A DNA stretch of 64,000 bases from Planctomycetota bacterium. Its GTDB lineage: Bacteria > Planctomycetota > JBFWNO01. The position numbers and the translations under genes are program-made. The stretch lies in NCBI GenBank assembly GCA_050251015.1, contig JBFWNO010000003.1, positions 1,411 to 65,410 of the forward strand. Reading direction: 5' to 3'. Positions within the stretch are counted from its first letter, which is position 1. Each line of letters begins with the position of its first letter. The notes below the pieces were generated by a model that was given only the letters and a program-made list of their open reading frames with translations, ran no database searches and was not told the origin of the DNA. Positions 1 through 64,000 of the stretch are shown one piece after another.

Positions 1-3000
1 ATTGATCCACCCCCCTGGCGGGACACAAGGGCGAGGGCATTCAGGCCGTTGTATTCAAAGAGATCCATAATCTCGGGCAGGCCGGCCTGGGCGTCGGTGA
101 AGTGACTTCTGCTTGTGGGGCGACCGGCGTTGTCGTGCGCGAGGCGGACCACGTTGCCGTTTTCGCGGGTGACCTCCTCAAGGTTGTCCTCGGCATCCCA
201 AATGTAGGCCCTTGTGGTGGTGTCGGCATTCACGCGCAGTTTCAGCCTGGCGTGGCTGTCGAACTGGAACTGGGTTTCCTTGTCTTCCCCGTCGATGGTC
301 TTCACGAGCCTAGAGCGGTTATCAAATTGCCAGCCCAGCACCACAAAATCTGAAGGAGCCCTGGTCTGCCTATATTCATTGAACTTCAGGCCCCGGCCCT
401 CGAAATAGAGGCCCCTCTCGTTGCCCTCGGCATCGAGCACAATCTTGGGGAGACCCCGTGAATCGAGGGTGATCTGGGTGACGTTCTGAAGATCGTCCTC
501 TGTCCTCCTAAGGCGGTTCAGCTCGTCGAACTGATAGAAGAGGTTGAATGTAGAAGGCCCCCCCGTGGGGTTGATCTCGGTGGTGGTCACCTTCGTCACA
601 TTGATGCCGTCTTCAAAGAAATTCTCCATCACATTGCCCAGGGCGTCGGTGGCTGTCTTAAGGCGATTGGCATCGTCATAGGACATCAGGCTGGCGTGGC
701 TCCGGGGGTTCACTGTCTTCACCACCAGGGAGTTGCGGTTGTATTTCACACGGCTGACAGCCTGCGTGAGGGTGCCGCCCTGCAAGCCCGACTGGTCGGC
801 ATGTTTGAAGAGCTGTTGGGTGGCCTCATAGGGGCGGTTGAGCTCGTCAAAGAGCGTGGCCGACTCCGAAAGCCTCACCACAGCGCCCGAGCCGTCTTTG
901 GGACCGTCAATGCGCACTGAGGTGACGTTGGAGTTGGCGTCGTAGGCGTATGTGGCCGTGGTGTTGGTGCCGCCGACAAACTGGGTCAGCGCCCGGTCGA
1001 AGCCATCGTAGGTGAACTGCTCAAAGTGCAGGGCCTGGCTCAGGGTGCTTTTTGCGAGATTGCCGTTGAGGTCGTAATCCTGGGTCGTGATGCTCTTGGC
1101 CACGATGCTGTCGGCATCCCCGATGGTGCTGGTGAACATCAGGTCGCGCTCATCGTAGGCGAAGGCGTCGGCATCCGCATTGGGATGAATGATCATCCGG
1201 AGGTTCTCTGAGGCGTCATAAAGGTACTGCGTCAGGGCCTCCTGGTAGCCCGTGAAGACCCCACTGGTGCCCACCTCCACCCTGCGGGATAGGACGTTGT
1301 CGAGGATGTCGTAGGCGAACTCAGTTTCGAAGGCATTAGGATCACTGAAAGTGGCCACATTGGCGATGGAGTCATCCTGTGAGTTCTGGAGCTCAGTGCG
1401 GATCGCCGTGACGTTGTCATTGGCGTCGTAGATGAACTTCTTGTCATAGACAGCCCCGGCATCTGCGGCAAAGAGATTCATCTGCGGCGAGGATATTTTG
1501 ACGACCTGGTTGAGCTGGTTCACTTCATAGGTCGTGATCTTCCCGCGTGGGTCCTTGATCGATGTCACATTGCCCACACGGTCATAAAAATACTCGGTGG
1601 TCAGCGCGAGACCACTGGGATCCACGATCACCTTGCGTAAATACCCCCCCGTCACAGGATCCCTTCCAGCGATGATGTTCTGGCCATCGCCATCAGGGTC
1701 GTTCTCGGGATGATAGAGATACTCAATCTCGTTCCCTTCACCGTCGATGTGCAGGATCATTTGCCCGAAAGCGTTGTAGCGGAAGAGACTGGAAACAATC
1801 TGCGAACCGCCATTTTCCGTGGCCGAAAGACCCACAGTCACGGTGGGATGCAGGATCTTGACGAGCAAACCCTTGGTGCCGTTCGTGACCCCGTCACCAT
1901 TGAGATCCCCCAGGGTAGCCTCGTCAAAATCGTAAAAATACTGGGTCTGAAACCCCTTGGGATCCGTGAGGGTCTTCACAAGGTGGAAGTTGCTTTCGGC
2001 GTAGGTCATCGATGTGGTCAGCGTGGTCACCGGCCCCCCCACCGCGCCCACATTCCTAGTGATGGTCTCGGGATTGTCTTGGCCATGGCGCTCAGTAGCG
2101 TCGGCGTTGTAGGCCGTGGTGACTGTGTTGCCTCTTGGCAGGGTGCTGAGGGTGGGCTTGCCCTGGCTGTCGTGACCGGTGCGCGTTTCGAAATAATCCG
2201 GGTCTGACGTGCGTAGCTTGCCTGCGGGCAGATTCGACACCAGCGTGGTTGGTTGGGCAGGATTGGCGAAGCCCGTGTAATCCCTGACCTTCACCGGATT
2301 GCCCAGGGGATTCATGTAGATGTGCTTGACCACGCCACGGCGGTCGCTCGCCACGCAGACCAGGGTTTCGCCATCGGGGCCTGCCGGGGTGATCTGCTCC
2401 CAATGGTTGTGGAAGGTGCCTGTGCCATAGACCTGGCGGATGACCCTGCCAAAAAGCAGATTCGAAGTGGCCTGCGTGGGATGGAAGGTGTTGGTGAGGT
2501 AAACCTGCCCCTTGCCATCCTTGACGGTGAGAATGCCATTCCAAAGGCGCTGGTTCACGGCAAAGCGGTTGTAGGTGTAGGTTGTTGTCTTGCGGTTAGC
2601 ACCCGCGAAATCGTTGCCGGTGCTGGTGCCCGTGACCTCGGGGGCCTTCACACTCTTGAGCTGGCCTTCGGTGCCGCCAAGGTCCGTGTAGCTGTAATAG
2701 TCATAAACCACGGAACGACCGAGGAAATCGGTTACCGAAGTGACCCGGCCAGCGCTGTCATGGCCCAGTGTGATCTGGCGGCCAAAGGTATCGATGACAG
2801 TGGAAAGGAGGCCGGAACCGTTGTATAGGAACTCAAGTTTGTTCCCGAAACGATCTTCAATCCTCTTGAGCTTGCCGGGTGTAGCCGTGGTGAAATCATG
2901 GAAGACCGTCTTCATCTCGCCATCACCTGTCATCGTGAACTCGGTCAGCAAGGCGCTCCTGACCAAAGAGAGGTAGTGGTGCGGAGCGGGTTGCCAAGTG

Positions 3001-6000
3001 ACACCGTCAACAGAGAGATAGCGATCCCTCCTGCCTCCGGCAATGTAATCAATGTGCCCGCCCGGCACTTGGATCAGTCTCGACTGATAGGAGGGTTGCC
3101 AGGCCGCACCCATGGAGGCAGCGTGATGGTAGGTGATGTTGGAGCTATAGGAGCGGCTCCATACAAAGTCGATCCCACGGCCCGGGATCCGAAGATCGGT
3201 GACTGTCATCTCGAAGGCGCCGTTGAATGGGCTTACAGGGTCATTGATGGCGGGTGGGGGATCACCGGTCACAAAGCCTGAAAACGTATTGGTGATTGTG
3301 GCATCCATTGTGGTAGCCCAATTGCCCGCCCCCGTCGATGCCCCGCTGGGCGTGCCCGAGACAAGCCCAACGCCCACAGATCCTGAATGACTGCAAAGGC
3401 TGTCGGTATGGAGATAGCTCACATTGATCATGGCGTCGCCCGTGCCAGCAAACTGTGAATGAGGAAGCGTGATGTAGATGAGCCCATTGACAGCATCCAC
3501 CGTGAAACTTGTAATGCCAATAGGGGAGCCACCTGGGTTGGTGAGCGTGACCACCACGGAACCCACTGCGATGGGACCATCGGCCACAAAGGTCAGGGTC
3601 ACCGGATCAGCGAACGAGGTAACGTAACCGTTGGCCGGGGAGTGATAGGCACCCACCACCAGGAAGGGCACCGTGCCCGAATCATAGACCTGGGCATCCC
3701 AACCCTCGCCCCACTGACGGTAGTAGCACCAAAGCGGGCTACCACCCCTGATGGGCTCGGGAAACCCTGCGGAGATCAAGGGAGTGAGTGTAGATCGGAA
3801 AACCGTCCTGTCATTCGTGGTTCCGATGTCGATGAAATTGCTGGCGATCAAGGGGCCACCCTGGCCACTTCTCACCTCGACAAGAAGCCGCCCCTCTCCA
3901 CGGGCAAGGTAGGCGTTGGCCCCTGCCGTCACCCCATAAGTGATTGTATTGAGCGATGAAGGGATCCCCTCTCCTTGGACATATTCGGTGCACTGCTGGG
4001 CAAGCGGGGTGTCGAGGACAGGGGCGGGGAAGTTGGCCTGGATGGAGGCGAGAGTCTGCGGGGCCATGGCCGTGGGAACAGGGAAAGTGCCCACCCTTTG
4101 GATGGCTCCGTTGAAATGATTCTGGTTCACACCGTTGCACCTGCGGGAGCCCAGCCTCCCCCCCGGTTCGGCATTGGAGACCAAAGTGGGGACATCTGTG
4201 TTTGTGGAAACCATCACATTCTGGAAGCGGCTGATAGACATGAGCTGGCCGGGAAGCCATGAGAAAATGATCTTGACCCAGGTTCCCCTGTCGGCCGCCG
4301 CCTGCTGGCCTGTGGTACTGATCTCGCGCCAGAGCCCCGTGACGGCATCCCTAATTCTCATCACATACTCGCCATCAACGATGAGGAGCTCCCAGTTGAG
4401 GGTGTCCGCAGTGCCTTTATCTCCGTTGGAAAGGATGACCTGCGTGCCCGTTGTGGTGTCAGCCCTTATGTAGGCCTGCTGTTCCTTGGGTTGAGTGGTG
4501 GAGGTGGATGTGATCCCAAAGATCGTCGCAGAGACCGTAGCGTTGGTGAGGTTTCCGGCGTGGAATCCGGTGGTGTTAGGCAGAGTCGTCGTCGGCGCGA
4601 CGTTCACCGTATAGGTGTTCGGGGTGATCACCGATGGCTGGAAGGAGGCCTGCTGGTCGGCGAAACTGGTGCTCCCGCCTATGACCGTGCCGTTGGCCAC
4701 ATCGTAATCCCAAAAACCCGCCCCGCTGAGCTGGGGCACTTCGCCGCAGAGCACGGTCTCGTAGGCCTGGCGGGTTGAGGACCATTCGGTGTCAGAGGAG
4801 AAACGCCTGATGATGTAACCGCTGGGTTCAGCACCAAAAAAACGTCCAAACAATATCGCGCGCCTATCGAATTGCGAAGGGTACGGCTGGGAATAGTCAA
4901 AGAGGACTGAATCAATGGGAACGCCTGTATATCCGTTTCCAGAAATGTTCAATGCCCCCGCAGCGCCCGAAAGATTGCCGTAATAGTGGCGGTACAGGAT
5001 GGTGGCCGTCCCTTCCACCATGATCAACTGCACCAGATATTTGCCGATCGGAGTCCCACTGCTATTGCGAATGGTGATCGACTGCTGAAAGATCAGCAAG
5101 CGTGATCCCACATCCCCTGTAAGCTCTGAATAGATCGGGTCAATGACAGTAGACCATCCTGATCCGGAAGGAACAAGCGTGAATTGGAAACTAAACATGT
5201 CCATTGAGGCGAAGTGGTAATAATCTGCAAAGCTGTTGAATAACAAATCTCCACCTAGTCCAGTGGCAATAATGGAGGCATCATTGCCGTTGAAATGGAA
5301 CGGAGTGGTGAATGTCCTGCTGTCCCCAGGCGTGGCATCTGAAATGTCGTCCACCAGAAGATTGATCTCTCCGAAAGCCGGAGGCACCGGAGTGAGGTCA
5401 TGCTGGGAATCCACCACGTTCAGGGTGAAACTGACCAATGTGACACCAGACATGTCCCTGATGGAAATGGCATGGTCTCCAGGTGCGATGGATGTGGGTA
5501 GAAATATAAAGTCTTCACCATAGCTAGTGACTTGAAACTCTAGTCCGTCTACATACGCCCTCAGCTGTTGGGAAGCCGAATAGACAAAGCTCGACAGCAA
5601 GTTCGTGCAAAGCCGATAACTCCCAGCCAATGGCCTGTCGCACTCCCCAGCACTGGAAAAGTCAAATTGCCCTAGATACAAGGAATAAATCGATGAATGA
5701 AGGAAATATGGAAGGGGATTTGAGTTCACGCTCGCCGTCACATCTCTCACATACCAGGTGTAATTACCCGGTGTGGTCAAGGCAATCGTACGACTGAATG
5801 AGATCAAAGCAGAATCGTCTGCATACCCAGAGGAAATTGTGCCATTGGCCGTAATCGGACCCAAATCAACGCCATCGTGGAAAATATGGTAAGTGTGTAA
5901 AGGGTCGTAATCGGTGATGACAGCCTGCAAATTGATCTGCCCTGGCGCTCCGCCATGATTATGTTGAGAGTGCAAGCCTATCGCCGCTTGGGCCATCGAA

Positions 6001-6053
6001 GGCGCCAGAAGAAAACCAAAGAGCGCGAGCCACAACGTGACTGCCCTATTCAT
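1..6053 (-). CDS. RHS/YD-repeat family giant secreted protein, N-terminal >2,000 aa (3' end runs off the left window edge)
   Basis: Not in the ORF track because no stop lies in the window. Manual minus-strand translation from ATG 6053..6051 stays open to position 3. Begins MNRAVTLWLALFGFLLAPSMAQAA (Sec-type signal peptide). Later shows the RHS shell entry motif FNGAFEMTVTDLRIPGRGIDFVWSRSYSS, followed by many YD repeats (YFYDRVGNVTSIKDPRG, FIYDANDNVTAIRTE, YLYDASENLRMI, YDLNGNLAKS, YAYDANSNVTSVR, SYDDANRLKTATDALGN). No competing ORF above about 190 aa in these 6 kb. Confidence 0.85.
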   Translation of the reverse strand, partial: MNRAVTLWLALFGFLLAPSMAQAAIGLHSQHNHGGAPGQINLQAVITDYDPLHTYHIFHDGVDLGPITANGTISSGYADDSALISFSRTIALTTPGNYTWYVRDVTASVNSNPLPYFLHSSIYSLYLGQFDFSSAGECDRPLAGSYRLCTNLLSSFVYSASQQLRAYVDGLEFQVTSYGEDFIFLPTSIAPGDHAISIRDMSGVTLVSFTLNVVDSQHDLTPVPPAFGEINLLVDDISDATPGDSRTFTTPFHFNGNDASIIATGLGGDLLFNSFADYYHFASMDMFSFQFTLVPSGSGWSTVIDPIYSELTGDVGSRLLIFQQSITIRNSSGTPIGKYLVQLIMVEGTATILYRHYYGNLSGAAGALNISGNGYTGVPIDSVLFDYSQPYPSQFDRRAILFGRFFGAEPSGYIIRRFSSDTEWSSTRQAYETVLCGEVPQLSGAGFWDYDVANGTVIGGSTSFADQQASFQPSVITPNTYTVNVAPTTTLPNTTGFHAGNLTNATVSATIFGITSTSTTQPKEQQAYIRADTTTGTQVILSNGDKGTADTLNWELLIVDGEYVMRIRDAVTGLWREISTTGQQAAADRGTWVKIIFSWLPGQLMSISRFQNVMVSTNTDVPTLVSNAEPGGRLGSRRCNGVNQNHFNGAIQRVGTFPVPTAMAPQTLASIQANFPAPVLDTPLAQQCTEYVQGEGIPSSLNTITYGVTAGANAYLARGEGRLLVEVRSGQGGPLIASNFIDIGTTNDRTVFRSTLTPLISAGFPEPIRGGSPLWCYYRQWGEGWDAQVYDSGTVPFLVVGAYHSPANGYVTSFADPVTLTFVADGPIAVGSVVVTLTNPGGSPIGITSFTVDAVNGLIYITLPHSQFAGTGDAMINVSYLHTDSLCSHSGSVGVGLVSGTPSGASTGAGNWATTMDATITNTFSGFVTGDPPPAINDPVSPFNGAFEMTVTDLRIPGRGIDFVWSRSYSSNITYHHAASMGAAWQPSYQSRLIQVPGGHIDYIAGGRRDRYLSVDGVTWQPAPHHYLSLVRSALLTEFTMTGDGEMKTVFHDFTTATPGKLKRIEDRFGNKLEFLYNGSGLLSTVIDTFGRQITLGHDSAGRVTSVTDFLGRSVVYDYYSYTDLGGTEGQLKSVKAPEVTGTSTGNDFAGANRKTTTYTYNRFAVNQRLWNGILTVKDGKGQVYLTNTFHPTQATSNLLFGRVIRQVYGTGTFHNHWEQITPAGPDGETLVCVASDRRGVVKHIYMNPLGNPVKVRDYTGFANPAQPTTLVSNLPAGKLRTSDPDYFETRTGHDSQGKPTLSTLPRGNTVTTAYNADATERHGQDNPETITRNVGAVGGPVTTLTTSMTYAESNFHLVKTLTDPKGFQTQYFYDFDEATLGDLNGDGVTNGTKGLLVKILHPTVTVGLSATENGGSQIVSSLFRYNAFGQMILHIDGEGNEIEYLYHPENDPDGDGQNIIAGRDPVTGGYLRKVIVDPSGLALTTEYFYDRVGNVTSIKDPRGKITTYEVNQLNQVVKISSPQMNLFAADAGAVYDKKFIYDANDNVTAIRTELQNSQDDSIANVATFSDPNAFETEFAYDILDNVLSRRVEVGTSGVFTGYQEALTQYLYDASENLRMIIHPNADADAFAYDERDLMFTSTIGDADSIVAKSITTQDYDLNGNLAKSTLSQALHFEQFTYDGFDRALTQFVGGTNTTATYAYDANSNVTSVRIDGPKDGSGAVVRLSESATLFDELNRPYEATQQLFKHADQSGLQGGTLTQAVSRVKYNRNSLVVKTVNPRSHASLMSYDDANRLKTATDALGNVMENFFEDGINVTKVTTTEINPTGGPSTFNLFYQFDELNRLRRTEDDLQNVTQITLDSRGLPKIVLDAEGNERGLYFEGRGLKFNEYRQTRAPSDFVVLGWQFDNRSRLVKTIDGEDKETQFQFDSHARLKLRVNADTTTRAYIWDAEDNLEEVTRENGNVVRLAHDNAGRPTSRSHFTDAQAGLPEIMDLFEYNGLNALALVSRQGGGS

Positions 6054-6909
6054 GAGCCGCACCCAGCATGGCACCCTTGCTTGATTTCTTGAGCTCCCCC
6101 ATCATCTTGGAGGCTTTCTCCCTCATTTCCATCTGTGCCCCAGCCTCCCGGGCGATCGATGGGTCGATGGGATCAAGCCTCACCCCCACAGCCTTCAGAG
6201 TCGTCTTACCCGAGAGCATGGCGGATGTGGCGAGGTTACGGGCGATCGGCACCAAGGCGCTCTCCCGGGCAAAATCCTCACAAAGACCCAAAAACTGATC
6301 CTCGGACATCCATGAAGCCTGGCCTACCGCCAGACACAGGCCGTTGCCATAGGCGTCGCACTCACTGGCCTCATATCCCACAGACTGGAGATGGGCGCGG
6401 ACAGTCTCATGCATTTTCAGGGAGGTGCTGTAGGAAACATTTTCAAGAGCCATGCGACGCACGCGGGTGTCCGGCGAGCTCAAAAGCCCCAGGAAATAGG
6501 CCTGCATGCCCTCGGAATGATCCTTTTTGAGTACCTTGAGAGCCCCTAAGGCAATGGCTTGATTGGAGTCTTTGGCATAGGACTTGAGACGGGCCATATC
6601 GGTGGGAACTGTGCCAATAGCCATGCCCTTGATAGCGGCCAGATGCGATTGGATTTCCTTGGCATATCCCTCTGGGTCAGCATTGGCATCGGTGGAAATC
6701 ACCGAGGTGCGGGGTGCGCTACTACGAACAATTGCCACATGGGCGCCCGCAACAGCACTTTTCCCCAACGCATTGGTTTCGGTTCCGTGTTGCGCCAGAC
6801 TCCCTGCCGATGATTTGAACGCAGGATCGGGCAATGTGGTGCCGGAGGCAAAATAAACAAGCCCCCCTGCCACCACCAGAACCCCCAAGACCCACCGAAT
6901 CTTTGTCAT
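6046..6909 (-). CDS. membrane-anchored HEAT-like repeat protein, function unknown
   Basis: 287-aa ORF with an N-terminal hydrophobic anchor (IRWVLGVLVVAGGLVYFASG) and HEAT/armadillo-like helical repeats (ALGALKVLKKDHSEGMQAYFLGLLSSPDTRVRRMALENV). Its stop overlaps the RHS start by 8 nt, which suggests translational coupling. Confidence 0.6.
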   Translation of the reverse strand: MTKIRWVLGVLVVAGGLVYFASGTTLPDPAFKSSAGSLAQHGTETNALGKSAVAGAHVAIVRSSAPRTSVISTDANADPEGYAKEIQSHLAAIKGMAIGTVPTDMARLKSYAKDSNQAIALGALKVLKKDHSEGMQAYFLGLLSSPDTRVRRMALENVSYSTSLKMHETVRAHLQSVGYEASECDAYGNGLCLAVGQASWMSEDQFLGLCEDFARESALVPIARNLATSAMLSGKTTLKAVGVRLDPIDPSIAREAGAQMEMREKASKMMGELKKSSKGAMLGAAHE

Positions 6910-6970
6910 GCTCCCCCTGTGGCCGGATTATAGGCATCACCCCCCACCCCGTTGCAAGATATAAGCACTG

Positions 6971-7813
6971 CTACCTATTCTTGAACGGCCTCCTGCCATC
7001 ACCCGGTCCAGGCTCAGTAAGGACGGGTTCGCCAATTTTGGGCACAGGGTTCGGAATTTTTGGCCTGAACTCTTCTTCAGGGTTTGTTCCTGGCGGAGTT
7101 TCTTCATCCCTTATATCTATAGAAGCCTCATCGGCCACTCTCTGCACCAGTTTCTTGTGAAGTTCGTCCAATTTCGGTTGGTCGGCCTTGAGCTTCAAGG
7201 ATTCCTGGGCGTATTTGCAGGCCAGCATCAGATCCGAGCGGCTCCCGGTGTGATCGAAGCGCTCAGCGTAGGCATTGGCTAGAAGGGTCCGGGGCCGGTA
7301 ATCATTGGGATCGAGGGCTGCCGCTTCCTTGAGATTGACAATCGCCTCCTCTTCCAAGCCCGCCAGTTTGAAATTCTGCCCGGCAAAAAGATGCCACTGC
7401 GCCGACTTCCCACCTTTGACCCCGACAAGCTCCAGGCACTTTTTAAAGCAATGCGCCGCAAGGAGGTGATTGCTGGCCTGCTGAAAGCGCCCTCCCCACT
7501 GCGCCAGCTTCTCGATGTCGGCCTGGGTCCAGCGGTCCACAGCGCGGGTTTGCAGGGCATCCTCGAAAAGCGAGGCCACATAGGTCGCATCGACCGCGAG
7601 GTAATCCTCCAAATCAAATAGGCGGATCGTGGGGAGATCCCGCAGTCCCTCGAGGTAGGCGGCCTTCTCCTCATCCGTCAGGGCCCGCTTGGCCACCACC
7701 GCCCTCGAAGCCTGACTGAAACATCGCTGGGCATAAAGCCGATGCCCGCCGAAGGCCGCCGCCCCCAGCACCAAGGCGAGCAAAACATATCGTCGGCGCG
7801 TCCGTGCATTCAT
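6971..7813 (-). CDS. secreted TPR-repeat protein
   Basis: 280-aa ORF with a signal-like N-terminus (RRRYVLLALVLGAAAFGG) and TPR-like units (AGQNFKLAGLEEEAIVNLKEAAALDPNDYRPRTLLANAYAERF). ATGA overlap with the upstream gene at 7810-7813. Confidence 0.6.
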   Translation of the reverse strand: MNARTRRRYVLLALVLGAAAFGGHRLYAQRCFSQASRAVVAKRALTDEEKAAYLEGLRDLPTIRLFDLEDYLAVDATYVASLFEDALQTRAVDRWTQADIEKLAQWGGRFQQASNHLLAAHCFKKCLELVGVKGGKSAQWHLFAGQNFKLAGLEEEAIVNLKEAAALDPNDYRPRTLLANAYAERFDHTGSRSDLMLACKYAQESLKLKADQPKLDELHKKLVQRVADEASIDIRDEETPPGTNPEEEFRPKIPNPVPKIGEPVLTEPGPGDGRRPFKNR

Positions 7814-8961
7814 AGGAGAATCTTAGCAGGCGTCCCCTTCTCCCTCACCGCGACCTTCACCTCCACCCACGGCGCAAAATGATACCCCCCCTGGCTGGCG
7901 ATCACATCCTCCTTGCCGCACTCGATGCCGCTCCTGCCCAGGACCACCGAGACTCTGTCCCTGAAATCCTTGATCCTTCTTGCGATGGGGTTGCTCGCAC
8001 TGCGGCCGAGCTCGCGGTTGAGCTGGGCACCGCGAATGCGCACAAACCCATTCCTGGTTTTTTTGGAAAGCCTCACGAGCACCTCCCGAAGGTCGGGGTG
8101 GGCGCAATCCCTCCAGACTTCCAGGCCGCAAAGCGTCACGCGATCATCTTCGATCACCAACTGCCTCGCAGCGGCGCTGAAGCTGGCGCTGCGGTCCACA
8201 GTGGCGGCCTTGGCGACAGGGGCCTTGGCTTCCGGGGCTTCCTTCTCCGCCCGCCCGTTGCCCTGGGTCTTCCTCGTCAGCTGTGTAAACTCTATCCCTC
8301 CCGAGCGCATCACCGAGACGATGTGGTCCGACACCCCGGTGTCGTGGCCGGTTACCAGGATGATGGGCTGGCTCGCCTGCGCGCAGGGATCGTACCTCTG
8401 GTCCCCGGTTCCCTGCACCATCAGCGCCTGCACCTCCATCGCGCCGCCATCACCGTGCGCCGCCACATACTGCTGGCAGGCCTCCCTAACCATGCTGATG
8501 GCCATCCCTCCACTGCGCCCGAGCCCGTTTTTTTTCTTCAGCGTGCGCATCTCCCGATTTTTGAGGATGTCGGTGATGCGCAGTTCCAGCGTGAAGCCCT
8601 TGTCCTGCAGGGGTCTGCAGACCAGATCATCCGCCCCCCAATCCCGCGTGGCCTCGTTGATCAATTCATAGCTGGCGAGCTCCTTGGCCACCAGGGCGAA
8701 GATCGGGAGCCGCTTGACCTGAGGGATAGCCCGGATCTTGCGGATGAGGCTCTGGCCGTTGGGAATCCGTGCGGGCCCTCCCTTAGCTACCGGGATCTCA
8801 AGGTACATCACAACGTAATCGAACGCCTGGGCACCCTCCAGGGCCTTCAAGGCGTCCTTTTGGGTGGCCACGTGGACTGCCGTGTGCCCCAGCGATTCCA
8901 CCCTGTCCCGCGCCTCCTCGAAGACCATCCTGCTTCCCACGACCAAGGCTCGCTTCTTCAT
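7810..8961 (-). CDS. response-regulator receiver (REC) domain protein with uncharacterised C-terminal domain
   Basis: REC-like N-terminus (MKKRALVVGS...FDYVVMYLEIP...LPIFALVAKE) and a second REC-like stretch (PIILVTGHDTGVSDHIVSVMRSGGIEF). The ORF is open to 8994; the start was chosen at MKKRA (8961). First gene of the operon ending in the RHS gene. Confidence 0.6.
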   Translation of the reverse strand: MKKRALVVGSRMVFEEARDRVESLGHTAVHVATQKDALKALEGAQAFDYVVMYLEIPVAKGGPARIPNGQSLIRKIRAIPQVKRLPIFALVAKELASYELINEATRDWGADDLVCRPLQDKGFTLELRITDILKNREMRTLKKKNGLGRSGGMAISMVREACQQYVAAHGDGGAMEVQALMVQGTGDQRYDPCAQASQPIILVTGHDTGVSDHIVSVMRSGGIEFTQLTRKTQGNGRAEKEAPEAKAPVAKAATVDRSASFSAAARQLVIEDDRVTLCGLEVWRDCAHPDLREVLVRLSKKTRNGFVRIRGAQLNRELGRSASNPIARRIKDFRDRVSVVLGRSGIECGKEDVIASQGGYHFAPWVEVKVAVREKGTPAKILL

Positions 8962-9114
8962 AAATCCTCCATACACCACACATTTACCGCACATATTTAG
9001 TATAGCGACGCTGAGGACATCTTCAATACATACGCAAAATGCTTGTTTTTAAGTTAAAAACTCACTATTTCATCAACCCACACGTTTGTCCACTCGATAG
9101 CTATACTGTCGGGC

Positions 9115-9417
9115 ATGGAAACCATGGAAATCAACGAGCCCGTCTCCGTCCTGGTCGGCTTCTACGCCTCCCCCGCCGAGGCGATCCAGCGCTCCTCCAC
9201 GGTCAGCCGCCTGCGGATCTTCAAGGTGCGCTGGGGCCACCAGGAATTCGTGGTCAGGGCCCTCAACGCTCACTGGCTCTCGCGCGACAGCGTTGCCACC
9301 CCCCACCATTACTACGCCGTAACCACCGAGGCCCGCGACACGCTCATCCTTATCCACAACCAGCTCAAGGATCTGTGGACCTTGAAGTCGGTGCAGACGG
9401 CCGACCAGGCGCAATGA
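9115..9417 (+). CDS. hypothetical protein
   Basis: 100-aa ORF with balanced composition. The overlapping ORFs 9039..9506 and 9073..9633 are R/P/G-rich and look like off-frame artefacts. No recognisable motif. Confidence 0.4.
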   Translation: METMEINEPVSVLVGFYASPAEAIQRSSTVSRLRIFKVRWGHQEFVVRALNAHWLSRDSVATPHHYYAVTTEARDTLILIHNQLKDLWTLKSVQTADQAQ

Positions 9418-9469
9418 CGCGGGCGCGTCTGGGTGACGGCAATGTGCGGATGAATGTGCCGTACCCGGC

Positions 9470-10063
9470 ATGGTGTTCAATGATGTCGGAAAGGCAGGGA
9501 TCATGAAATTCAAAGACATCTCCCCCTGGAATGATCTGGTCGACGAGCAAGTGCTCGAGATCCTTGGGAAGCCGGACACCACCACGGACAAGGTGCACTC
9601 CCTGCTGGCTTCACTTGCTGGACGCGGGCTCATAACGGGTTACGTGAAGGATGATGTCCCCAGCGTGGCCATCAATGAGCCTCTCCTGTCCGCCTCGAAA
9701 CTTTCCTGCCCCTGCAAGATGATGGAGGAGGGTGACGCCGAGCATTTCATCCTGAGGATTGTGGTCAATTCCAAGACGTCCCATTGTGCTTGGCTGATTC
9801 TCAACTCCAAGTGGTGCCACGCGCCCTTCGTGCTGGCATACGCGGACCAGGTGCGGGTATCTGCGTGTTGCGAACACATCCGGACATCCATATTCCCGGC
9901 GCGCGAGATCGTCAGCGACGAGGAGTTCAAACCTTTGGAGCGGGTGGGGAAGCCTGGGTTTATCTTGGAGGAGGATTACCGGTCTGTGGCGCTGATGCTT
10001 GCGCCCTGGGTACTTGATGAGGAAAAGGATGCTGGGTGGAAGGGTAGATCTCCATCCCCATAG
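9470..10063 (+). CDS. hypothetical protein (several Cys/His residues; start may be MKFKD at 9504)
   Basis: 197-aa ORF following 9115..9417 on the same strand. Protein-like composition, no recognisable motif. Confidence 0.45.
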   Translation: MVFNDVGKAGIMKFKDISPWNDLVDEQVLEILGKPDTTTDKVHSLLASLAGRGLITGYVKDDVPSVAINEPLLSASKLSCPCKMMEEGDAEHFILRIVVNSKTSHCAWLILNSKWCHAPFVLAYADQVRVSACCEHIRTSIFPAREIVSDEEFKPLERVGKPGFILEEDYRSVALMLAPWVLDEEKDAGWKGRSPSP

Positions 10064-10075
10064 TATGCCTATGGG

Positions 10076-10627
10076 CTACTTCCCATTGAGCTTCTGAATC
10101 GGCCCCCAATTATTCAGAAATGTGGAGAAGTCCCGCTTGCGGTCTGAGTTGTCCCCGAGGGCCAGGGCCAATTGGTCCTTGCGCTTGAGCCCACGGGACT
10201 CCCAGCACTGCCCATTCGCTGTCACATTGAGATAGCACTGTATAGTGCGGCCATTCCCGTGAATTGCCTTAATGCGCTTCAATAAATCTTTGGGTTTGAT
10301 GACGATGAATTCAGTGATTCGGCGCTCAAACCCCACGACAACGAAAACCCAATAATCCGCTTTGGACTTTGCGAGCTTGTCCTGGTTGATAGACCACCAA
10401 CCGCAGGCCCGCAAAGACTTCTGGAACAAAGATGAGAAATGGGTGGTCAGGAAGTCCCTTGAGAACTTCACCTGGAGGGAGATGGCCTTGTTGTTTTTGG
10501 AGTTTGTAACGAGCAGATCAATCCCAGTGTCTCTGGATGGGACCCATAGGTTGCAGCGTTTGAATGTCTTCTCGATGTAGTCCGCGACTACAAATTCCCC
10601 GGCATGCACTGTGAAGATGGGTTTCAT
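10076..10627 (-). CDS. small PD-(D/E)xK-type (DUF4365/Hjc-like layout) putative nuclease
   Basis: 183 aa, AT-richer than the flanks. Motif layout is GEFVVADYIEK ... SRDTGIDLLV ... ISLQVKFS, i.e. E ... D ... (Q)xK as in restriction-endonuclease-fold proteins. Confidence 0.5.
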   Translation of the reverse strand: MKPIFTVHAGEFVVADYIEKTFKRCNLWVPSRDTGIDLLVTNSKNNKAISLQVKFSRDFLTTHFSSLFQKSLRACGWWSINQDKLAKSKADYWVFVVVGFERRITEFIVIKPKDLLKRIKAIHGNGRTIQCYLNVTANGQCWESRGLKRKDQLALALGDNSDRKRDFSTFLNNWGPIQKLNGK

Positions 10628-10717
10628 TGATTGGAATCATAGCGCATCAATCATGATTCCTTGGCTGGCTAAAAGGTCTCATGACAGCGATCCTGCAGCC
10701 ACTTCTATAATGCACCC

Positions 10718-11353
10718 ATGTGCGGCCGTTTCTCCTTCAATACTGAAGAAGCCAAGATCCGCATCCGCTTTGGGATCGACCTTGCGGGCATACCCCTACC
10801 CCACAATACCGACGTCCGCCCCACCCAACGCATCCTCGCCGTGGTCCATGGACCCAAGGGCCGCGCTCCCGCCTTCTTCCAATGGGGATTGATCCCGCAC
10901 TGGGCCAAAGACAAGGACATCGGCGTCAAGATGATCAACGCCCGCGCTGAAACCGTTGCCGAAAGGCCCAGCTTTAGAGGTCCGTTTTCGAAGCAGCGCT
11001 GCCTGATCGTGGCCGACAGCTTCTATGAATGGAAAAAGAATGGTGCGAAAAAGATCCCCTATCGCATTCGCCTCAAGAGCCATGAGCCCTTTGCGTTCGC
11101 CGGACTCTGGGATTCCTGGACGGGACCGGATGGCAAGGTGATCAAATCCTGCACGATCATCACGACGGAGCCCAATGCTCTGCTCGCGCCCATTCATGCT
11201 CGGATGCCGGTGATCTCCACAGCGGAATGGGAAAACGCGTGGCTGGACCCCGCAGAACGGGACATGAAGAAGTTACAGGGTTATCTGCGGCCCCTGGACG
11301 CGGCGCTGATGGAGGCCGAGGCATTGGAGGAGTTCCCGCCGGTTCTGCAATGA
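10718..11353 (+). CDS. SOS-response-associated peptidase (SRAP / YedK-HMCES family, abasic-site DNA-protein crosslink enzyme)
   Basis: Starts MCGRF (catalytic Cys2). Family motifs: RPTQRILAV, WGLIPHWAKD, INARAETV, RCLIVADSFYEW, PFAFAGLW, SCTIITTEPN, IHARMPV. Confidence 0.9.
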   Translation: MCGRFSFNTEEAKIRIRFGIDLAGIPLPHNTDVRPTQRILAVVHGPKGRAPAFFQWGLIPHWAKDKDIGVKMINARAETVAERPSFRGPFSKQRCLIVADSFYEWKKNGAKKIPYRIRLKSHEPFAFAGLWDSWTGPDGKVIKSCTIITTEPNALLAPIHARMPVISTAEWENAWLDPAERDMKKLQGYLRPLDAALMEAEALEEFPPVLQ

Positions 11354-11393
11354 GAGCGGAGCGGTAGAAGTCGCCAATCTACCGAACTATATT

Positions 11394-14300
11394 TCAATAC
11401 TGCATCTTGTGAAGGTGATTAACGCGCCCCTTGAAGTATTTAAGATTAAGAGCTTTGGTCACGTGTATCACAGCGACAGTGTGAGTGTATTTTCCCCTGT
11501 TGGGGTAAATGTCCCTTTCATAACGCTGGAGGTTGATTAGAACGAGTAGATCCTTATTACATTTCACGAGGATACTCTTCAAGACAGAAGGGGTACATAA
11601 GAGACGCATCCCGAAATCGTCTTCATCTTCCCTATCCTGGCCTTCCCTGCCCCATGCCTGCGCGGACAAAACTGGACGACCACGGGCATCCTTCCAGATA
11701 CGGCCAAATGAGTCACCTTTTGATAGAGAGCAGAATTCAACAAAGTCATGTGCCAAATACGATCTGGAATTGGCCGTTGACACACTATATGGATCGTGCT
11801 TATCGAGACGAGCATCATCGGACGGACAAACAATCCAAGGCGTGTATTCACTCATATTGCCTCTAAAATATTCTCTATTTTCTTCGTCCACTTGTAAGCA
11901 TGGAACACAAACTACCATCGGCTCTTCGCAAACCAACTTGCGCGCGAGAACGGCTGCTCTTTGCGGAGAAACCAAGGCAGATGAAATACGAACTTTGACG
12001 TTGTCTGCGGATGTCCATTGGCCATCGACAATAAGACCTTTGCTCATTCGCGGTCCACTGTTGATTAGCGTCAGAATTTTCTCGCGATCGCCAATAATCG
12101 ACAGCTCATTTTTCTTTCTTTCAAGGAGAATTTTCGCTGTATCGAGTGGCGTTCTGTCAGTCCCATCCGACAACCAGAGTCCATCATTGCTCGTGAGGGT
12201 ATATCGACCAAACCACTCCCTCCAAGGATCGCCATCATGCCAGCTATCATCTGTAACTGGATAATCCTTAAGCAACCTGCCTGCAACAATGAAGAGAGCA
12301 TGCCAGCCTAGTTGCTGTCCATACGTTTGATATCGGGTAGTCATCTCGTAGGAAGCATGCCTGTATCGAGACTCTCGCCCAGGTGAGTCATGCATAGCTT
12401 CGACCTTCGGATCGATTGCATGGACAATTTCCGCCATCTGATCGACGACTTTCCAGCACTGTTGGCCGAAGACACGTGCAAGATTGTCTACGTCATACTT
12501 GTGAAAGTCGTAGTCGAGATGGAACTGGAAGGCCGGTTCCGGCTGAGATTTTGGGCGGCCTGAGTAGGCGTCTTCGTTTTTCCGAAGCCTCTTCTTGAGA
12601 CGCCCGTGCGGAGAGCGGTCAGTATCGCGTACACATGTCGCTTGCTTGGCAGGAAGATTCAAATGCCCAGCACTCATACATATATGTAACGCCTGGCCGG
12701 CAAAGTGCCGCATTAGGACATGCGGATCAATATCATTAACTACAATTTGCAGTAGCTGATCCCTATAGCGCGCAATCTGAGCTGGAAAGTCCGTCGCTAT
12801 CCTAGCCAACGCAATGAGCAGCCATAGACGAGCATGCATGTAGAAGAACGGAAGCTCTTTCGCTTGAAAGGGCCCCGCACCTACCTCACTGAACTTTTCA
12901 ACAACTTTATCAATAACATCCCAGCGTCCGAATTTTGCAAATGTTCGGAGACTGTGGGCTGCGCGCCACCGATCAACGGCGTATGGAGAACCGAAGACGC
13001 GCCAAATTAGGCCTGCACTGATTTTCTGAATATCACCCGGCGGATAATGCCCCTCTGTCCAAGGACCATCGACGACACTATCCACCAGTCTCGCAGCCTC
13101 ACTAGAAAGGAGTCGTCTTAATGCGAGCTGTCCCTGTCCTGCATCAGACTCAGGACAGATAAGCGTTGCAAAGGCGAGCCAGACTGAGCCTGGAACCATA
13201 TTGTCCAAACGGGCACAGTTTTTGATGAGTTTAATAATTAGATCTGGAATCGGAACACCTGTAAGATCAGATATCTCCTTGATGTTGGAGCCGGACAAAC
13301 GGCCATCCACAACAAGATCATGGGAATGCGCATTGATGAGAATGTCGGCCAGATCCGCATAAATATCTGTAAGCGCAACTGATGATCTATTCCATGCTTT
13401 TTTAGCATCCTTTAACTCGACCAACTTCCAGTAGAAAAAGAGGTTATCAAGCGTTGCAATATTATGAATATATTTCGAGCGGAAACGATATGGAACCTTC
13501 CCTCTTAGATTTACAAAGAAGTCGCCTTTCAAATCGCACATGTTTCCAAGCGCATTAAACTCATCGATTGCTTTGATTAAAGATGATTCATCTATAGGAT
13601 CTGTCTTCACCACAATATGTTTGAGATCCTTCCGATTTTTTTTTCCACGCTCGTCCATTACTTTACGATTTTTGAGATTAGGAAAACTTGCATGGTTATT
13701 TCGATCATTACGCATATCCCTCACCTTGGCGTAGCAAGCGCGCGCTGCTACAAGATGTCTTGCAACTTCTGAAGACGGTCCAAGGGCTTCGTGCGCAAGG
13801 TTACCGAGCGTTTCGAATGTATCATCCATCGCAACATCGGGGTTATTGTCCTGGAACTGGTCAATCAATTCCTCGATAACCACTGGGTCAGGACCCGCCT
13901 GCTGACGCAACGCTTGCGCGAACTCCTTCGAGCTAGAAAAATAATGCTCAACCGGATTGGCAAGGCGGTTTAGAGCAAGCGCGACTTTCGCATCAATTTT
14001 ATTATCTCTAAGCAAGCCAATTAGATATGGAAGCAAGGTAACATTCAGGGCAATCTTTGACCTATCGTCCCAACGACTCAGCTTTGCTAACCCCCTCGGG
14101 CCGGCAACCCTAGATAAACCATGTCCATACGCGCCCCAGAAGAATTTCTCAGGCTCTTCCCCAATATTAAGTTCACAGATATTTGACAACGTGTGGAAAT
14201 CATGCTCGTCAAGCTCACTACCCTTCATTTGGGAGGCGAATAGCAAAAGTTCATTAGTAAACTGGTAGTCTCCCGAACCTATCGCGTCCATCTGCTCGAG

Positions 14301-17300
14301 CCCATAACGAAAGTACTTCGATGCTTCGCATATGCTTGCTGGCAACATGGCACGACCCAACGCTCCGAATAAAGATGCTCTATAGCCGACTTCGTCTTCC
14401 CTTTCGATCAAGGCGCGAACCTTTATCGCTTGTTCACCAGCCAGCGTTTGCAGCATCCTTTTTTGCGCAAGGATCGCAACGATATGTATGCGGCTATGCG
14501 CTCCAATTTTCTGGTTATCGATGCTGGACAATAGACGTTTTACAGTAGCCAGCTTAAGCTCAGGACGGAACCAGAAGGCAAAGAGCATAATATCGAAGCC
14601 CAACAAACGAAAGAAATGTTCAATCTCGTCAGGACGGTACGAATCGACGCTTCTGGAAGATTTCTCCCATGCTTTGATCAGCTCGTCAAATGTCTTGTCT
14701 ATTAAACTTGGACGCGATCCGAGAACCGCCGAAAACGCCCTCGTTAGTGCAAGTAACGGCTCAAGCCGCTGGCTTAAAAACCGCCCTGCACTATGATGAG
14801 ACTCATTGCTAAGGGAGTTGGATTTGGCGCCCTGTCCTTCGTCTTTCGTTTTGTTATTTAAGCATTTATCTATTCTTTCTTTTGCCTTGTCACGGAACTC
14901 CTTCCCTGCAACATCTTTTCCAATGCGAGAACAAATATGCACAAGCTCTTGTGGCAGTAAATCCCTGTCATGCACGGGTTGATTCTTAATAGCAGCGTGT
15001 AGCGCGATTCGAAACAAGAAGGGGAAAACATCGCGGTTATAGGAAACATCACGGAAAGCCCAAAGGTTAGGGCGCTTATGTGGAACACGCATGGATATTG
15101 CCATCGCCTCCGACTTCATGCCCAACGACAACGCGATCGCTGCAGACTTGCGCAACCCATCCTGTAGCTCATTTGAACGACTTCGATGAATGGCATCGCG
15201 AAGGTCGAGATTTGCTGCACCCTTGCAACGATTTGCAAGCTTGGCTACCAAGTCTTTGCATTTCGCCTTCGAAAGTTCGTTGAATGATAGGGCGGCGGCC
15301 AGAACACCAATGCTTGAGAGCACACTAACGAATTTGTTATGCCGCAATGATTGTTTAGAACGAAGTGACTGCGAGAGCCTCAAATAACCAAATATGTGTT
15401 CGCAGATCTCATATGCATACCAGTCTTTCCACCGATTTAGATATTGCATGGCATCCACGCAACGACCCTGCGAGATCATAAAGAAGGGTATCGCAGCGAT
15501 GTCTGTGGGCTCGGGGATATGATCGCGAGGCTCGTGATCACGGCTTTCGCGTCTGTAATGTTCGATCCATTCATAGCCCAAGTGAAAATGACGGGATGCT
15601 TCATCAGAGTCGCCAGAAAGCGTGTTGACTATGGCAAGACGCGTATGACGGGCTCCCCGCCAACCAGTTTTTGTCTCAAAAAGACGCCTCATCGCATCCA
15701 TGTCCTGGGCAGCCACAATGAGATCTGGATGATCGCGAATATAATCCCTGCCGCGCTCATCAACTGCCGCGATAGTTGAAAGTTCGAGCAACAATCGGAC
15801 AAGACTGTTGTAATCTTTTTTTTGGGCGGCGTGAAGTGTTGCCGATTTAAGTCTGGAATATCGCACATTCCTCTTGCCGATAGCACTCGTGATGGTCGAT
15901 GGTATACGATCATCAAAGGCAAGTTTGATAAGTTGTTCTCCATCGTTAAGTTGAAGTAAGAGTCCGGGTAACGCACGTGCTGCGTAGACAGAAACATCCT
16001 GTCGTTCAAATAGTTTAGTGGCCACATGGAGAATTGCCTCGCGTGATGACACATACCGTTTATTGACAAATGTCTCAGTCGGTTCATCACGAAACATTAG
16101 CCCCTGGTTTGTGCGCTCCAGAAACGGCGACAAATCCGAAGAAAAGCTTTTGATCGCGTCGAGTGCCATGGTATGCGCACCGGCATATTCTTCAAGGGGC
16201 ACTGGCGGCGGAAGTACGGCAAGACCGGCAAGGAACGCATTTATATCTTTCTCCTGGCATCCTCGCAGATTTGCGGCGGAAAGCGCGTCAGTAATTCTTT
16301 TCTGAATAAGATCTTCTAGTTCAATTTTTTTATCGATCTCGGACTGATCCAGCACCCCGCCGCCTTCTTTGAGGAGATATTCAAGCACGCGTGGATTCCC
16401 ACCTGAGCGAGCATGCGCAACATTGATTTTTATCTCTGAGGGATTTTTTAGCCTTGTGCGCATAAATGATGCTGTTTCACTCTTGCTAAAAGGTCGCAGC
16501 TCATACTCATCGTATTTGGCATGGGTTACCGGCTTGCGTTCAGGACGACAGGAAATTATGAGTTTGACTCCAGGTATTGGCTCGGCGTCCAAGCATTCAA
16601 GGAATTTAATTGGGAAACAGTCTTCACTACGCCGACGCGCAATAATATCTGCATTATCTATCGCATCGATTAGCAGAGCTAGCTTCTTCCCTGGTGTATA
16701 TCTTCTTATCGTTTCAAGAGACTGAATAAGACGCCTTCTGAAGGTTTTTAGCAAGCCTTGTACATCTGGATTGTCAGGCAAAATAGGATCACAAAAGCCA
16801 CGAAAGGCTAGAGTATTCGCTATATGGATTACCCCTTTCTTTGGCAGGTGACGGGAATCCTCGGGAGACCGGTAAGCACCTCCACCAAAGCAATCGAAAA
16901 AAACAACCTCATAATTGTTAGCCAACACTGTTTCGAGCGTACTCATAAAAACGGTCTTGCCGACTCCACCAGTTGCATGAATAAGTAGTGGCATGGCCGT
17001 ATTCGAAACACGAGCAATGACTTCAGCAAGCTGTTCACGCTCAAGAATATTGCCGACTTTAGGGAGCGTGGATTCACACGGCAATAAATCCTTCGGATCG
17101 CCGATTTGTAATGCACCCAGTATGTCAGTGCGCGTTATCAAGTTTCTGCCTGTGCCCGCACAACCAGCCTTTTCACGTACGAGCTCCCTCAGTTTTCCAA
17201 GTCTTGCTGAAGCATTGGCGTCATATGTAGCAGACCAGTCAATGAGCATACGCGTCAGTTCATTCTTTGTTTCACGAAGGTTGCCAGATCGGCCAAAAAG

Positions 17301-17843
17301 TTTGAACTTCCGTACGAATGACGCCAGAGGCTTGCCACTTAAACCAGAATATTTCTCAAGCTGCTTTGCCTGTCGCTCAGCATCACCCTTGCATGACGAA
17401 CAAGAAGCCAAGCCATCCATTGCCTCTATGAGTGACTTACTGATCGGCTGGTTTGTAACGAGCTGAAAATCGAGCTTTGCTTCAACGGCTTTAACACCGT
17501 ATTTCCTCATGTAATCTACATATGTCTTGCCGAACTTCACCACAGTATTCTTCGCATCAGCCGCCCGAAATTCCTTGTCTTCGCTAGCAATCGAGTACTT
17601 GAACTGGACAATGGTCGTCTTATTAGCCTGTTTAAATTCAGGGTTGCCTCCGAAATACTTTGTTAGGTCAGCGATATCGATAGTTTGTGTGGATGCATGG
17701 ATCTGGTCAGCTGTTGACAATCCCTCCACGGCAATGGCTGTCAGATCGCTTTCTGGCAAAAGGAGTTGCATGGCCATTCGTGCCGTCCACGCTTCATGAA
17801 ATTCGTGACCGTCACGAGATGCTCTGACTTTTTCTACTCTCAT
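11394..17843 (-). CDS. giant Cap4/DUF4297-like nuclease - STAND NTPase - long C-terminal sensor protein (Avs/NLR-like defence candidate)
   Basis: Uninterrupted 2,149-aa ORF, visibly AT-rich. N-terminus GHEFHEAWTARMAMQLL...IAVEGL...IDIADL...IVQFKYS (PD-(D/E)xK of Cap4 type). Walker A LLIHATGGVGKT, Walker B LALLIDAIDNAD, ISCRPE, LRPFSKSE, GGNPRVL (GxP-like). About 1,650 further aa carry no nameable motif. Confidence 0.85.
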   Translation of the reverse strand: MRVEKVRASRDGHEFHEAWTARMAMQLLLPESDLTAIAVEGLSTADQIHASTQTIDIADLTKYFGGNPEFKQANKTTIVQFKYSIASEDKEFRAADAKNTVVKFGKTYVDYMRKYGVKAVEAKLDFQLVTNQPISKSLIEAMDGLASCSSCKGDAERQAKQLEKYSGLSGKPLASFVRKFKLFGRSGNLRETKNELTRMLIDWSATYDANASARLGKLRELVREKAGCAGTGRNLITRTDILGALQIGDPKDLLPCESTLPKVGNILEREQLAEVIARVSNTAMPLLIHATGGVGKTVFMSTLETVLANNYEVVFFDCFGGGAYRSPEDSRHLPKKGVIHIANTLAFRGFCDPILPDNPDVQGLLKTFRRRLIQSLETIRRYTPGKKLALLIDAIDNADIIARRRSEDCFPIKFLECLDAEPIPGVKLIISCRPERKPVTHAKYDEYELRPFSKSETASFMRTRLKNPSEIKINVAHARSGGNPRVLEYLLKEGGGVLDQSEIDKKIELEDLIQKRITDALSAANLRGCQEKDINAFLAGLAVLPPPVPLEEYAGAHTMALDAIKSFSSDLSPFLERTNQGLMFRDEPTETFVNKRYVSSREAILHVATKLFERQDVSVYAARALPGLLLQLNDGEQLIKLAFDDRIPSTITSAIGKRNVRYSRLKSATLHAAQKKDYNSLVRLLLELSTIAAVDERGRDYIRDHPDLIVAAQDMDAMRRLFETKTGWRGARHTRLAIVNTLSGDSDEASRHFHLGYEWIEHYRRESRDHEPRDHIPEPTDIAAIPFFMISQGRCVDAMQYLNRWKDWYAYEICEHIFGYLRLSQSLRSKQSLRHNKFVSVLSSIGVLAAALSFNELSKAKCKDLVAKLANRCKGAANLDLRDAIHRSRSNELQDGLRKSAAIALSLGMKSEAMAISMRVPHKRPNLWAFRDVSYNRDVFPFLFRIALHAAIKNQPVHDRDLLPQELVHICSRIGKDVAGKEFRDKAKERIDKCLNNKTKDEGQGAKSNSLSNESHHSAGRFLSQRLEPLLALTRAFSAVLGSRPSLIDKTFDELIKAWEKSSRSVDSYRPDEIEHFFRLLGFDIMLFAFWFRPELKLATVKRLLSSIDNQKIGAHSRIHIVAILAQKRMLQTLAGEQAIKVRALIEREDEVGYRASLFGALGRAMLPASICEASKYFRYGLEQMDAIGSGDYQFTNELLLFASQMKGSELDEHDFHTLSNICELNIGEEPEKFFWGAYGHGLSRVAGPRGLAKLSRWDDRSKIALNVTLLPYLIGLLRDNKIDAKVALALNRLANPVEHYFSSSKEFAQALRQQAGPDPVVIEELIDQFQDNNPDVAMDDTFETLGNLAHEALGPSSEVARHLVAARACYAKVRDMRNDRNNHASFPNLKNRKVMDERGKKNRKDLKHIVVKTDPIDESSLIKAIDEFNALGNMCDLKGDFFVNLRGKVPYRFRSKYIHNIATLDNLFFYWKLVELKDAKKAWNRSSVALTDIYADLADILINAHSHDLVVDGRLSGSNIKEISDLTGVPIPDLIIKLIKNCARLDNMVPGSVWLAFATLICPESDAGQGQLALRRLLSSEAARLVDSVVDGPWTEGHYPPGDIQKISAGLIWRVFGSPYAVDRWRAAHSLRTFAKFGRWDVIDKVVEKFSEVGAGPFQAKELPFFYMHARLWLLIALARIATDFPAQIARYRDQLLQIVVNDIDPHVLMRHFAGQALHICMSAGHLNLPAKQATCVRDTDRSPHGRLKKRLRKNEDAYSGRPKSQPEPAFQFHLDYDFHKYDVDNLARVFGQQCWKVVDQMAEIVHAIDPKVEAMHDSPGRESRYRHASYEMTTRYQTYGQQLGWHALFIVAGRLLKDYPVTDDSWHDGDPWREWFGRYTLTSNDGLWLSDGTDRTPLDTAKILLERKKNELSIIGDREKILTLINSGPRMSKGLIVDGQWTSADNVKVRISSALVSPQRAAVLARKLVCEEPMVVCVPCLQVDEENREYFRGNMSEYTPWIVCPSDDARLDKHDPYSVSTANSRSYLAHDFVEFCSLSKGDSFGRIWKDARGRPVLSAQAWGREGQDREDEDDFGMRLLCTPSVLKSILVKCNKDLLVLINLQRYERDIYPNRGKYTHTVAVIHVTKALNLKYFKGRVNHLHKMQY

Positions 17844-18015
17844 TTGAATTCGTGAATCAGTCTCGAATTCCGCCCAATGTACGGTTCACAAATATATTTC
17901 CAGAAATCACAAGGCATAGTAGGCACCTCCTCGGATCGTGATTGCCAACTTATTGAGTCATACATCGCAACCCGCCGCAACCGGTTATCAACCTGTATCT
18001 TCGCATGGCTACATT

Positions 18016-20562
18016 TCATTCCTTCGCCACCACCGTGTCATACAGCCCATAAGTCCTGAGTCCCTCATGGCTCTCGATGCCAGTGTAGCGCAGTGACGCG
18101 TCTTCGTACCGTCGGAACGCGAATACTGCCTGGTTCATCTGCTCGGTGTTGAAGACCTTGAGTCGCACGAGCAGGTGGAAGTCCTTAACCGCCAGCCCAG
18201 TGACGGCCAGAAACAGATCTGGTTCCAGCTTGGTGATCACGTCTTGGAGTGTGTTCTCGCGGAAATCTGTCAGGTACATGAACGCGGGGATCCGCGTTGC
18301 GAACTTGATCAGCTTCTCCTGCACAAGCTTGCGCTTGGACTTATACTCCTTTTCCTCCTCGGTGAGCTGCTTCTTCTGCTTGTCGGTCAACTCCTTGTCT
18401 CTGCCCTTGTTCTTGAGCTCCTTGACCTTGTCGCTCTTGTTGATGATGGTCTCGATGATGTTGTCGCCAAGCGCCCGCCATCCCTCAATGCGCTCAACGG
18501 CGGCCATCGCCTCAGGGTTGTCCAAGATGCGGCGTAGGGTTTCGTTATCCACATTTACGAGCAGTGCACTCTCCCATTTGCGGGCCAGCAGCGTGGCCGA
18601 GGTGCCAGCCATCGCGATATCGAGGATGCCACCCGCATCGATCTGCGTCATGTTTGCGCCGTCGTAGGCCAGCACCGGCAGGAATGACACGAGATCCTTG
18701 ACGGCATTCTCGGGGTTGGGCTCGGTGGGCGACAGGCCGATCCCGTACTCAGAGATCTGCCGTAGCGCACGCGTGGGCGCGAAGTCAAAAACGAAGCAGA
18801 CAGGCTTGAGCACCTCCTCCTCGTTCGGATTGTCGCCATGAGGGTTCTTAATGGCCCATGGCGACTGAACGCGGAATGCGGCCTGAAAGTAGGTTTCCGG
18901 TGACTTGAGGTTGCGTAGCATCAGGATTGATGACCACTGCGGCACCGTCACTCCGGTGGCGAGCTTTCCGCACGAGAGCGTGATGGTCTTGGTCTCGAAT
19001 CCGCTACCGAGGGCTTTGCGCACGGGCGGCAACGCCTCCAATCCAATGCCAGCCGAGGCGCCAGCGGCGATGATCACCTGATAGTCGCGCCAGAAGGTGT
19101 TGTGCCTCTCTGCCAGCAGGTTTGCCATCGCGTGGCAAGCCGCGACATTAGGGAGGAACCAAAAGGAGTGCTGAAGGTAGGGTAACAGGCGCGCGTCCGA
19201 ATATGGAAATGGCGGCCGAGTGCCCGTCTTCAGATGTTCGGCTGACTTAGGAGCATATCCTCCCCGAATGATCTCCAGCCACTTCTGCACATCGCTTGCG
19301 TGTTTGAACCGCGCCTTAGTCCCTGTGCCCGATGCCTCGAAGAAGGCGTTGAGATCGAACTCGTCGAACTCCCCAGCGCTTGCAATTGCCAGAAGTTCAT
19401 CCGGCATCTGGTAGGTGAGCAGGCGCATCTGTGGCAGTGCACCATAGGGGTTCCGGTTGCCGGGATTCCTGGCGGCGAATTCCTCCTTGGCACGCTGCTC
19501 ATCGGTGTAGGTCCAGTTGTAAATCTGTTCTTCGATAAATTCGCCGGTGGCCAACGCTTTGAACGGTGTTCCAGATAGGTAGAGACATGCCTTGGTCGTG
19601 ATGGGCAGGAACTCGGTTTCCCTTTCCAATGGTTCCTGCAAATCGGCGATTTTCTCTTTCTGGCCCTTGGCATCTTCCAACCGGGCCTCCACCCTGGAGA
19701 TCGCCTCTTCTTCGTCCTCGAATAGTTCCTTCGCACTATCCCGCCATGCCCCGAAGTGGTACTCATCGAAAACCACAAGGTCCCAATTCACCTCATGGAG
19801 CCATTCATTCTTGGCCTTGATGTTCCCGGCCTTGTCACGGCCGAGCAGGTCCTGGAAAGAGCCGAAATAGACGAGCGGGTTTTTCGAGGAGGCCTTTGTT
19901 GGGTCGCCACCTGAAGCTTTCGACAGGTATTGCCAGCCATCAAAATCCACATGGGATTTGAGGTCAATCTCCCACGCATCCTCAACGGCGGGTTTGAAAG
20001 TAACCACAAGCACTCGCTTGGCGCCGAGCTTTTTCGCGAGTTGGTAGGTGGTGAAGGTCTTGCCGAAGCGCATCTTCGCGTTCCAGAGGAACCGAGGGAC
20101 CGCATGCCTGTCCTCCTTCCAGATGGAATGGAAGTAAGCGTGCGTCTTGTTCACAGCCTCGATTTGCTCGCGGCGCATCGGGAAGGTCTCGTGATGCGTG
20201 CCGGTGAACATCTTGCCACAGCGCAGTTCGGCGAGCACGGTCTTCACGTCATTGACCGAGCAACGCATCCATTCCAGCTCGGCATTTTCAAATTTCTTCT
20301 TAGCGAGTATGGCGCGCACCTGGTGATCTGTGATGATCGTGCCATCGTCGCGCTCGGCTGGCTCGTCAAGCTCGATCTTGTAGTTCTTGATCGCGGCAGT
20401 CTTGAGCTGCTCGGCAACACGCTGCTTCACGCTCCGCGTGGTTTGACCAACTTTGAGTAGCCCCGCATGCGCCCTGTCGTCAATCGAATATGCGTAGATG
20501 CGTGGACGGGCTTCCGGTTTGGGCGCAAGGATTTCTTCTATGCGCTTACTCATCACCCTCAC
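18016..20562 (-). CDS. T5orf172/GIY-YIG-like domain fused to SF2 (DEAH, type III Res-like) helicase
   Basis: 848 aa. N-terminus RIYAYSIDDRAHAGLLKVGQTTRSVKQRVAEQL...ELEWMRCS matches the T5orf172/MUG113 pattern. Helicase motifs: MRFGKTFT (I), LVVFDEYHFGAW (II), LYLSGTPF (III), QAAFRVQSP (VI). K/E-rich coiled C-terminal region. 17-nt overlap with the upstream MTase gene. Confidence 0.85.
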   Translation of the reverse strand: MRVMSKRIEEILAPKPEARPRIYAYSIDDRAHAGLLKVGQTTRSVKQRVAEQLKTAAIKNYKIELDEPAERDDGTIITDHQVRAILAKKKFENAELEWMRCSVNDVKTVLAELRCGKMFTGTHHETFPMRREQIEAVNKTHAYFHSIWKEDRHAVPRFLWNAKMRFGKTFTTYQLAKKLGAKRVLVVTFKPAVEDAWEIDLKSHVDFDGWQYLSKASGGDPTKASSKNPLVYFGSFQDLLGRDKAGNIKAKNEWLHEVNWDLVVFDEYHFGAWRDSAKELFEDEEEAISRVEARLEDAKGQKEKIADLQEPLERETEFLPITTKACLYLSGTPFKALATGEFIEEQIYNWTYTDEQRAKEEFAARNPGNRNPYGALPQMRLLTYQMPDELLAIASAGEFDEFDLNAFFEASGTGTKARFKHASDVQKWLEIIRGGYAPKSAEHLKTGTRPPFPYSDARLLPYLQHSFWFLPNVAACHAMANLLAERHNTFWRDYQVIIAAGASAGIGLEALPPVRKALGSGFETKTITLSCGKLATGVTVPQWSSILMLRNLKSPETYFQAAFRVQSPWAIKNPHGDNPNEEEVLKPVCFVFDFAPTRALRQISEYGIGLSPTEPNPENAVKDLVSFLPVLAYDGANMTQIDAGGILDIAMAGTSATLLARKWESALLVNVDNETLRRILDNPEAMAAVERIEGWRALGDNIIETIINKSDKVKELKNKGRDKELTDKQKKQLTEEEKEYKSKRKLVQEKLIKFATRIPAFMYLTDFRENTLQDVITKLEPDLFLAVTGLAVKDFHLLVRLKVFNTEQMNQAVFAFRRYEDASLRYTGIESHEGLRTYGLYDTVVAKE

Positions 20563-22126
20563 CCATTGGTCGTATCATACTCTCAATGAATGCGACTTCG
20601 CTCTTCGTAATGCCATACTTCGAGTACAGTAGATCGTCAGTCCAAGTTCTGCTCCAGGACTGCTGTGGCACCCATGTGTAAGTCGATCGCAGGGCATGCT
20701 GGGTGATTTTTCTCAATGACACGAGAAAACGGAATAGGCGAGTCCGATAGTAGCTACTGAAACTCTGAGCTGACCTCTCGGATTTGAATGGAGCCACAAC
20801 AAGGTATGATTGAGTGCACGCTGATGGGGGCGCGGCTACAATCTCTTTGCCTAGGATTTGATGCGGGAAAGTCTCACCAGCCCCATAAGCTTCGGGCACT
20901 AGAACCTTCCATGTATCGATAGTGTTTGCATTCTTGCGAATGTCTCCACGCTTCATGAAACCGGTTGTTCGCTTGCCCTTACTGATCAGGTGGAGCTCAA
21001 TCTTGCCGCTCCCACCTTTCTCGGTCCAGCCCTCGAAGTTCGTCGCGATACCGAATGGCGTATCACCTGACACGAGCTCAAAGACCGAAGGCTCCTTCTT
21101 GGAGAGAACCTTCCTCAGGATTCCAAGTGCGCGTTCGTCACGAACGAAAACATCAAACTCGCCTAGCTGCCGATTGCGTTGAAAATGTCTTTCACCTCCG
21201 GCCATGCGTGTGACATTACAGGTCCCGTTGTATGCGCCATCCCAAAGGAAGTAGCACACGCCACCCTTGATTTGAACGCCGGGGAAGGCATCGCCAGAAT
21301 CGGGAAAGTCCGTGAGGCTACGGAGATGGCCTTCGCTGAGCATCTGCGCCCTGAACTCATCGAGCCCTCGCCCGCCCGCCATCCATCGCGAAGGCGTGAC
21401 AAAAGAGGCAAACCTCGGTTCAAGTTTGAGTGCCTGCTGGACAAAAAGATGGTAGATCGAGGAGTCGCTCGAACCCCCCGCGCCGCCAGTCATTTGGTAC
21501 GGTGGATTGCCGATGATCACATCGAATTGCATATTACCTCCAAACAACTCGGCTAGCCGAGCCTTTATATCGCTGGTGTGAATGAAAGCGTAGGCATGGG
21601 TTTCAAGTCCCTCCTCACGATCAAAAATCGACCGGGGCGCTCCGCAGTACCCACACTTCGCACCATCCCATGTGTGCTCCATGTGTTTGAACCAAATATT
21701 CCCATCATTGCTGGCAAACGACTTGGCAATGGAGTGCTTACCTTTGGCGTTCTTCGAACAATACACGCTCCGTCGCGCCAGCAGGCTCGTGAGGTGCGTG
21801 ATACCGATGCCGAACACCTGTTTTGTTAGAATGTGATTCACGCGTTCATCAAGGTTGGGTATTGCCTTGGCCAAGCCCTTGGTAAGGCGGCTGGTGATCT
21901 CGCGCAGGAACACGCCTGTCTTCGTACACGGATCAAGAAACTTCACCGTCTTGTCCGCCCATATGTTCGCGCCGCCTTTGTCTGCCGCCCATGCCTCGGC
22001 CAGCGTGTCCAGCATCTGGTTTGCAAATTCCGGTGGCGTGAAAACCTCGTCGTTGGAGAGGTTCGCAATACACGTCAGCACATCCGGGTTGCGGCCACGG
22101 AGCGCAAAGCCAACCTTGGCGTTCAT
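20546..22126 (-). CDS. Eco57I-like N6-adenine DNA methyltransferase with C-terminal target-recognition-like region
   Basis: 526 aa. Motif X EVFTPPEFANQML, degenerate motif I FLDPCTKTGVFL, catalytic motif IV FDVIIGNPPYQM. C-terminal TPSRWMAGGRGLDEFR...GVCYFLWD resembles RM-type methylases. Confidence 0.9.
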   Translation of the reverse strand: MNAKVGFALRGRNPDVLTCIANLSNDEVFTPPEFANQMLDTLAEAWAADKGGANIWADKTVKFLDPCTKTGVFLREITSRLTKGLAKAIPNLDERVNHILTKQVFGIGITHLTSLLARRSVYCSKNAKGKHSIAKSFASNDGNIWFKHMEHTWDGAKCGYCGAPRSIFDREEGLETHAYAFIHTSDIKARLAELFGGNMQFDVIIGNPPYQMTGGAGGSSDSSIYHLFVQQALKLEPRFASFVTPSRWMAGGRGLDEFRAQMLSEGHLRSLTDFPDSGDAFPGVQIKGGVCYFLWDGAYNGTCNVTRMAGGERHFQRNRQLGEFDVFVRDERALGILRKVLSKKEPSVFELVSGDTPFGIATNFEGWTEKGGSGKIELHLISKGKRTTGFMKRGDIRKNANTIDTWKVLVPEAYGAGETFPHQILGKEIVAAPPSACTQSYLVVAPFKSERSAQSFSSYYRTRLFRFLVSLRKITQHALRSTYTWVPQQSWSRTWTDDLLYSKYGITKSEVAFIESMIRPMGEGDE

Positions 22127-22812
22127 TCGGCCACCTTTGTGGTGTCGCCGGACGCGGCGGCGGCCAGCTCACTCACCGACATGGGTGGATAGGTCCTCTC
22201 TGGCGTGAAGATCTTGTGCTTGCCAAGAGGTGCGAAAAGCGGGTGCTGTTCGTTGAAGGACGACATGTGGGTAAGGATATCCAAAAGGAAATCGCGGCGC
22301 TGGAACTTCCCCTTGCCCAGGTAGCCCCACTCGGCAAAAGTGATCGGGCGGTCGTCATGGGTGAGCATCTTTAGCGCGTCACCGTGAACGAGGTTCAGGG
22401 ACAGAACACAGAACGCGGCGCGATAGGTTTCGTCCGACTCATCAACATTCAGGTATTCGGCAAGAATCTTCAGCAGATTCGCACGGCACTCAGCGATGTT
22501 GTCGGTCAATAGCTCAATGCCATAGATGCACATCAGCGCGAGGAGCGCATAGTGCCGCCGCTCGAATTCGGACTTGCCGTACTTGATTTCCACAGCGGCG
22601 AGCTTCCGTTTCAAAATCTTCACAAGAAAGTTGCCACTGCCGCACGCTGGCTCCAGAAATCGGGAATCGATGCGCTCCGTCTCGCCCTTCACCAAGTCGA
22701 GCATCGCTTCGACCATCCACTCCGGGGTGAAGACCTCGCCATGGTCGGAAACGCGTTGCCTGGATTTGACATAATTTTCAGAATGGCGCATGCGGTGACA
22801 TACTTCCATCAT
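22123..22812 (-). CDS. methyltransferase N-terminal half-like protein (SAM-binding motifs X and I, no NPPY)
   Basis: 229 aa. EVFTPEWMVEAML (motif X), canonical FLEPACGSGNFL (motif I), YGIELLTDNIAECRANL. No (N/D)PPY motif anywhere. ATGA overlap (22123-22126) with the downstream full-length MTase. Confidence 0.7.
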   Translation of the reverse strand: MMEVCHRMRHSENYVKSRQRVSDHGEVFTPEWMVEAMLDLVKGETERIDSRFLEPACGSGNFLVKILKRKLAAVEIKYGKSEFERRHYALLALMCIYGIELLTDNIAECRANLLKILAEYLNVDESDETYRAAFCVLSLNLVHGDALKMLTHDDRPITFAEWGYLGKGKFQRRDFLLDILTHMSSFNEQHPLFAPLGKHKIFTPERTYPPMSVSELAAAASGDTTKVAE

Positions 22813-22870
22813 GCATTGCTGGGAAATGCCGGCATGGCGACATTCCTCGTGCTAATGTACCCATTAGACC

Positions 22871-23218
22871 TCAACCATCCTTCTTGAAGTAATACCCGAC
22901 AATAATTCCAGCGAGCACCCCGGTTGTTCCATCACTGATCAGATTCATATAGGCCAGCGTCCCAATACAGGCAAAAGACAAGATCAACATGATCCCATTG
23001 TGCCAGTACTTTGCCTTCCGGGCTTCTGGAGTATTGCCAAATAAATTGGCGGCGTGTTTTAAGAAGGACTCCATGAATGCCTTGACTTCAGCATTGCGCA
23101 TCAACTCCAGCCAAGCCGTGAGATTGTCCGCTGTGGTGGAATTGGTAGTCCGCTCATTTTTTTCGCTAATTGAACGCTGAGCGGATGTTTGATCAGTCTG
23201 CTCTTCTCTGCTCATCAA
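22871..23218 (-). CDS. small membrane protein (two C-terminal TM helices)
   Basis: 115 aa, AT-rich. C-terminus has WHNGIMLILSFACIGTLAYMNLI and GVLAGIIVGYYF. ATGA overlap with the upstream 101-aa gene. Confidence 0.5.
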   Translation of the reverse strand: MMSREEQTDQTSAQRSISEKNERTTNSTTADNLTAWLELMRNAEVKAFMESFLKHAANLFGNTPEARKAKYWHNGIMLILSFACIGTLAYMNLISDGTTGVLAGIIVGYYFKKDG

Positions 23219-23520
23219 ACGCCCCGGGATTTAAGGTCTAGCTCAGCTTCCGCAGGAACTAATATTTCCTCATCACCATCAATTGACCATTCTCTACTAT
23301 GAAGCACCTCACAGGTAACAAGGGACAGATCGTCCCAAGGGAAGTAGGGAACAGGCTTGCCAAATACCATTGGCGCTGCAATTCCAAATCCCATAGATGC
23401 GCGAGCTCTTGCCGACAATTCATCCTCCGCTCGGATAATCACCTCTCCGTAGTGGGTGCTGGCACGCCAGTTGTTATGGTTTTGATTCGATGGTGTAAGT
23501 TTCCAAATCTTCATGGCCAT
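23215..23520 (-). CDS. hypothetical small soluble protein
   Basis: 101-aa ORF translationally coupled (23215-23218) to the small membrane protein. No known motif. Confidence 0.45.
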   Translation of the reverse strand: MAMKIWKLTPSNQNHNNWRASTHYGEVIIRAEDELSARARASMGFGIAAPMVFGKPVPYFPWDDLSLVTCEVLHSREWSIDGDEEILVPAEAELDLKSRGV

Positions 23521-23567
23521 GCGTCTCTACTCCATGTCCCGCGAGCACAACAGTCGGCCCTCACATT

Positions 23568-23933
23568 TTACACCTCAAACTCCAAAAACACACTCACCCC
23601 ATCTAAATTCCCCAACGGCACCCAATTCCCACTCCCCGAGTACCCCGCCACCCCGACAATCCCCCCTGGATTCTTCGTCCCGCCATCCGTGACGAGCTGA
23701 TTGTTGAAGATGATCATGTGGGGCGCACCCCCATTCTGCATCCCCAGATTCACGGGATAGGGCTCAAAGGTTCCATCTGGTGTAGTAGGCGTGGTGTTGG
23801 CGGGGTTGAGGGCTCGCATGAAATTTGGAAAGGAGGAATGACAGACCACAAATTTCCCCTGGAAACTGATGGCAGGACTTAGTGTGTCGGTAATCCCGCT
23901 GGTCCGAAGAGCCACAAACGCCGAGCCAGCCAA
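23568..23933 (-). pseudogene. truncated paralogue (C-terminal about 120 aa) of the prophage tail-fibre-like gene 27054..28211
   Basis: LNPANTTPTTPDGTFEPYPV / GGTKNPGGIVGVAGYSGSGNWVPLG aligns with LNPSNTTPLTPDGTLEPYPV / SGTKKPGNVAGVATYSGSGNWVKLG of the 385-aa protein. The whole N-terminal beta-propeller-like part is missing. Confidence 0.6.
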
Positions 23934-24027
23934 GCCCTTTTTACATCGATGCGCAGCTTCCGGCGCTCACCGCCGAACCCACCGGCGCGCGCCTGATTGA
24001 CTGACACGCAGCAAGATTTATCAACTT

Positions 24028-25182
24028 CTACGTCAGTTCATCCGGATCATGAACGATTACGACTCCGTTGGGCAAGGCGTATCCTTTGCCTTCGAGCGAC
24101 GCTCTCTTGTCCCGAAAACCCCTGAGTGCTCTCAAAATTTCCGCCTTTAGAGAAGAACATGCATTTCCCAATAATGCCTTTCCTATCGGGCCATACAACC
24201 CAATCACGTCACCGAATGGTGTGATACCCAATGGCAATATCGACAACTGCCCCACTTGAGGCAACCGTGTGTTTTCGCCGAGTTCTGAAAATGGCGAGTG
24301 CATCTTTCGTCCAGCAACCAGTTGATCAGCAAGGATGTCATGCCCCATGAACTGAAGTGCTTTCGCGTAGGCGAGACGTATTACCATGTCCGATTCTGGA
24401 TTCTTCTCTTGCCCCCGTGATCCATCTGGGTCCTTGATTATCGTTGTGGTTTCGGATTTGGGATGAATTCCTTGGATACAGAAGTGTGTCCCTATGACAA
24501 CGCGACTACATGAGTTTCTGAGCAGCAGGTTTACTGGCTCGACATTCTGTACTTGCTTCCAACCTTCAGGATCAATTCTTTTCGTGATGCTTTTTTTGGT
24601 CCCGGTTGCGCCTTTGCTCTCAGCAAGTACGGCTTTCCCATCCGCACCTTCACAAAAATAGTCCGGCCTCGCCTCAGAAGTTGCATTGGCAACATATACC
24701 AACTCTCTGCGCTTGATACAGGCATAGGCGTCTGCGATGTGCTCTAGATCGAAGTGCTCGCGAAGGAGATAACATGAGATTCCTGCGGCTACTTCCTCCG
24801 ATGCGACAGCCATAAGCCGTGGATCTTTATCTTGGACACCTTCGTAAAATCGCAAGTCCGGATGTGATCCCGCAAAATCGCCACCATAACGAAACAGAGC
24901 AAACCACGATCTCGGATCCCAGGACGTGGTTGCGAGAGTCGTGGCTATGCCCGTTTCAATAAGCACGCGATGTAGGCTGACCTGGATTCTCCCGTTACTA
25001 GGTAGCGGTCGCTGCAACGCGAACGCTGGCGGCATGACCTCAACGATCCATTCACGCAAATCTGAGGGGCTTGGCGCGAACAGAATAGGGAACGGCGAGA
25101 GGCGGTGTCGTACCCGCCAGAATGGGCACCAGTGCTCAGCCAGTCGGGTATTGCGATTCAATATTGAAGGCGGAATCTTCAA
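24028..25182 (-). CDS. hypothetical protein with PD-(D/E)xK-like core (orphan defence-cassette candidate)
   Basis: 384-aa ORF (TTG start in the track, true start uncertain), AT-richer than the flanks. Candidate nuclease core EARPDYFCEGADGKAVLAESKGATG (PD...ExK). Flanked on both sides by tail-fibre 3' remnants. Confidence 0.55.
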   Translation of the reverse strand: MKIPPSILNRNTRLAEHWCPFWRVRHRLSPFPILFAPSPSDLREWIVEVMPPAFALQRPLPSNGRIQVSLHRVLIETGIATTLATTSWDPRSWFALFRYGGDFAGSHPDLRFYEGVQDKDPRLMAVASEEVAAGISCYLLREHFDLEHIADAYACIKRRELVYVANATSEARPDYFCEGADGKAVLAESKGATGTKKSITKRIDPEGWKQVQNVEPVNLLLRNSCSRVVIGTHFCIQGIHPKSETTTIIKDPDGSRGQEKNPESDMVIRLAYAKALQFMGHDILADQLVAGRKMHSPFSELGENTRLPQVGQLSILPLGITPFGDVIGLYGPIGKALLGNACSSLKAEILRALRGFRDKRASLEGKGYALPNGVVIVHDPDELT

Positions 25183-25259
25183 AATCTACTTGTTTCCTTT
25201 GCTAAAATCTTTCGTGACCATATTTCGACTTGCCCTCAATCGTAGTGATTTAGAGATCC

Positions 25260-25372
25260 TTACACTACAAACTTCACAAACGGTTCCGCCCCATCCAAAC
25301 TCATCAACGATACCCAATTTTCAGCTTCCAGAATAGGCCGCCCCCCCACCGGCGCATGGCCATACCAGATTG
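25260..25372 (-). pseudogene. decayed, frameshifted remnant of the tail-fibre gene 3' end (copy 2)
   Basis: Minus strand reads ...AGGGAAYSGS then, after a 1-nt frame break, NWVSLMSLDGAEPFVKFVV*. This matches VGVAGYSGSGNWVPLGNLDGVSVFLEFEV* of 23568..23933. It begins directly after the Mrr stop codon. Confidence 0.45.
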
Positions 25373-25374
25373 GT

Positions 25375-26418
25375 CTATATCTCCTTGACCTTCGTTGATG
25401 CCTGACCCTCCGGCTCCTCCAGTTCAATCAAGAAAAATGGCCGCTTGACGACCCCGATCTCATGCGCCACAAGGAGCCGCGCCAGTTGCTCCCCATTCAT
25501 CAGCCCCACAGGCACTGCATCAGACCGTTCGGCCTCCCGCTTCGCCCCGGGGCTGAAATCACTCGTCGTGATGATGAGCCCCTGCTCGTGCGTTCCAAGA
25601 CTACCACGCACCTGTTGCACCACTGGGGACTGGACATTGGCCTTCCACTTTTTTGCCTGTATGGCCATGCGGGTGCGGATCGTCCCGCCGACGACGAGAG
25701 TGGCCCGCACATCGATACCCCCATCGCCGCTCTTGCGGTACACCTCGATGTCATCGAAACCCATCTCGGCCAGAAGGCGCCCGATCAGCACTTCGAACTG
25801 GCCCCAGCTCAGCGCCAGCAGACGGGCCAACAGCGCCTTCCTGGCGCGCTGATTCTGCTGATCGATCTCTAAGACCAGACCCTGGCCCATCCATTTACTC
25901 AGCCCAAACATGCCGCGCGCATGTTGCACAAAGAGGGGTCCCTCCCCCTGGCGCTGGGCCCGCTTGCTTGCGGTATAAAGCTGTGCGGCCATGGTTGCAT
26001 CCGGAGTTTTCCCCTGCGTGTCGAGCCAACCCAGTTTGAGAGCCTTGGCAGTGATGTCGCGGAAATGCATTGGCTTTTTGTTGCCGAACTGTTCAAGCAC
26101 CTTTTCAGCCGCCTTGAGGAAGGAATATGTTGTTGCCGACACCTTGGTCTTTGGTTCCACCGGTCGCTTGGATGATGAGGACGGCTTTGCTCCATTTTCA
26201 TGCAGGCCAAAGGTCTGTGAGGCCACAAGCACAAACGGCGACTTGTCACCACTCTTCTTGATGTCTGAGTAAAGCCGGGCACCGACGGTCGCGGCGGGGG
26301 TCTTTCCTTCGCTACGCCAAAGTCCTCCGGCCGTCATACGCTTGGTGATCTCCCTGGCGTGAAGGGGCTCACCGGCTTCCCGGAGGATCTGTACAGCGGC
26401 GGCACGGACATTCATCAT
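25375..26418 (-). CDS. Mrr-family type IV restriction endonuclease with two N-terminal HARE-HTH domains
   Basis: 347 aa. Two HARE-HTH units (GLWRSEGKTPAATVGARLYSDIKK...FVLVASQTFGL; GWLDTQGKTPDATMAAQLYTASKR...FVQHARGMFGL). C-terminal Mrr_cat core: FEVLIGRLLAEMGF...SGDGGIDVRA...MAIQAKKW...GLIITTSDFSPGA. Confidence 0.85.
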   Translation of the reverse strand: MMNVRAAAVQILREAGEPLHAREITKRMTAGGLWRSEGKTPAATVGARLYSDIKKSGDKSPFVLVASQTFGLHENGAKPSSSSKRPVEPKTKVSATTYSFLKAAEKVLEQFGNKKPMHFRDITAKALKLGWLDTQGKTPDATMAAQLYTASKRAQRQGEGPLFVQHARGMFGLSKWMGQGLVLEIDQQNQRARKALLARLLALSWGQFEVLIGRLLAEMGFDDIEVYRKSGDGGIDVRATLVVGGTIRTRMAIQAKKWKANVQSPVVQQVRGSLGTHEQGLIITTSDFSPGAKREAERSDAVPVGLMNGEQLARLLVAHEIGVVKRPFFLIELEEPEGQASTKVKEI

Positions 26419-26528
26419 TTTCCTGCTCCGATTTGCAAAAACACCCGGCAGATCCCTCTGAAAACAACAAGTGATGCCTCAAAGTTTATTACATGTGATC
26501 TGGAGCCACAAGCACCGCCTGCTTGGCA

Positions 26529-26858
26529 TCATGTGGGTGTAAGCTTGGTTAGGAGGCGGCGCAAGGCCAAGGCCGTGGCTTCATGCCTATCCGCCAGGAT
26601 AAGGATGCTGATGGGGGTTGCGGCTTCAATGGAAGGCAGGCCAAAGGGCCTGGTATGCCACTTGCCAGTGCGAGGATGCTTGTAGCGCACATCTACCAGA
26701 TCGCTACCTGCGAAACCTTCTCCAGGGCGACAGCACACCACACTCCCCACAATGTCTTTCGCGCCAAGGTGATAAGGGTTCAAACGGATCAACACCTTGT
26801 CACCCGGGGCGAAGAGGGGTTGGTGTTTTGCGATCCTTTTCTTCTTTTTCCGTGACAT
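26529..26858 (-). CDS. hypothetical small protein upstream of the Mrr gene
   Basis: Start chosen at MSRKKKKR (26858), preceded by AGGAGG. The longer ORF form (to 27023) would read through the fibre-remnant sequence. 109 aa, beta-rich, no known motif. Confidence 0.45.
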   Translation of the reverse strand: MSRKKKKRIAKHQPLFAPGDKVLIRLNPYHLGAKDIVGSVVCCRPGEGFAGSDLVDVRYKHPRTGKWHTRPFGLPSIEAATPISILILADRHEATALALRRLLTKLTPT

Positions 26859-26965
26859 GTCGACCTCCTGTATCGCGCAAGCCTGCGCCCTCACACTAGG
26901 GAGAAAGTTCTGCTCAAAAGCAAGGGAATTCACAGCACGATGGCGCCGCATTTCAGGTCGCACAT

Positions 26966-27053
26966 TCATATTGAAAACTCCACAAACGGCCCCGCCGCAT
27001 CCAGAATCTCCAATGTCGGCCAAACACGATCATCCCGATTGAAACACCCATCT
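26966..27053 (-). pseudogene. short remnant of the tail-fibre gene 3' end (copy 3), immediately downstream of the intact gene
   Basis: Minus strand 27022..26966 reads WPTLEILDAAGPFVEFSI*, alignable with W(V)PLGNLDGVSVFLEFEV* (23568 copy) and WVSLMSLDGAEPFVKFVV* (25260 copy). DNA repeat core: aaact(y)cacaaacgg..ccgcc.catcca. Confidence 0.45.
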
Positions 27054-28211
27054 TCACGGCACCACCAAAAACCTATTCGCAAATGTGATCGTTGGGGCCC
27101 CCAATTTCACCCAATTACCCGACCCCGAGTAGGTCGCCACACCCGCCACATTCCCGGGCTTTTTGGTGCCCGAGTCTGCCACAAGGTTTCCCTGATACAG
27201 GGCAATTTGCTCGGCCAGATACCCCGAGGACCCCCCGACACCCGTGTAAACAGGATAGGGCTCCAGGGTGCCATCAGGCGTGAGCGGCGTGGTGTTCGAT
27301 GGATTGAGCTTCTTGAGGCCATCGGGCAAGGCAATCATTTTGACGATGAGACTTCCCTGAAACTCCACCGCTGATGTGGGCCAGCTCGATGAACCCGCTG
27401 GTGTGATGCGCACCCGCAGGGGAGACACTGAGAGCCCGGCAATTTTTCCCAGGAAGAATCCGGGAGAGTTGAATATGGGATTGCCCACCGCGAGGAGATT
27501 GCCTTGATAGGTGCCGAAGGAATAGACCTCTGCTGATGAGCTGGGAGCCGGGGTGTAGGTGCACTGCGACCAGCTACTACCCCCATCGTATCGAGCCAGC
27601 AGGGCTTGGTTGATGCGGGTGCGGCCACCGACATAAAGACTGCCGCCGTGGATCGCGAAGGCGTTGATGCGCTTTGAGTCCCCTCCAGGAAGCACGATGG
27701 GAGTGCCCACACTGACAAAGGATGATCCATCCCAGGCGATCATGTTGCCGAGACTGGTGAGAGGGCCAGCCTGGGTGAAAGACCCGGCAATGAAAAGGAG
27801 CCCGGCGTGAGCCTTGAGCGCATAGCAGGTGGCGTTGAGGCCAGTGCCCAGGGCGGACCAGGTGTTGGTGATGAGGTCGAATCTTGCGATCCTCGAGGCG
27901 GAGACGAAACCGTTGGGACCGACGACACTGAAGTTTCCGCCGATGTAGAGGGCGTTCTGGAAAATTTCCATGGCGTAGATCGATCCGTTGATCTCGTTGA
28001 TGGAGTTGCCCGTTGTCCCCACGCGGTTCCACTGCGACCCATCAAAGCGCGCTAGGCGCGATTGGAATGAGGGGTTGCCTTCAAGGTTAAAAAAAGTGCC
28101 GGAGGCGAGAAGATTTCCAGACAAGCTGTCGCCACCTTCCAGGCCACGCGCCCCGAGAGCGCTTTCAAGAAAGACCCCGAGCTTGGAGCCATGGAATGAA
28201 TCGAAACTCAT
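27054..28211 (-). CDS. tail fibre / receptor-binding protein with beta-propeller-like repeats
   Basis: 385 aa, last gene of the tail module. Repeats of the type LARFDGSQWNRVG, IARFDLITNTWSALGTG, MIAWDGSSFVSVGT, LARYDGGSSWSQ with LYIGGNF/LYVGG. ATGA overlap with the upstream tail gene. Confidence 0.65.
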   Translation of the reverse strand: MSFDSFHGSKLGVFLESALGARGLEGGDSLSGNLLASGTFFNLEGNPSFQSRLARFDGSQWNRVGTTGNSINEINGSIYAMEIFQNALYIGGNFSVVGPNGFVSASRIARFDLITNTWSALGTGLNATCYALKAHAGLLFIAGSFTQAGPLTSLGNMIAWDGSSFVSVGTPIVLPGGDSKRINAFAIHGGSLYVGGRTRINQALLARYDGGSSWSQCTYTPAPSSSAEVYSFGTYQGNLLAVGNPIFNSPGFFLGKIAGLSVSPLRVRITPAGSSSWPTSAVEFQGSLIVKMIALPDGLKKLNPSNTTPLTPDGTLEPYPVYTGVGGSSGYLAEQIALYQGNLVADSGTKKPGNVAGVATYSGSGNWVKLGAPTITFANRFLVVP

Positions 28212-29101
28212 TCTGCTTCCTTCGCCCAGGCCCGGCCATCGAGGTTGAGGTCCTGCCAGAGGAGCTCCACACCCGACACCATCACATTTGTGCCACCGGG
28301 AATGCTGCCCATCGCCAGGATCTCATCGCCTGAGACGAAGCTCGGCACGATCACCTGGGTTTCCGTCTCGGCCCCCTGGGTCGCGGTGCGTTTTGAATCA
28401 TTGACGTAGGCGTAGGAAACTCCCGCGCGCACCTGGCCGTCAAAAGGCGTGCGGCGGCAGAGGAAATTCTTGGCGATGTCGGTCATCTCGGCGTCCAGCG
28501 TGCCGCCTGTGAGGCCCTTGCACTTGATGTGGTCGCCGTGATCCGACTGGACCCGGAATCGGCGGACCAGGGGGGGTGTGGAAGGAAACTCGACGAGACC
28601 CCACTTGAGCCCAGTCCCGGATTCCTTGTAGAGGATCCTGAAGACTCCCCCGAAGGAGGACTCGAGGTTGGGCGACCCGGCCACCACCTTGGCCCAGCTA
28701 TGCGACTCGTCAATGACGTTGATCCTGACGACCGAGATCCCCAGAATGCGCGCCCACCCTAAGGCTCCCATCTTCAAGGGCTCCTGCAAGATCGCCGTGC
28801 GGCCTGTAATGGTGGACGCCACCACATCGAAGGTGGGCCGATCCTTGAAGAGCGGTAGATTGTCCACAGGGGAGAGGACGATGCTCCCGAGGGACAGCAC
28901 CGCAAACTCATCCTGGTCGGCTCCTGTGGAGTTCCGGACCTGCAGATCCATGTGGATATTGAGCCCAGAGTCCTCCCCCGCCCCCTGGCCAAGGCTACGC
29001 TCCCTATGCGCTCTCGCCGCATCAATGAAGGAGTTGTAGGCCTGGGCTGGAATCTTGATGGGATCGCCTGGTGTTACCTTTTTCAAAAAATCCCCGGCCA
29101 T
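28208..29101 (-). CDS. tail tip/baseplate protein, putative
   Basis: 297-aa ORF between the distal tail gene and the fibre gene, overlapping both neighbours by 1-4 nt. The call is by position only. Confidence 0.5.
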   Translation of the reverse strand: MAGDFLKKVTPGDPIKIPAQAYNSFIDAARAHRERSLGQGAGEDSGLNIHMDLQVRNSTGADQDEFAVLSLGSIVLSPVDNLPLFKDRPTFDVVASTITGRTAILQEPLKMGALGWARILGISVVRINVIDESHSWAKVVAGSPNLESSFGGVFRILYKESGTGLKWGLVEFPSTPPLVRRFRVQSDHGDHIKCKGLTGGTLDAEMTDIAKNFLCRRTPFDGQVRAGVSYAYVNDSKRTATQGAETETQVIVPSFVSGDEILAMGSIPGGTNVMVSGVELLWQDLNLDGRAWAKEAE

Positions 29102-29904
29102 CAGATGCCGATGTCCAGCGTCGAAAAATCCCCCAGCTCATAGACCTTCTCGATGTAAACCGCGATTGGCTTCTTGATGATCTGCTTGACCGCAGTATCC
29201 ACATCCTTGCCATACTGCACCCAGAGGTATTCCCAGCCCTTCTTGGCGGGCACGAGGATGTCGCCGACCTGGAAGGAGGTGCGGTTGGGTAGGCCAGCAA
29301 AGCGGAAGGTGATCTCCCAAAGCTCGCTGACACGGCGAGATCCCGAGGCTCCGAGGAAGAGGACCTCGCCCGCCTGGAATCCCTTGAACGGCGCGTCGTT
29401 CACCCTTCCCGTCAGGCGCATGATGATCCCGCGATACGCAAAGGTCACATCCGCATCTTCAAAATATTGTGTCTCGGTGAAGTTGTAAACGGGCACCGTG
29501 ATGTCGACGCCCTGCACCTGCTCGCCGTCAAAACCTATGGCGCCCTTCAATTCCACAGAAGCCGCTGGGCCATGCCTTGAAATCGTAGAAAGACTCTGGG
29601 TGATGTGCTGTTGGCCCCCACCCGTGTCGAAGGTTTCCACCGGGTCCGGGGTCGCCCCGTCGTCATCCACCTCGGGGATCCCGTAATGGGCCGTCACCCG
29701 CCAAGAGGTGGCATCCAGCCTCTCCTCCAGGATGATCTCTTTCCTGAGAAGGCCGCTATATATAAGAGGTATAGCGTTTTGGGCGTCTGTTTTGACCTGG
29801 GCCTCATCTATTGCGCCAGAAACAAGGTATTGGACCTCAGCAGTGGGCCGGGCCGAGACCGTTTCTGTGCGCCTGTCGAAAAGCTCGGTGACGATGGCGG
29901 GCAT
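29101..29904 (-). CDS. distal tail protein, putative
   Basis: 267-aa ORF directly downstream of the tape measure gene (1-nt overlap). Call by position. Confidence 0.5.
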   Translation of the reverse strand: MPAIVTELFDRRTETVSARPTAEVQYLVSGAIDEAQVKTDAQNAIPLIYSGLLRKEIILEERLDATSWRVTAHYGIPEVDDDGATPDPVETFDTGGGQQHITQSLSTISRHGPAASVELKGAIGFDGEQVQGVDITVPVYNFTETQYFEDADVTFAYRGIIMRLTGRVNDAPFKGFQAGEVLFLGASGSRRVSELWEITFRFAGLPNRTSFQVGDILVPAKKGWEYLWVQYGKDVDTAVKQIIKKPIAVYIEKVYELGDFSTLDIGI

Positions 29905-32225
29905 CAGCTGAATTCCAGGGGATTGTTTATCACCTCCCGGAGGAGCTTCTGAGTGTTGCGGGCGGTTTCCTCGGTGGCCTTCGCTGTGCGCTCCTCCAAG
30001 CCTGAGGCTCCCAGGGTCTCGGCTGTAGCGGCATTGAAGGTGCCCTGGATATCGAGGGTCTGCGAGCGCGCCCCGGCGACAGCATCACCCACGCCGAGGA
30101 GCTCCTTCTTGAGCGCCTCGATGTCGAGCTCCGGTTTCCTTGCCCCAGTTCTTGTCTCCTGCGCCCCTGTGGCTCGCACGGCCCGCTGGAATTCCCCTCT
30201 CGCCTTCTCGAGCTCGGATTGGGCCGCCAGGAGATCCACCGCAAACTGCTGGCTCTGCCCCGCCTCCTGACCCGCGCGCTCGCGCCCGAGGAAGGCCAGG
30301 GACTCACGGCGACGCCCCTCCAGATCGGCCTGTTCCCGCCCACGCTGGTCCGCCAGGGATTGGGAGCGCGCTACCGTCTCATCCTCGATTCTTTTTTTCT
30401 CGATCTGGGTGTGCTCCTCCAGCGTCCTCTTGGCCGCCTCCACATCAAGGGAAGAGTCCGCCAGGCCCTGGATCTCAAGAAACCCCTTCGCCACGGCGCT
30501 CGTGACGTCGTTCCAGATGCCCTTCACCCTCCCCGCAAATTCCAGCCAGGTTTGCGCCAGGGCCGAGGTGACGCGGGAGAAGACATCCTGGATGTCAAAC
30601 CAGCTGTCAATGAAAAGAGCCTGGGCCGCAAACATGGTGTCATGGAAGATGGTGAGGAAGGCATCCTTGAACGTGAGCCAGAGAGTCTTGAGGCTCTCGA
30701 TCCCCTGGGCAAATTCCAACTTGAGCCCTGCGACTAGCACCCTGATCGCCCCCTTGAGATCCCCCGCCGCGAAGGCCTGGCTGATGGCCGACCAGGTTTG
30801 AAGGGCGGTGTCTTTGAATTCGCCGAATCGCTCCTGCGCAAATCTGAGGGCCTCATCTATGATGCCGGTTGATTTGAGGACGCTCACCCCTAGGACAAGG
30901 GACGCTGTGGCAAGCAATCCGATGGGGCTCAAGAGCGTGGTGACGATCCCCACGACCTTGAAGAGGATCGTGCCCGCCGCCCCCACCATGGTAGAAAGCC
31001 CCCCGAATACGCTCGAAAGCGCCACCCCCGCCGCACCAAGCGCCGTCAGCCCCGCCCCCAAGATGCCGACCAGTGTGGTGATCTTGGCAAAAGTGACGAT
31101 CAGCTCCTGGTTCCCCTGCAGAAACCCCCTGAAACCCTTCAGAGCCACCTGCACAAATCCCAGGATCTTCTTCTGCGTGGGTACCAGAGCCTCCCCGATC
31201 ACCAGGAATGTCTCCTCAAGGGTGCGCCTGACCTTATTGAAACCACCCTGGAGGGTGCCCGACATCGCAGACGCAGCCTTCTCGGTGGCTCCGGCCCGGT
31301 TCGAGATGGCCGCGAGGTTATCACCCAGGGCTTCGAGGTTGCGGATGGCGGGAAGCACCCCCTTGAGGGCCCGCACCGAGGGAAAGACCTTAGCCACATC
31401 CTCAGGGGAAAGCCCCCCGAGCTTCTGGAGGATGCCGACCAGACCCTCAGACTGTAGCCCGGCTGTGGAAAGGGTGATGCCCAATGCTTCTGCTGCCGCA
31501 CTTGCTTCCTCGGAGGGGTCGATGATGTCGGCGAGCACCGCATTCAGGGACATGGAGGCTGTTTCAGCCTTCACCCCGGCCCGGGTCAGTGTGGCCAGCA
31601 CCGCCCCCACCTCCTCGAGGCTCACCCCCGCTGATGATGCCAGCGGCAGTACAGCGCCCAGGCTCGAGGAGAGATCCTCCATGCTGAGCCTCCCACGCCT
31701 GATCGTGGCAAAGAGAAAATCGCTGACATCCCCGGCCCGCTCGGCCCCCAGGCCATAGGCCCCCAGCACCCTGGTCACGCTGTCCACAGTGGTGGCGAGC
31801 TCTGCAGAACCCGCATTGGCGGCCTTGGCACTGACCGCAAGGACCTCGAGAGCCTTCTCCGGGGCGATGCCAGCTGAGAGGATCGCAAAGAGCGCCTGGG
31901 AGAGCTCCACCGAGGATTTCCCGGTCTCCACAGCCAGATCGCCGAGCCCCTTCTTGAAACTCTCCAGGTGCTTCTCGGGTTCATCGAGCACCGTGCCGAG
32001 ACGGACAAACTCCTTCTCAAACGAGGCAAACTCGGCTGTGCCCGCCGCCAGGGGAGCCGAGGCTGCGGCACCCAACGCCGAGAGCTTGAGCCCCAGCCCA
32101 GTGACCACAGATGAGAAATCCTTGATTTTCTTCTGGGCACCCTTGAGACCTGCCTGCAGGGCCTCGGTGCGCGCGGTGATCTCCACAAAGGCCTGGCCCG
32201 CCTTGATTTCACCGGTGGATGCCAT
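29904..32225 (-). CDS. tail tape measure protein
   Basis: 773 aa, A/G/L-rich helical protein. Has a TP901-type core-like segment (GKSSVELSQALFAILSAGI) and hydrophobic glycine-zipper segments (LVGILGAGLTALGAAGVALSSVFGGL). Located between the chaperone genes and the tail-tip genes. Confidence 0.85.
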   Translation of the reverse strand: MASTGEIKAGQAFVEITARTEALQAGLKGAQKKIKDFSSVVTGLGLKLSALGAAASAPLAAGTAEFASFEKEFVRLGTVLDEPEKHLESFKKGLGDLAVETGKSSVELSQALFAILSAGIAPEKALEVLAVSAKAANAGSAELATTVDSVTRVLGAYGLGAERAGDVSDFLFATIRRGRLSMEDLSSSLGAVLPLASSAGVSLEEVGAVLATLTRAGVKAETASMSLNAVLADIIDPSEEASAAAEALGITLSTAGLQSEGLVGILQKLGGLSPEDVAKVFPSVRALKGVLPAIRNLEALGDNLAAISNRAGATEKAASAMSGTLQGGFNKVRRTLEETFLVIGEALVPTQKKILGFVQVALKGFRGFLQGNQELIVTFAKITTLVGILGAGLTALGAAGVALSSVFGGLSTMVGAAGTILFKVVGIVTTLLSPIGLLATASLVLGVSVLKSTGIIDEALRFAQERFGEFKDTALQTWSAISQAFAAGDLKGAIRVLVAGLKLEFAQGIESLKTLWLTFKDAFLTIFHDTMFAAQALFIDSWFDIQDVFSRVTSALAQTWLEFAGRVKGIWNDVTSAVAKGFLEIQGLADSSLDVEAAKRTLEEHTQIEKKRIEDETVARSQSLADQRGREQADLEGRRRESLAFLGRERAGQEAGQSQQFAVDLLAAQSELEKARGEFQRAVRATGAQETRTGARKPELDIEALKKELLGVGDAVAGARSQTLDIQGTFNAATAETLGASGLEERTAKATEETARNTQKLLREVINNPLEFS

Positions 32226-32227
32226 GG

Positions 32228-32446
32228 CTACCTCACCCTCCTTTCCACAAACACATCCCGCAGCACTGTCAGCGGCACCATTTCCTTTTTGCCCTTCTCA
32301 AATGGGTTGAAGTCCCGTGGGCTCCACTTCTTGCCCTTCTTGGGATCCCGATGGAGGTTCGCCAAGAGCGCCATGACGGACGAACCCAGCGCCCACAGGG
32401 CCTTCTGCCTGGCGTGCGACATCCACACCAGCTCCCGCATGGTCAA
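32228..32446 (-). CDS. possible T-part of the tail assembly chaperone (G/GT pair)
   Basis: 72-aa ORF in the -1 frame relative to 32443..32898, lying between it and the tape measure gene. The -1 frame is open for at least 60 nt upstream of its annotated start. Confidence 0.4.
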   Translation of the reverse strand: MTMRELVWMSHARQKALWALGSSVMALLANLHRDPKKGKKWSPRDFNPFEKGKKEMVPLTVLRDVFVERRVR

Positions 32447-32898
32447 CCCGCTGGGATCGACGCCGACAATGCCGGAGAGCTCCCAGATGAGCCCCCAAGG
32501 GTCTGGATGGCCTCTTCCAGCTTCTGGTCCGCCTCCCTCAGGATCACCGCCTCGAGATCCCGGAGGGCCTTCAGCGCGCGCTGCAAGAGCTGTCTCCGGG
32601 ATTGGGGGAAAAAATCGACAAGCTCCTCCAGGAAGGCGGCTGTGGCGGCTTCGATGGCATCACCCGCTAGTGCGGATCCGAAGTCCTCGTCAGAAACCCC
32701 CTGCGCCTGGGCCTGCGGCTGGACCAGCACCCACAGGATGTCCGCCAGCAGTACGGGGTCGCCGACCAGTGTTTGGAGGAGGTCTCCATCGGCAATGGCC
32801 AGAAGATCCTTCCCAGTGAGGGCCCGCACCCTCTTGATCGTGGCGACATTGATGGCAATCTCCCACTTCCTCTGGCGCGAATCGGTGAAGGGCCTCAT
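32443..32898 (-). CDS. tail assembly chaperone (gpG-like), putative
   Basis: 151-aa acidic ORF between the major tail and tape measure genes, the canonical position. Confidence 0.5.
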   Translation of the reverse strand: MRPFTDSRQRKWEIAINVATIKRVRALTGKDLLAIADGDLLQTLVGDPVLLADILWVLVQPQAQAQGVSDEDFGSALAGDAIEAATAAFLEELVDFFPQSRRQLLQRALKALRDLEAVILREADQKLEEAIQTLGGSSGSSPALSASIPAG

Positions 32899-33335
32899 GG
32901 GACCACCACCCAGGCAGGGGCGAGCGTGCTGTAGGTGGGCTTGGCCGTGACGGAAACGCTCATCGATTCCTCCAGGGGTTCACTGCGAGAGAAATTGGTG
33001 ATGGAGAAGTTAGCCTGCAGACCCTGTGACCCTGCCAGCGCGATTCCTCCGTCCATGATCGCGAGCCCGATGGGAGTGCCGTTGAGGAAGGCGTCCTTGA
33101 TCGCCGCAAACCCGGCGTCGGCCGTGTCCCAGATCATTTCAAATTCGACACTCGCGTCCCGCAGGGTGCCGATGGTGGCCCGCCAGCCTTGGTTGGCGCG
33201 TGTGGTGACATCGGCCTCGCCTTTTTCGAGGTTGAGGGTGACATCCTTGGCGTTGGGCATCTCTGTCCACGTGGACCCGCCCACACCCGAGGGGTCAAAG
33301 TAGAGCTTGCCTTCCATACCGAGCTTGATACTCAT
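32895..33335 (-). CDS. major tail protein (TP901-1/phi13-like family)
   Basis: 146 aa. MSIKLGMEGKLYFDPSG...WTEMPNAKDVTLNLEKGEADVTTRANQGWRATIGTLRDASVEFEMIWD is typical of small siphovirus/GTA-type major tail proteins. Position is upstream of the chaperones. Confidence 0.75.
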   Translation of the reverse strand: MSIKLGMEGKLYFDPSGVGGSTWTEMPNAKDVTLNLEKGEADVTTRANQGWRATIGTLRDASVEFEMIWDTADAGFAAIKDAFLNGTPIGLAIMDGGIALAGSQGLQANFSITNFSRSEPLEESMSVSVTAKPTYSTLAPAWVVVP

Positions 33336-33344
33336 GATGCCTCC

Positions 33345-33731
33345 TTACCTGACCGATTTCTTCCAGAATTTTGGGAGCCTGTCTGCGGCCTTCTGCAGGG
33401 CCGGACCCATGAAAGGCCTCTTGGGGTAGCGCTCTGCCCGGAACTTCCCCCCGAACTCATGTGGCTTGCCCGCAGGCCCCGCGATGCGCGCGCTCGGGCC
33501 AATGATCACTCGCCCCTTCTCCTGGGCGTAGAGGATGGCACCGCGAAGCAATCCCCTACGGGTGTGCGGGGGAGTGCCCTCCGCGCTCTTGACTGGGCTC
33601 CTCTTGATACTGCGCCTGGCGATGAGGCGGACCAGTGCGCCCGCGTGCCCCAGCGACTTCACCGTGGCTTCCTCTACCTTTTTGAGTATGGCCTTGCCGT
33701 GGAACACCGCCTTGGCCTTCAGGCTGATCAT
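33345..33731 (-). CDS. HK97 gp10-like tail-completion / neck protein
   Basis: Start at MISLKAK (ATGA overlap with the upstream stop at 33728-33731). VKSLGHAGALVRLIARRSIK...PPHTRRGLLRGAILY resembles the HK97 gp10 family. Confidence 0.6.
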   Translation of the reverse strand: MISLKAKAVFHGKAILKKVEEATVKSLGHAGALVRLIARRSIKRSPVKSAEGTPPHTRRGLLRGAILYAQEKGRVIIGPSARIAGPAGKPHEFGGKFRAERYPKRPFMGPALQKAADRLPKFWKKSVR

Positions 33732-34159
33732 GCGGTCCTCCTGTAGGTGACTGTCAACACACTGGTGAAGACCCGGAGTTCCCCGAGGTGTTCGGCTGAA
33801 TAGATGGGCGTATGCTCGGCCTTGAGCCAAGTCACATCGGGAAGCGCCAGCAGCTTCTGAAACCGCAGGAACGCCAGGATCTCCTCGGCGAGTGCGAGCA
33901 AGGGCTCAATGTCCACATTGTCTTCGCTGGGGATCTTCTGCTGGATCCCGATGTCGATCTCATAATCGAACATCTCCTTGGATCTCGTGATCGCGCGCTG
34001 GTTCACAGCCTTGGGCACCACGCTCACCCGGAGGGTCTCCAGCTCATCCAGGCCAAACTCCACGCGAAATCTCCGCTCAGCGGTGAGAGGCTGAGACAGC
34101 ACACTCGCGTTGAGCGCGAACACCACCTGGTCGGCAATGGCCACAATGGTGTGAGTCAT
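33728..34159 (-). CDS. head-tail connector/adaptor protein, putative
   Basis: 143-aa ORF in the connector block with 4-nt overlaps on both sides. Confidence 0.45.
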   Translation of the reverse strand: MTHTIVAIADQVVFALNASVLSQPLTAERRFRVEFGLDELETLRVSVVPKAVNQRAITRSKEMFDYEIDIGIQQKIPSEDNVDIEPLLALAEEILAFLRFQKLLALPDVTWLKAEHTPIYSAEHLGELRVFTSVLTVTYRRTA

Positions 34160-34362
34160 CGGCTCCTGCCTTCCAGGGTGCCCACCCGGCGGTCGATGTC
34201 CCGGACGTTTTGGTTGAGGGAACGGGACTCGAAAAGAAACTCATCGAGCCTCTTCTCCATGTGTTCGAGCTTGGCGTGGACGATACCCCACTGCACCGTG
34301 ATCCCAGCGAAGGCGCACAGGAACGCGAGGAGGCCTGGTGTGATGATTCCCTTGATGGTCAT
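34156..34362 (-). CDS. small membrane/coiled-coil protein
   Basis: 68 aa. One TM helix (IITPGLLAFLCAFAGITVQWGIV) followed by a charged helix. Embedded in the connector block. Confidence 0.45.
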   Translation of the reverse strand: MTIKGIITPGLLAFLCAFAGITVQWGIVHAKLEHMEKRLDEFLFESRSLNQNVRDIDRRVGTLEGRSR

Positions 34363-34745
34363 GGGGCATTCTCCACCTTGACGAGCTTCGTGTGGATCCG
34401 GAGGGTCTTGCCGTAGAGGTCGCTCTCCCGAAAGTGCGGCTCCCCGCCCGGGGCCAACACCTCGTGCGACATGATGATGGTGCCGCGTTCCTCTATAATC
34501 CGGTCTCCCCTGAGAGGAGTGGTGCCGGGGAACAGGGCTGCAAAATCCTCGGCACGCACCAGGTAATCCCGGCTGACCACACGGCCCTCGGCACCCAGGC
34601 CTTCACCGAGCTTGAAGATCGTCTTGCCGATGGTAGCCTGGATGTCGAGCTCGACGGGCCCGCGCTTGTAGCGGACCAGTTTGGTGGTGTGCTCGTGGCG
34701 CATATCCTCGAGCCAGTTCGATCCGTTTTCGAGGATGTTGTTCAC
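34359..34745 (-). CDS. head-tail joining protein, putative
   Basis: Start chosen at GTG 34745, which overlaps the TGA of the upstream gene (GTGA). The longer ORF N-terminus (to 34862) is G/R-rich and overlaps the upstream CDS. Confidence 0.45.
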   Translation of the reverse strand: MNNILENGSNWLEDMRHEHTTKLVRYKRGPVELDIQATIGKTIFKLGEGLGAEGRVVSRDYLVRAEDFAALFPGTTPLRGDRIIEERGTIIMSHEVLAPGGEPHFRESDLYGKTLRIHTKLVKVENAP

Positions 34746-35755
34746 GAGATCATCCTGACGGGCACCCTGGTGTCGAGCGCCACCCTCGCGGCCAAGGCAT
34801 GACCCAGCTTCACCGCCCCTGGCACCGCTGTCAGGGCCACACGTTGGTTTGTGGCGTCCCAATACAGCAGCTTGCCCATGGGGATCACGTCCGCGCCCTT
34901 GGGGAAGTCAAAGGCTCCGCTCACCGCCAGGGCCCCAAGTCCACCCGCCTTCACTTCGCGGCTGACGACACCCACCAGCTGCTCCAGGACCGCCACGGCA
35001 CCAGCAGGAGTGTCCACAGAAGGACGGAAATCAATGTCATGACCCGCGCCTCCCTTACTCTTGGCCACAATTCCCGCAGGGGCAGGAGGAGCCGGAGGAT
35101 TCAAAATGTCCTGCTCGGTTTGGAACTCATGCGCCACCTGCGCGGCATCAAGCTCCACCCCGATCCATTCCCGGAGGCGATACGCCTCCCCGGCATAGTT
35201 TTCGCCGATGACGAGGTGATTGAAGCCCTGCCCGAGGCCCACAAAACCGAAGGCATTCACCACCACGGTGGTGCCAGGCACCTCCACCCCCTGCCGATAG
35301 GCCTTGTAGCGGTTGTCATCAGAGTTGAAGGTCAGGTAAACACGCCCGGGGTTCCCAAGGTCAAGACCCGCCACCGGAATCTTGAGCGTCGTGCGGTTGG
35401 CGGAAACCCCACCACCGCCATCGTTGAACATGATCGCGTGGTATTCCGTGGCACTGGCCAGCTTGAACTGGAGCCCGCCCTTGGTGATGTCATTGAAGCG
35501 GACGAGCATTTTCGAGCCCGCGTTGTCGAGAGGGGCGAGGTCCTTGAGGTTGATGGCCACGGAATACTTGCGCCGGGAGCCACCGCCATGCGCCTGGCCG
35601 TCGTAGAGGTCGGTCTCCGCCGTCTCCAGGGCGTCGCCGCCCGTGAGCTCGAGATTTTCATTGCCGAAGGGATCCTGGTAGGGCGTGGGTGAGCCCTGGA
35701 CCACATCCCACTGGCTGGACTGCAGGACCTCGACATCGGGTGCGGGGTGGCTCAT
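34742..35755 (-). CDS. capsid decoration-like protein: lectin/LamG-like N-terminal domain fused to a DUF2190-like C-terminal domain
   Basis: The C-terminal about 95 aa (LVGVVSREVKAGGLGALAVSGAFDFPKGADVIPMGKLLYWDATNQRVALT) are paralogous to the whole of 35752..36090. The N-terminal about 220 aa are beta-rich (KYSVAINLKDL...GLQFKLASATEYHAIMFNDGGGG...RVYLTFNSDDNRYKAYRQG). Confidence 0.6.
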   Translation of the reverse strand: MSHPAPDVEVLQSSQWDVVQGSPTPYQDPFGNENLELTGGDALETAETDLYDGQAHGGGSRRKYSVAINLKDLAPLDNAGSKMLVRFNDITKGGLQFKLASATEYHAIMFNDGGGGVSANRTTLKIPVAGLDLGNPGRVYLTFNSDDNRYKAYRQGVEVPGTTVVVNAFGFVGLGQGFNHLVIGENYAGEAYRLREWIGVELDAAQVAHEFQTEQDILNPPAPPAPAGIVAKSKGGAGHDIDFRPSVDTPAGAVAVLEQLVGVVSREVKAGGLGALAVSGAFDFPKGADVIPMGKLLYWDATNQRVALTAVPGAVKLGHALAARVALDTRVPVRMIS

Positions 35756-36090
35756 CGGGCCTCCAGCCTGACCTGGATGCGATCAGCACCCACGGGTCCT
35801 GCCGTGACGGCACGTCCGAAGAGTTTGTTGGAGCCCACGGTTGGGGTGACACGTTGATTGGTGGAGTCCCAGTAGAGGAGTGTGCCCAGCGGGATGTCCA
35901 CAGTGGAGTCCTTGGGCACCTCATACACACCCGTGAGCGCGAGGGCCCCAAGGGTGTTCGCCGGGATGGGCCGCTTGGTCACCCCCACGAGGTCCCCCAC
36001 GACCACCACCGCCCCCGGGGCCACATCCGCCCCGGGCCTGTAATCCACCGTGTCGCCGTCACTGGCTAGCTGAGCCACAAAAGTCGTCAT
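35752..36090 (-). CDS. DUF2190-family head decoration protein
   Basis: 112 aa. DGDTVDYRPGADVAPGAVVVVGDLVGVTKRPIPANTLGALALTGVYEVPKDS...GTLLYWDSTNQRVT. Directly downstream of the capsid gene. Confidence 0.65.
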   Translation of the reverse strand: MTTFVAQLASDGDTVDYRPGADVAPGAVVVVGDLVGVTKRPIPANTLGALALTGVYEVPKDSTVDIPLGTLLYWDSTNQRVTPTVGSNKLFGRAVTAGPVGADRIQVRLEAR

Positions 36091-44689: not shown

Positions 44690-45001
44690 ATGAGCAAGAA
44701 ATCCACCAAGTCCGCAAAGAAGCACCAGAAAATGGCCAAGGCTGTGAAAGCCTCGCCGGAGCCCAAGGCCAAGAAGAAATCCAGCGGCCTGGATGCCGCC
44801 GCCAAGATCCTCGCCAGTGCTGATGGCCCCCTGGACTGCAAGTCCATTGTCGAGCTTGCCATCCGCCAAGGCCTGTGGAAGACCGGCGGCAAAACTCCTG
44901 GCGCGACCGTCTACGCCGCCATCATCCGCGAGATCGCCAAGAAGGGCGAAGCGGCGAGGTTCGTCAAGGCCGACAGGGGGAAGTTCACGCTCAGGGCGTA
45001 G
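44690..45001 (+). CDS. stand-alone HARE-HTH protein with lysine-rich N-terminal tail
   Basis: MSKKSTKSAKKHQKMAKAVKASPEPKAKKK tail, then LDAAAKILASADGPLDCKSIVELAIRQGLWKTGGKTPGATVYAAIIREIAKKGEAARFVKADRGKFTL. This matches the HARE-HTH units of the Mrr gene at 25375..26418. Confidence 0.7.
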   Translation: MSKKSTKSAKKHQKMAKAVKASPEPKAKKKSSGLDAAAKILASADGPLDCKSIVELAIRQGLWKTGGKTPGATVYAAIIREIAKKGEAARFVKADRGKFTLRA

Positions 45002-46223
45002 GCGCATCGGCCACCTCCTCTATGTTGCGCTGGGCCTTCTTGCCCGTGAAGGTTTCCCAGCGAGCAATGGCCACATCCACGAATTTCGGCTCGATCTCCA
45101 TGGCAAACACCCGTCTGCCGAGCTTCTCCCCCGCGATGATCTGCGACCCCGATCCCGAGAAGGGCTCGAAGCAGATGTCGCCGCGCTTGGTGTGTTTGCG
45201 CATGGGCCGGGCAAAGAGCTCCACAGGTTTCTGCGTGGGATGCTCGTTGCCCACCACCCGCTTCTGGCCCTCCCAGTCCACCTCCCACACGCTGTTGAAC
45301 TCGTGTGTCCCATCGTGCTCGGGCTTGGAACCCTTCACCCAGCCCATCACGCAGGGCTCGTGCCGGAAGTGCCAGTACACCCTCCCGAACACCGCTGTTG
45401 GCTTCACCCACACCACCTGCTGGTGGTCGAGGATGCCCAGCTCCTCAAAAAGCCGCTGGATCAGCCCCACGCGCTTGTGGGCGTGCCAGACATAGATCGC
45501 CGCGTGGGGTGAGATCGTGTAGAGCATGTTTTCGAACACCGCCCTGAAGAATCCTTCGGCGTCCTTGATGTCGATCTCGTGGTAGGTGTCGGACCAGTCC
45601 TTGCCGGAGTCGTTGGGGCGCTCGCCGGTGTAGTCCACGAGATACGGCGGGTCTGTGCTGACCAGAGCGGCCTTTTGCCCGGCCATCAGCCGCCGCACAT
45701 CCTCGGTCTTCGTGGCATCGCCACATAGGAGCCGGTGCTCACCCAGAATCCACAGGTCCCCCGGCTTGGTAATGGCCTCCTCCGGGGCCTCCGGCACCTC
45801 ATCGGGATTGGTCAGGCCCTCGCTGGCCTCCTCGCCAAAGATGCGGACCAGGTCGTCTGCCGAAAATCCCAAGGACCCCAAGTCCACATCAAGGGCCTTC
45901 AGATCCCCCAGCTCGACCTTGAGCATGTCGAGGTCCCACTCGGCCAATTCCGAGGATTTGTTGTCGGCGAGGCGATAGGCCTTCACCTGGGCCTCGGTGA
46001 GCCCCTCGGCCACATGCACTGGAACCTTGGCAAGCCCGAGCTTCTGGGCGGCCTTCAGGCGGGTGTGGCCGCAGATGACCACGCCCTGGGTGTCGACCAC
46101 GATGGCTTGCCGCCAACCATACTCCCGGATCGATGTGGCCACTGCATCCACGGCGCCCTCGTTGATGCGGGGGTTGCCCGGATATGGCATCACGGATTCG
46201 ATATCGCGTATTTCCACCTTCAT
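44991..46223 (-). CDS. ParB-like nuclease domain - DNA methyltransferase (DPPY, N6A/N4C beta-class) fusion
   Basis: ParB/Srx N-terminus (VMPYPGNPRIN...VVICGHTRLKAAQKLG). LVSTDPPYLVDY catalytic motif. FEPFSGSGSQIIAGEKLGRR SAM motif near the C-terminus. Confidence 0.9.
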   Translation of the reverse strand: MKVEIRDIESVMPYPGNPRINEGAVDAVATSIREYGWRQAIVVDTQGVVICGHTRLKAAQKLGLAKVPVHVAEGLTEAQVKAYRLADNKSSELAEWDLDMLKVELGDLKALDVDLGSLGFSADDLVRIFGEEASEGLTNPDEVPEAPEEAITKPGDLWILGEHRLLCGDATKTEDVRRLMAGQKAALVSTDPPYLVDYTGERPNDSGKDWSDTYHEIDIKDAEGFFRAVFENMLYTISPHAAIYVWHAHKRVGLIQRLFEELGILDHQQVVWVKPTAVFGRVYWHFRHEPCVMGWVKGSKPEHDGTHEFNSVWEVDWEGQKRVVGNEHPTQKPVELFARPMRKHTKRGDICFEPFSGSGSQIIAGEKLGRRVFAMEIEPKFVDVAIARWETFTGKKAQRNIEEVADAPTP

Positions 46224-46329
46224 GCGTCACCTCCTTGGTTTTTCATGGCCGTTGAATGAAACTGTGCCCACATTGGCGAGCGTTCCCCGTGGGGTTTTTT
46301 TACTTTTTGTCACGGGGAGGACCCATGCA

Positions 46330-46548
46330 GGGGTGAAAGCTGACCAGTGTTTGTGCGTTATTGAAATGAAAACGCCACAGTTCACCATTTCTCCTTTCAC
46401 CCCCTCACGCGCGCGCTCACACACACGCGCACACGCACGCAGGGGTGGGGTGAAAAGGTGAAAGGAGAAAGAAGAAAGATATATATATTTCATATATAAG
46501 GACTTACATCGTTTTCATGTTTCACTTCACATTTCGACATTTCACCCC
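46330..46548. repeat. iteron-like GGGGTGAAA / TTTCACCCC repeats with alternating-(CR)n and AT-rich tracts (candidate phage replication origin)
   Basis: GGGGTGAAA at 46330-46338 and 46447-46455 (plus GGTGAAAGG at 46457-46465). Inverted TTTCACCCC at 46395-46403 and 46540-46548. cacgcgcgcgctcacacacacgcgcacacgcacgc at 46406-46440. agatatatatatttcatatata at 46478-46499. Lies at and beyond the 3' end of the primase gene. Confidence 0.5.
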
Positions 46549-48841
46549 CCGCACCTGCCAGCCTATAGATGCGCTTGGTTGAACCTGCTCGTGGAAACAG
46601 CTCCATCACGACTTCCTCCGTCTGCACGAGCGTGTCCATGACAGCTGAAAAATCCCGCGCATCCATCTTCATGCGCTTGAGCAGGACGCTGTGATGGATC
46701 GCCCCTCCTGGAGCGCTCCTGAGCTTCCGCAACACCTTTGCGCTCATTTCCTGGAATGGATTGGTTGCCACCTGGTCTGAAGCCATGAACAGCATCCGCC
46801 GCACCTGGTGCATCACCAGCGCCCGAGCCCACGTGACAGCCTCCATGGAAATCTCGGGCGTTTTGTGGTTCTCGCTGACGGCCCAGATGAGCGCGAGCTT
46901 GCGGATGTGCTCTCCAGCCCTCCCCCACACCGCCGTTCCCACCGCGTCCTTGACGGCCTCAGACCTCTCATACTCAGCATCCGTCTCAAAGCGGATGTCA
47001 TTGAGCAACCCCACAGCCTGTTCCGCATAGGTCACGATCTTGGGCACAGGGTGCCAGTCCTGCATGTTGCCGTCGCCAGGCCTGAACTGCTCCCACCACT
47101 TGGCCGTATTGAGAATGCGCTGGGGGATCTCCTTGATGCGCGGAGCCTGCCCCGGTGGCCGCTTGCCGCCTTCAAACACCAGCATCCGCGCAAACAGGCC
47201 GTTGGTCAGGAGCCGCTCAGAAAGCGCCTCGTAGTAGTGGTTGGGGATCGCCGTGCCAAAGAGGGTCATGCACGGCTGATCAATGGCCCCGGGGTCGGAC
47301 TGCCCGGCGCGACGGCGCATGGAAAAGGCGGAGTTCGATGCCGAGTAGAGGGAGAGCAGGGTGCCCAGGAGGCTCTCATGCCTCGCATCGGGTGCCTTGC
47401 TGATGGATTGCAACAGCCCGTCGATCTCATCGGTTTGAAACAACATGCCAGGAGTCACGCTCATGGCATCCTGCAAGCCCTCACCGGAGGCGAACCTGTC
47501 GCCCAGGCAGTTGAGGAGCCCCACCTGGTGTGCCAACCGCACGTTGATCTTGCGCGGCCAGTCCTTGCCCGAGGCGGAATGAGCGAGGCCCAGGATGTAT
47601 AGATTGGTGCGGTTGTCGCCATCATCGCGCACACGCCTTCCCGCCAGGAACGCCTGCATGGAGAGAGCCCCGCAGAATGCCATGACGGAGTTGGGATACG
47701 GCGCGGTCTCCAGACTGTGGTCCATCAGCTCACCCACAAACCCGGGGACGCGCAGGAGTTCCACCGGGATTGCACCCGGATCTTGGACGTGGGGCTCCTC
47801 CACCTCAGCGGGATCCACCACCTCCACCATGTGGCCAACCTCAAAAGCTCTCAGATCGACGCCATCTGTCGGGCGATCGTTTGCGAAGGCTCGCGCGCTG
47901 GCGATGGTTTTTGAAACATAGTCCTGCCGGAGCGCCTTCTCCAGTTTCTCGCCATGCTTGACGCGTGTGGCAATCAGCAGGTTGGCGATCTCCTGGTCAG
48001 ACCACATGTGGATCGCGGCGATGTTCGCCAGCGACAGGTCGTAGGCGCTTTGCGATTGGTCCCGCAGATCCGGGCGCAGGCGATTCCAGGCCTTGGCAAA
48101 CGCGGGGCTGGCCACCATGAGCTGTGAAAACTTCTCTGCGGGTGGCTGGGCATCGGCGCGCAAGACCATGTCGCCGCTGGCCACAGCCTCAGGCAATACC
48201 TCTGCGGGCACATACGGCTCGAAATCATCGGGGTTGTAACGGCGGTCGGGGTGCTCCTCGATGACCCGCACCTCCACGGGCTCCGGGCCCTTGCGGTTAA
48301 AGGTGCCGGGAGGCCGCAGAACACGCGCGAGGTCACCCAGGTTCTCGATCTTCCAGCCGAAGCCCTCGGCCATGTGGCAAACATGCCCATGCCACCCCTT
48401 GGCAAGCTGTGCCGCCTTCTGGCGCTCCTCCTCGGACTCGAGGATCCAGGGCTCCTTGAAGAGCCAATAGGCGTGCAGGCCGTGGCCGCTGTCGACAAGG
48501 AGGCTGGGTGCGAATGGCAACCGTGCCAGTAGCGCCTTCCCCTCATCCAAACCCCTGGGCAGAGGCTTTCCCTCGCGATGTGGTGCGGCAAAATCAAGAT
48601 CGACCCACAGGCCACCCAAGCATGCGATGTCCGTGGAGGCGTTGCGCCTACCGAAGTTCGATCCGGCGAGGCCCACGCCAAAATAGACGTCCTTCGTCTT
48701 GACCCGCTCAGAAGCCCAGAGCGCCGCAGCTGTAGGTGATGCGAAGTGCCGCGCCTGCCTACCGGGGAGCGTGAAGATCGACAGGCGACGCTCGTCCGCA
48801 ATGGCATCGCCGAAGATGGCTTGGAAAAATCTCTCCATCAT
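46490..48841 (-). CDS. bifunctional primase-polymerase (prim-pol) fused to DUF3987-like P-loop helicase domain
   Basis: Start at MMERFF (ATGA overlap with the upstream stop at 48838-48841). Prim-pol motifs DVYFGVGL, GGLWVDLDF, DSGHGLHAYWLF. P-loop-like GLAHSASGKDW. C-terminal winged-helix-like tail. Confidence 0.8.
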   Translation of the reverse strand: MMERFFQAIFGDAIADERRLSIFTLPGRQARHFASPTAAALWASERVKTKDVYFGVGLAGSNFGRRNASTDIACLGGLWVDLDFAAPHREGKPLPRGLDEGKALLARLPFAPSLLVDSGHGLHAYWLFKEPWILESEEERQKAAQLAKGWHGHVCHMAEGFGWKIENLGDLARVLRPPGTFNRKGPEPVEVRVIEEHPDRRYNPDDFEPYVPAEVLPEAVASGDMVLRADAQPPAEKFSQLMVASPAFAKAWNRLRPDLRDQSQSAYDLSLANIAAIHMWSDQEIANLLIATRVKHGEKLEKALRQDYVSKTIASARAFANDRPTDGVDLRAFEVGHMVEVVDPAEVEEPHVQDPGAIPVELLRVPGFVGELMDHSLETAPYPNSVMAFCGALSMQAFLAGRRVRDDGDNRTNLYILGLAHSASGKDWPRKINVRLAHQVGLLNCLGDRFASGEGLQDAMSVTPGMLFQTDEIDGLLQSISKAPDARHESLLGTLLSLYSASNSAFSMRRRAGQSDPGAIDQPCMTLFGTAIPNHYYEALSERLLTNGLFARMLVFEGGKRPPGQAPRIKEIPQRILNTAKWWEQFRPGDGNMQDWHPVPKIVTYAEQAVGLLNDIRFETDAEYERSEAVKDAVGTAVWGRAGEHIRKLALIWAVSENHKTPEISMEAVTWARALVMHQVRRMLFMASDQVATNPFQEMSAKVLRKLRSAPGGAIHHSVLLKRMKMDARDFSAVMDTLVQTEEVVMELFPRAGSTKRIYRLAGAGGEMSKCEVKHENDVSPYI

Positions 48842-49455
48842 CTCGCACCTGTCTTGCGACCGAAACTTTGTGGATTGACCACAATGCCTCGCTCCAGGCT
48901 CAGCGAAAGAATCAAAAACTCCCCGCAATGAAACTCTAGCGCCCCGGCGATATACCGCAGGCCCCCCGTGCGGCCCTGCACCATCAGCCCCGCCACCGTC
49001 CTGCGTTGGATCTCCACGGGAAACAGGAAGCCATACGAGGGCAACACCACCACGCCGCTGGGCAGGGTGAAACCACATGCAAGGTAATCCGCCACCTGCG
49101 CGAGGCCTGGCGCGATCCTCTCTCCAGAGCGCTTCACCTCCACCACGATCACCCCCTCATGCCATCCGGCCTTGAGCAGCTTCTCACCGGGCAGGAGCAA
49201 AAGATCCGCCCGCACATCCTGAAAATCCTTGAAGTGGTGGAGATACAGGGGCCGCCCAGGGATCTGCCTGTGGACCTCGAAGCAGCCCAGCTGCCCCAGA
49301 AGACCCACCAGCTCCTCCTCCAGCTCGGCCTCTACCGTCCAGTCCCCATAGGTCAGGCTGGGATCCCCCCGGAGCCTCTCCCTGTGAACAATGGGCCCCC
49401 TGGCAGAAATGAGGGGGCCGCAAGACGCGCCCACGACCCCCTCCAGGTTCCCCAT
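48838..49455 (-). CDS. PD-(D/E)xK-type nuclease, putative (resolvase-like)
   Basis: 205 aa. VRADLLLLPGEKL...GVIVVEVKRSGE gives a D...ExK arrangement. Sits in the replication/recombination module. Confidence 0.45.
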   Translation of the reverse strand: MGNLEGVVGASCGPLISARGPIVHRERLRGDPSLTYGDWTVEAELEEELVGLLGQLGCFEVHRQIPGRPLYLHHFKDFQDVRADLLLLPGEKLLKAGWHEGVIVVEVKRSGERIAPGLAQVADYLACGFTLPSGVVVLPSYGFLFPVEIQRRTVAGLMVQGRTGGLRYIAGALEFHCGEFLILSLSLERGIVVNPQSFGRKTGAR

Positions 49456-49457
49456 CT

Positions 49458-49901
49458 CTAGCCCCTCGACCAGGGCGGCACCATCGCCTGCGACTGGGCA
49501 GGTTGACCCACCGCGCTGTAGCGCCGGATCTCGGACACCACCTCACCGGTGTCGCCACGCGTGCGTTGTCTCACCTGCGCCACCAGGGGACGGTTGTGCA
49601 GCTGTGAGCTGTCCGAGGGCGTCAGCACCCCCAGGGCACGGCAGATGGAGGCCAGTTTCCTCTGGGCGAAGGCCACGGCCTTCTCGCTGGGATGCTTGAT
49701 GTTCATGCGGTCCCAGAGCTTGCGGCCCTTGAACTTCCCATCGAGCACATCGAACTCCAGCTCCAGGTACTGCCCATCGAGGTCCTTCGTGGACTTCAAC
49801 GAGGAGTTGACGATTGCCACGGGGTACTCGCCAGGCGGCAGCACATCGTGGTTCTCCAGAGCCTCGTAGTTGTTGGCGTTGAAACCTTTGAGATCGGCCA
49901 T
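49458..49901 (-). CDS. DUF669-like phage single-strand-binding/annealing accessory protein
   Basis: 147 aa. LPPGEYPVAIVNSSLKSTKDLDGQYLELEFDVLDGKFKGRKLWDRMNIKH is typical of the family that follows Sak4-type ATPases. Confidence 0.6.
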   Translation of the reverse strand: MADLKGFNANNYEALENHDVLPPGEYPVAIVNSSLKSTKDLDGQYLELEFDVLDGKFKGRKLWDRMNIKHPSEKAVAFAQRKLASICRALGVLTPSDSSQLHNRPLVAQVRQRTRGDTGEVVSEIRRYSAVGQPAQSQAMVPPWSRG

Positions 49902-49904
49902 GAG

Positions 49905-50675
49905 TTACTCCTTTGCTTTCTTGGTTGTGGGTTGTTCCGATGACTTGAAGAATCTGGCCAGCGCCCCCCACTCCAGGGGAAGCTCCTCAGGAAGGCCCAG
50001 GCGGTTCTTGGCAAGATGGGCCGGACGCTCCCCCGTCCTGAGCACCCTCTCGCCCGAGCCCAGCGCCACGGTGCGCTTGCGGCCGAACCCATCGTCCGAC
50101 TGCTTGGTGAAGACCCTGTGGTTGGCGAAGAGCACCTCGTCGCACCACTCCACGAGCAGGGCGCAGGCCAGGCTGTGCAGACGCGGTGAATACTTGTCAT
50201 AGGCCTCGCCCTCGGGATCCTCGAAGCGCTCGATCTTGGAATGGGCGATGATCACCACCGTCATGGTGCGATCGGAGCGCAGGGCCGACAGGCCATCGAT
50301 GATCTGCTGCCAGTATTTCAGGGAAAACTTGTATCCCTTGCTGAAGCCGATCTCCTCGATGGAGCTGACACCCTTCTCCCGGCAGACCTCGGCCCAGATG
50401 AGCCGCTCCAGCCAGTCCACAGAATCGATCACCACCGTCTTGAAGATATGCTTCTGGGTGTAGAGCTCCCCGAGGGCCGCGATGACATCCCCGAAGCTAC
50501 GCGCCAGGGGAAAGCGGGCACCCTCCAGCGATCCGAGGCCATCCTCGGTTTGAATGACGATGGGCGCCTCGGCACCCAGGGCGAATGTGGACTTGCCCAC
50601 TCCTTGCGGGCCATAAACCATCAGCCTTCTGGGTTGGGCCTTCACTTTGGTTTCGATCTTTTCCATGAGACTCAT
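49905..50675 (-). CDS. Sak4-like RecA-fold AAA ATPase (AAA_24)
   Basis: Walker A LMVYGPQGVGKSTF, Walker B KTVVIDSVDWLE. Size is 256 aa. Position is between the exonuclease and DUF669 genes. Confidence 0.8.
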   Translation of the reverse strand: MSLMEKIETKVKAQPRRLMVYGPQGVGKSTFALGAEAPIVIQTEDGLGSLEGARFPLARSFGDVIAALGELYTQKHIFKTVVIDSVDWLERLIWAEVCREKGVSSIEEIGFSKGYKFSLKYWQQIIDGLSALRSDRTMTVVIIAHSKIERFEDPEGEAYDKYSPRLHSLACALLVEWCDEVLFANHRVFTKQSDDGFGRKRTVALGSGERVLRTGERPAHLAKNRLGLPEELPLEWGALARFFKSSEQPTTKKAKE

Positions 50676-50705
50676 GTTTTCTCCTTGTGGTTGATGGTTA
50701 TTGGT

Positions 50706-51509
50706 TCAGACGATTTCGAATTCCCTGATGCCCTCGAAGCGCGTCGGCCAGAGGTCCCTCTCCTGGCACTGCGCGAACTCCTCCATCGCCTCTTGGTTCT
50801 GGAGGCGCGAGATCGCCAGGAGCTCCTCGGGGATGCGCCAGACACCTGTCCGGAAGGGTGGCTTCTTCTCCACCGCCACAATGTGGACACCGAAACGCAG
50901 CTTGAGCGCGGCCTCCAGGACGACCTGGTAGAAGGCCATCTGGTGGAAGTAGCCGTAGCGCCGGGCGTCACCGGCGAAAAAATCCAAGTTGTCGGCGGTC
51001 TTCAAATCCACAAGCCCGAGCGCGGGGTTGAACCAGTCCATGCGGATCTGGCAGGGAATGCCCAGTACCGGGGCCCTTAGCACCCCCTCCGGGATGCCGG
51101 TCTTGAAAAGCCGCCAGGCCTCAAGATGCCCCTTCACGCTGGCCCACATGGCGCGCACCAGCAGGTCCTGTTCCAGGGTCAGCACGGGTTTCCCTATACT
51201 CGCCGACCAGTCGGCAAAGGCCTTGGTGGCCGCCCCGAAGGGCTCGCCGGTCTTGGGGTTGATAGGGCCCCCGAAGGCGTAGGCCTCCTTATAAGCCTCC
51301 TCCCCCTCCAGGATCAGTTTGTGGGCCGCCCTGCCCAACAGGAACGCAGGCCTGTCCTCATCCACGATGAGCCCGTCCCGCTTGGCCTTAAAAAGGTAGG
51401 GGCTCTTCCTGAAGTCCGCCAAGGCATGGCTGGATAGATGCGTCTTCCGGGCCTCGTGGTAGGCGCTCTCGGGCTCCCGGATGATCTGTGTGGGGATGTT
51501 CATATTCAC
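50706..51509 (-). CDS. PD-(D/E)xK phage exonuclease (RecB/Cas4-like fold)
   Basis: 267 aa. RMDWFNPALGLVDLKTADN and YGYFHQMAFYQ motifs. First gene of the early minus-strand operon. The probable true start is ATG 51503. Confidence 0.65.
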   Translation of the reverse strand: MNMNIPTQIIREPESAYHEARKTHLSSHALADFRKSPYLFKAKRDGLIVDEDRPAFLLGRAAHKLILEGEEAYKEAYAFGGPINPKTGEPFGAATKAFADWSASIGKPVLTLEQDLLVRAMWASVKGHLEAWRLFKTGIPEGVLRAPVLGIPCQIRMDWFNPALGLVDLKTADNLDFFAGDARRYGYFHQMAFYQVVLEAALKLRFGVHIVAVEKKPPFRTGVWRIPEELLAISRLQNQEAMEEFAQCQERDLWPTRFEGIREFEIV

Positions 51510-51538
51510 CTCGTTTCGCGGTTGGTTGGGCCATGGGG

Positions 51539-51575
51539 CCCTACAGTGTTATTTGCCGCTGAGGGGGGTCATTGC
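51539..51575 (-). promoter_or_regulatory. conserved 37-nt phage promoter/operator-like element, copy B (upstream of the replication operon)
   Basis: ccctacagtgttatttgccgctgaggggggtcattgc is 32/37 identical to 39706..39742. It lies about 30 nt upstream of the first start codon of the early minus-strand operon. Confidence 0.55.
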
Positions 51576-51646
51576 GAAGCAAAAAGATGCAAAAAAATGC
51601 GGGCTAAATGCGTGGAAATTCGTTCAAAAACAGGCCTAGCAAAATA

Positions 51647-51697
51647 ATGCGCGCATAAAGCAAAACCGAGCAAAACAATGCACGCATATGCGCGCAT
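51647..51697. promoter_or_regulatory. repeated 10-bp palindromes ATGCGCGCAT (operator candidates) in the divergent control region
   Basis: Perfect ATGCGCGCAT at 51647-51656 and 51688-51697, with the adjacent near copy ATGCACGCAT at 51678-51687. Followed by TCGCATTTATTTGCAT. Located between the divergent early operon and the sigma-like/integrase operon. Confidence 0.5.
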
Positions 51698-51754
51698 CAT
51701 TCGCATTTATTTGCATATTCACCGGTACTGAATTGCTCGGTTTGCTAACCGACC

Positions 51755-52300
51755 TTGGGTGTCATGAAAGGCGACACCATGACACAAGAGAGCACCCAGG
51801 TGGCATCCTGGAAAACAGAGCTGGCTCAGAGGCGGGCCCGCAGGAGAGGATTCAAGGGCACTGAACTCGAAGACGCCCTCCAGGACATTTCCGGATCCCT
51901 CATCGGATTCCAGTTCGACCCCGCGCGCTCCAACGGAGCCAGCGAGTCCACAGCCCTGACAGCCCTCATCGACAAGCAACTGTCCTACTTCAGGAGATGC
52001 CGGGCACGCAGGCGCCGCCGTGAGGATCTCTATATGGAACAACTGGTCCACATCCGGGGACGCGAGCCCCTAGATGAAAACCCCGTCGGTGACTTCGCCC
52101 GGGCGATGGATGTCTGGGACATTGTGAACCGCCTGGACCCCCTAATGCGGCAGCTTTGCCTTGCCCTCTCCCGTGGGGATTCCGTTTTGCAGATTTCCAA
52201 GACCCTGCGCATGTCCCGCTACCATGTGGACCGCCTAATTGAAGAACTGCGCGACCAGTTTCCGGATTGGTCGCTTGACACCGGGCTAGGTGCCGCGTGA
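51755..52300 (+). CDS. sigma-70/ECF-like or LuxR-type HTH regulator
   Basis: 181 aa. C-terminal region-4-like HTH LDPLMRQLCLALSRGDSVLQISKTLRMSRYHVDRLIEELRDQF. First gene of the plus-strand operon ending with the recombinase. Confidence 0.5.
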   Translation: MGVMKGDTMTQESTQVASWKTELAQRRARRRGFKGTELEDALQDISGSLIGFQFDPARSNGASESTALTALIDKQLSYFRRCRARRRRREDLYMEQLVHIRGREPLDENPVGDFARAMDVWDIVNRLDPLMRQLCLALSRGDSVLQISKTLRMSRYHVDRLIEELRDQFPDWSLDTGLGAA

Positions 52301-52563
52301 TCCCCCCCGACACGCCCCGGGAATCCCCAGAAACATCTGGATTCACGCCCGAGAACCTGCCAGCTTCATTAAAGGACCAACCCCCCGTGGGCCGTCCGCT
52401 GGCGCTGGCGTGGATCACTGAGGATCACCTGGATCACACCCGGCGCGTTTGGGGGCGGCTGACGGGACGGGAGGTCCCCGAACAGGAAGCTGTGGACATT
52501 CTGGTGGGAATCCGCGACTTCATTGTGGCGGTGAAATCCGAACTCGAAAGGAGACAATCATGA
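52297..52563 (+). CDS. hypothetical protein (possible recombination directionality factor by position)
   Basis: 88-aa ORF overlapping both neighbours by 4 nt (ATGA/GTGA). Confidence 0.4.
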   Translation: MIPPDTPRESPETSGFTPENLPASLKDQPPVGRPLALAWITEDHLDHTRRVWGRLTGREVPEQEAVDILVGIRDFIVAVKSELERRQS

Positions 52564-54098
52564 ACGTGATCATCTGGTCGAGGGTCTCTTCGCGCGAGCA
52601 GAAGGACGGGTATTCCATCGATGCGCAGCTCAGGGCCTGCCGAGAGCTCGCCAACCGGGCCAAATGGACCGTGGTGAAGGAGTTCACGGTGGTCGAGAGC
52701 GCCAAGCGCGGTGCCGAACGTGTGGCCTTCAACGGCATGCTCCAATGGATCGGCCAGCACTCCAAGACCGAGAAGATCGAGGGCCTGGTGGCCCACAAGC
52801 TCGACCGCATCTGCCGCAACATCCGCGACGCCGTGCGGGTGCAGGAGCTCAAGGACAAGCTGGGGCTGGAGCTATCGTTCGTGGAGAACCAGTTCGGTCC
52901 CGGGGCCGCCGGGATGCTCTCTTTCAATGTCATGGCCAGCGTGTCCCAGTACTATTCCGACAACCTCAAATCCGAGGTCATCAAGGGCATCGACGAGCGC
53001 GTCCGGCAGGGCTGGCCCCAGGGCCGGGCACCCTACGGCTACAAGAACACATCCGAGCGCCAATGCCCGGTGGTGCCGGATCCCATCAAGGCTCCTGTGG
53101 TCATGAGGATATTCGAGCTCTTCTCCACGGGCCGCCACACCATCGACTCCCTGCGCCAGACCCTGAACGCCGAGGGGCTGCATTACCTTCCCAGCATCCC
53201 CCATTTCCAGCGCACCCACATCGCCCGCATCCTCAACAACCGCATGTATATCGGCGAACTGCGCCACGGGGAGAAGGTGTTCCAGGGCCGCTACCAGCTC
53301 ATCATCACCCCCCACATGTTCCAGCAATGCCAGGACATCCTCGTCGGGAGGCGCCGCCAGCTGGGCAAACCCAAGATCCTGTTCTCCGGCGGGATCATCC
53401 GCTGTGGCCACTGCGGACAGGCCATGACCGGCGAGCTGATCCGGCGCAAACTGCGCAAGGGAGGCACGCGGCCGCATGTCTACTACAAGTGCGTAAACCG
53501 CTACATCCCCGAGGGTCATCCCAGATCCGTGCGGATTAGCGAAGAGTCGATGGTGGACACCATCCGCAGGGAGTTCGCCTCCCTCAAGATGACCCCCGAA
53601 GTGGCGGACTGGATGCGGCAAACGATCCACGCCGTATTCGGCCAACGGGCCACCCTGTGGGCCCAACGCGCGCGCACCCTAGCCAAGCGCCGGGAGGACC
53701 TGGAACGCCGCAAGGAACGCCTATTGGATTCGTATATCGACGGGAAACTCGACGAGGCGGCCTACAACGAGCGTCTATCCAGGGCAAACGCCGAATTGAG
53801 CGAGGTGGCCCACCACGTGGAGACAATGGGACTCGAACCGCAGGCCGGCGAGGTGGAACGGATCCAGGAGATCTTCGAATTCAGCCAGAAAATCGACTTG
53901 TTGTGGAACGGTTCGAGCTTTGAGGGAAAGCGTGAGATCCTCAGAATGATCAGCTCGAACCGAGATGTGATCGACGGAAGTCTAAAGCTCACAAAGACTT
54001 GCGCCTTTGATGTGCTCGAAAAATTCGCTAAAAATAAAATTGGCGAGGATGAAGGGACTCGAACCCTCGACCTCCGCCGTGACAGGGCGGCGCTCTAA
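52560..54098 (+). CDS. large serine recombinase (phage integrase)
   Basis: Start at MNVIIW (52560). Catalytic region IIWSRVSSREQKDGYSIDAQ, resolvase core, recombinase domain, zinc ribbon CGHCGQAMTG...YYKC, long coiled coil. The last 58 nt overlap the tRNA-Asp gene on the other strand. Confidence 0.9.
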   Translation: MNVIIWSRVSSREQKDGYSIDAQLRACRELANRAKWTVVKEFTVVESAKRGAERVAFNGMLQWIGQHSKTEKIEGLVAHKLDRICRNIRDAVRVQELKDKLGLELSFVENQFGPGAAGMLSFNVMASVSQYYSDNLKSEVIKGIDERVRQGWPQGRAPYGYKNTSERQCPVVPDPIKAPVVMRIFELFSTGRHTIDSLRQTLNAEGLHYLPSIPHFQRTHIARILNNRMYIGELRHGEKVFQGRYQLIITPHMFQQCQDILVGRRRQLGKPKILFSGGIIRCGHCGQAMTGELIRRKLRKGGTRPHVYYKCVNRYIPEGHPRSVRISEESMVDTIRREFASLKMTPEVADWMRQTIHAVFGQRATLWAQRARTLAKRREDLERRKERLLDSYIDGKLDEAAYNERLSRANAELSEVAHHVETMGLEPQAGEVERIQEIFEFSQKIDLLWNGSSFEGKREILRMISSNRDVIDGSLKLTKTCAFDVLEKFAKNKIGEDEGTRTLDLRRDRAAL

Positions 54099-54117
54099 CC
54101 AGCTGAGCTACATCCCC
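54041..54117 (-). tRNA. tRNA-Asp (anticodon GUC), CCA encoded
   Basis: Minus strand: GGGGATG TA GCTC AGCTGGTTA GAGC G CCGCC CTGTCAC GGCGG AGGTC GAGGG TTCGAGT CCCTT CATCCTC G CCA. All four stems pair. Anticodon loop is CU-GUC-AC. Confidence 0.9.
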
Positions 54118-54125
54118 GCGCTATA

Positions 54126-54160
54126 GGAAAAAGACCCGGTTCCGCGGGAAACCGGGTCTC
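54126..54160 (-). terminator. rho-independent terminator downstream of 54198..55421
   Basis: Minus strand reads GAGACCCGGTTTCCCGCGGAACCGGGTCTTTTTCC: a 9-bp GC-rich stem followed by a T5 run. A second small hairpin, GGCCCCATTCCGGGGCC, lies just upstream. Confidence 0.65.
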
Positions 54161-54197
54161 AGATTATATCGAAGGCCCCGGAATGGGGCCACACCCT

Positions 54198-55421
54198 CTA
54201 CTCGGCGGGTTCGGGTTCCGGCTCGGGGGCGGGCTCGGGAGCAGGCTCCACTTCGTCCTCCTCCATGGCCGAATCCTCGTCTTCCCCTTCTTCGTCGTCG
54301 GTATTGCCATTGTTTTCCTTAGGGGCGTCCTTGACCGCACCGGCCGCCGGGAGCCCCTTGATGATGTCCATCAGATCGTCCACAGGGCGGAGCATGGTCT
54401 CGCCGCTGGAGACCACCTGGCCCGTGGGTGTGGTCACCGTGCCGCTGAGGATCATGCCCACGGCCTTGCCCTGGGCATCAAAGGCCGGGGTCCCCACCAA
54501 ACGGCTGTTCACAAACGTCATCCCGTATTGGAGCTTGGGGCTGGTGATCACGCCATTGACCTGGAAGGGCATGAAAAAGGGCGTGTACTTCTGAGGTTCC
54601 CCATAGCGGCCGAAGGCCACCAACTTGTCTCCCATGCGCAGGGGGCGGGGGGCAAAGGTGACGTGCTTGAATTGGAACTTGGCTGCCGCAACCGGCTTGT
54701 CCTTCGCGGGCTCGTCGGAATCCTCTGCGGGAAATGCTGGTTTCACCGGCTCTTCAGGAGCCGAGGGCTCTTCGGGAACGGCAGGTTCTTCGCCGGGTTC
54801 CTCGATATCGCCATGGTCTTCGTGGACAAAGGAGGAAGGCTTGACCTCACTCCCGGTGTCCTCATCTTCGGATTCCTCGCCTGATTCATCCGTCTTGTCC
54901 TCGGGGGCCGGAGCGGCGGGCTTCTCCTCTTCGGTTTCATCGGCCTCGGGTTCATCCGCCTCTGGCTCCTCGTCACCAGGTTCAACCTGGGAAGGCTCCT
55001 TGAAAGGATCTTCATCGGCACCCTCTTCCTCTTCATGGGTGATCCTGAGGAAGGCGTAATCCTTTTCCGCATCCTTGTAGACCTGCTTGGCAGAATAGGT
55101 CTTTTCACCCACCATCACGCGAAAATCCCTGGAATGCACTGTGATCTGCATGCCCTGCTGTTCCATGGGGCCGGGGTTCACGTGGGAATTGGGCACCAGC
55201 ACCACGCCATCCTCCGCCACGATGGTCCCCAGGGTTTCCATCTTGCGGGTCCGCTCCTGCTGGCCGAAACGGATATCGGCGTTGAACTTCACCACCACCA
55301 CAGCTGAAGCCACCTCCTCGCGGATTGTGTCGAGCTGGTCGGGCCCCCAATCTTCGGCCGAAAGGGTGGCCACACCCAAAACGAGGGCTAGGGCGAATCG
55401 GAGGCGGGGTAGAAGCTTCAT
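54198..55421 (-). CDS. secreted, highly acidic, degenerate trypsin/HtrA-like protein
   Basis: Start chosen at MKLLPRLRFALALVLGVATLSA (signal peptide; the ORF is open to 55487). His-box-like DGVVLVPNSHV, but SRLVGTPAFDAQGKAVGMI occupies the place of GNSGGP. Long D/E/P-rich insert and tail (EPAPEPAPEPEPEPAE). Confidence 0.6.
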   Translation of the reverse strand: MKLLPRLRFALALVLGVATLSAEDWGPDQLDTIREEVASAVVVVKFNADIRFGQQERTRKMETLGTIVAEDGVVLVPNSHVNPGPMEQQGMQITVHSRDFRVMVGEKTYSAKQVYKDAEKDYAFLRITHEEEEGADEDPFKEPSQVEPGDEEPEADEPEADETEEEKPAAPAPEDKTDESGEESEDEDTGSEVKPSSFVHEDHGDIEEPGEEPAVPEEPSAPEEPVKPAFPAEDSDEPAKDKPVAAAKFQFKHVTFAPRPLRMGDKLVAFGRYGEPQKYTPFFMPFQVNGVITSPKLQYGMTFVNSRLVGTPAFDAQGKAVGMILSGTVTTPTGQVVSSGETMLRPVDDLMDIIKGLPAAGAVKDAPKENNGNTDDEEGEDEDSAMEEDEVEPAPEPAPEPEPEPAE

Positions 55422-55440
55422 GTTGCGGTTCCTTTCCAAG

Positions 55441-57549
55441 TTATTCCCACTCAGGTTCTGTATAGGCCACGGCTGTGGCGTTTCCACGGCGCAGAAGGAA
55501 CCTCACCCTCTTGGGCTTCTCCTTCTTGATGTCGTCCATCACGGCCTTGAATTCCTCAATGGTTCGGGGAGACTTCCCGGCAATCTCCAGGATGAGATCG
55601 CCCTGCCATAGGCGATTGGCCACCCAGCCATGGGGATCCACTTCGGTGACCACGAGGCCTTTGGTGTCTTTTTCCCAGTGGTTGCCCAGGATGTCATAAA
55701 AGGTGATGTCACGCACGCCAAAGGAAAAATCCTTGTCGCTTGTGGACGCCACCAGATCCGGGGTGCGCGGAGCCACTTCAAGCTTCACACCGACCTTCAA
55801 CGCGGCTCCGCCGCGAAGCACCGTGAATTCCACGGTCTCGCCGACCTTCTGCGTTTGCAGAAGCTGGAGGAACACCTGGGAGTGGCCCTGCTCTGTGGCA
55901 TTCACAGGTTGGCCCGCCACGTGGGTGATGATGTCTCCAACCTTGAAATCCGAGGACTCGGCCAGAGTGTTGGGGAAAATCCGCGTGATGCGCACTCCCT
56001 TGACCTTTTTGCCGAGCTTGAGCTCACGTCGGAGGTCGGTGACAAGGACCTGGGTGTCGATCCCCAGCCATGGCCTCTTGATGTCCTCGGGCGTCTTGTC
56101 TTTTTCACCCTTGAACTTCATGATCCCCAGGAAGCTCGAATCGCCGTTGGTGTAGTGGAACACCAGGTTGTACTTGTCCTTGCGATCGGCATATTGAGCA
56201 TAGACCTTCGCAAAATCGTCGAGGTTCCGGATCGGGGTCTCACCGACCTGGGTGATCACCATGTCGTCGATGCCGGGCTCGATCTGGGAGGCAATATCAC
56301 GCACACCCGTCACGAAGACACCATCCGATGTGGGAAGTTCGGCATCACGCTGGAGGAGAGGGGAGATGTTCGCGGCCGTCATGCCCCAGGCCCGGAATTC
56401 GCGCTCATCCGCCCAGTCATCCTCAAGAGCCGTTCCCCGGTAGGTGATGTCGAGCATCTTCCCGTCCCTCTTGACCGACAATGTCACCTCTTGCCCCACG
56501 GGCACCTCGCTGGCCTTGCAATAGAAGGGGGCCAAATCCTCGAGGAAGCGGGCTGTGACGCTCTGGCTGTTGACCTTCATGATGAAGTCCCCGGCGCGAA
56601 GACCTGCGAGCCCCGCCGGGCTGCGCTGGTCGACATTGAGGACCAGGATCCCCGCGTCTTCGCCGGTGTCCTTGATGGTGGCGCAATTGAAACCGAGGTT
56701 GCAGCGTACGACCTTCCCGGCCTTGAGGAGCTGGTCGAAGACATTGCGGGCAATGTCGGAAGGAATGGCGAAATACATACCCGGGGCACCCCCCAGTTCG
56801 TTGATCCCGATGACCTCACCCTTGAGGTTCACCAAGGGACCTCCGCTATTGCCGGGATTGATGCTGGCATCATGTTGGAGCCAGTTGGTGTACTGGCCTG
56901 TGCGGTGGCGGCCCAGACGTTGGATACCCTCGCCAGAACCATCGCTCATCTGCCTGTCGAGGTTGGACATCACCCCCATCGTCAGGGAGCGCGAAAGGCC
57001 GCGGGGGGATCCCATGGCCAGCACAATGTCACCGATAGCCATCTCGGAAGACTTGCCGAAGGTTCCGATGGGCACGGGGCTGAAGTCCTTGGCCTTGCTC
57101 AGGTCGAGCTTGAGCACCGCGAGGTCGGTGGCGTAATCCTCACCCACAAGCGTGGCGGGGACCTCTTCCTTGTTGGAGAGCATGCAGATGTATTTCTTGG
57201 CGCTCTGGGTGACATGGGCATTGGTGATCACATGACCCTCGGGGGTCATGATCGTGCCACTGCCAATGCCCCCGGTCTTCACTTTGCGTCCCCTATTGAA
57301 CTCCTCCGGAAAGGCATAAATGGTCACAAGCGCGGGAAAGACCTTCGACTTGGCATTCTCGATCATGGTTTTGATGTTGGCTGAAGAAGCGGACGCCGGT
57401 TTTTTAGCCTGGCTTCCAGCCGGCTTTGAGTTCAAGACCGGGGCGGGTTCAACGGGCTGCGATGTCGAAGGATGATCGGAAGGAGCCTCACCACATGACA
57501 CCACCAGGAACCAGCCAGCAATCAACCAGGGGGATCGTGAACGTGTCAT
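55441..57549 (-). CDS. HtrA/DegP-family periplasmic serine protease with multiple PDZ-like domains
   Basis: 702 aa. Catalytic triad contexts GHVITNAHV, TDLAVLKL, GNSGGPLVNLKGEVIGIN. N-terminal lipoprotein-like signal (WLIAGWFLVVSCG). Confidence 0.9.
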   Translation of the reverse strand: MTRSRSPWLIAGWFLVVSCGEAPSDHPSTSQPVEPAPVLNSKPAGSQAKKPASASSANIKTMIENAKSKVFPALVTIYAFPEEFNRGRKVKTGGIGSGTIMTPEGHVITNAHVTQSAKKYICMLSNKEEVPATLVGEDYATDLAVLKLDLSKAKDFSPVPIGTFGKSSEMAIGDIVLAMGSPRGLSRSLTMGVMSNLDRQMSDGSGEGIQRLGRHRTGQYTNWLQHDASINPGNSGGPLVNLKGEVIGINELGGAPGMYFAIPSDIARNVFDQLLKAGKVVRCNLGFNCATIKDTGEDAGILVLNVDQRSPAGLAGLRAGDFIMKVNSQSVTARFLEDLAPFYCKASEVPVGQEVTLSVKRDGKMLDITYRGTALEDDWADEREFRAWGMTAANISPLLQRDAELPTSDGVFVTGVRDIASQIEPGIDDMVITQVGETPIRNLDDFAKVYAQYADRKDKYNLVFHYTNGDSSFLGIMKFKGEKDKTPEDIKRPWLGIDTQVLVTDLRRELKLGKKVKGVRITRIFPNTLAESSDFKVGDIITHVAGQPVNATEQGHSQVFLQLLQTQKVGETVEFTVLRGGAALKVGVKLEVAPRTPDLVASTSDKDFSFGVRDITFYDILGNHWEKDTKGLVVTEVDPHGWVANRLWQGDLILEIAGKSPRTIEEFKAVMDDIKKEKPKRVRFLLRRGNATAVAYTEPEWE

Positions 57550-57570
57550 AGTTTTTGGGTCCTTTCAGAG

Positions 57571-58146
57571 GTGGGGATTATACGCACTGGGAGGTATCAT
57601 GGTGTCATGTGGTTCAGAAGGAAAACCCCCGGCCCCTATGACCATCTGAGCCCCGAACAGGGCCCCCCGGAGGGGTCCGAAATTCGAAGCGCATCGACCC
57701 CACTGATGCCCACCATGGGACGGATTCTTTCCCGTGATGGAGTGGAAGGCGATGTGGTATGGCTGAGCGTCTCCAGAACCTTCGCCAACTGCCCCCCCAG
57801 TACGCCCTGGGCCATGACCATCGGCCTTCTCAAGGAACTCGACAAAAGCGGCATCATCACGCTTCCCTCCGCATTCATCAGCCACCGTGGAGCGCTCCCC
57901 GGACTGGAACAAGCCTCGGCCGGCCTGCCCCCCCTGCGCCTGGACTTCCGCCTCGAAAGCCTGATCCACGTGCCTGAGGATGATGATGCCTGCTATGGGT
58001 CCACCTTGAACCTCACCTGGTTCTGCGAGGAGGCCCATGCTTGGTTGACCCCCTTCCGCGAGGCCGCCAAGAAATCCCTGGACTGGAAGAAGCATTGTCA
58101 GCCCATGTTCCGGGATTCGCCAAGGCGTCGCAACGCCCCGATATAG
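57571..58146 (+). CDS. hypothetical protein
   Basis: 191-aa ORF, preferred over the overlapping antisense 273-aa ORF (57565..58386), which is G/P/A/R-rich. The start may be the internal MWFRRK. Confidence 0.4.
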   Translation: MGIIRTGRYHGVMWFRRKTPGPYDHLSPEQGPPEGSEIRSASTPLMPTMGRILSRDGVEGDVVWLSVSRTFANCPPSTPWAMTIGLLKELDKSGIITLPSAFISHRGALPGLEQASAGLPPLRLDFRLESLIHVPEDDDACYGSTLNLTWFCEEAHAWLTPFREAAKKSLDWKKHCQPMFRDSPRRRNAPI

Positions 58147-58192
58147 AGAGAGGTAGAAACTCTCAAGATGCCCCCCTCCCGGAGCCGAACCC

Positions 58193-59464
58193 TTGAGCTG
58201 GGAGGCTCTTGGTTTGATCCTGAAAATCGACATCCGGCGCCAGAGCATCATCATGATGACCTTGGGGTTTGTTTCCGCGGCTGGCACCGGGGTGGTGATC
58301 GGCGATCTTGTCCATGCCGGGTACCGCGCCCTGCATCCCGCCGCTTTCCTGGTGGCCGGGGCCAACATGGCCCTGTGGCTGATCATCCATCACCTTCGAA
58401 AGCACCCCCCCCAGACCATCATCAAAGGGGCCGACCCCCAGGTGGTGCGCGATCTGGAAGGCCGCATGCAGAGCCTGCAATGGCAGGTGGAACTGCTCAC
58501 GGCGCTCCGTGAAATGGGCCGTGTGGTCAGCCACAGCACCAACTTCCAGCAGATGATCTCGGAAGTCTTCGTGATCATGGACGGCCTCTTGAACTCCGAA
58601 AGCATGACCCTTTTCATCCCCGACGACACCAAAAACCTCCTACCGGCGGCCCGCAAGGTGAGGCAGAAGATCCTGTTCGGGGCCGACATCAAGGAAGCCG
58701 ATCTCACAAATGTCAACGAGTCGGCCGAGAACCTCTGCACCCTCAGAATCCTTGAGGGAGACCGCCTGCACCTGACGACACCCCTCGTGGCCGACAACGA
58801 GTTCATCGGCGTTCTCAGCCTGGAGCTCCGCCTGTTCGGGGAGCGTGACCAGCGTCAAAGGGAAACGGAACGCTATGAATCCATCCTGTTGGACATGGTC
58901 AAGCATGTGGCCTTGGTGATCAAGACAGACAATCTGCACATGCAGGGGATCGTGGACGCCCTTACCGGCCTCTACAGCAAGCGCCACTTCATCGAGGAAA
59001 GCCGCACCTCGATCCAGACGGCCCAACGCAGCGACATCCCCCTCTCCCTGGTGATGATCGATATCGACCACTTCAAGAAGGTCAACGACACCCATGGCCA
59101 TCTCACAGGCGATCTGGTGCTGAGGGGAGTCTCGAACATCGTCCGCGAGATGCTCCGCCAGGGAGACAGGGCCTACAGGTTCGGTGGCGAGGAAATCGCC
59201 GTGCTCCTGAAAGGCTCGGGGCCCAAGGCCGCCATGCAGGTGGCCGAGAGGATCCGCCGTCGCGTGGAAACCGAGGTCATGCGCACGGAAAGCGGCGGGC
59301 CGATTTCCGTGACCCTGTCCCTGGGTGTGACGGCTTATCACCCTGGGGTGAAGGATGAAACCGAACTGGTGAGCGAAGCCGACAAGGCCCTCTACGCCTG
59401 CAAACGGAGTGGACGGAACCAGGTGCGTTTCTACGAGCCAGAGGGCTCACCCCGTGGGAACTAA
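58193..59464 (+). CDS. membrane-anchored GAF-GGDEF diguanylate cyclase
   Basis: N-terminal TM helices. GAF-like middle region (ISEVFVIMDGLLNSESMTLFIPDD). GGDEF domain: DIDHFKKVNDTHGH, RFGGEEIAVLL. The N-terminal start is uncertain. Confidence 0.85.
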   Translation: MSWEALGLILKIDIRRQSIIMMTLGFVSAAGTGVVIGDLVHAGYRALHPAAFLVAGANMALWLIIHHLRKHPPQTIIKGADPQVVRDLEGRMQSLQWQVELLTALREMGRVVSHSTNFQQMISEVFVIMDGLLNSESMTLFIPDDTKNLLPAARKVRQKILFGADIKEADLTNVNESAENLCTLRILEGDRLHLTTPLVADNEFIGVLSLELRLFGERDQRQRETERYESILLDMVKHVALVIKTDNLHMQGIVDALTGLYSKRHFIEESRTSIQTAQRSDIPLSLVMIDIDHFKKVNDTHGHLTGDLVLRGVSNIVREMLRQGDRAYRFGGEEIAVLLKGSGPKAAMQVAERIRRRVETEVMRTESGGPISVTLSLGVTAYHPGVKDETELVSEADKALYACKRSGRNQVRFYEPEGSPRGN

Positions 59465-60311
59465 ATCCCCCGATCGCAAGGCCTTTGACAGGCAAGGCTT
59501 CACCGTGGTCCGGGGCCTGCTTCCTTCCACCCTGCGCAAAGCCATGCTCATCACCGCCTGCCGGATCTTCGGCATGCAGGCGGACAAGCTTGGGCTTTCC
59601 CCCTCCCCCCAAAAGGGCAGTCCCCTGCAGGAACTCGACACGCTCAGCACTCTGCTCGATGAGCATGACCCCGACGCCTTCAGCTGGGCCCAGGACATGG
59701 TTTCGCAAAGCCACGCCGCCGCCAGGATGGGCACCGCCAAGGTCCTGACCCAATCCGTGTCCCGACTCCTGGCATGCCCGGAAGAGGCCCTTCTCCGTGA
59801 AGGAGGGCGCCTGGTGCCCAGCCTCCCCGGGAACACGCGCAGGCTCTACACCTGGCATTCGGAGGCCAGCTGGCTGCCTCTCAGGCGAAACTTCGTGAAC
59901 ATCTGGACTCCGTTGTTCAGGCCCAAAAGCCGTGGAGGGGGATCCATGTGGTTGGTCCCCGGCAGTCATCGGAGGGAACCCTGGCCCTTCATCGAATGGC
60001 GGGGCCACGGCGAGGACACCCTGGGTCGCAAGGACCATTACCTGCAATACGATGTCCCGGAATCCGAGATCCGGGGACTGCCCGGCATCTGCGTCGATGC
60101 GGAACCCGGTGACGTGGTGTTCTTCCACCGCAATCTTCTTCACCGGAGCGAGCTCAACGAAAGCCCCCATCCCACCTACATCTGGGTCGATAGGCATTTC
60201 GACTTGAGGGCCGACCCCACGCTTTCCTCCAACATCAATATCCGCCCCTATTCCCCCGAGAGTGTCCTCGCCGGCAGGCCCGGCTTGCGTCTGCCCAGAC
60301 CCCGGGCGTGA
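59454..60311 (+). CDS. PhyH-like Fe(II)/2-oxoglutarate dioxygenase, putative
   Basis: Start chosen at GTG 59454. FDRQGFTVVRGLL N-terminus, YTWHSEASW and VVFFHRNLLHRSELNES are consistent with the HxD/E...H facial triad of the PhyH family. Confidence 0.5.
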   Translation: MGTKSPDRKAFDRQGFTVVRGLLPSTLRKAMLITACRIFGMQADKLGLSPSPQKGSPLQELDTLSTLLDEHDPDAFSWAQDMVSQSHAAARMGTAKVLTQSVSRLLACPEEALLREGGRLVPSLPGNTRRLYTWHSEASWLPLRRNFVNIWTPLFRPKSRGGGSMWLVPGSHRREPWPFIEWRGHGEDTLGRKDHYLQYDVPESEIRGLPGICVDAEPGDVVFFHRNLLHRSELNESPHPTYIWVDRHFDLRADPTLSSNINIRPYSPESVLAGRPGLRLPRPRA

Positions 60312-61717
60312 AGAGCCCGTTTCTCATCCGGGAGTCGAGGATCTACGACCCCAAGGGGGCTCAGGCCCCTGTGTTGAGGGAAGTCCTCGCGAAAAGGTTG
60401 TCCCTGCTACCTGGCCTGCCCACAGGGCTCATCATGGAACTGGACCTGGCCCAGCCCCTTGTGGATCTCAACCTGGCAACAGACATGATCGGACTCTGCC
60501 ACCGTTCCGGCCGGTCCGTTGTTTCGGAAGGCGCCGTGCCGGGAACCTCCCCCCTGCTGGTCCGGCGCGACAATCCAAGCCCCGCGCCTCCCATCACCTG
60601 CCACACCGGCACCCAAAGCCATTACAACAGCCAGCTGGATGTGCGACGCGGCAAGCGCCTCAAGGTCTTCCTCTCCCTTTTGAAACGATTTCCTGACCTG
60701 CCCACCTGGGACCTTACGCGAATCCTCGACTACCTGGGTTCCGAGGATGGAACCCGCCTTGTCCTCTCCTATGGAGAGGAGATCCGCTGGGAACCCACGG
60801 GAGGCTGTCCCCATTGCCGGCAGAATCATGGGGTTTGGCTGCCACTTGACGGAGGCCAGAGCGTGATCGGCTTCCTGACCCGCTCCAGCCCTGTGTACCG
60901 ACGTTGCCATCCCTGCGGATTGGTGTACCTTGATCCCCAACCCTCAGAAGCTGACCTTCCCAAGTTTTACGACCACTGGGACCTTGAGGGAGAGGCAACA
61001 CTCCAAGACCCCTCCACCGCCTCCTACCGCGAACATTTCCACATCGGCCTGACCTCACTGGCCCAGGGCCTGCCACCCTCGGCCAGGATCCTTGACCTCG
61101 GGGGAGGAACTGGGGCCTTTGCCCGCCTGGCCCGTCGACAGCACCCTGGTTGGACGGTGGAGGTGGCCGACCATCGGGCCCCTCCCGGGGACTTGGGCTC
61201 CGAGGGAATCAAGGCCCATGCCGGGGATTTCACCCGGATGAATTTTGGACGGGGAACTTATGACTTGGTGACCCTTTGGGAGGTGGTGGAACACCTCCGG
61301 TTCGAGAGGCTCTTGCCTCTCCTGAAATCGATCCGCGGTTGGCTCCAACCTGGCGGACGCTTGATCATTTCAACACCCGATTTTGAGGCTCCTTCGGCCC
61401 GGGCCGCCGAATTCTGGGCGGCCTTCCCCCCCCATCATCTGACGGTGTTGTCTGAAAGCGTCTTGGAACCCCTGTGGATCGAGGCGGGATTTTCCCTGCG
61501 AGCCAAGGGCAGGGCCTCCTTGGCGACAGCCGAAGGGGCCGGTTGGGTCTCCTACCAATCCCGCTGTGCCCCCTCAATGGGACATAGGGCCGAGGCCACC
61601 CTGCTTTCCAAGATCCTGGGGTCGAAATCATCGGGCCCTATGGCCCGCGAGGTCCTGTCTAAAGAAGGTCAGGGAAGTGAAATGATCCTGTGTTTGGAGG
61701 CCCTGCACAGCGAATGA
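60308..61717 (+). CDS. class I SAM-dependent methyltransferase with N-terminal extension and Cys4 cluster
   Basis: RILDLGGGTGAFARLARR (motif I), YDLVTLWEVVEHL, GGRLIISTP. Preceded by CPHCRQNHG...CHPCG. GTG start overlapping the previous stop. Confidence 0.7.
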   Translation: MKSPFLIRESRIYDPKGAQAPVLREVLAKRLSLLPGLPTGLIMELDLAQPLVDLNLATDMIGLCHRSGRSVVSEGAVPGTSPLLVRRDNPSPAPPITCHTGTQSHYNSQLDVRRGKRLKVFLSLLKRFPDLPTWDLTRILDYLGSEDGTRLVLSYGEEIRWEPTGGCPHCRQNHGVWLPLDGGQSVIGFLTRSSPVYRRCHPCGLVYLDPQPSEADLPKFYDHWDLEGEATLQDPSTASYREHFHIGLTSLAQGLPPSARILDLGGGTGAFARLARRQHPGWTVEVADHRAPPGDLGSEGIKAHAGDFTRMNFGRGTYDLVTLWEVVEHLRFERLLPLLKSIRGWLQPGGRLIISTPDFEAPSARAAEFWAAFPPHHLTVLSESVLEPLWIEAGFSLRAKGRASLATAEGAGWVSYQSRCAPSMGHRAEATLLSKILGSKSSGPMAREVLSKEGQGSEMILCLEALHSE

Positions 61718-61736
61718 CTTGGGGTAAAATGCCCCC

Positions 61737-63029
61737 ATGTCATCCACCCGCCAACTTCAGATCGAGCTGTTCCAGCCCAAGGCCAACAAGAAACTCTCGA
61801 TCCTGCGCCTGAGGGGCTTCGTGAATGCCCGCTCCAACCGCGACATGGAAGGGGCCCTGGACCAGGTCCTGGAGAAGGAAAAGTCGGACGTGGTCATCGA
61901 CTTGGGGGAGCTGAGCTACCTCAACAGCACCGGTTTGGCGACCCTGATCAATTTCCACCGGGCCTTCCGTGACCGCGACCGAGAGTTGGTGCTGGTCAAG
62001 GTTCCCCGCCATGTCGGTGTGGTGATGCACCAGATGGGCCTGATGGAAGTCTTCCCCGTCCTCCGGGACGAGTCCGAGGCCCAGGATTACCTATCGCGCT
62101 CCATCACCGGCCTGCGTTCCTATTCCACCTGGGGCGACTATCTGGACAAGAGTGGCGGCAGCGAAGCCAGGAAGGACACCTTCCGCCCGAGCACGGGGGC
62201 CTCGCGCTCGGGGGCCTACAGTGTGCTGGTGGTGGAACCCCAGGTCGATGAATTCGTGCAGGTGCTCAAGATCCGCCTCCAGAACCCCCAGGCCCGCTTC
62301 ACCGTGGTTCACGGGACCGCCGAGGCCCTGGCGGCCTTCAAGGAACTCCAGCCGGAGATCGTGATCATCCGCCATTCCGGGGCTGAAAGCGACGAACTCG
62401 TCCGCAAGATGAAGATCGACTTGGCCCGCCCCCTGGTGAGCGTGGTGATGATCTATGCCAGCGGGTCCGATCTTGAACGCCCCATGGATTTCAAGATCTG
62501 GGAAAACGACTTCTTTGTCGAACCCTTCGACATCATGGAGCTGTTCACATTGTCCGAAAGCGAGATCCAGAGAGTCTGGGGCGACAGGCAGAAGGCCCGC
62601 CACCAACTCAACTTCCGATTCCTCACCGAGGACAGCCACATTGCCAAGGCCTCGGAGCTTGCCGAGCACCTCGTGCGCCAGAGCCCCTTGCGCGAGGAGG
62701 CGGCCACCAAACTCCTGAGCGCCTACAACGAGGCGGTCGACAACGCCCGTCGCCACGGGCACCTGGATGCCGCCAAGAGCATCGAAGTGGTGTTTGCCGT
62801 GGATGAGAAGTGCGTCTCCTTCCAGGTCACCGACAGCGGGGATGGTTTCGATCACAAGAGCTGGACCCGCGACGTGCAGGACACCACCGCCGTCAAGCGG
62901 GCCCAAAAAGCCCAGAGCCAGGGCCGCAAGGGTGGCCTGGGCATCCTGCTGATGTGCAAGTGTTGCACGCGCGTGAATTACCTGGGATCCGGCAACATCG
63001 TCCTACTGGAACAAGACATCGACTCATGA
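61737..63029 (+). CDS. STAS domain - REC-like domain - RsbW/SpoIIAB-type kinase (HATPase) fusion
   Basis: STAS: VVIDLGELSYLNSTGLATLINF...LVLVKVPRHV. Middle REC-like region: YSVLVVEPQ...EIVIIRHSG. C-terminal NARRHGH...IEVVFAVDEKCVSFQVTDSGDGFD...GGLGILLM. Confidence 0.7.
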   Translation: MSSTRQLQIELFQPKANKKLSILRLRGFVNARSNRDMEGALDQVLEKEKSDVVIDLGELSYLNSTGLATLINFHRAFRDRDRELVLVKVPRHVGVVMHQMGLMEVFPVLRDESEAQDYLSRSITGLRSYSTWGDYLDKSGGSEARKDTFRPSTGASRSGAYSVLVVEPQVDEFVQVLKIRLQNPQARFTVVHGTAEALAAFKELQPEIVIIRHSGAESDELVRKMKIDLARPLVSVVMIYASGSDLERPMDFKIWENDFFVEPFDIMELFTLSESEIQRVWGDRQKARHQLNFRFLTEDSHIAKASELAEHLVRQSPLREEAATKLLSAYNEAVDNARRHGHLDAAKSIEVVFAVDEKCVSFQVTDSGDGFDHKSWTRDVQDTTAVKRAQKAQSQGRKGGLGILLMCKCCTRVNYLGSGNIVLLEQDIDS

Positions 63030-63045
63030 TGCAAGGGCGGAATCC

Positions 63046-63774
63046 ATGACGCCTCTCCAAGACATGGTTCCCGGTATTTCTGAGGCCAGCGTCTATGTCT
63101 TTCGTAAGAAAGCCTGGCAGGTTGGCACCTTTGCGGGATTCACCCTGTCGGGGGACTTCCTTGTCAACTTCCAGTCCCCACCCGAGGGCCTGGTCGGGCG
63201 CACGCTCCTGGCCCAACTGGCCCCCCGCAAGGAAGACCCCCCTGTGATGTTTGTGAGCGTGCTCGAGGAAGCCCCGGCACGCTGGAAACTCCTCAAGCCC
63301 CGCACCCTGCCTGTGAACGAGCCCCGCGACCCCGATGCCCCTTCCCGGCGCCAGAATTTTCGCGTCAGCCCCCAGGATGAGGATTTCCCCTCCATCCTGT
63401 TCCGCCCCCGCAAGGCCAAAAAGAACTCCCCGGGCATCGAAGCCCAGCTGATCGATGTGTCCGCCGGAGGTGTGGGCCTGGCCCTCCATGAGGAGGCCCT
63501 GCAACAGGTCCACCTGGAGGACAGGTTTTTTGTCCCTCTCCATCTGGGTTTGGGACTGGAGGGCGGCAACGCCCTGCATGCCGAGGACCTGCCCTGCATC
63601 CTCTGCAACGCCCACCCTCAAGACAGACAGGCTCTGCTCGGCATGCGCTTTGAACTGGAGTCTTTGGACGAGAAGGCCCGCGAACGCCTGGTCGCGAGGA
63701 TTCTCCATTATGTGGCCGCCCGCCAGCGCCGGATCATCCAGCACCGCCAGAAACTCCGGGACGGCAACCGATGA
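63046..63774 (+). CDS. PilZ-domain c-di-GMP receptor protein
   Basis: RRQNFRVSP (RxxxR) and IDVSAGGVGLAL (D/NxSxxG) motifs in the second half. The N-terminal YcgR-like region is less clear. Confidence 0.7.
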   Translation: MTPLQDMVPGISEASVYVFRKKAWQVGTFAGFTLSGDFLVNFQSPPEGLVGRTLLAQLAPRKEDPPVMFVSVLEEAPARWKLLKPRTLPVNEPRDPDAPSRRQNFRVSPQDEDFPSILFRPRKAKKNSPGIEAQLIDVSAGGVGLALHEEALQQVHLEDRFFVPLHLGLGLEGGNALHAEDLPCILCNAHPQDRQALLGMRFELESLDEKARERLVARILHYVAARQRRIIQHRQKLRDGNR

Positions 63775-64000
63775 CTCAGAGCACACCGGATCTCAAGCTT
63801 GGCGACCTGCTGATCCGTCGCGGACTCGCCGACGCCGAGCAAGTGAAGGCCCTTTTGGCTCGCCAAGCCGAGCTGCGATCCAAGGGGCAGAGGGTCTCGC
63901 TTGGCAAGCTCTGCGTGGAGGCGGGGCTGGTGACCCGCGAAGTTCTCCAGGAGATCCTGAAACAGCAGTCGGCCAACCTGAGCATCCACGGCTACGAGAT
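63771..64000 (+). CDS. T2SS-E/MshE-type ATPase, N-terminal (MshEN-like) domain only; continues beyond the window
   Basis: MTQSTPDLKLGDLLIRRGLADAEQVKALLARQ...LGKLCVEAGLVTREVLQEIL is the GspE/MshE N-terminal repeat pattern. ATGA overlap with the PilZ gene stop. Confidence 0.55.
   Translation, partial: MTQSTPDLKLGDLLIRRGLADAEQVKALLARQAELRSKGQRVSLGKLCVEAGLVTREVLQEILKQQSANLSIHGYE

Follow-up and report, generated by a model that had tools for sequence, protein, structure and literature searches.

A predicted multi-system anti-phage defence cluster at the tail-distal end of a prophage inserted in a tRNA-Asp gene of a Planctomycetota bacterium

Whether the AT-richer DNA at nt 10064–27053 of the window (the whole 64,000-nt stretch analysed, which lies on contig C3) is a genomic island in its own right, or a part of the prophage that adjoins it, is the question raised by this locus. 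The source is a metagenome-assembled genome (MAG) of 190 contigs, with an assembly size of 2.88 Mb, 88.9% completeness and 1.3% contamination. A sequence-only reading had described a mosaic defence island, wedged between host genes and the prophage, and forming with the latter a mobile region of about 44 kb anchored at a tRNA-Asp gene. Judged from its predicted gene content, the AT-richer DNA does hold clustered genes for anti-phage defence. These are situated beyond the tail genes, at the tail-distal end of a siphovirus-like temperate prophage whose large serine integrase targeted the T-loop region of tRNA-Asp, and the limits of the mobile block can now be corrected.

The G+C content of nt 10064–27053 is 0.519, compared to 0.591 for the whole genome (1-kb windows: standard deviation 0.041, 1st percentile 0.462), and among 902 windows of 17 kb taken from the assembly, the lowest values belong to those overlapping this region. 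The stretch at nt 11394–17843, which carries a homologue of Avs3, has a G+C content of 0.475 and a GC3 of 0.46 (z = -3.2, relative to 1055 long ORFs). The other AT-richer stretches, nt 10076–10627, 22871–23520 and 24028–25182, show values of 0.509, 0.480 and 0.513, respectively, and none of the four exceeds roughly the 2nd percentile for the G+C of long ORFs. Its foreign composition was thereby confirmed. Since host-like patches also lie between the low-G+C stretches (the genes for SRAP, 0.59, helicase, 0.57, and Mrr, 0.59), the earlier description of the region as patchy is accurate. As had also been claimed, the ORFs are almost uniformly oriented, with 12 of 13 on the minus strand and only the SRAP gene on the plus strand. 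The island genes lack paralogues in the rest of the genome, except for a 121-aa ORF that is related to a resident tail protein; the prophage and an RHS operon described below do possess them. Domain and PADLOC searches recovered all of the predicted genes for nuclease, STAND NTPase, methylase and helicase proteins, and at least three defence modules are recognisable.

The ORF at nt 11394–17843 (minus strand) specifies an Avs3 homologue of 2149 aa (PADLOC Avs3a, E = 2.5e-218; PDB 8DGC, E = 1.3e-145), in which an N-terminal Cap4/LmuA-like nuclease is followed by a STAND NTPase with a Walker A motif (GVGKT) and by a large sensor at the C-terminus. The protein falls in the length class of SeAvs3 of Salmonella enterica (AVAST type 3; 8DGC; 2092 aa), and the two are colinear over their full length, with aligned blocks at residues 6–806, 1154–1294 and 1586–2116. 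The nuclease part aligns from SeAvs3 residue 7, and includes a PADLOC LmuA/Cap4-like match at residues 75–245. Both Walker motifs are retained (A, GVGKT vs GVGKS in SeAvs3; B, LLIDAIDNAD vs IIIDAADNAQ), accompanied by a weak AAA_16 match, and sensor residues 1586–2116 correspond to SeAvs3 residues 1530–2054 (152.7 bits). In contrast, the middle of the sensor (residues ~810–1580) barely aligns with that of SeAvs3, and the NCBIfam Avs3a score, 791 bits, does not reach the equivalog cut-off of 2800, so the protein should be regarded as a distant homologue rather than an equivalog. By analogy with SeAvs3, it would bind the large terminase of a foreign phage, oligomerise, and thereby free its N-terminal nuclease, causing abortive infection. 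It differs from SeAvs3 in being encoded in cis with a prophage that specifies its own large terminase, and the presence of this sensor beside a terminase-encoding prophage offers a natural test case for Avs self-tolerance.

Three overlapping genes, all on the minus strand, make up a restriction-modification (R-M)-like cassette. The first specifies a 229-aa 'half-methylase' (nt 22123–22812) limited to the part that bears the SAM-binding motif I (EPACGSGNFL). The second encodes an N6-adenine methyltransferase that belongs to the Eco57I family and includes a target-recognition part (nt 20546–22126; Eco57I domain, E = 1.5e-33); it retains the catalytic NPPY (GNPPYQ in the alignment), and its gene overlaps the helicase gene by 17 nt. 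The third, identified by domain and PADLOC matches, is the motor-nuclease of the cassette (nt 18016–20562), a fusion of a T5orf172 (GIY-YIG-like) nuclease (T5orf172, residues 23–112) and an SF2 helicase (ResIII, residues 127–282). In Desulfuromonas the trio is conserved as a trio, with identities of 76, 58 and 87% for half-methylase, methylase and T5orf172-helicase, the methylase being less similar in its C-terminal half. The trio is also found inserted in many unrelated chromosomal contexts, and of 8000 relatives of the T5orf172-helicase that were scored, the best among the matches listed show 85–88% identity and represent several phyla. That the 229-aa ORF might be a pseudogene fragment of a methylase was ruled out, as it is the conserved third gene of the cassette, with a 76%-identical partner of 210 aa in Desulfuromonas carbonis.

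A DnmA (YeeA)-YeeB-YeeC cluster occurs in Bacillus subtilis and Vibrio crassostreae, and DnmA-YeeBC of B. subtilis gave no protection from phage (PMC9973331). Like the window cassette, that cluster and the Type ISP enzymes (LlaGI/LlaBIII) combine an MmeI/Eco57I-like N6-adenine methylase with an SF2 helicase and a nuclease, and all share an ATP-dependent, R-M-like logic, the nuclease here being T5orf172/GIY-YIG. Unlike DnmA-YeeB-YeeC, the cassette has T5orf172 and helicase in one polypeptide, a shorter methylase of Eco57I type, and the additional, conserved half-methylase. A Type ISP enzyme is a single polypeptide with an Mrr-type nuclease, whereas the genes of the cassette are three and separate, although overlapping, and it is therefore not an enzyme of that type. 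Going by the families to which they belong, the methylase would mark self DNA, while the T5orf172-helicase would translocate on, and cut, unmarked DNA in an ATP-dependent manner.

The remaining genes of the cluster lie to either side of these systems. At nt 10076–10627 (minus strand) is a gene for a 183-aa protein that matches Mrr_cat_2 weakly (E = 0.005); its family is widespread (at least 943 relatives), and is found in the neighbourhood of TIR-domain genes, an Mrr-helicase gene and transposases. It is followed by the gene for an SRAP (YedK/HMCES-type) protein (nt 10718–11353, plus strand; PF02586, E = 2e-65). Beyond the cassette, two small overlapping ORFs of 115 and 101 aa (nt 22871–23520, minus strand; G+C 0.47–0.49) gave no family match in domain and PADLOC searches. 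The 121-aa ORF mentioned above (nt 23568–23933, minus strand), 3 kb inside the cluster, shares 51% identity with the C-terminal ~90 residues of the 385-aa tail protein of the prophage, and by this similarity is a relic, or a spare copy, of a tail-fibre 3' end.

An orphan predicted PD-(D/E)xK nuclease of 384 aa is encoded at nt 24028–25182 (minus strand). The residues concerned, D174, E188 and K190, are invariant in 34 relatives. A structural model (pLDDT 89.8) retrieved nothing significant in a fold search (best E = 0.36), the top weak matches being PD-(D/E)xK nucleases. Relatives of this protein are encoded, with a spacing of 2–12 nt, between HmaB (DUF1156) and HmaC (DUF499) of the Hma system (PADLOC), while the window gene stands alone, without HmaA, HmaB or HmaC, and was matched by no PADLOC model. 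The neighbouring gene (nt 25375–26418, minus strand) has the layout of a Type IV-like nuclease of PADLOC candidate system PDC-S02, with an N-terminal DNA-binding domain of two HARE-HTH stretches and an Mrr_cat PD-(D/E)xK domain (Mrr_cat, E = 9e-28; PADLOC PDC-S02, E = 5e-35), and its product would, going by its family, probably restrict modified DNA. The last ORF, of 164 aa (nt 26529–27023, minus strand; possibly ~110 aa if an internal ATG is used), has no family match. The proposal that uncharacterised genes of the region are defence candidates by association holds in part, namely for at least two, which are associated with defence genes elsewhere. These genes, including that for the PD-(D/E)xK nuclease, would add to the defence content of the cluster, and likely functions can be assigned to two 'hypothetical' genes.

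The phage genes and the tRNA gene that had been read from the window were both borne out. The prophage core (about nt 27054–54040, minus strand) carries genes for tail proteins, a tape measure, a protease-capsid fusion, portal, large terminase, primase and exonuclease, and is followed by the integration target, tRNA-Asp(GTC), at nt 54041–54117 (minus strand); an Rfam scan of the window and of a second contig, C19, detected tRNA only. Anchoring at a tRNA would usually imply a tyrosine integrase, but none was found on C3 or C19. The sole recombinase in the block is a large serine recombinase (nt 52449–54098, plus strand; Resolvase, Recombinase and Zn_ribbon_recom domains), the last 19 codons of which are the antisense of tRNA-Asp. 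Large serine integrases are known from temperate phages such as phiC31, Bxb1, A118 and SPbeta (SprA), and the window enzyme resembles these in its Resolvase, Recombinase and zinc ribbon domains, and in being the only recombinase of its prophage, at one end. Unlike these enzymes, it targets a tRNA gene, and attP overlaps the 3' end of the integrase gene itself. Because 38 nt of attP duplicate the tRNA 3' end and trailer, the tRNA is rebuilt upon integration, and the last ~11–15 residues of the enzyme are changed. Searches of IMG/VR for relatives of the integrase and tail protein returned none, or only two distant ones, and no relatives of the 385-aa tail protein were found in metagenome contigs.

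The tRNA-proximal att repeat (nt 54024–54061) comprises the 3'-terminal 21 nt of the tRNA, as far as the T-loop, together with the 17 nt that follow the tRNA. No other tRNA-derived att copy was detected within the window (searched with up to 3 mismatches and by short-word BLAST). The only significant copy in the genome is on C19 (nt 28676–28713), where 37 of 38 nt are identical (E = 6e-14) and the orientation is direct; beyond it are genes for an ECF sigma factor, a P-type ATPase and DinB. From the sequences at the two ends, C19 joins the left end of the window: the contigs overlap by 8 nt, and an in-frame ORF of 947 aa crosses the junction and aligns to a paralogue without gaps, straight through the junction, at 86% identity over 926 aa. 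A search of public data for longer contigs across this gap gave only a 2.2-kb Logan contig. Given this join, the att-bounded block extends over ~63.3 kb from tRNA-Asp to the C19 repeat, rather than over 44 kb from a start near 10 kb, and includes the defence cluster, the prophage and a 19-kb RHS/FG-GAP operon. Cluster and prophage do, as proposed, lie in one block anchored at tRNA-Asp, as seen from the att repeat and from the integrase adjoining the tRNA. The supposed host genes to the left of the island are the upstream part (nt 1–8994, minus strand) of this eight-gene operon for secreted RHS/FG-GAP proteins, which continues into C19. With the sole att copy situated on C19, at a distance of 63.3 kb from the tRNA, this operon is within the bounded block. 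Its composition is host-like and there are two paralogous loci elsewhere in the genome; something other than the phage may have brought it into the block.

Three degenerate motifs resembling the 3' end of tRNA-Asp also occur within 400 bp of the C19 repeat. Rejoined flanks (an empty site) were not found in metagenome contigs, and the flank protein has no record elsewhere; the relatives in the genome set were of phylum level only. The motif GGGGAYAMAGCTCGAAC, present near the repeats on C19 and C9, was considered as a family-wide attP arm, but 80 related prophage loci lack it and the idea was dropped.

Related prophages show what may occupy the tail-distal end. A second prophage in the same genome (~34 kb, contig C2) is colinear from nt 28208 to the integrase, only up to a 297-aa tail gene, and ends not more than ~6.7 kb from its tail genes, against TetR/efflux genes. 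No tRNA-Pro repeat is recognisable at its distal end, indicating that members of this family do not always have a clean distal att site, and that the cargo can be short. In another related prophage (L110), a gene 50% identical to the HARE-HTH-Mrr gene directly follows the tail genes, and is itself followed by Type I R-M genes. When 96 ORFs from 2–9 kb downstream of the tail module at 28 related prophage loci were surveyed with PADLOC (hits pooled, with no background control), matches to models for DrmA, DrmD, HmaA, Type I and Type III methylases, BrxH and MADS were obtained; ordinary host genes occur in these flanks as well. As related prophages have different defence systems just downstream of their tail genes, and one of them has the same Mrr gene there, the cluster is best read as cargo at the prophage end, which is more likely than the separate, wedged-in island of the original description. 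The tail-fibre relic 3 kb inside the cluster also favours this reading.

Rousset et al. in 2022 reportedly described defence hotspots of P2/P4 in E. coli, and Dedrick et al. in 2017 are said to have described prophage-encoded defence in mycobacteriophages. The present locus is similar in that a variable set of defence systems, differing between relatives, occupies a fixed position in a colinear prophage family, adjoining the attachment site. It differs from these in that the host belongs to the Planctomycetota, a serine integrase acts at a tRNA, far more is carried (17 kb of defence genes plus the 19-kb RHS operon), and the arrangement is predicted from sequence, with a putative distal att site.

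On balance, the region at 10.07–27.05 kb is slightly favoured to be a horizontally acquired, multi-system anti-phage defence cluster, carried as prophage-end cargo within the block inserted at tRNA-Asp. It would most likely represent the variable cargo region of a Planctomycetota phage family, lying between the tail genes and the distal attachment site and filled by successive insertions.

A tandem history is possible, if less probable. One or more older elements would first have inserted at tRNA-Asp, leaving the C19 att copy as a relic, as well as the RHS operon and the greater part of the defence genes; after that, the present prophage would have entered the rebuilt tRNA, and later deletion of the junction att and most of the older prophage would have left only 27–54 kb (perhaps 24–54 kb) still mobile. 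The diverged tail-fibre end at nt 23568–23933 resembles the remains of a second, related phage, the degenerate motifs near the C19 repeat fit repeated use of the site, and the G+C content of the block is mosaic. A length of 63 kb is, moreover, large for a phage of such gene content, the sister prophage on C2 having only ~34 kb, and this counts against the cargo reading. However, the DNA between 9 and 27 kb contains no att relic and no further remnant of an integrase or phage gene, and the Mrr gene in the equivalent place of a related prophage argues that at least 24–27 kb is cargo of the present phage.

It is quite unlikely that the defence genes were gathered at the tRNA by recombination, as a chromosomal island independent of phage with the prophage as a coincidental neighbour. 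Defence islands are, as is generally known, often found beside tRNAs and mobile elements, the varied chromosomal settings of the R-M trio would suit such an origin, and the cluster has no mobility gene of its own; but it lies between the tRNA and the sole copy of the tRNA 3' end, and hence inside inserted DNA, a fibre relic is located within it, and defence genes, including the homologous Mrr, occur at the equivalent position in related prophages. An assembly artefact, in which a low-G+C segment of another organism was mis-joined into the contig, is highly improbable, for although the source is a fragmented MAG with some contamination and the G+C content drops abruptly at Avs3, genes are unbroken across every G+C transition, the host-like SRAP, helicase and Mrr genes are interleaved with low-G+C genes, the sequence at either end of the contig is of host origin or validated by a paralogue, and single defence genes of low G+C are usual in higher-G+C genomes.

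Returning to prophage-end cargo, a wider proposal is rather doubtful and is made tentatively: that the whole 63.3-kb block is still a unit excisable by the serine integrase, a temperate phage or phage-derived element whose cargo includes both 17 kb of defence genes and the toxin-like RHS/FG-GAP operon of 19 kb, and that this phage family is a major vehicle, and a fixed defence hotspot, in the phylum. If true, serine-integrase phages that target the tRNA T-loop would play in Planctomycetota the part that P2/P4 hotspots play in enterobacteria. The systems and their arrangement are of known kinds and leave current concepts unchanged, and the locus serves as a worked example, from a poorly studied phylum, of how defence systems travel, carried exchangeably at one end of a temperate phage, in this case one that lands in tRNA genes by means of a serine integrase. 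The layout of a serine-integrase gene running into the 3' end of a tRNA was also observed at tRNA-Pro(TGG), tRNA-Pro(CGG) and tRNA-Pro(GGG) in the same genome, and at tRNA-Pro(CGG) in another MAG.

The span 10064–27053 has a G+C content of 0.519, compared with 0.591 for the whole genome (a 2.88 Mb MAG in 190 contigs), and among the 902 windows of 17 kb in the assembly, those that overlap it have the lowest values. The four AT-richer stretches picked out by the sequence-only reading are borne out by measurement, with values of 0.509 (nt 10076–10627), 0.475 (nt 11394–17843), 0.480 (nt 22871–23520) and 0.513 (nt 24028–25182). So is the patchiness it described, as genes of usual G+C (SRAP, helicase and Mrr) alternate with these stretches, and the near-uniform minus-strand orientation holds for 12 of 13 ORFs. 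The genes of the cluster lack paralogues in the rest of the genome, the sole exception being a 121-aa ORF that matches a resident tail protein. The span is a genuine defence cluster, foreign by composition and made up of systems of known kinds, their functions being predicted by homology.

The 2149-aa product of nt 11394–17843 is an Avs3 homologue, matching the PADLOC model Avs3a (E = 2.5e-218) and SeAvs3 (PDB 8DGC; E = 1.3e-145). Three colinear alignment blocks with SeAvs3 represent the nuclease, the STAND ATPase and the C-terminal sensor, and Walker A and Walker B are both intact in the ATPase. Since its score lies well under the NCBI equivalog cut-off for Avs3a, the protein is a distant member of Avs3. 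Nearby are a gene for an SRAP protein (nt 10718–11353), of host-like G+C, and one for a 183-aa protein (nt 10076–10627) from a family with 943 or more members, whose neighbours include genes for TIR-domain proteins and for an Mrr-helicase, as well as transposases. ORF 24028–25182 gave no match in a family search. It has 59 relatives, mainly in Phycisphaerae, in which a P-D...E-x-K signature (D174, E188, K190) is invariant, and on several contigs the genes of these relatives are packed tightly between HmaB (DUF1156) and HmaC (DUF499). The AlphaFold model is confident (pLDDT 89.8); a fold search against the PDB returned no significant match, the weak top ones being PD-(D/E)xK nucleases, and the product is a predicted nuclease of this type. 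ORF 25375–26418 combines two HARE-HTH domains with an Mrr_cat nuclease (PADLOC candidate PDC-S02; E = 5e-35). A small prophage gene (nt 44690–45001, plus strand), which has a counterpart in a sister prophage on contig C2, shares 37% identity with the N-terminal HARE-HTH portion of this nuclease.

A three-gene cassette (nt 22812–18016) encodes a 229-aa protein consisting of the SAM-binding part of a methylase only, a 526-aa Eco57I-type methylase, and an 848-aa fusion of T5orf172 (GIY-YIG-like) with an SF2 helicase. The trio is also present in Desulfuromonas carbonis, with identities of 76%, 58% and 87%, respectively, and the best 120 of 8000 scored relatives of the helicase-nuclease are 85–88% identical and come from several phyla. 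The nearest described system is DnmA-YeeB-YeeC (PMC9973331). A Type ISP enzyme is ruled out, because such an enzyme is a single polypeptide whereas here the activities are carried by three separate genes. In a Gemmataceae MAG contig (L023), a T5orf172-helicase gene adjoins PIN and AIPR genes without either methylase partner, and could represent a degenerated form of the cassette.

The adjacent prophage (nt 27054–54023) is siphovirus-like, with genes for tail proteins, tape measure, a protease-capsid fusion, portal, large terminase (nt 41538–43994), primase and exonuclease, and the relatives of its genes are almost all in Planctomycetota MAGs. Its integrase is a large serine recombinase (nt 52449–54098, plus strand), the final 19 codons of which are an antisense reading of the tRNA-Asp (nt 54041–54117); no tyrosine integrase is present on C3, the contig whose positions 1411–65410 form the window, or on C19. 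This layout of integrase gene and tRNA 3' end is repeated at tRNA-Pro(TGG) on C2 (C2:33594–35129). Integrase genes also overlap the 3' ends of tRNA-Pro(CGG) at C15:36657–38277, of tRNA-Pro(GGG) at C60:2260–3859 and, in another Phycisphaeraceae MAG (L112:3330–4890; 44% identical), of tRNA-Pro(CGG). These paralogues and homologues look like a clade of large serine integrases that target tRNA genes. Within the prophage, a patch of 0.45 G+C (nt 39720–41500) between the portal and terminase genes carries plus-strand ORFs, one with a SEC-C motif at its end. A 35-nt intergenic direct repeat (nt 39708–39742 and 51541–51575; 89% identical) might act as a common promoter or operator.

The window holds no further copy of the tRNA-Asp 3' end. 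[quoted passage not shown] The copies form a direct repeat, which stops matching within the T-loop. Beyond the C19 copy lie genes for an ECF sigma factor, a P-type ATPase and a DinB-family protein. The right end of C19 and the left end of C3 share 8 nt, and joining them yields an in-frame 947-aa secreted protein, 86% identical to a paralogue on C37 over 926 residues without a gap across the joint. Judged from these sequences, the two ends are adjacent, which places the attachment copies 63.3 kb apart. The block contains an eight-gene RHS/FG-GAP operon (minus strand; C19:29046–36591, C3:1–1410 and window 1–8994), the defence cluster and the prophage. The operon specifies, among others, a 394-aa protein, TPR and HEAT-like proteins, a 2163-aa RHS protein, the 947-aa protein, a 1754-aa FG-GAP protein whose end resembles a thioesterase, and a protein of 141 aa. 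G+C is low at the distal end of the operon, and paralogous loci on C37 and C29 (64–86% protein identity) account for the contig break. With the operon inside the attachment-bounded block, the extent of about 44 kb proposed earlier, with host genes on the left, was too small.

Most likely, the defence cluster travels as cargo at the prophage end within this tRNA-Asp-anchored block. Starting at the integrase, the sister prophage on C2 (approximately nt 1380–35149; loci L019 and L020) stays colinear up to the 297-aa tail gene and not beyond, its tail end adjoining TetR/efflux genes, with neither a clean distal repeat nor a tRNA-Pro repeat near that end. The structural module is common to 80 related prophage loci, one of which (L110) has a 50%-identical HARE-HTH-Mrr gene directly after the tail genes, followed by Type I R-M genes. 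In 28 related loci, 96 ORFs sampled without a background control 2–9 kb downstream of the tail module match DrmA, DrmD, HmaA, Type I and III methylase, BrxH and MADS models, and ordinary host families too. The cluster would thus be the variable region of this phage family, between the tail genes and the distal attachment site. The main rival is a tandem history: the distal attachment copy, the RHS operon and some of the defence genes would be what older elements left behind. We consider this possible but the less probable course. No empty site was found in related genomes at phylum level or among metagenome contigs searched for rejoined flanks. Cargo at the prophage end is an ordinary concept, here with some useful details. 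The 121-aa ORF (nt 23568–23933) repeats about 90 residues from the C-terminus of the resident tail protein of 385 aa (51% identity), so that three genes, for the PD-(D/E)xK nuclease, the Mrr protein and a 164-aa product, stand between two fibre ends, as if a cassette had been inserted where the fibre gene ends.

A motif, GGGGAYAMAGCTYGAAC, absent from the 80 related prophage loci, occurs at C19:28584, 28865 and 28941 and at C9:40556 and 43831. It resembles the T-arm of a tRNA into which 5 nt have been inserted, and adjoins short stretches that copy the acceptor end of tRNA-Asp or tRNA-Pro; its copies may have been left behind by earlier integrations. At the right end of C3 (window 63862–64000), the last 184 nt of the contig match C17:1–184 at 99.5%, and C17 therefore probably follows C3. 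Of the 67 tRNAs in the assembly, at least 11 are encoded on C185, including a second, dissimilar tRNA-Asp(GTC); this contig is possibly an array of tRNA genes that came from a phage or another foreign source.

Follow-up and report, generated by a model that had tools for sequence, protein, structure and literature searches.

The window, by which we mean the whole 64,000-nucleotide stretch of DNA that was analysed, contains one very large avs3-like gene on its minus strand, located 9 kb past the tail genes of a prophage that carries a terminase of its own. The features on which the analysis rests are as follows, with motifs given by their position in the protein.

11394..17843, minus strand: complete avs3-like gene, 2,149 codons plus stop, from the ORF list and translation
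17094..17843, minus strand: aa 1-250, Cap4-type PD-(D/E)xK nuclease effector domain
aa 12-28: motif GHEFHEAWTARMAMQLL, nuclease region
aa 37-42, aa 55-60 and aa 78-84: motifs IAVEGL, IDIADL and IVQFKYS, nuclease region
16044..17051, minus strand: aa 265-600, STAND NTPase with nucleotide-binding, helical and winged-helix subdomains
aa 292-297 and aa 390-399: motifs GGVGKT and LLIDAIDNAD, STAND region
aa 430-435, aa 449-456 and aa 481-487: motifs ISCRPE, LRPFSKSE and GGNPRVL, STAND region
13089..16043, minus strand: aa 601-1585, all-helical TPR-like sensor region
11397..13088, minus strand: aa 1586-2149, conserved C-terminal sensor module
11409-12131, minus strand: about aa 1905-2145, beta-strand-rich domain, from strands in the model; helical before it, to about aa 1900
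38086-39492: lambda-type portal of the prophage
41538-43994: gpA-type terminase ORF of the prophage

The gene is a single uninterrupted ORF, as claimed in a preliminary description that left its strand unstated; it starts with ATG and its stop codon occupies 11394-11396. It is also AT-richer than its flanks, as had been noted, with a GC content of 47.5% (GC3 46%) compared with 0.57 to the left, 0.545 across 17.8-27 kb and 0.61 in the prophage and host, and with a GC3 of 61-82% for the neighbouring genes. This atypical composition is consistent with horizontal acquisition. An open frame of 2,149 codons at such a composition cannot be a chance product, and more than 120 full-length homologues with 55-71% identity were found spanning phyla. 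A promoter and terminator scan was uninformative. The NCBI entry for the protein (MGE4157689.1) carries the name "transcriptional regulator" and is 24 residues too short, a misnamed and shortened annotation that is hereby corrected.

All nine motifs quoted in the preliminary description are present at the positions listed above, and its domain boundaries need extension. The nuclease that it placed at aa 1 to about 130 is of the PD-(D/E)xK type, as it said, but secondary structure in the model, which is mixed alpha/beta, gives a domain of about aa 1-250; likewise, the STAND module that it placed at aa about 290-520 is present, but it extends over about aa 265-600 once the helical and winged-helix subdomains of the NTPase are included. 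The N-terminus aligns with residues 7-240 of SeAvs3 from Salmonella enterica (8DGC; Gao et al. 2022) and of its close orthologue KvAvs3a, encoded on Klebsiella variicola plasmid NZ_CP089387.1, and in 81 sequences from both this clade and canonical Avs3a the candidate catalytic residues E40, D59, Q80 and K82 never vary. PADLOC matched LmuA over aa 75-245 (E 5.7e-7), and Foldseek matched the domain to Cap4 (6wam/6vm6) and LmuA (9nxx). Cap4 (CBASS) and LmuA (Lamassu) have the fold and a D...QxK motif in common with it, but in those proteins the nuclease is joined to SAVED or other domains and responds to cyclic nucleotides or SMC-like partners rather than to a STAND sensor. The NTPase retains Walker A (G293/G295/K296), Walker B (D393), a conserved arginine (R433) and a GxP-like N483-P484, and G293, G295, K296, D393 and R433 are invariant across both clades in the same 81 sequences. 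Pfam returned only weak, sub-threshold AAA/NACHT-like matches (AAA_16, NPHP3_N), and the Foldseek matches for the STAND part were SeAvs3, STAND protein 6mfv, Avs4 (8dgf), CED-4 and Roq1. For aa 601-1585 the AlphaFold model shows nothing but helices, at a pLDDT of about 80-90, and the stretch aa 800-1600 keeps the same position in every full-length relative, these being about 2,150 aa long. In total, 91 residues are invariant across the 81 sequences of both clades, including many Trp and Arg residues in the C-terminal sensor.

Comparisons of sequence, profile and fold agree on Avs3, which upholds the earlier reading of the protein as an effector-STAND-sensor protein of the Avs type. Canonical Avs3a/Avs3b (AVAST type 3; NF041816, PDLC02167) was the best and only Avs model matched in both libraries: the PADLOC search, a check that had been proposed in the preliminary description, gave Avs3a as the sole Avs match (E 2.5e-218), and Avs3a (NF041816) was the only meaningful NCBIfam match, at 791.4 bits, well short of the 2,800-bit equivalog cut-off. 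Searching PDB sequences returned only SeAvs3 (8dgc_A; E 1.3e-145, improving to 8.5e-186 when the family profile was used). The 2,092 aa of SeAvs3 are colinear with residues 6-2116 of the 2,149-aa protein, the module order and size are the same, and SeAvs3 and KvAvs3a agree with it at the nuclease residues, at Walker A/B and at many positions of the sensor; the avs3-like protein differs in being about 60 aa longer and in having no Avs3b gene at its locus. Alignment of the clade against canonical Avs3a with hhalign (probability 100%, E 1e-138) covered 1,985 columns, placing 22-2130 onto 43-2102. The C-terminal module by itself matched KvAvs3a residues 1530-2049 (BLASTP E 1e-44) and SeAvs3 residues 1530-2054 (phmmer E 5.5e-44). 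Terminase-bound SeAvs3 was also the top Foldseek match of both AlphaFold models, that of aa 1-1100 (pLDDT 83; E 2e-40, with STAND proteins and Cap4 next for this N-terminal half) and that of aa 1000-2149 (pLDDT 84.6, pTM 0.77; 8dgc_A, E 8.5e-33, TMq 0.58, 1,179 columns).

These comparisons overturn the previous account of the C-terminal region of about 1,650 aa, which was said to hold no nameable repeat or motif, to appear much longer than the sensors of described Avs classes and perhaps to combine several recognition modules or hide a further enzyme. The region corresponds to the helical TPR-like sensor of Avs3 followed by its beta-rich C-terminal sensor, and since the 2,092-aa SeAvs3 aligns colinearly, the sensor is no longer than in known Avs proteins. 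A hidden enzyme or second recognition module was rejected: the model consists of helical repeats followed by a single beta-rich domain, and searches with Pfam, NCBIfam and PADLOC found no extra C-terminal domain; in the PDB, Foldseek with the C-terminal model found nothing but SeAvs3 below E 1e-3, the remainder being generic helical-repeat proteins. Membership in Avs1, Avs2, Avs4 or Avs5 was likewise rejected, their PADLOC and NCBIfam models giving no match. Avs1 and Avs2 are proposed large-terminase binders, Avs1 reportedly resembles Avs3 in structure, and Avs2 and Avs3 share the beta-rich C-terminal sensor; neither Avs1 nor Avs2 matched the avs3-like protein in PADLOC or NCBIfam at E up to 1, and their effectors and TPR architectures differ. 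The locus had been put forward as the strongest candidate for a new variant or system, a view left unsupported by a length and layout equal to those of the characterised SeAvs3. The 2,149-aa protein is a full-length, divergent Avs3 relative, belonging to a known family and not a new system, with the placement following best-match logic (Avs3a as the sole Avs model match) for a member of a separate clade that shares about 22% identity with canonical Avs3a; Gao et al. 2022 reportedly define Avs3 by a clade in the STAND NTPase phylogeny.

Sequence relationships place the protein outside canonical Avs3a, in a distinct sister clade. The bit scores of its relatives are 1,194 or higher against the 2,149-aa protein and 500 or lower against KvAvs3a, and mean identity between the clades is about 22%. 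Canonical Avs3a proteins (at least 48% internal identity) are about 2,090 aa long with avs3b overlapping the 3' end of the gene, whereas the sister clade is made up of solitary genes whose proteins measure about 2,150 aa. At least 480 species genomes, spread over many phyla, carry a member of the sister clade, with Pseudomonas, Variovorax, Lysobacter, Myxococcus and Marinimicrobium as culturable carriers, and pipelines label the proteins "NACHT domain-containing", "ATP-binding" or "hypothetical". The family was absent from 50,697 phage records and present on only one IMG/VR contig. Identity to SeAvs3/KvAvs3a is about 30% over aa 1-806 and 26% over aa 1586-2111, but 9-22% over aa 800-1600, where gaps reach 22% in some 100-residue stretches; in a per-100-aa profile the greatest divergence starts at about aa 800, in the helical region. 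There are thus at least two deep and widespread clades with Avs3 architecture, of which the curated Avs3a model covers just one, and the sister clade could be used to compare how far the helical sensor changes with terminase recognition kept, or where the target shifts. The current understanding of Avs systems is unchanged by this divergent gene.

The avs3-like gene probably makes up an antiviral system by itself, encoding an Avs3-type STAND protein that is triggered by terminase, forms an ATP-dependent tetramer and acts through its Cap4-type nuclease. The protein would be inactive and monomeric in the uninfected cell. Upon infection by a tailed phage, the helical TPR-like and beta-rich parts of the C-terminal sensor would wrap a newly made large terminase monomer, and this binding would bring the STAND NTPase into its ATP-bound state and lead to a tetramer that unites four N-terminal PD-(D/E)xK nuclease domains. 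The assembled nuclease would then degrade dsDNA indiscriminately, so that the infected cell dies before phage release (abortive infection). Direct support comes from the homology and fold shared with SeAvs3, the intact catalytic and nucleotide-binding residues, the solitary gene and the defence-island and mobile context, whereas the terminase trigger, tetramerisation, dsDNA cleavage and abortive outcome are taken over from the characterised homologue and would apply here by analogy. The helical region of SeAvs3 that matches aa 800-1600 is the part that contacts the terminase nuclease domain. In SeAvs3, terminase binding is followed by tetramerisation and nuclease activation (PMC13601566, PMC13581612), and the beta-rich C-terminal sensor is described for Avs2 and Avs3 as the part that engages the terminase ATPase (PMC13601566). 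For the avs3-like protein itself, it is the homology of the C-terminal sensor that suggests activation by terminase. Counted against the Avs3-type explanation were the divergence from canonical Avs3a (about 22% identity overall and 9-22% at aa 800-1600; 791 vs 2,800 bits; Avs3b absent) and the resident gpA-type prophage terminase, to which a broad sensor would be expected to react on induction.

The same Cap4-STAND-helical machine, switched on by oligomerisation, might in this clade sense a cue of phage or cellular origin other than the large terminase, or a restricted subset of terminases, its helical sensor having diverged. The low identity and gaps at aa 800-1600, the discreteness of the two clades by bit score and the coexistence of the gene with a resident prophage terminase would all suit such a change, and Cap4-STAND-TPR families with other targets exist: Avs7 clamps the major capsid protein and, as an ATP-bound tetramer, activates Cap4 (PMC13581612). 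Avs7 has the same effector type and activation logic as the avs3-like protein, but no sequence or fold match between them was returned. However, Avs2 and Avs3 are both terminase sensors despite strongly differing TPR regions (PMC13601566). Moreover, the C-terminal module including the beta-rich sensor aligns with canonical Avs3a at E ~1e-44 with Trp/Arg positions conserved, and the sensor model superposes on terminase-bound SeAvs3 alone, so that we consider a changed cue unlikely.

The terminase-triggered Avs3-type reading takes the gene to be self-sufficient, and the earlier claim that it stands alone was borne out. An Avs3b homologue was found neither in the window (tblastn, best E 1.5), nor as the downstream ORF, nor at 85 related loci, and when 956 neighbouring ORFs were clustered no family was shared by more than 8 loci out of about 84; the gene is stand-alone, with no conserved partner. 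In contrast, avs3b overlaps the 3' end of canonical avs3a in 3/3 loci (L001, L170 and L171), and a gene of about 400 aa that precedes avs3a at two canonical loci lacks conservation too. The literature searched made no mention of Avs3b. The pairing at the canonical loci, together with a same-strand T5orf172-helicase gene that ends 173 nt upstream of the avs3-like gene and a methylase gene also upstream, raises the idea that one of these neighbours is an unrecognised but required partner, as Avs3b would be for Avs3a. Given the lack of any conserved neighbour, this is highly improbable, and Gao et al. 2022 reportedly reconstituted nuclease activity in vitro from SeAvs3 and terminase alone.

Defence genes near the avs3-like gene in the window comprise a split type IIG-like R-M system and an Mrr-like gene (18-26.4 kb); no PHROG or Pfam signal was obtained for the ORFs at 1.7-10 kb and 22.9-25.2 kb. 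Elsewhere, homologues lie among type I R-M, Eco29kI R-M, TIR, DruA, toxin-antitoxin, integrase and transposase genes, and in a raw tally of the 148 genes that directly adjoin homologues at 37 loci the most frequent families were SIR2_2/ThsA, ResIII, Mrr_cat, phage integrase and type I R-M, so that the location of homologues, which the preliminary description had regarded as informative, is rich in defence and mobile-element genes. That the gene is decaying or serves a non-defence role, such as a transcriptional regulator or housekeeping STAND signalling protein, would fit the NCBI name and the sub-threshold Pfam matches but is very unlikely in view of these neighbourhoods, the intact frame of homologue-like length with all catalytic and nucleotide-binding residues kept, the homologues at 55-71% identity across phyla and the finding of no DNA-binding domain in the protein.

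The terminase and portal previously noted in the adjacent prophage are both real. The avs3-like gene and the R-M/Mrr-like genes could conceivably be cargo of this prophage, although we doubt it. If so, they would sit where lambda has its "b region", with the tail genes on one side and the far attachment site on the other, and on the late-operon strand, and a terminase sensor would be carried by a phage that packages its own DNA with a gpA-type terminase. Avs3 is reportedly absent from phage hotspots, presumably owing to autoimmunity (bioRxiv 10.1101/2024.10.15.618418), so if a prophage does carry such a gene, this clade must tolerate the terminase of its carrier, through either a narrowed or shifted specificity of aa 800-1600 or silencing during the lytic cycle; the carrier phage would then turn the gene on competing phages. 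With the gene and a prophage terminase in one cell, self-tolerance could be tested simply here. A left border of the prophage was looked for but not found, the window showing neither a tRNA-Asp 3' remnant nor an att-like repeat; a second GGTTCGAGTCCC at 53828 lies within coding sequence and is at chance level. The tail protein at 27054-28211 and the ORF at 24028-25182 had no relatives in INPHARED or IMG/VR, and a tape-measure search gave one weak locus. At least 600 terminase relatives (63-72% identity) are present in IMG/VR, with retrieved flanks that stop before the tail-distal end. Logan contigs break at 54072 and at 10596 and 18159, positions that are suggestive at most.

The avs3-like gene (11394-17843, minus strand) is, by its ORF call and translation, a single uninterrupted ORF of 2,149 codons with an ATG start, and it is best read as a diverged protein of the Avs3 type, from a solitary clade that is probably the sister of canonical Avs3a (the NCBIfam NF041816 group); it scores under the NCBIfam equivalog cut-off and lacks Avs3b. 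Avs3a was the sole Avs model matched in PADLOC (E 2.5e-218, aa 6-966 against profile positions 7-965 of 2,090), with a weak match to the Cap4-type nuclease LmuA at aa 75-245. The score against NCBIfam Avs3a was 791 bits, which does not reach the curated cut-off of 2,800, and Pfam returned only AAA_16 and NPHP3_N, both sub-threshold. SeAvs3 (8dgc_A, 2,092 aa) was the only solved structure retrieved by sequence search (E 1.3e-145 with the single sequence and 8.5e-186 with a family profile of 25 members), and the matched stretches were 6-806 to 7-811, 1586-2116 to 1530-2054 and, weakly, 1154-1294 to 1117-1260. KvAvs3a, the NCBI-annotated Avs3a of Klebsiella variicola (2,092 aa, plasmid NZ_CP089387.1, locus L001), appears from the printed alignments to be a close orthologue of SeAvs3; BLASTP against it gave 30% identity over 6-806 (E 4e-95) and 26% over 1586-2111 (E 1e-44).

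The preliminary description had called the C-terminal region unassignable and the sensor longer than in described Avs proteins, possibly hiding a further enzymatic domain. Profile-profile comparison of 25 proteins of the window's family (the full-length relatives of the window protein) with 24 canonical Avs3a proteins yielded a single colinear block of 1,985 columns (22-2130 to 43-2102, probability 100%, E 1e-138). AlphaFold2 models were built from an 82-sequence alignment covering both clades. The model of aa 1-1100 (mean pLDDT 83.0) contains an alpha/beta nuclease domain (about 1-250) and a P-loop NTPase with helical and winged-helix parts (about 265-600), followed by helical repeats, and that of aa 1000-2149 (mean pLDDT 84.6, pTM 0.77) is all-helical until about aa 1900 and then forms a beta-strand-rich domain (about aa 1905-2145). 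In Foldseek searches of the PDB, SeAvs3 with bound PhiV-1 terminase was the best match for each model. With the C-terminal model as query (E 8.5e-33, TM 0.58 normalised to query length, 1,179 columns) the remaining matches, all above E 1e-3, were generic armadillo, HEAT and karyopherin repeat proteins; for the N-terminal model SeAvs3 (E 2e-40) was followed by the STAND-TPR protein 6mfv, Avs4, CED-4, Roq1, Cap4 (6wam, 6vm6) and LmuA. Colinearity, models and Foldseek matches thus make the sensor assignable to Avs3a and the SeAvs3 fold and of ordinary Avs length, and the models and structural searches gave no sign of a hidden enzymatic domain. The proposed order of nuclease, STAND NTPase and sensor was confirmed by profiles, models and Foldseek alike.

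The window's family comprises more than 120 clusters with 55-71% identity across the full length (2,143-2,174 aa), drawn from Planctomycetota, Desulfobacterales, Aminicenantes, Bipolaricaulota and others. Motif scanning of GTDB genomes, with each species represented once, yielded at least 480 confirmed members among the 599 stretches listed, and the 80 loci retained from it (33-65% identity to the window protein) include cultured Marinimicrobium, Pseudomonas (violetae, helleri, quercus, entomophila), Variovorax, Lysobacter, Luteimonas, Myxococcus and Xanthobacter. Full-length relatives (75 of 75) scored at least 1,194 bits against the window protein and at most 500 bits against KvAvs3a, and canonical Avs3a proteins, mostly about 2,090-2,100 aa long, share at least 47% identity with KvAvs3a; these scores and identities indicate two separate clades with no continuum between them. 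The gene represents an already known kind of Avs, not the new variant or system that had been suggested.

At all three canonical loci checked (one each in Klebsiella, Pseudomonas and Methylosinus), avs3b and the 3' end of avs3a share about 70-110 nt, an overlap that suggests translational coupling. The Avs3b proteins encoded there (246-262 aa) are 43-44% identical to one another.

avs3b genes at the canonical loci
8646-9419 (L001)
10203-10991 (L170)
10236-10976 (L171)

No Avs3b homologue was found in the window (best tblastn E 1.5), the downstream ORF 10076-10627 included, or at any of the 85 loci of the window's clade searched, and clustering of 956 adjacent ORFs showed every family to be confined to 8 or fewer of about 84 loci. 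With neither Avs3b nor a recurrent neighbour family, the avs3-like gene appears to be a stand-alone unit, as first proposed.

In a combined alignment of 81 sequences (the window protein, 39 from its clade and 41 canonical Avs3a including KvAvs3a), 91 residues are invariant. Among them are E40, D59, Q80 and K82 of the nuclease D...QxK layout, G293, G295 and K296 of Walker A, D393 of Walker B, R433, N483-P484 and a run of Trp, Arg, His and Asp residues within aa 1593-2064. Identity of the window protein per 100-residue block is 0.45-0.76 to its own clade; to canonical Avs3a it is 0.26-0.33 over aa 1-700, 0.09-0.22 over aa 800-1600 and 0.19-0.35 over aa 1600-2100 (mean 0.22). A search with the most diverged part, aa 800-1600, retrieved 322 cluster representatives at the 50% identity level (E up to 1e-3), and the equivalent of this part lies at about residues 800-1610 in every full-length match (about 2,115-2,215 aa), indicating that the architecture is fixed.

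By analogy with SeAvs3, the window protein most likely works as a terminase-triggered, ATP-dependent tetrameric nuclease. Its sensor would bind a monomer of the phage large terminase, with the terminase ATPase domain held by the beta-rich C-terminal sensor and the terminase nuclease domain by the helical region; ATP bound by the NTPase would lead to a tetramer, and the Cap4-type nuclease domains would thereby come together, degrade dsDNA and abort infection. Fold, colinearity, intact active sites, solitary organisation and context were established for the protein in this analysis, and its trigger, oligomeric state and outcome are presumed from homology with SeAvs3. The chief alternative, less likely, is a specificity shifted or narrowed by the diverged helical region; the low identity over aa 800-1600 speaks for it, and the match of the sensor model to terminase-bound SeAvs3 speaks against it. 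A smaller one, the need for an additional unseen partner gene, has a precedent in canonical avs3b and faces the lack of any conserved neighbour in the clade. Also smaller is the reading of a decaying gene or one with no defence role, set against an uninterrupted ORF with invariant catalytic residues.

The motifs quoted in the preliminary description all lie where it placed them: GHEFHEAWTARMAMQLL at 12-28, IAVEGL at 37-42, IDIADL at 55-60 and IVQFKYS at 78-84 in the N-terminal part, and GGVGKT at 292-297, LLIDAIDNAD at 390-399, ISCRPE at 430-435, LRPFSKSE at 449-456 and GGNPRVL at 481-487 further on. The ATG at 17843 is, as judged from alignment, the true start, because SeAvs3 and the homologues align from residue 6-7 on, including the invariant RxSRDGHE(F/Y)HxxW, and because the independently made gene call on a Logan contig (P0121) gives an identical 2,149-aa product. 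The NCBI record MGE4157689.1 ("transcriptional regulator", 2,125 aa, from a Planctomycetota MAG contig of 65,455 bp) begins at M25, so that 24 codons (17772-17843) are lost together with the conserved nuclease-domain motif RASRDGHEFHEAW.

The gene is foreign by composition (GC 0.475, GC3 0.46), with GC3 of 0.61-0.82 in adjacent host, prophage and defence genes.

Genes around the avs3-like gene
10718-11353, plus strand: SRAP-family gene (YedK-like, SOS-response-associated peptidase), convergent, with 40 nt between its stop and the avs3-like stop
18016-20562, minus strand: T5orf172 (GIY-YIG-like) plus ResIII helicase, 848 aa, a piece of a putative split type IIG-like R-M enzyme
20546-22126, minus strand: Eco57I-type methylase, 526 aa, the rest of the putative split R-M enzyme
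22123-22812, minus strand: N6-methylase N-terminal fragment, 229 aa, with a 4-nt overlap with the Eco57I-type methylase
25375-26418, minus strand: Mrr-like nuclease gene (PADLOC PDC-S02, E 4.8e-35; type IV methyl-directed restriction models)

The SRAP gene has a host-like GC3 of 0.73, which places the foreign gene's compositional edge in the 40-nt spacer between the stop codons. The ORFs at 18016-22812 jointly span positions 154-800 and 1008-1358 of the PADLOC type IIG model PDLC03626 and look like a type IIG-like restriction-modification enzyme divided over two or three ORFs; the Mrr-like gene sits between this cluster and the prophage tail genes. In Logan run SRR27751816 the avs3-like and SRAP genes lie on a separate 7.5-kb contig (L088, window 10596-18159), with breakpoints within the helicase gene (18159) and within ORF 10076-10627 (10596), a split that may stem from strain differences around the cassette or merely from low coverage.

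Prophage features
29904-32225, minus strand: tape measure
32895-33335, minus strand: tail tube
36090-38102, minus strand: protease-capsid
38086-39492, minus strand: lambda-type portal
41538-43994, minus strand: gpA-type terminase
44991-46223: ParB-methylase
49905-51509: AAA_24 and DUF3799 recombination genes
52449-54098, plus strand: large serine recombinase
54041-54117, minus strand: tRNA-Asp, its 3' 58 nt overlapped by the recombinase ORF

A low-GC (about 0.50) island at 39720-41356, on the plus strand opposite the flanking portal and terminase genes, carries genes for two proteins, one of 314 aa with a SEC-C motif at its C-terminus and one of 247 aa without a match, and is possibly a moron insertion within the late region. 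The avs3-like gene and all tabulated ORFs from 18 to 44 kb share the minus strand, so that the defence genes lie downstream of the prophage tail genes, where lambda has its b region. No tRNA-Asp 3' remnant or att-like repeat marking a left border was found anywhere in the window, the ORFs at 1.7-10 kb and 22.9-25.2 kb gave no PHROG or Pfam signal, and no related phage informative for the tail-distal end was found. A second Logan contig of the same run (L087) stops at 54072, inside tRNA-Asp, which could mark the prophage junction. IMG/VR contigs that carry relatives of the terminase are often 30-50 kb, compared with a visible core of 27 kb here (27-54 kb), a weak hint that the prophage includes more DNA. 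The avs3-like gene may be prophage cargo coexisting with the phage's own terminase, though this is less likely than not.

The window's family was present in 0 of 50,697 phage records, on one IMG/VR contig and on 20 plasmids, a distribution that agrees with the reported avoidance of phage genomes by Avs3, possibly through autoimmunity (bioRxiv 10.1101/2024.10.15.618418). Elsewhere, clade members adjoin integrases, transposases, toxin-antitoxin pairs, type I and Eco29kI R-M, DruA and TIR genes. Among 148 immediate neighbours (two genes per side at 37 loci; raw counts without a background set), the commonest Pfam families were SIR2_2 (5), ResIII (4), Mrr_cat (3) and phage integrase (3), and the commonest PADLOC matches were ThsA-like proteins, type I R-M subunits, DrmD, PLD-helicase and BrxH.

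Follow-up and report, generated by a model that had tools for sequence, protein, structure and literature searches.

The three overlapping genes described here lie on the minus strand of a 64,000-nucleotide stretch of DNA (the window) from a metagenome-assembled Planctomycetota genome and very probably constitute a member of the DrdVI family. Such a member is an ATP-dependent restriction-modification (RM) system that is Type IIG-like (Type ISP-like in domain content) and contains one recognition module. The family is already listed in REBASE and hardly studied, and the present operon is a new copy of it. The prototype M1-2.DrdVI, classified as IIG, produces 6mA at GCAGCC and was cloned in E. 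coli ER2796 (PMC6430315, Table 1). An earlier note on this DNA had concluded that the gene set matched no RM type that it recognised. This does not hold, because a match to a REBASE family was the refutation that the note itself had named.

Gene boundaries and relation to DrdVI

The earlier note had described three ORFs at 22123-22812 (229 aa), 20546-22126 (526 aa) and 18016-20562 (848 aa, GTG start), overlapping by 4 nt and 17 nt. The ORFs and the first overlap (ATGA) were borne out. For the third gene the deposited contig annotation uses the ATG at 20553, giving an 845-aa protein that corresponds to P0001 (100% identity and coverage). Since this ATG is preceded by a GAGGG Shine-Dalgarno sequence, an 8-nt second overlap (ATGAGTAA) is more probable than one of 17 nt. 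In the same annotation the first gene begins at Met8 (22791), resulting in 222 aa (P0121). The genes were assigned as follows.

22123..22812, minus strand: g1, M1 subunit, N-terminal half of a gamma-class N6-adenine methylase; likely start Met8 at 22791
20546..22126, minus strand: g2, M2 subunit, Eco57I-type gamma-class N6-adenine methylase with its own N-half, NPPY loop and C-terminal target-recognition domain (TRD)
18016..20553, minus strand: g3, R subunit, T5orf172 (GIY-YIG superfamily) domain, SF2 (ResIII-type) translocase and conserved C-terminal domain; alternative GTG at 20562

A half methylase of the type with approx. 210–250 aa, an Eco57I-type M2 with TRD and a GIY-YIG/translocase R, in the order M1-M2-R, are the components of the DrdVI family. 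Deinococcus wulumuqiensis NEB 479 carries these three genes on its plasmid pDrdVI, again in this order and with overlapping junctions. The identities to the pDrdVI genes are 68% for M1 (212 aa in DrdVI), 53% for M2 over the full length (539 aa in DrdVI) and 77% for R. Both systems share the K[ST]G motif I in M2, the canonical motifs in M1 and the T5orf172-helicase architecture of R. They differ in setting, as pDrdVI is a small plasmid whereas the present operon belongs to the cargo of a prophage and lies within a defence island with Avs3a-like and Mrr-like genes as neighbours. The DrdVI translocase and REase are fused and contain a GIY-YIG domain (PMC4996451), and New England Biolabs refers to the family as "split methylase/RM genes". 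The earlier readings of a split methylase and of a GIY-YIG nuclease agree with this description. The archaeal MaeIV (M1-M2.MaeIV, Methanococcus aeolicus, m6A at GCACY) is placed with DrdVI by its authors' description.

The order M1-M2-R was kept in 60 of the 65 genomes, from many phyla, in which the sequence preceding the g3 orthologue was at least 2.4 kb long, a linkage far beyond chance. R proteins in other genomes were 81–86% identical to R of the window, with a close orthologue in at least 592 species genomes. Members of the family occur in most bacterial phyla, on Enterococcus plasmids and in at least one archaeon, and the same trio was found at distant loci with 31–47% identity. A blastn search of complete E. 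coli genomes detected no relative. No fourth conserved gene was present in 80 loci. A 750-aa ORF across g1 and g2 in locus L079 proved to be an overlapping-frame artefact and not a fusion.

The methylase subunits M1 and M2

M1 carries motifs X, I, II and III and contains neither motif IV nor a recognition domain. Reading the translations verified the motifs reported earlier: EVFTP and EPACGSGNFL without NPPY in g1, and EVFTP, DPCTKTGVFL and GNPPYQ in g2.

22624..22653, minus strand: g1 motif I EPACGSGNFL, canonical SAM-binding loop, read from the translation
21905..21934, minus strand: g2 variant motif I DPCTKTGVFL, in which Lys replaces the first Gly of GxG
21497..21508, minus strand: g2 motif IV NPPY, catalytic loop; N207, P208 and P209 invariant, Y210 at least 90% conserved
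20717..21226, minus strand: g2 target-recognition domain, aa 301-470, hypervariable among orthologous operons

In Pfam searches g1 matched the N-terminal third only of MmeI_Mtase (2.2e-7) and N6_Mtase (4.4e-6). Sequence and profile searches of the PDB gave marginal matches only, which were confined to motifs X-I (M.BseCI and an HsdM), and an AlphaFold2 model based on 47 close homologues was uninformative (mean pLDDT 54). Just half a methylase is encoded by g1, yet we consider it extremely improbable that the gene is a functionless, decaying fragment of a second methylase gene. Its orthologues keep a length of approx. 218 aa and 64–85% identity across phyla; a search for orthologues of this length gave 74–85%. 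The SAM motifs are invariant, with E47, P48, A49, G51, G53, N54 and F55, E93 of motif II (YGIEL) and H136-G137-D138-A139 of motif III unchanged in 47 sequences. In addition, the M1 gene is retained in 60/65 operons and also in relatives at 31–41% identity, and it is translationally overlapped with g2.

M2 has the gamma-class motif order X-I-...-IV-TRD and was matched by Pfam Eco57I (1.5e-33) and by the PADLOC profiles MTase_II (8.6e-45) and REase_MTase_IIG (7.9e-40). Its motif I had earlier been called degenerate, which is misleading, as the Lys does not vary among close family members (P66, K69, G71, L74, R75 and E76 are unchanged in 46 sequences). K-x-G, mostly K[ST]G, recurs in almost all representatives with a readable motif I, down to 35% identity, and in helicase-fused relatives. 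K[ST]G is also found in M2.DrdVI, which is active when co-expressed with M1. Judged from these sequences, the unusual motif I, DPxxK[ST]GxFL, is a fixed character of the family and no sign of decay. Motif II of M2 (VFGIGIT) is without an acidic residue.

The mean pairwise identity was 0.41 for the recognition domain of g2, compared to 0.76 for its N-half and 0.84 for g3, and the recognition domains of 67 loci fell into 17–20 clusters at 60–70% identity. Between M2 and M2.DrdVI the N-half is near-identical while the recognition domain is divergent (approx. 35–40% alike by eye in the alignment). Because of this hypervariability and divergence the recognised sequence of the present copy is probably different from that of DrdVI, i.e. 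probably not GCAGCC.

Sequence and profile searches of the PDB with M2 gave no match. The AlphaFold2 model of M2 (46 close homologues, mean pLDDT 54) was confident only in the core of the N-half and in parts of the catalytic sheet. Foldseek with this low-confidence model returned CamA, LlaGI, BrxX, DrdV, HsdM and M.TaqI as best matches, which shows no more than the gamma-class nature of M2. C-half-only M2 proteins (approx. 320–340 aa, starting at Met199) were rejected as true split forms; the one examined (P0379) was a gene-calling artefact, as its contig is 1,059 nt long with 16 nt upstream.

Whether M1 is required and contributes the SAM pocket is evenly balanced in our judgement. In both published cases, DrdVI and MaeIV, M1 and M2 were expressed together in E. 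coli, where both pairs produced m6A, and no published test of the need for M1 in catalysis was found in the literature. It is a serious possibility, though somewhat short of an even chance, that M2 is self-sufficient, with K[ST]G as no more than a variant SAM loop. In that case M1 would be situated outside the active site as a regulatory, SAM-sensing or assembly subunit, for example coupling SAM availability or methylation status to R. M2 has kept motif X, the strictly conserved motif I variant and NPPY, and its N-half is predicted as a normal beta1-alphaA-beta2 unit at pLDDT 75–95. Thus a partner in trans is not obviously needed to complete the M2 fold. M.TaqI likewise is without the first Gly of GxG (EPACAHGPFL), and M1 itself has no catalytic loop and no recognition domain. 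In a natural M1-M2 fusion (P0417/L087), followed by a T5orf172-helicase gene, the M1-like module precedes a complete M2-like module whose N-half is not replaced. However, the acidic residue of motif II is lost in M2, whereas motifs I, II and III are invariant in M1. Moreover, M1-type N-halves are fused straight to M2-type C-halves in ordinary single-chain methylases (P0408, P0449, P0450 and P0495), so the two halves are structurally compatible. The name M1-2 and the label "split" given by New England Biolabs also speak against a self-sufficient M2.

The fusions of M1-type to M2-type halves and the lost motif II acid are compatible with a bipartite active site as well, as is the retention of M1 in K[ST]G-type systems with enough flanking sequence (60/65 counted). 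Here the SAM-binding beta1-beta3 half of M1 would act in trans to the beta4-beta7/NPPY half of M2, and the K[ST]G N-half of M2 would be a duplicated and re-used pseudo-SAM domain. We put this arrangement forward tentatively and regard it as less likely than not. The pseudo-SAM domain would perhaps be stabilised by an invariant Cys/His cluster, and it may be re-used e.g. for docking or gating the translocase-nuclease. If true, M1 and M2 would constitute a naturally split adenine methylase of the gamma class, and SAM-pocket assembly would set how far the system modifies or restricts. Two fused relatives with a canonical GxG were examined for an accompanying M1, too small a number for statistics; the gene upstream of P0433 encodes an unrelated leucine-rich-repeat protein and P0456 starts 84 nt from a contig end.

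The R subunit and its proposed action

All motifs previously reported for g3, i.e. IYAYSI...LLKVGQTTRSVKQRV...LEWM, MRFGKT, DEYH and QAAFRVQSP, were found in the translation. Pfam identified T5orf172 (2.1e-6) and ResIII (8e-7) and PADLOC identified REase_MTase_IIG (profile positions 154-800).

20227..20496, minus strand: T5orf172/GIY-YIG-like nuclease domain, aa 20-109 of 845; Pfam T5orf172 1.4e-7 on the isolated segment
18754..20184, minus strand: SF2 helicase/translocase core, aa 124-600; Pfam ResIII
20056-20073, minus strand: Walker A MRFGKT; G164-K165-T166 invariant
19756-19767, minus strand: DEYH; D263-E264-Y265-H266 invariant
18859-18885, minus strand: motif VI QAAFRVQSP; Q557, R561 and Q563 invariant
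18019..18753, minus strand: C-terminal region, aa 601-845; coiled-coil stretch and most conserved part of the protein

S327-G328-T329 of the helicase core is also invariant, and so are Y20, Y22, K34, G36, T38, R40, R45, E94 and W95 in the T5orf172 domain. Column conservation reached 0.92–0.99 over aa 741–845. Pfam and PDB searches recognised no domain in the C-terminal region, which we infer to be a docking surface for M1/M2. Neither the PDB profile search nor Pfam searches (E<=10) with the N-terminal, the middle and the C-terminal segment detected a PD-(D/E)xK or other second nuclease in g3. The earlier observation that PD-(D/E)xK is missing from g3 therefore stands, the C-terminus included. 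Sequence and profile searches of the PDB with R gave no match.

We propose that M1, as a SAM-binding half only, forms a heteromer with M2 and that the pair would be the active m6A methylase. M2 would read a short, probably asymmetric site via its variable C-terminal domain, and its NPPY loop would flip and methylate the adenine. R would dock on the methylase, and its highly conserved C-terminus is the probable contact surface. At an unmethylated site R would translocate DNA with its ATP-driven SF2 motor and cut with the N-terminal T5orf172/GIY-YIG nuclease.

All catalytic motifs are conserved in the family, and restriction by translocation-coupled cleavage is what we infer for R. No report of restriction, ATPase activity or cleavage was found in the literature for any DrdVI-family member. 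This lack of cleavage data would fit a system that marks DNA without cleaving it, by epigenetic or BREX-like exclusion, with T5orf172 binding DNA only; we consider such a system improbable. T5orf172 was originally described as a DNA-binding module, as cited in PMC9973331. The related DnmA-YeeB-YeeC operon has no reported restriction phenotype, and in B. subtilis loss of its m6A left the transformation efficiency unchanged. Against mere marking, the recognition domain diversifies as in restricting RM systems, the operon is located in a defence island, and other loci carry hitchhiker genes, which are typical of Type I operons. Furthermore, the Tyr, Arg and Glu residues expected of a GIY-YIG domain do not vary between phyla, and T5orf172 is a proven, active nuclease fold in ICP1 Gp88/Odn (PMC8263062).

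Comparison with other RM types and meaning

A variation is seen in helicase-fused relatives, in which R and M2 are one polypeptide (nuclease-helicase-methylase-TRD), so that two genes are present instead of three. Enterococcus faecium p211b-a encodes a 1445-aa 'Eco57I ... methylase domain-containing protein' and a 248-aa 'N-6 DNA methylase', and P0440/L083 is organised likewise. The fused relatives share T5orf172, the SF2 helicase (33–34% identical to R) and K[ST]G-type methylase/recognition-domain modules. The gene immediately upstream is M1-like, as in L083 (37% identity to g1) and on the Enterococcus plasmid L094 (40%).

YeeA(DnmA)-YeeB-YeeC and OspHL35III-type operons also combine three elements, namely a gamma-class m6A methylase that has one recognition domain, an SF2 helicase and a GIY-YIG/T5orf172 protein. 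In contrast to the present operon, they have a single MmeI-family methylase without M1, and helicase and nuclease are separate; here M2 is Eco57I-type and paired with M1, and nuclease and helicase are one protein. The Type ISP enzymes LlaGI and LlaBIII have in common with our system a nuclease, an SF2 translocase, a gamma-class m6A methylase, a C-terminal recognition domain and a single asymmetric site (probable for our system), and the M2 model matched their methylase domains (Foldseek E 5e-8 and 1e-7). Each of these enzymes is one polypeptide chain whose nuclease is an Mrr-family PD-(D/E)xK domain, and a SAM-binding subunit of its own is absent, whereas here three separate ORFs were found with T5orf172 as the sole nuclease-like domain.

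Type III systems (EcoP15I: Mod2Res) likewise have separate methylase and helicase-nuclease subunits, and an asymmetric site with one-strand modification is plausible for the present system. In Type III, the recognition domain lies centrally in the beta-class Mod, and Res has a C-terminal PD-(D/E)xK nuclease. Here the methylase is gamma-class by motif order and has its recognition domain at the C-terminus; the nuclease domain is N-terminal and of GIY-YIG type. A separate HsdS, as in Type I, was not among the conserved genes of the 80 loci, and the variable recognition domain is inside M2. MADS, BREX and DISARM were rejected, as none of their defining components turned up apart from weak methylase-motif matches.

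So far the characterisation of the large DrdVI family amounts to two methylation motifs. The present operon raises the questions why a second, catalytically dead, SAM-binding half-methylase is kept and why the R subunit shows a housekeeping-like conservation. Both are familiar to REBASE/NEB specialists, and the window is thus a data point with comparative evidence and not a discovery. For annotation, we recommend the names M1, M2 and R of a DrdVI-type RM system whose specificity is probably new.

Operon structure and identification of the family

Three open reading frames were present on the minus strand, as the earlier note had described:

22123-22812, minus strand, M1, half methylase lacking NPPY (229 aa)
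20546-22126, minus strand, M2, Eco57I-type methylase with recognition domain (526 aa)
18016-20562, minus strand, R, T5orf172-SF2 helicase (848 aa from GTG)

The 4-nt ATGA overlap between M1 and M2 was confirmed. The 17-nt overlap proposed for M2 and R is more likely one of 8 nt, because the start of R was taken as the ATG at 20553, which has a GAGGG Shine-Dalgarno sequence upstream. The deposited annotation of the contig, which belongs to a Planctomycetota metagenome-assembled genome, uses the same ATG, resulting in 845 aa (P0001 in the protein collection, 100% identity and coverage), and starts M1 at Met8 (222 aa, P0121). Pfam matched M1 only to the N-terminal part of MmeI_Mtase and N6_Mtase, M2 to Eco57I (1.5e-33) and R to T5orf172 and ResIII. 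In PADLOC, R and the C-terminal half of M2 matched successive parts of a single REase_MTase_IIG profile of 1359 positions, and therefore fused versions exist. No second nuclease was detected in R by Pfam (E≤10 on three segments) or by a profile search of the PDB, and this included the PD-(D/E)xK type that the earlier note had also failed to see.

By tblastn of plasmids the operon was found in cultured organisms, among them on the 15.5-kb plasmid pDrdVI of Deinococcus wulumuqiensis NEB 479, annotated with a DNA methyltransferase of 212 aa, an Eco57I-domain methylase of 539 aa and a DEAD/DEAH helicase of 851 aa. The genome announcement of this strain lists M1-2.DrdVI, GCAGCC, 6mA and IIG for pDrdVI (PMC6430315), and the identification also draws on Fomenkov et al. 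The window proteins were 68% (M1), 53% (M2) and 77% (R) identical to those of pDrdVI. The structural reading made from the sequence was right and agrees with how REBASE/NEB already describe the family; the novelty implied for the three-gene combination was unsupported, since the operon matches the DrdVI family.

Conserved motifs and the predicted restriction mechanism

In an alignment of 47 sequences, motif X of M1 was invariant, as were E47, P48, A49, G51, G53, N54 and F55 of motif I, Y90, G91 and E93 of motif II, and H136-G137-D138-A139 of motif III. In M2 the NPP of the NPPY motif was invariant and its Tyr conserved to at least 90%, and motif II read VFGIGIT, without an acidic residue. The variant motif I of M2, with Lys replacing the first Gly of GxG, was strictly conserved at P66, K69, G71, L74, R75 and E76. 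This K-x-G (mostly K[ST]G) was found in almost every representative with a readable motif I, down to 35% identity, and also in helicase-fused enzymes. Judged from the alignments, the Lys is thus not a lesion of the window copy, and the term "degenerate" used in the earlier note is misleading. M2.DrdVI shares FLDPCTKSGVFL and FGIGIT with the window M2; the variant thus does not preclude activity, at least with M1 present.

The mean pairwise identity of M2 was 0.76 in the N-terminal half, 0.66 in the catalytic part and 0.41 in residues 301-470, which fell into 17-20 clusters, a pattern that we read as the signature of a specificity-changing target-recognition domain. The recognition domains of M2.DrdVI and the window M2 differed strongly, and the window allele therefore probably targets a sequence other than GCAGCC. 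An insertion of about 90 residues between motifs II and IV of M2 carried the invariant C123, H151, C158 and C161 (window 21644-21760), which could form a zinc-binding site, in a region where the AlphaFold model is unreliable.

In R the GIY-YIG-type positions Y20, Y22, K34, G36, T38, R40, R45, E94 and W95 were invariant, as were helicase motifs I, II, III and VI, and the last 100 residues were the most conserved part. Compared with 33 orthologues from many phyla (among loci L008-L082), R (18016-20553) aligned gap-free over 845 codons, with identities of 0.88, 0.91 and 0.53 at codon positions 1, 2 and 3. We concluded that the divergence is old and that purifying selection has been very strong, also in the C-terminal domain. 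Such conservation is unusually high for a defence gene.

By analogy, the nuclease step in restriction would be performed by T5orf172, a domain of the GIY-YIG superfamily. Nuclease activity has been demonstrated for the T5orf172 protein Gp88 of phage ICP1 (PMC8263062), and Iyer and colleagues named T5orf172 as one of the nucleases found in RM systems that modify N6A. In domain content (nuclease, SF2 translocase, gamma-class methylase and recognition domain) the operon is similar to Type ISP enzymes. A further resemblance is to the MmeI-like YeeA-YeeB-YeeC/OspHL35III systems, which Morgan et al. and Blow et al. suggested to be RM systems of a helicase-dependent, Type IIG-like kind. We found nothing in the literature on cleavage, ATPase activity or phage restriction by any member of the DrdVI family, and the passages on GIY-YIG, Type ISP and YeeA in a 2025 review of RM biology do not mention the family.

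The role of M1

In the two published cases, DrdVI and MaeIV, M1 was co-expressed with M2, and no published test of M1 alone was found. A profile-profile comparison aligned residues 16-64 of M1 with 24-82 of M2 (E 1.6e-5), thus the N-terminal halves are paralogous over motifs X to I. All arrangements inspected had an M1-like gene beside the K[ST]G-type methylase. Two distant three-gene loci, L091 and L093 (31% and 41% identity to M1), each had a T5orf172-helicase gene next. In L083 an M1-like gene (37% identity, E 5e-34) overlapped the start of a fused T5orf172-helicase-methylase gene, and the same two-gene layout was seen on an Enterococcus faecium plasmid (L094; 40% identity, annotated as N-6 DNA methylase). 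In L085 the gene before the fused enzyme encoded an N-half protein of another type, likewise without NPPY.

M1 and M2 are naturally fused in P0417 (786 aa), which is followed on a 2-Mb contig by a T5orf172-helicase gene of 791 aa; this fusion argues for physical association of the two proteins. Single-chain methylases of about 475-510 aa (P0408, P0449, P0450 and P0495, and L092:2014-3441) combined an M1-type N-half with an M2-type C-half; in P0408 these halves were 40% identical to M1 (E 1e-30) and 54% to M2. Halves of these two types can therefore make up a single fold. P0450 lay among small phage-like genes, a C5 methylase and a KwaA-domain gene, without a helicase, and looks like an orphan or phage methylase.

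The single-chain enzymes speak against a self-sufficient M2 with M1 as a regulatory or SAM-sensing subunit. This alternative gains from the AlphaFold model of M2, poor overall (pLDDT 54), in which the protein's own N-half forms a confident beta1-alphaA-beta2 unit (pLDDT 75-95, residues 31-110); as predicted, this counts against a simple "fold completion" by M1. The model of M1 was uninformative. Weighing the comparative evidence for association and compatibility against the M2 model, we therefore regard it as an evenly balanced question whether M1 is required and contributes SAM binding, and hold the self-sufficient M2 to be possible, if somewhat doubtful. We consider it less likely than not that the SAM/catalytic site is bipartite in the strict sense and that the N-half of M2 is a pseudo-half put to another use.

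Distribution and genomic setting

More than 8000 relatives of R were found in the protein collection, the best 120 all being 85-88% identical and from many phyla. One-genome-per-species contigs contained at least 592 stretches with relatives; the best 80 (81-86% identity) came from Planctomycetota, Nitrospirota, Acidobacteriota, Chloroflexota, Verrucomicrobiota, Pseudomonadota, Bacillota, Actinomycetota, Bacteroidota, Spirochaetota, cyanobacteria and others. Of 65 loci that extended 2.4 kb or more upstream of the R orthologue, 60 kept the order M1-M2-R, with 64-79% (M1) and 52-69% (M2) identity to the window copy, and clustering all ORFs of the 80 loci gave no fourth conserved gene. Genes for RhuM, PDDEXK_3, YhcG/DUF1016, Fic(-HTH) or PIN (toxin) interrupted the M1-M2-R series in 10-15 of 60 operons (for example L036, L009, L006 and L041). 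RhuM, PDDEXK_3, YhcG/DUF1016, Fic and PIN are the usual hitchhikers inside Type I RM operons.

The three-gene rule had two exceptions. L068 (Acidimicrobiaceae) had an intact R orthologue and neither M1 nor M2 within 7 kb on either side, and in L065 (Bacteroidetes) M2 was represented by its C-half alone (337 aa, starting MQFDVIIGNPPY), with no M1 within 3.7 kb upstream. The P0412 contig had two related systems back to back, a fused T5orf172-helicase-methylase gene (1318 aa) divergent from a complete three-gene set (258 aa, 507-aa Eco57I-type and T5orf172 protein of >929 aa), with only one M1-like gene visible.

In the window, the operon was surrounded by the following features:

11394-17843, minus strand, Avs3a-like STAND nuclease/ATPase (2149 aa; NCBIfam 2e-237; PADLOC 2.5e-218)
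25375-26418, minus strand, protein with two HARE-HTH stretches and Mrr_cat (PADLOC PDC-S02 4.8e-35; weaker Type IV REase match)
27054-54117, prophage
down to about 27054, tail genes
29904-32225, tape measure
34742-35755, cement protein
36090-38102, protease-capsid fusion
38086-39492, lambda-type portal
41538-43994, gpA-type terminase
44991-46223, minus strand, ParB_N and N6_N4_Mtase fusion
52449-54098, plus strand, large serine recombinase
54041-54117, minus strand, tRNA-Asp, its end overlapped by the recombinase gene

The Avs3a-like gene lay directly downstream of the operon. Its NCBIfam score (791 bits) was below the 2800-bit cut-off of the model and only the first ~970 residues matched, thus the C-terminal sensor half differs from the reference Avs3a. 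The HARE-HTH/Mrr_cat gene lay on the opposite side, adjoined by a 384-aa ORF (24028-25182, minus strand) that matched nothing in Pfam, NCBIfam or PADLOC. Between these genes and the operon lay three small ORFs (22871-23933), likewise without matches. The operon stretch had a GC content of 0.46-0.55, compared with about 0.62 elsewhere, and together with its defence neighbours it was situated just past the tail genes. Because phage genes and, at the tRNA-Asp, a recombinase follow directly beyond the defence genes, the RM system is probably cargo at the prophage end. The fusion protein beside the terminase region is probably a phage orphan methylase.

We concluded that the window operon is a new member of the known, mechanistically unexplored DrdVI family, probably with a new specificity.

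Follow-up and report, generated by a model that had tools for sequence, protein, structure and literature searches.

Three truncated tail-fibre gene ends alternate with stacked anti-phage cargo beyond the fibre gene of a probable planctomycete prophage

Introduction

How did several partial copies of the end of a tail-fibre gene come to alternate with blocks of unrelated genes, just beyond an intact fibre gene? The window analysed here (64,000 nt of contig JBFWNO010000003.1, assembly GCA_050251015.1) contains a siphovirus-like prophage whose host probably belongs to the Planctomycetota. In an initial annotation, three copies of the fibre 3′ end were reported downstream of the fibre gene, described as decayed and as each followed by different cargo, and two explanations were offered: related phages had integrated or recombined here repeatedly and decayed, so that the island grew by stacking of prophage termini, or the fibre 3′ end is itself a recombination hotspot at which cassettes are exchanged.

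The prophage and its fibre gene

The prophage lies on the minus strand and runs from the end carrying a serine integrase and a tRNA-Asp (~54 kb) to the fibre gene, its final structural gene, which is preceded by the tape-measure gene and by genes of 267 and 297 aa. The relevant features are:

27054–28211, minus strand: putative receptor-binding/tail-fibre gene, intact, 385 aa, closing the tail module
49905–51509, minus strand: phage recombination module with a Sak4-like annealing protein (PHROG 124 Sak4-like, 2e-45) and a PD-(D/E)xK exonuclease (Pfam DUF3799, 7.8e-26)
52449–54098, plus strand: large serine recombinase (PF00239, E = 8.4e-20 in an open frame of 558 aa; integrase of 549 aa), probable prophage integrase, at the far prophage end and adjoining the tRNA-Asp
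54041–54117: tRNA-Asp

The fibre comprises a conserved N-terminus of ~60 aa, a Rax2-like β-propeller at approximately residues 32–266 (Pfam Rax2, E = 5.6e-6) and a rare C-terminal domain (residues 267–385); in the AF2 model the propeller is confident and the C-terminal domain has a pLDDT <50. The protein ends in WVKLGAPTITFANRFLVVP, immediately before the stop codon. This tail has diverged from the tails of the remnants described below, is of similar length and is one residue longer; since the fibre has its own diverged tail of like length, the gene is complete.

The whole genome encodes four large serine recombinases, one of them at this prophage. It is the only recombinase on the contig, ~25 kb from the fibre region, and a search of the contig for a tyrosine integrase found none. 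Searches for att-like repeats or for extra copies of the tRNA-Asp end were also negative, which is accounted for by the type of integrase, as a serine recombinase is not expected to leave a long att repeat. No relative with an empty site was found, the nearest genomes belonging to the same phylum only.

Three fibre gene ends downstream of the fibre gene

Downstream of the fibre gene, on the same strand and at the places reported initially, there are three copies of the fibre 3′ end anchored at the stop codon. L013, mentioned in the list, is a related phage contig treated in a later section.

27023–27053, minus strand: spacer of 31 nt separating the fibre stop codon from remnant i
26966–27022, minus strand: remnant i, last 18 codons plus stop of an older fibre allele, VWPTLEILDAAGPFVEFSI-stop (WPTLEILDAAGPFVEFSI-stop), identified by peptide scan, nucleotide identity to remnant ii and repeat family D1
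25260–~25352, minus strand: remnant ii, ~30 codons from a fibre 3′ end, interrupted by a 1-nt insertion, identified by homology to remnant iii and the L013 fibre
23568–23933 (DNA similarity to ~23935–23938), minus strand: remnant iii, intact frame of 121 codons, whole C-terminal domain of an L013-type fibre

Compared with the 385-aa fibre by tblastn, remnant iii is 45.7% identical over 105 aa (fibre residues 267–371), with E = 3.6e-25 when the window is searched and 1.6e-23 for the complete genome of 2.88 Mb, and its truncation point coincides with the boundary between the propeller and the C-terminal domain at fibre residue 267. Remnant ii reads AGGGAAYSGS, after which an extra T at ~25323 creates an in-frame TGA, followed by NWVSLMSLDGAEPFVKFVV and the stop codon; with the extra base skipped it is 61% identical to remnant iii over 28 aa (E = 1.9e-6 genome-wide) and 64% identical to the independent L013 fibre (E = 5e-9). 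Remnant i was the top non-self match among all 72,765 stop-terminated 19-mers of the six-frame genome translation, scoring 87 against the tails of remnants ii and iii, versus 52 for the best unrelated peptide. Chance similarity or an assembly artefact could be suspected for remnant i, which is very short and whose DNA match alone is marginal (E from 7e-4 to 0.47 depending on the scoring scheme), but is extremely improbable in view of this genome-wide scan and of the E-values of remnants ii and iii, which place all three far above chance, and of two independent per-run Logan assemblies, SRR27751816 (contig of 12,082 nt, window 35182–23101) and SRR27751815 (24869–23186), which reproduce the structure and are 100% identical to the window.

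At the DNA level, 40 of 60 nt are identical between remnants i and ii, and 44 of 60 between ii and iii. The DNA core that the initial annotation had noticed in the two short remnants was recovered as 29 nt (26975–27003 and 25269–25297) with 25 identical positions, and in a repeat search the three stop-anchored 60-nt copies (23568, 25260 and 26966) formed the highest-ranking family of direct repeats in the region (D1). Similarity between the copies stops at the stop codon. On the other side, remnants i and ii both have their left edge at or beside the most conserved motif, GYSGSGNW. Over the six codons that precede the W codon of remnant i, only 4–5 of 18 nt are identical to the other copies, which is the chance level; of the interval first assigned to this remnant (26966–27053), the part 26966–27022 therefore stands and 27023–27053 is spacer. 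The same chance-level identity led us to reject a frameshift common to remnants i and ii, hinted at by a MAFFT alignment. A programmed frameshift from the fibre gene into remnant i was likewise rejected, as the product would gain ~27 unrelated residues.

The remnants are thus genuine fibre 3′ ends that lack their 5′ part. Since the copies are only 46–73% alike, with 27–38% difference in DNA, they derive from distinct fibre alleles and are not duplicates formed in situ. Intact fibres with a tail of type i (ending in LDAAGPFVEFSI) or type ii (ending in SLDGAEPFVKFVV) were not found in sequence searches. The description of all three as decayed applies to remnant ii, the only one with a disabling lesion. 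Remnant i is too short for decay to be judged, and remnant iii is intact: compared with the intact L013 gene it shows a dN/dS of 0.077 at a dS of 0.75, its last 99 residues are 95% identical, and its private amino acid changes (two, versus four in L013) are not in excess.

Cargo joined to the fibre gene ends

As had been reported, each remnant is followed by different cargo, to which it is still joined at its stop codon. The full order is fibre, scar i, 111-aa gene and Mrr, scar ii, 384-aa gene, scar iii, and small genes, restriction-modification (RM) system and Avs3:

25375–26864, minus strand: cassette 1 (Pfam, PADLOC), composed of a 111-aa gene (26529–26864, minus strand, AGGAGG 6 nt before the ATG) and an Mrr-type type IV restriction enzyme with two HARE-HTH domains (25375–26418, minus strand; Pfam Mrr_cat 9e-28, HARE-HTH 7e-39; PADLOC PDC-S02/mREase_IV)
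24028–25182, minus strand: cassette 2, a 384-aa orphan gene with a GC content of 51%, versus 58–62% in the phage
11394–23520, minus strand: cassette 3, two small genes (101 and 115 aa), a type IIG-like RM system and Avs3 (2,149 aa)

The recognised anti-phage systems in this cargo are the Mrr/type IV restriction enzyme, the type IIG-like RM system, consisting of two methyltransferase ORFs and a helicase/T5orf172 protein (Pfam Eco57I, ResIII and T5orf172; PADLOC REase_MTase_IIG and MTase_II), and Avs3 (PADLOC Avs3a, 2.5e-218). The genes of 111, 384, 101 and 115 aa have no family or defence-system assignment. The 384-aa gene, initially considered PD-(D/E)xK-like, matched no family in Pfam, PADLOC, PHROG or NCBIfam, and IMG/VR contained no close relatives of it or of the 111-aa gene. 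The GC content of the cargo is 47–59%, that of the tail genes 58–62%. No integrase was found within the cassettes and no fragments of other phage genes at 6–27 kb of the window.

Comparison with a related phage contig

The initial annotation had proposed a comparison with related prophages for variable cargo behind the fibre gene, and L013 provides it. This contig, from run SRR22387749, matches the window at 29469–28143 with 77% nucleotide identity (80% amino acid identity for the 297-aa tail gene); the match breaks inside the fibre gene, the two fibres being only 41% identical at the amino acid level, and resumes exactly at remnant iii (L013 2039–2407, window 23935–23567), so that both junctions are mapped. 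The L013 fibre is intact (391 aa), and its C-terminal third is 88% identical to remnant iii in amino acids and 84.6% in nucleotides, which identifies remnant iii as a truncated L013-type fibre. Within 3 nt past the stop codon the similarity is gone, and L013 continues with quite different defence cargo, namely a type I RM system, NTase/HEPN-like genes and an ABC-3C system (CTD10-HNH, MC6 and DUF2326). The fibre stop codon therefore marks where a variable region with anti-phage systems begins, one fibre end being followed by different cargo, as in a hotspot, in the window and in its one close relative. Because L013 carries the allele of remnant iii intact and with other cargo, both the stacking and the role of the fibre 3′ end as a boundary for cassette exchange are borne out. 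No second copy of the fibre tail was found in the 7.9 kb of L013 cargo that is visible.

Proposed history of the locus

We consider it likely that a new fibre allele, together with its own cargo, repeatedly replaced the resident fibre by recombination, and that the older cargo was kept and stacked. This reading builds on what is directly observed: the homology of the three ends, their truncation, the origin of scar iii, the different cargo of L013 and a locus free of other phage debris. In this phage group, fibre alleles would be swapped by recombination, with the left crossover in the conserved tail genes or in the fibre gene, within its first ~70 nt. The incoming fibre and its downstream cargo would be joined on the right, by non-homologous joining or through very short homology, to a point inside the resident fibre gene instead of one beyond the resident cargo. 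The resident fibre would thereby lose its 5′ part, and its 3′ end and all its cargo would stay; with the right-hand junction inside the resident fibre, older cargo would be retained, and repeated rounds would yield the alternating series of scars and cassettes. The Sak4-like/exonuclease module of the phage may take part and is, from its sequence, a candidate engine of the exchanges, and the island would be packaged in the phage genome.

Some observations do not fit easily. The single close relative, L013, informs on scar iii only, and all three right-hand junctions lie within the final third of a gene of 1.2 kb, clustering more tightly than would be expected from random illegitimate joining; the position of the left edge of both remnant i and remnant ii, at or next to GYSGSGNW, hints at homology-guided events. 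Moreover, by its position in the stack scar iii should be the oldest, yet it is the best preserved, so that an additional assumption is needed, either selection on remnant iii or arrival as a block. The 4.2-kb block 23936–28142 may have come in recently and in a single event, with scars i and ii already present in it, which would account for a pristine outermost scar iii beside a frameshifted scar ii.

Alternative explanations

The same order of scars and cargo would be expected if whole related prophages had been arranged in tandem, or had entered by a Campbell-type single exchange in the fibre gene, and deletions had then left only a fibre 3′ end and the terminal cargo of each; repeated integration is conceivable with four large serine recombinases in the genome, one of them here. 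Such a history is nevertheless unlikely, as it requires three clean deletions of ~30 kb, each ending within a fibre gene, and sits poorly with an undecayed remnant iii. The lack of other phage gene fragments at 6–27 kb and of att-like repeats or extra tRNA-end copies makes a pile-up of whole prophages less likely than recombinational replacement. Of the initial proposal that prophage termini were stacked here, the stacking is supported, and the integration and decay of phages is not.

Alternatively, the last ~60–90 nt of the fibre gene could be a portable homology arm, with cassettes entering as circles or linear pieces through the stretch coding for GYSGSGNW and duplicating the tail, helped by Sak4 and the exonuclease, both encoded by the phage. 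In its favour, stop-anchored 60-nt direct repeats bound cassettes 1 and 2 and are spaced almost evenly (1692 and 1706 nt), remnant i and remnant ii each have their left edge at or beside that motif, and L013 and the window carry different cargo on the same fibre end. We regard this entry route as improbable, however, because the flanking repeats share only 62–73% identity and are too diverged to stem from a recent insertion by homology, remnant iii exceeds the other remnants fourfold in length, the fibre end is followed by remnant i with no cargo in between, and L013 lacks a second tail copy in its visible cargo. Doubtful to a similar extent, if slightly more so, is the broader idea of an integron-like, phage-borne array, in which the stop-proximal ~60 nt would let defence cassettes be gained and lost singly with the aid of Sak4 and the exonuclease, and remnant iii might also persist as a working domain.

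Retention of remnant iii as an expressed and useful stand-alone C-terminal domain of 121 aa, which might for instance interfere with related phages or aid fibre assembly, is very unlikely. Its intact frame, its low dN/dS, the conservation of its last 99 residues despite a dS of 0.75 and its truncation at the domain boundary (residue 267) would agree with such a function, but a recent truncation would give an equally low dN/dS, no convincing ribosome-binding site or promoter lies upstream, and no precedent was found. Scans of the region for terminators and promoters gave background levels.

Three further mechanisms were rejected. An invertible or shufflon-type fibre switch (Gin, Cin, Rci) does not agree with copies that are all direct and with a sole contig recombinase that is a serine integrase 25 kb away. 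A diversity-generating retroelement is contradicted by a genome that lacks any RVT_1 match and by mismatches of all kinds between the copies. Tandem site-specific integration with an att-type duplication of the 3′ end is at odds with the unequal lengths (18, ~30 and 121 codons), the identity of 62–73% and the cassettes without integrase.

Further copies and related systems

Further copies of the fibre C-terminal domain were not detected in pattern scans of IMG/VR and GTDB genomes, and an exhaustive HMMER search over 1.8 billion representatives returned only the copies of the window and two spurious repetitive proteins. A word-index search with the L013 C-terminal domain gave nothing, a first search with the fibre gave β-propeller relatives only, and a stop-anchored tail scan of ~90 fetched loci recovered only the L013 fibre end itself. 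The 297-aa tail protein has distant relatives (80 metagenome, 3 viral and 10 genomic loci), which are without this fibre domain and were uninformative on scars; a generic self-similarity screen showed paralogous arrays only.

The locus neatly illustrates phage mosaicism of a known kind and reveals no new mechanism. In lambdoid prophages, morons or lysogenic-conversion loci, including the so-called exchangeable effector loci, reportedly lie downstream of the tail-fibre genes. The present cargo resembles them in its location at the prophage end past the fibre gene, on the same strand and with mosaic boundaries at gene ends; it consists of defence systems where those loci hold virulence effectors, so that membership is by analogy only. 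In tandem integrative elements, where the 3′ end of a tRNA or other gene is duplicated at att sites, too, a series of direct partial copies of a gene 3′ end separates blocks of foreign genes, whereas the copies described here are of unequal length and have neither an identity core nor an integrase per block.

Defence hotspots of P2-like phages include the Z/fun locus beside the tail-fibre genes (Rousset et al. 2022, PMC9122126), and mixed hotspots flanked by tail proteins combine swaps of receptor-binding proteins with defence cargo (Egorov et al. 2024, 10.1101/2024.10.15.618418; PMC9122126). Shared with these are a fixed site beside tail or fibre genes, anti-phage systems that differ between relatives and the swapping of receptor-binding proteins at the same locus. 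Here, in contrast, the phage is an unrelated, siphovirus-like one whose host is uncultured and probably planctomycete, older cargo was stacked instead of being replaced, and three fibre 3′ scars record the history, a feature absent from the descriptions in those studies.

Phage recombinases drive mosaicism, which arises by relaxed homologous or by illegitimate recombination, and Rad52-like recombinases have been tested in Escherichia coli phages (De Paepe et al. 2014, PMC3945230). The present case is similar in the exchange among related temperate phages or prophages that encode an annealing protein, here Sak4-like; it differs from that system in right-hand junctions that look non-homologous and in the putative role of its Sak4-like protein.

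The series of scars and cassettes offers a readable record of a temperate phage that changed its receptor-binding protein several times and kept the defence systems it carried. Most hotspot studies describe cargo replacement only, and here retention and stacking let the island grow to ~16 kb. The pattern of defence hotspots beside tail genes, described for enterobacterial and gut phages, is thereby extended to those of a lineage that is uncultured and probably planctomycete, and the exact breakpoints, at the stop codon and at the boundary between the propeller and the C-terminal domain, could help to find the same signature elsewhere.

Prophage and accessory island

The window covers almost all of its contig in a genome of 2.88 Mb and 190 contigs, to which the nearest species representatives are related only at the level of phylum. 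Its minus strand carries a siphovirus-like prophage ending in the putative receptor-binding (fibre) gene, and every gene downstream of the fibre on the same strand is accessory.

Features of the prophage and of the accessory island
52449-54098, plus strand: large serine recombinase, 549 aa (PF00239, E 8e-20), abutting tRNA-Asp
54041-54117, minus strand: tRNA-Asp
Minus strand: recombination genes (DUF3799 exonuclease; Sak4-like annealing protein)
Minus strand, in order: primase, ParB-methylase, terminase, lambda-type portal, protease-capsid fusion, cement protein, tail tube
39720-41356, plus strand: two ORFs (314-aa protein with terminal SEC-C motif; 247-aa orphan)
Minus strand, in order: 773-aa tape-measure gene, 267-aa and 297-aa tail genes
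27054-28211, minus strand: fibre, 385-aa beta-propeller protein, last structural gene, in receptor-binding position
Downstream of the fibre, minus strand, in order: 111-aa gene plus Mrr-type enzyme; 384-aa orphan gene; two small genes; type IIG-like RM set; Avs3

The serine recombinase, one of four large ones in the genome, is likely the prophage integrase; its open frame runs with its final ~19 codons into the tRNA-Asp gene, which lies on the other strand. Since relatives of the 297-aa tail protein in named genomes occur almost exclusively in Planctomycetota MAGs, the phage host is probably a member of this phylum. The GC content of the accessory region is lower and uneven (47-59%). A GC dip to 50% was also found between the portal and terminase genes (39720-41356), and this segment looks like a second accessory insertion within the structural module. 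In addition, a plus-strand frame (44657-44998) resembles the N-terminal HARE-HTH of the island Mrr gene (42% over 57 aa, E 9e-10); it falls within sequence that is otherwise assigned to a 338-aa ORF on the minus strand and that has an unusually high AT skew.

Fibre remnants

Three-frame translation revealed all three fibre 3' ends reported in the initial annotation, and E-values, a 19-mer scan and repeat ranking confirm them.

26966-27022, minus strand: remnant i, 18 codons plus stop
25260-~25352, minus strand: remnant ii, ~30 codons, frameshifted by one additional T, which introduces a TGA in frame
23568-23935, minus strand: remnant iii

Remnant iii matches fibre residues 267-371 (46% identity, E 3.6e-25), while remnant ii matches remnant iii at 61% when the extra T is skipped (E 1.9e-6, genome-wide), with 44 of the last 60 nt identical. 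Among the 72,765 stop-terminated 19-mers of the genome, remnant i scored highest, self matches aside, against the tails of the other two (87 vs 52). It had initially been extended to 27053, of which 27023-27053 proved to be spacer only. The three stop-anchored 60-nt copies form the leading direct-repeat family in the repeat search, and no similarity among the copies was found past their stop codons. The fibre has its own diverged tail and is therefore complete. The repeat starts (23568, 25260 and 26966) are almost evenly spaced (1692 and 1706 nt), which is probably a coincidence.

Absence from a re-assembly had been considered, and an assembly artefact is ruled out by Logan per-run contigs of two runs, both 100% identical to the window, one of which (35182-23101) crosses all three remnants and the other spans 24869-23186.

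Comparison with a related phage

A 10.3-kb Logan contig (L013) was selected through its 80% identical homologue of the 297-aa tail protein. It matches the window at 77% nt over 29469-28143, a span reaching from the 267-aa gene into the first ~70 nt of the fibre gene, and then diverges, its intact 391-aa fibre being 41% identical to that of the window. The match resumes exactly over remnant iii (L013 2039-2407, window 23935-23567; 84.6% nt, 88% aa), with a sharp left-hand edge and a right-hand end at most 3 nt past the stop codon. After its fibre, L013 encodes HsdM, an NTase-binding protein, an NTase-HsdS fusion, an ABC-3C system (CTD10-HNH, MC6, DUF2326) and HsdR, none of which occurs in the window. 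This comparison identifies remnant iii as what is left of an L013-type fibre, its truncated C-terminal domain, and marks the fibre stop codon as a boundary past which the defence cargo differs between related phages. Relative to an L013-like ancestor, a 4.2-kb substitution in the window (23936-28142) replaces ~0.7 kb of propeller-coding sequence, and the left edge of remnant iii falls just where the confidently modelled propeller ends (residue 266/267). The L013 cargo (2468-10297) is a type I RM operon directly after the fibre gene, interrupted by an NTase/substrate-binding pair and the ABC-3C system.

All remnants had initially been described as decayed. For remnant iii this is contradicted by a dN/dS of 0.077 against L013 (dS 0.75, dN 0.058; 0.127 for the flanking 297-aa gene) and by only two private amino-acid changes, compared to four in L013, with the window fibre as outgroup; judged by these values, it is truncated but not decayed. 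Of the two remnants long enough to assess, ii is frameshifted and iii is not; the outermost scar is thus the freshest. This fits one recent arrival of a 4.2-kb block already holding scars i and ii, as we infer, or alternatively selection on remnant iii. Remnant iii differs from L013 at 11 positions within its first 22 codons (23871-23935) and at five within the remaining 99; the cluster may represent a linker that varies, or another mosaic breakpoint close to ISFQG.

Origin of the remnants

The 27-38% DNA differences between copies mark them as different alleles from other phages instead of local duplications. The most economical explanation is that recombination replaced the fibre along with the cargo downstream of it: the left crossover would fall in the conserved tail genes and the right junction inside the resident fibre, because of which older cargo would survive and accumulate. 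The Sak4-like protein and exonuclease of the phage are plausible agents (compare the phage recombinases in PMC3945230). Alternatively, the fibre tail might be a homology arm for cassette insertion, because remnants i and ii have their left edges at or beside the conserved GYSGSGNW-coding motif and fibre-tail repeats bracket the cassettes, although repeat identity is low and remnant iii is much longer than the other copies. Stacking and erosion of whole prophages, as initially proposed, is disfavoured, since neither fragments of any other phage gene nor att-like repeats were found in the island. Overall, the initial interpretation is supported in part. An invertible fibre-switch system (all copies direct, no invertase nearby), a DGR (no reverse transcriptase, mismatches not adenine-specific) and a role of the copies as gene-conversion donors (too diverged) were rejected.

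Relation to known hotspots

Morons downstream of fibre genes are classic in lambdoid phages, and this locus belongs to the known kind of temperate-phage defence hotspot. It is established that temperate phages carry anti-phage systems in hotspots of fixed position, among them a P2 locus where defence cargo and fibre swapping are mixed, and tail-gene-flanked hotspots of gut phages (PMC9122126; 10.1101/2024.10.15.618418). Compared to these, the present locus stands out by its dated, stacked scars and by a distant host lineage. In L014, a distant relative (JGI 3300023220, 6577-10155), at least four paralogues on the opposite strand, with common 84-121-nt 3' repeats, come after a short fibre-like gene of 190 aa, perhaps as a family of alternative fibre-related genes.
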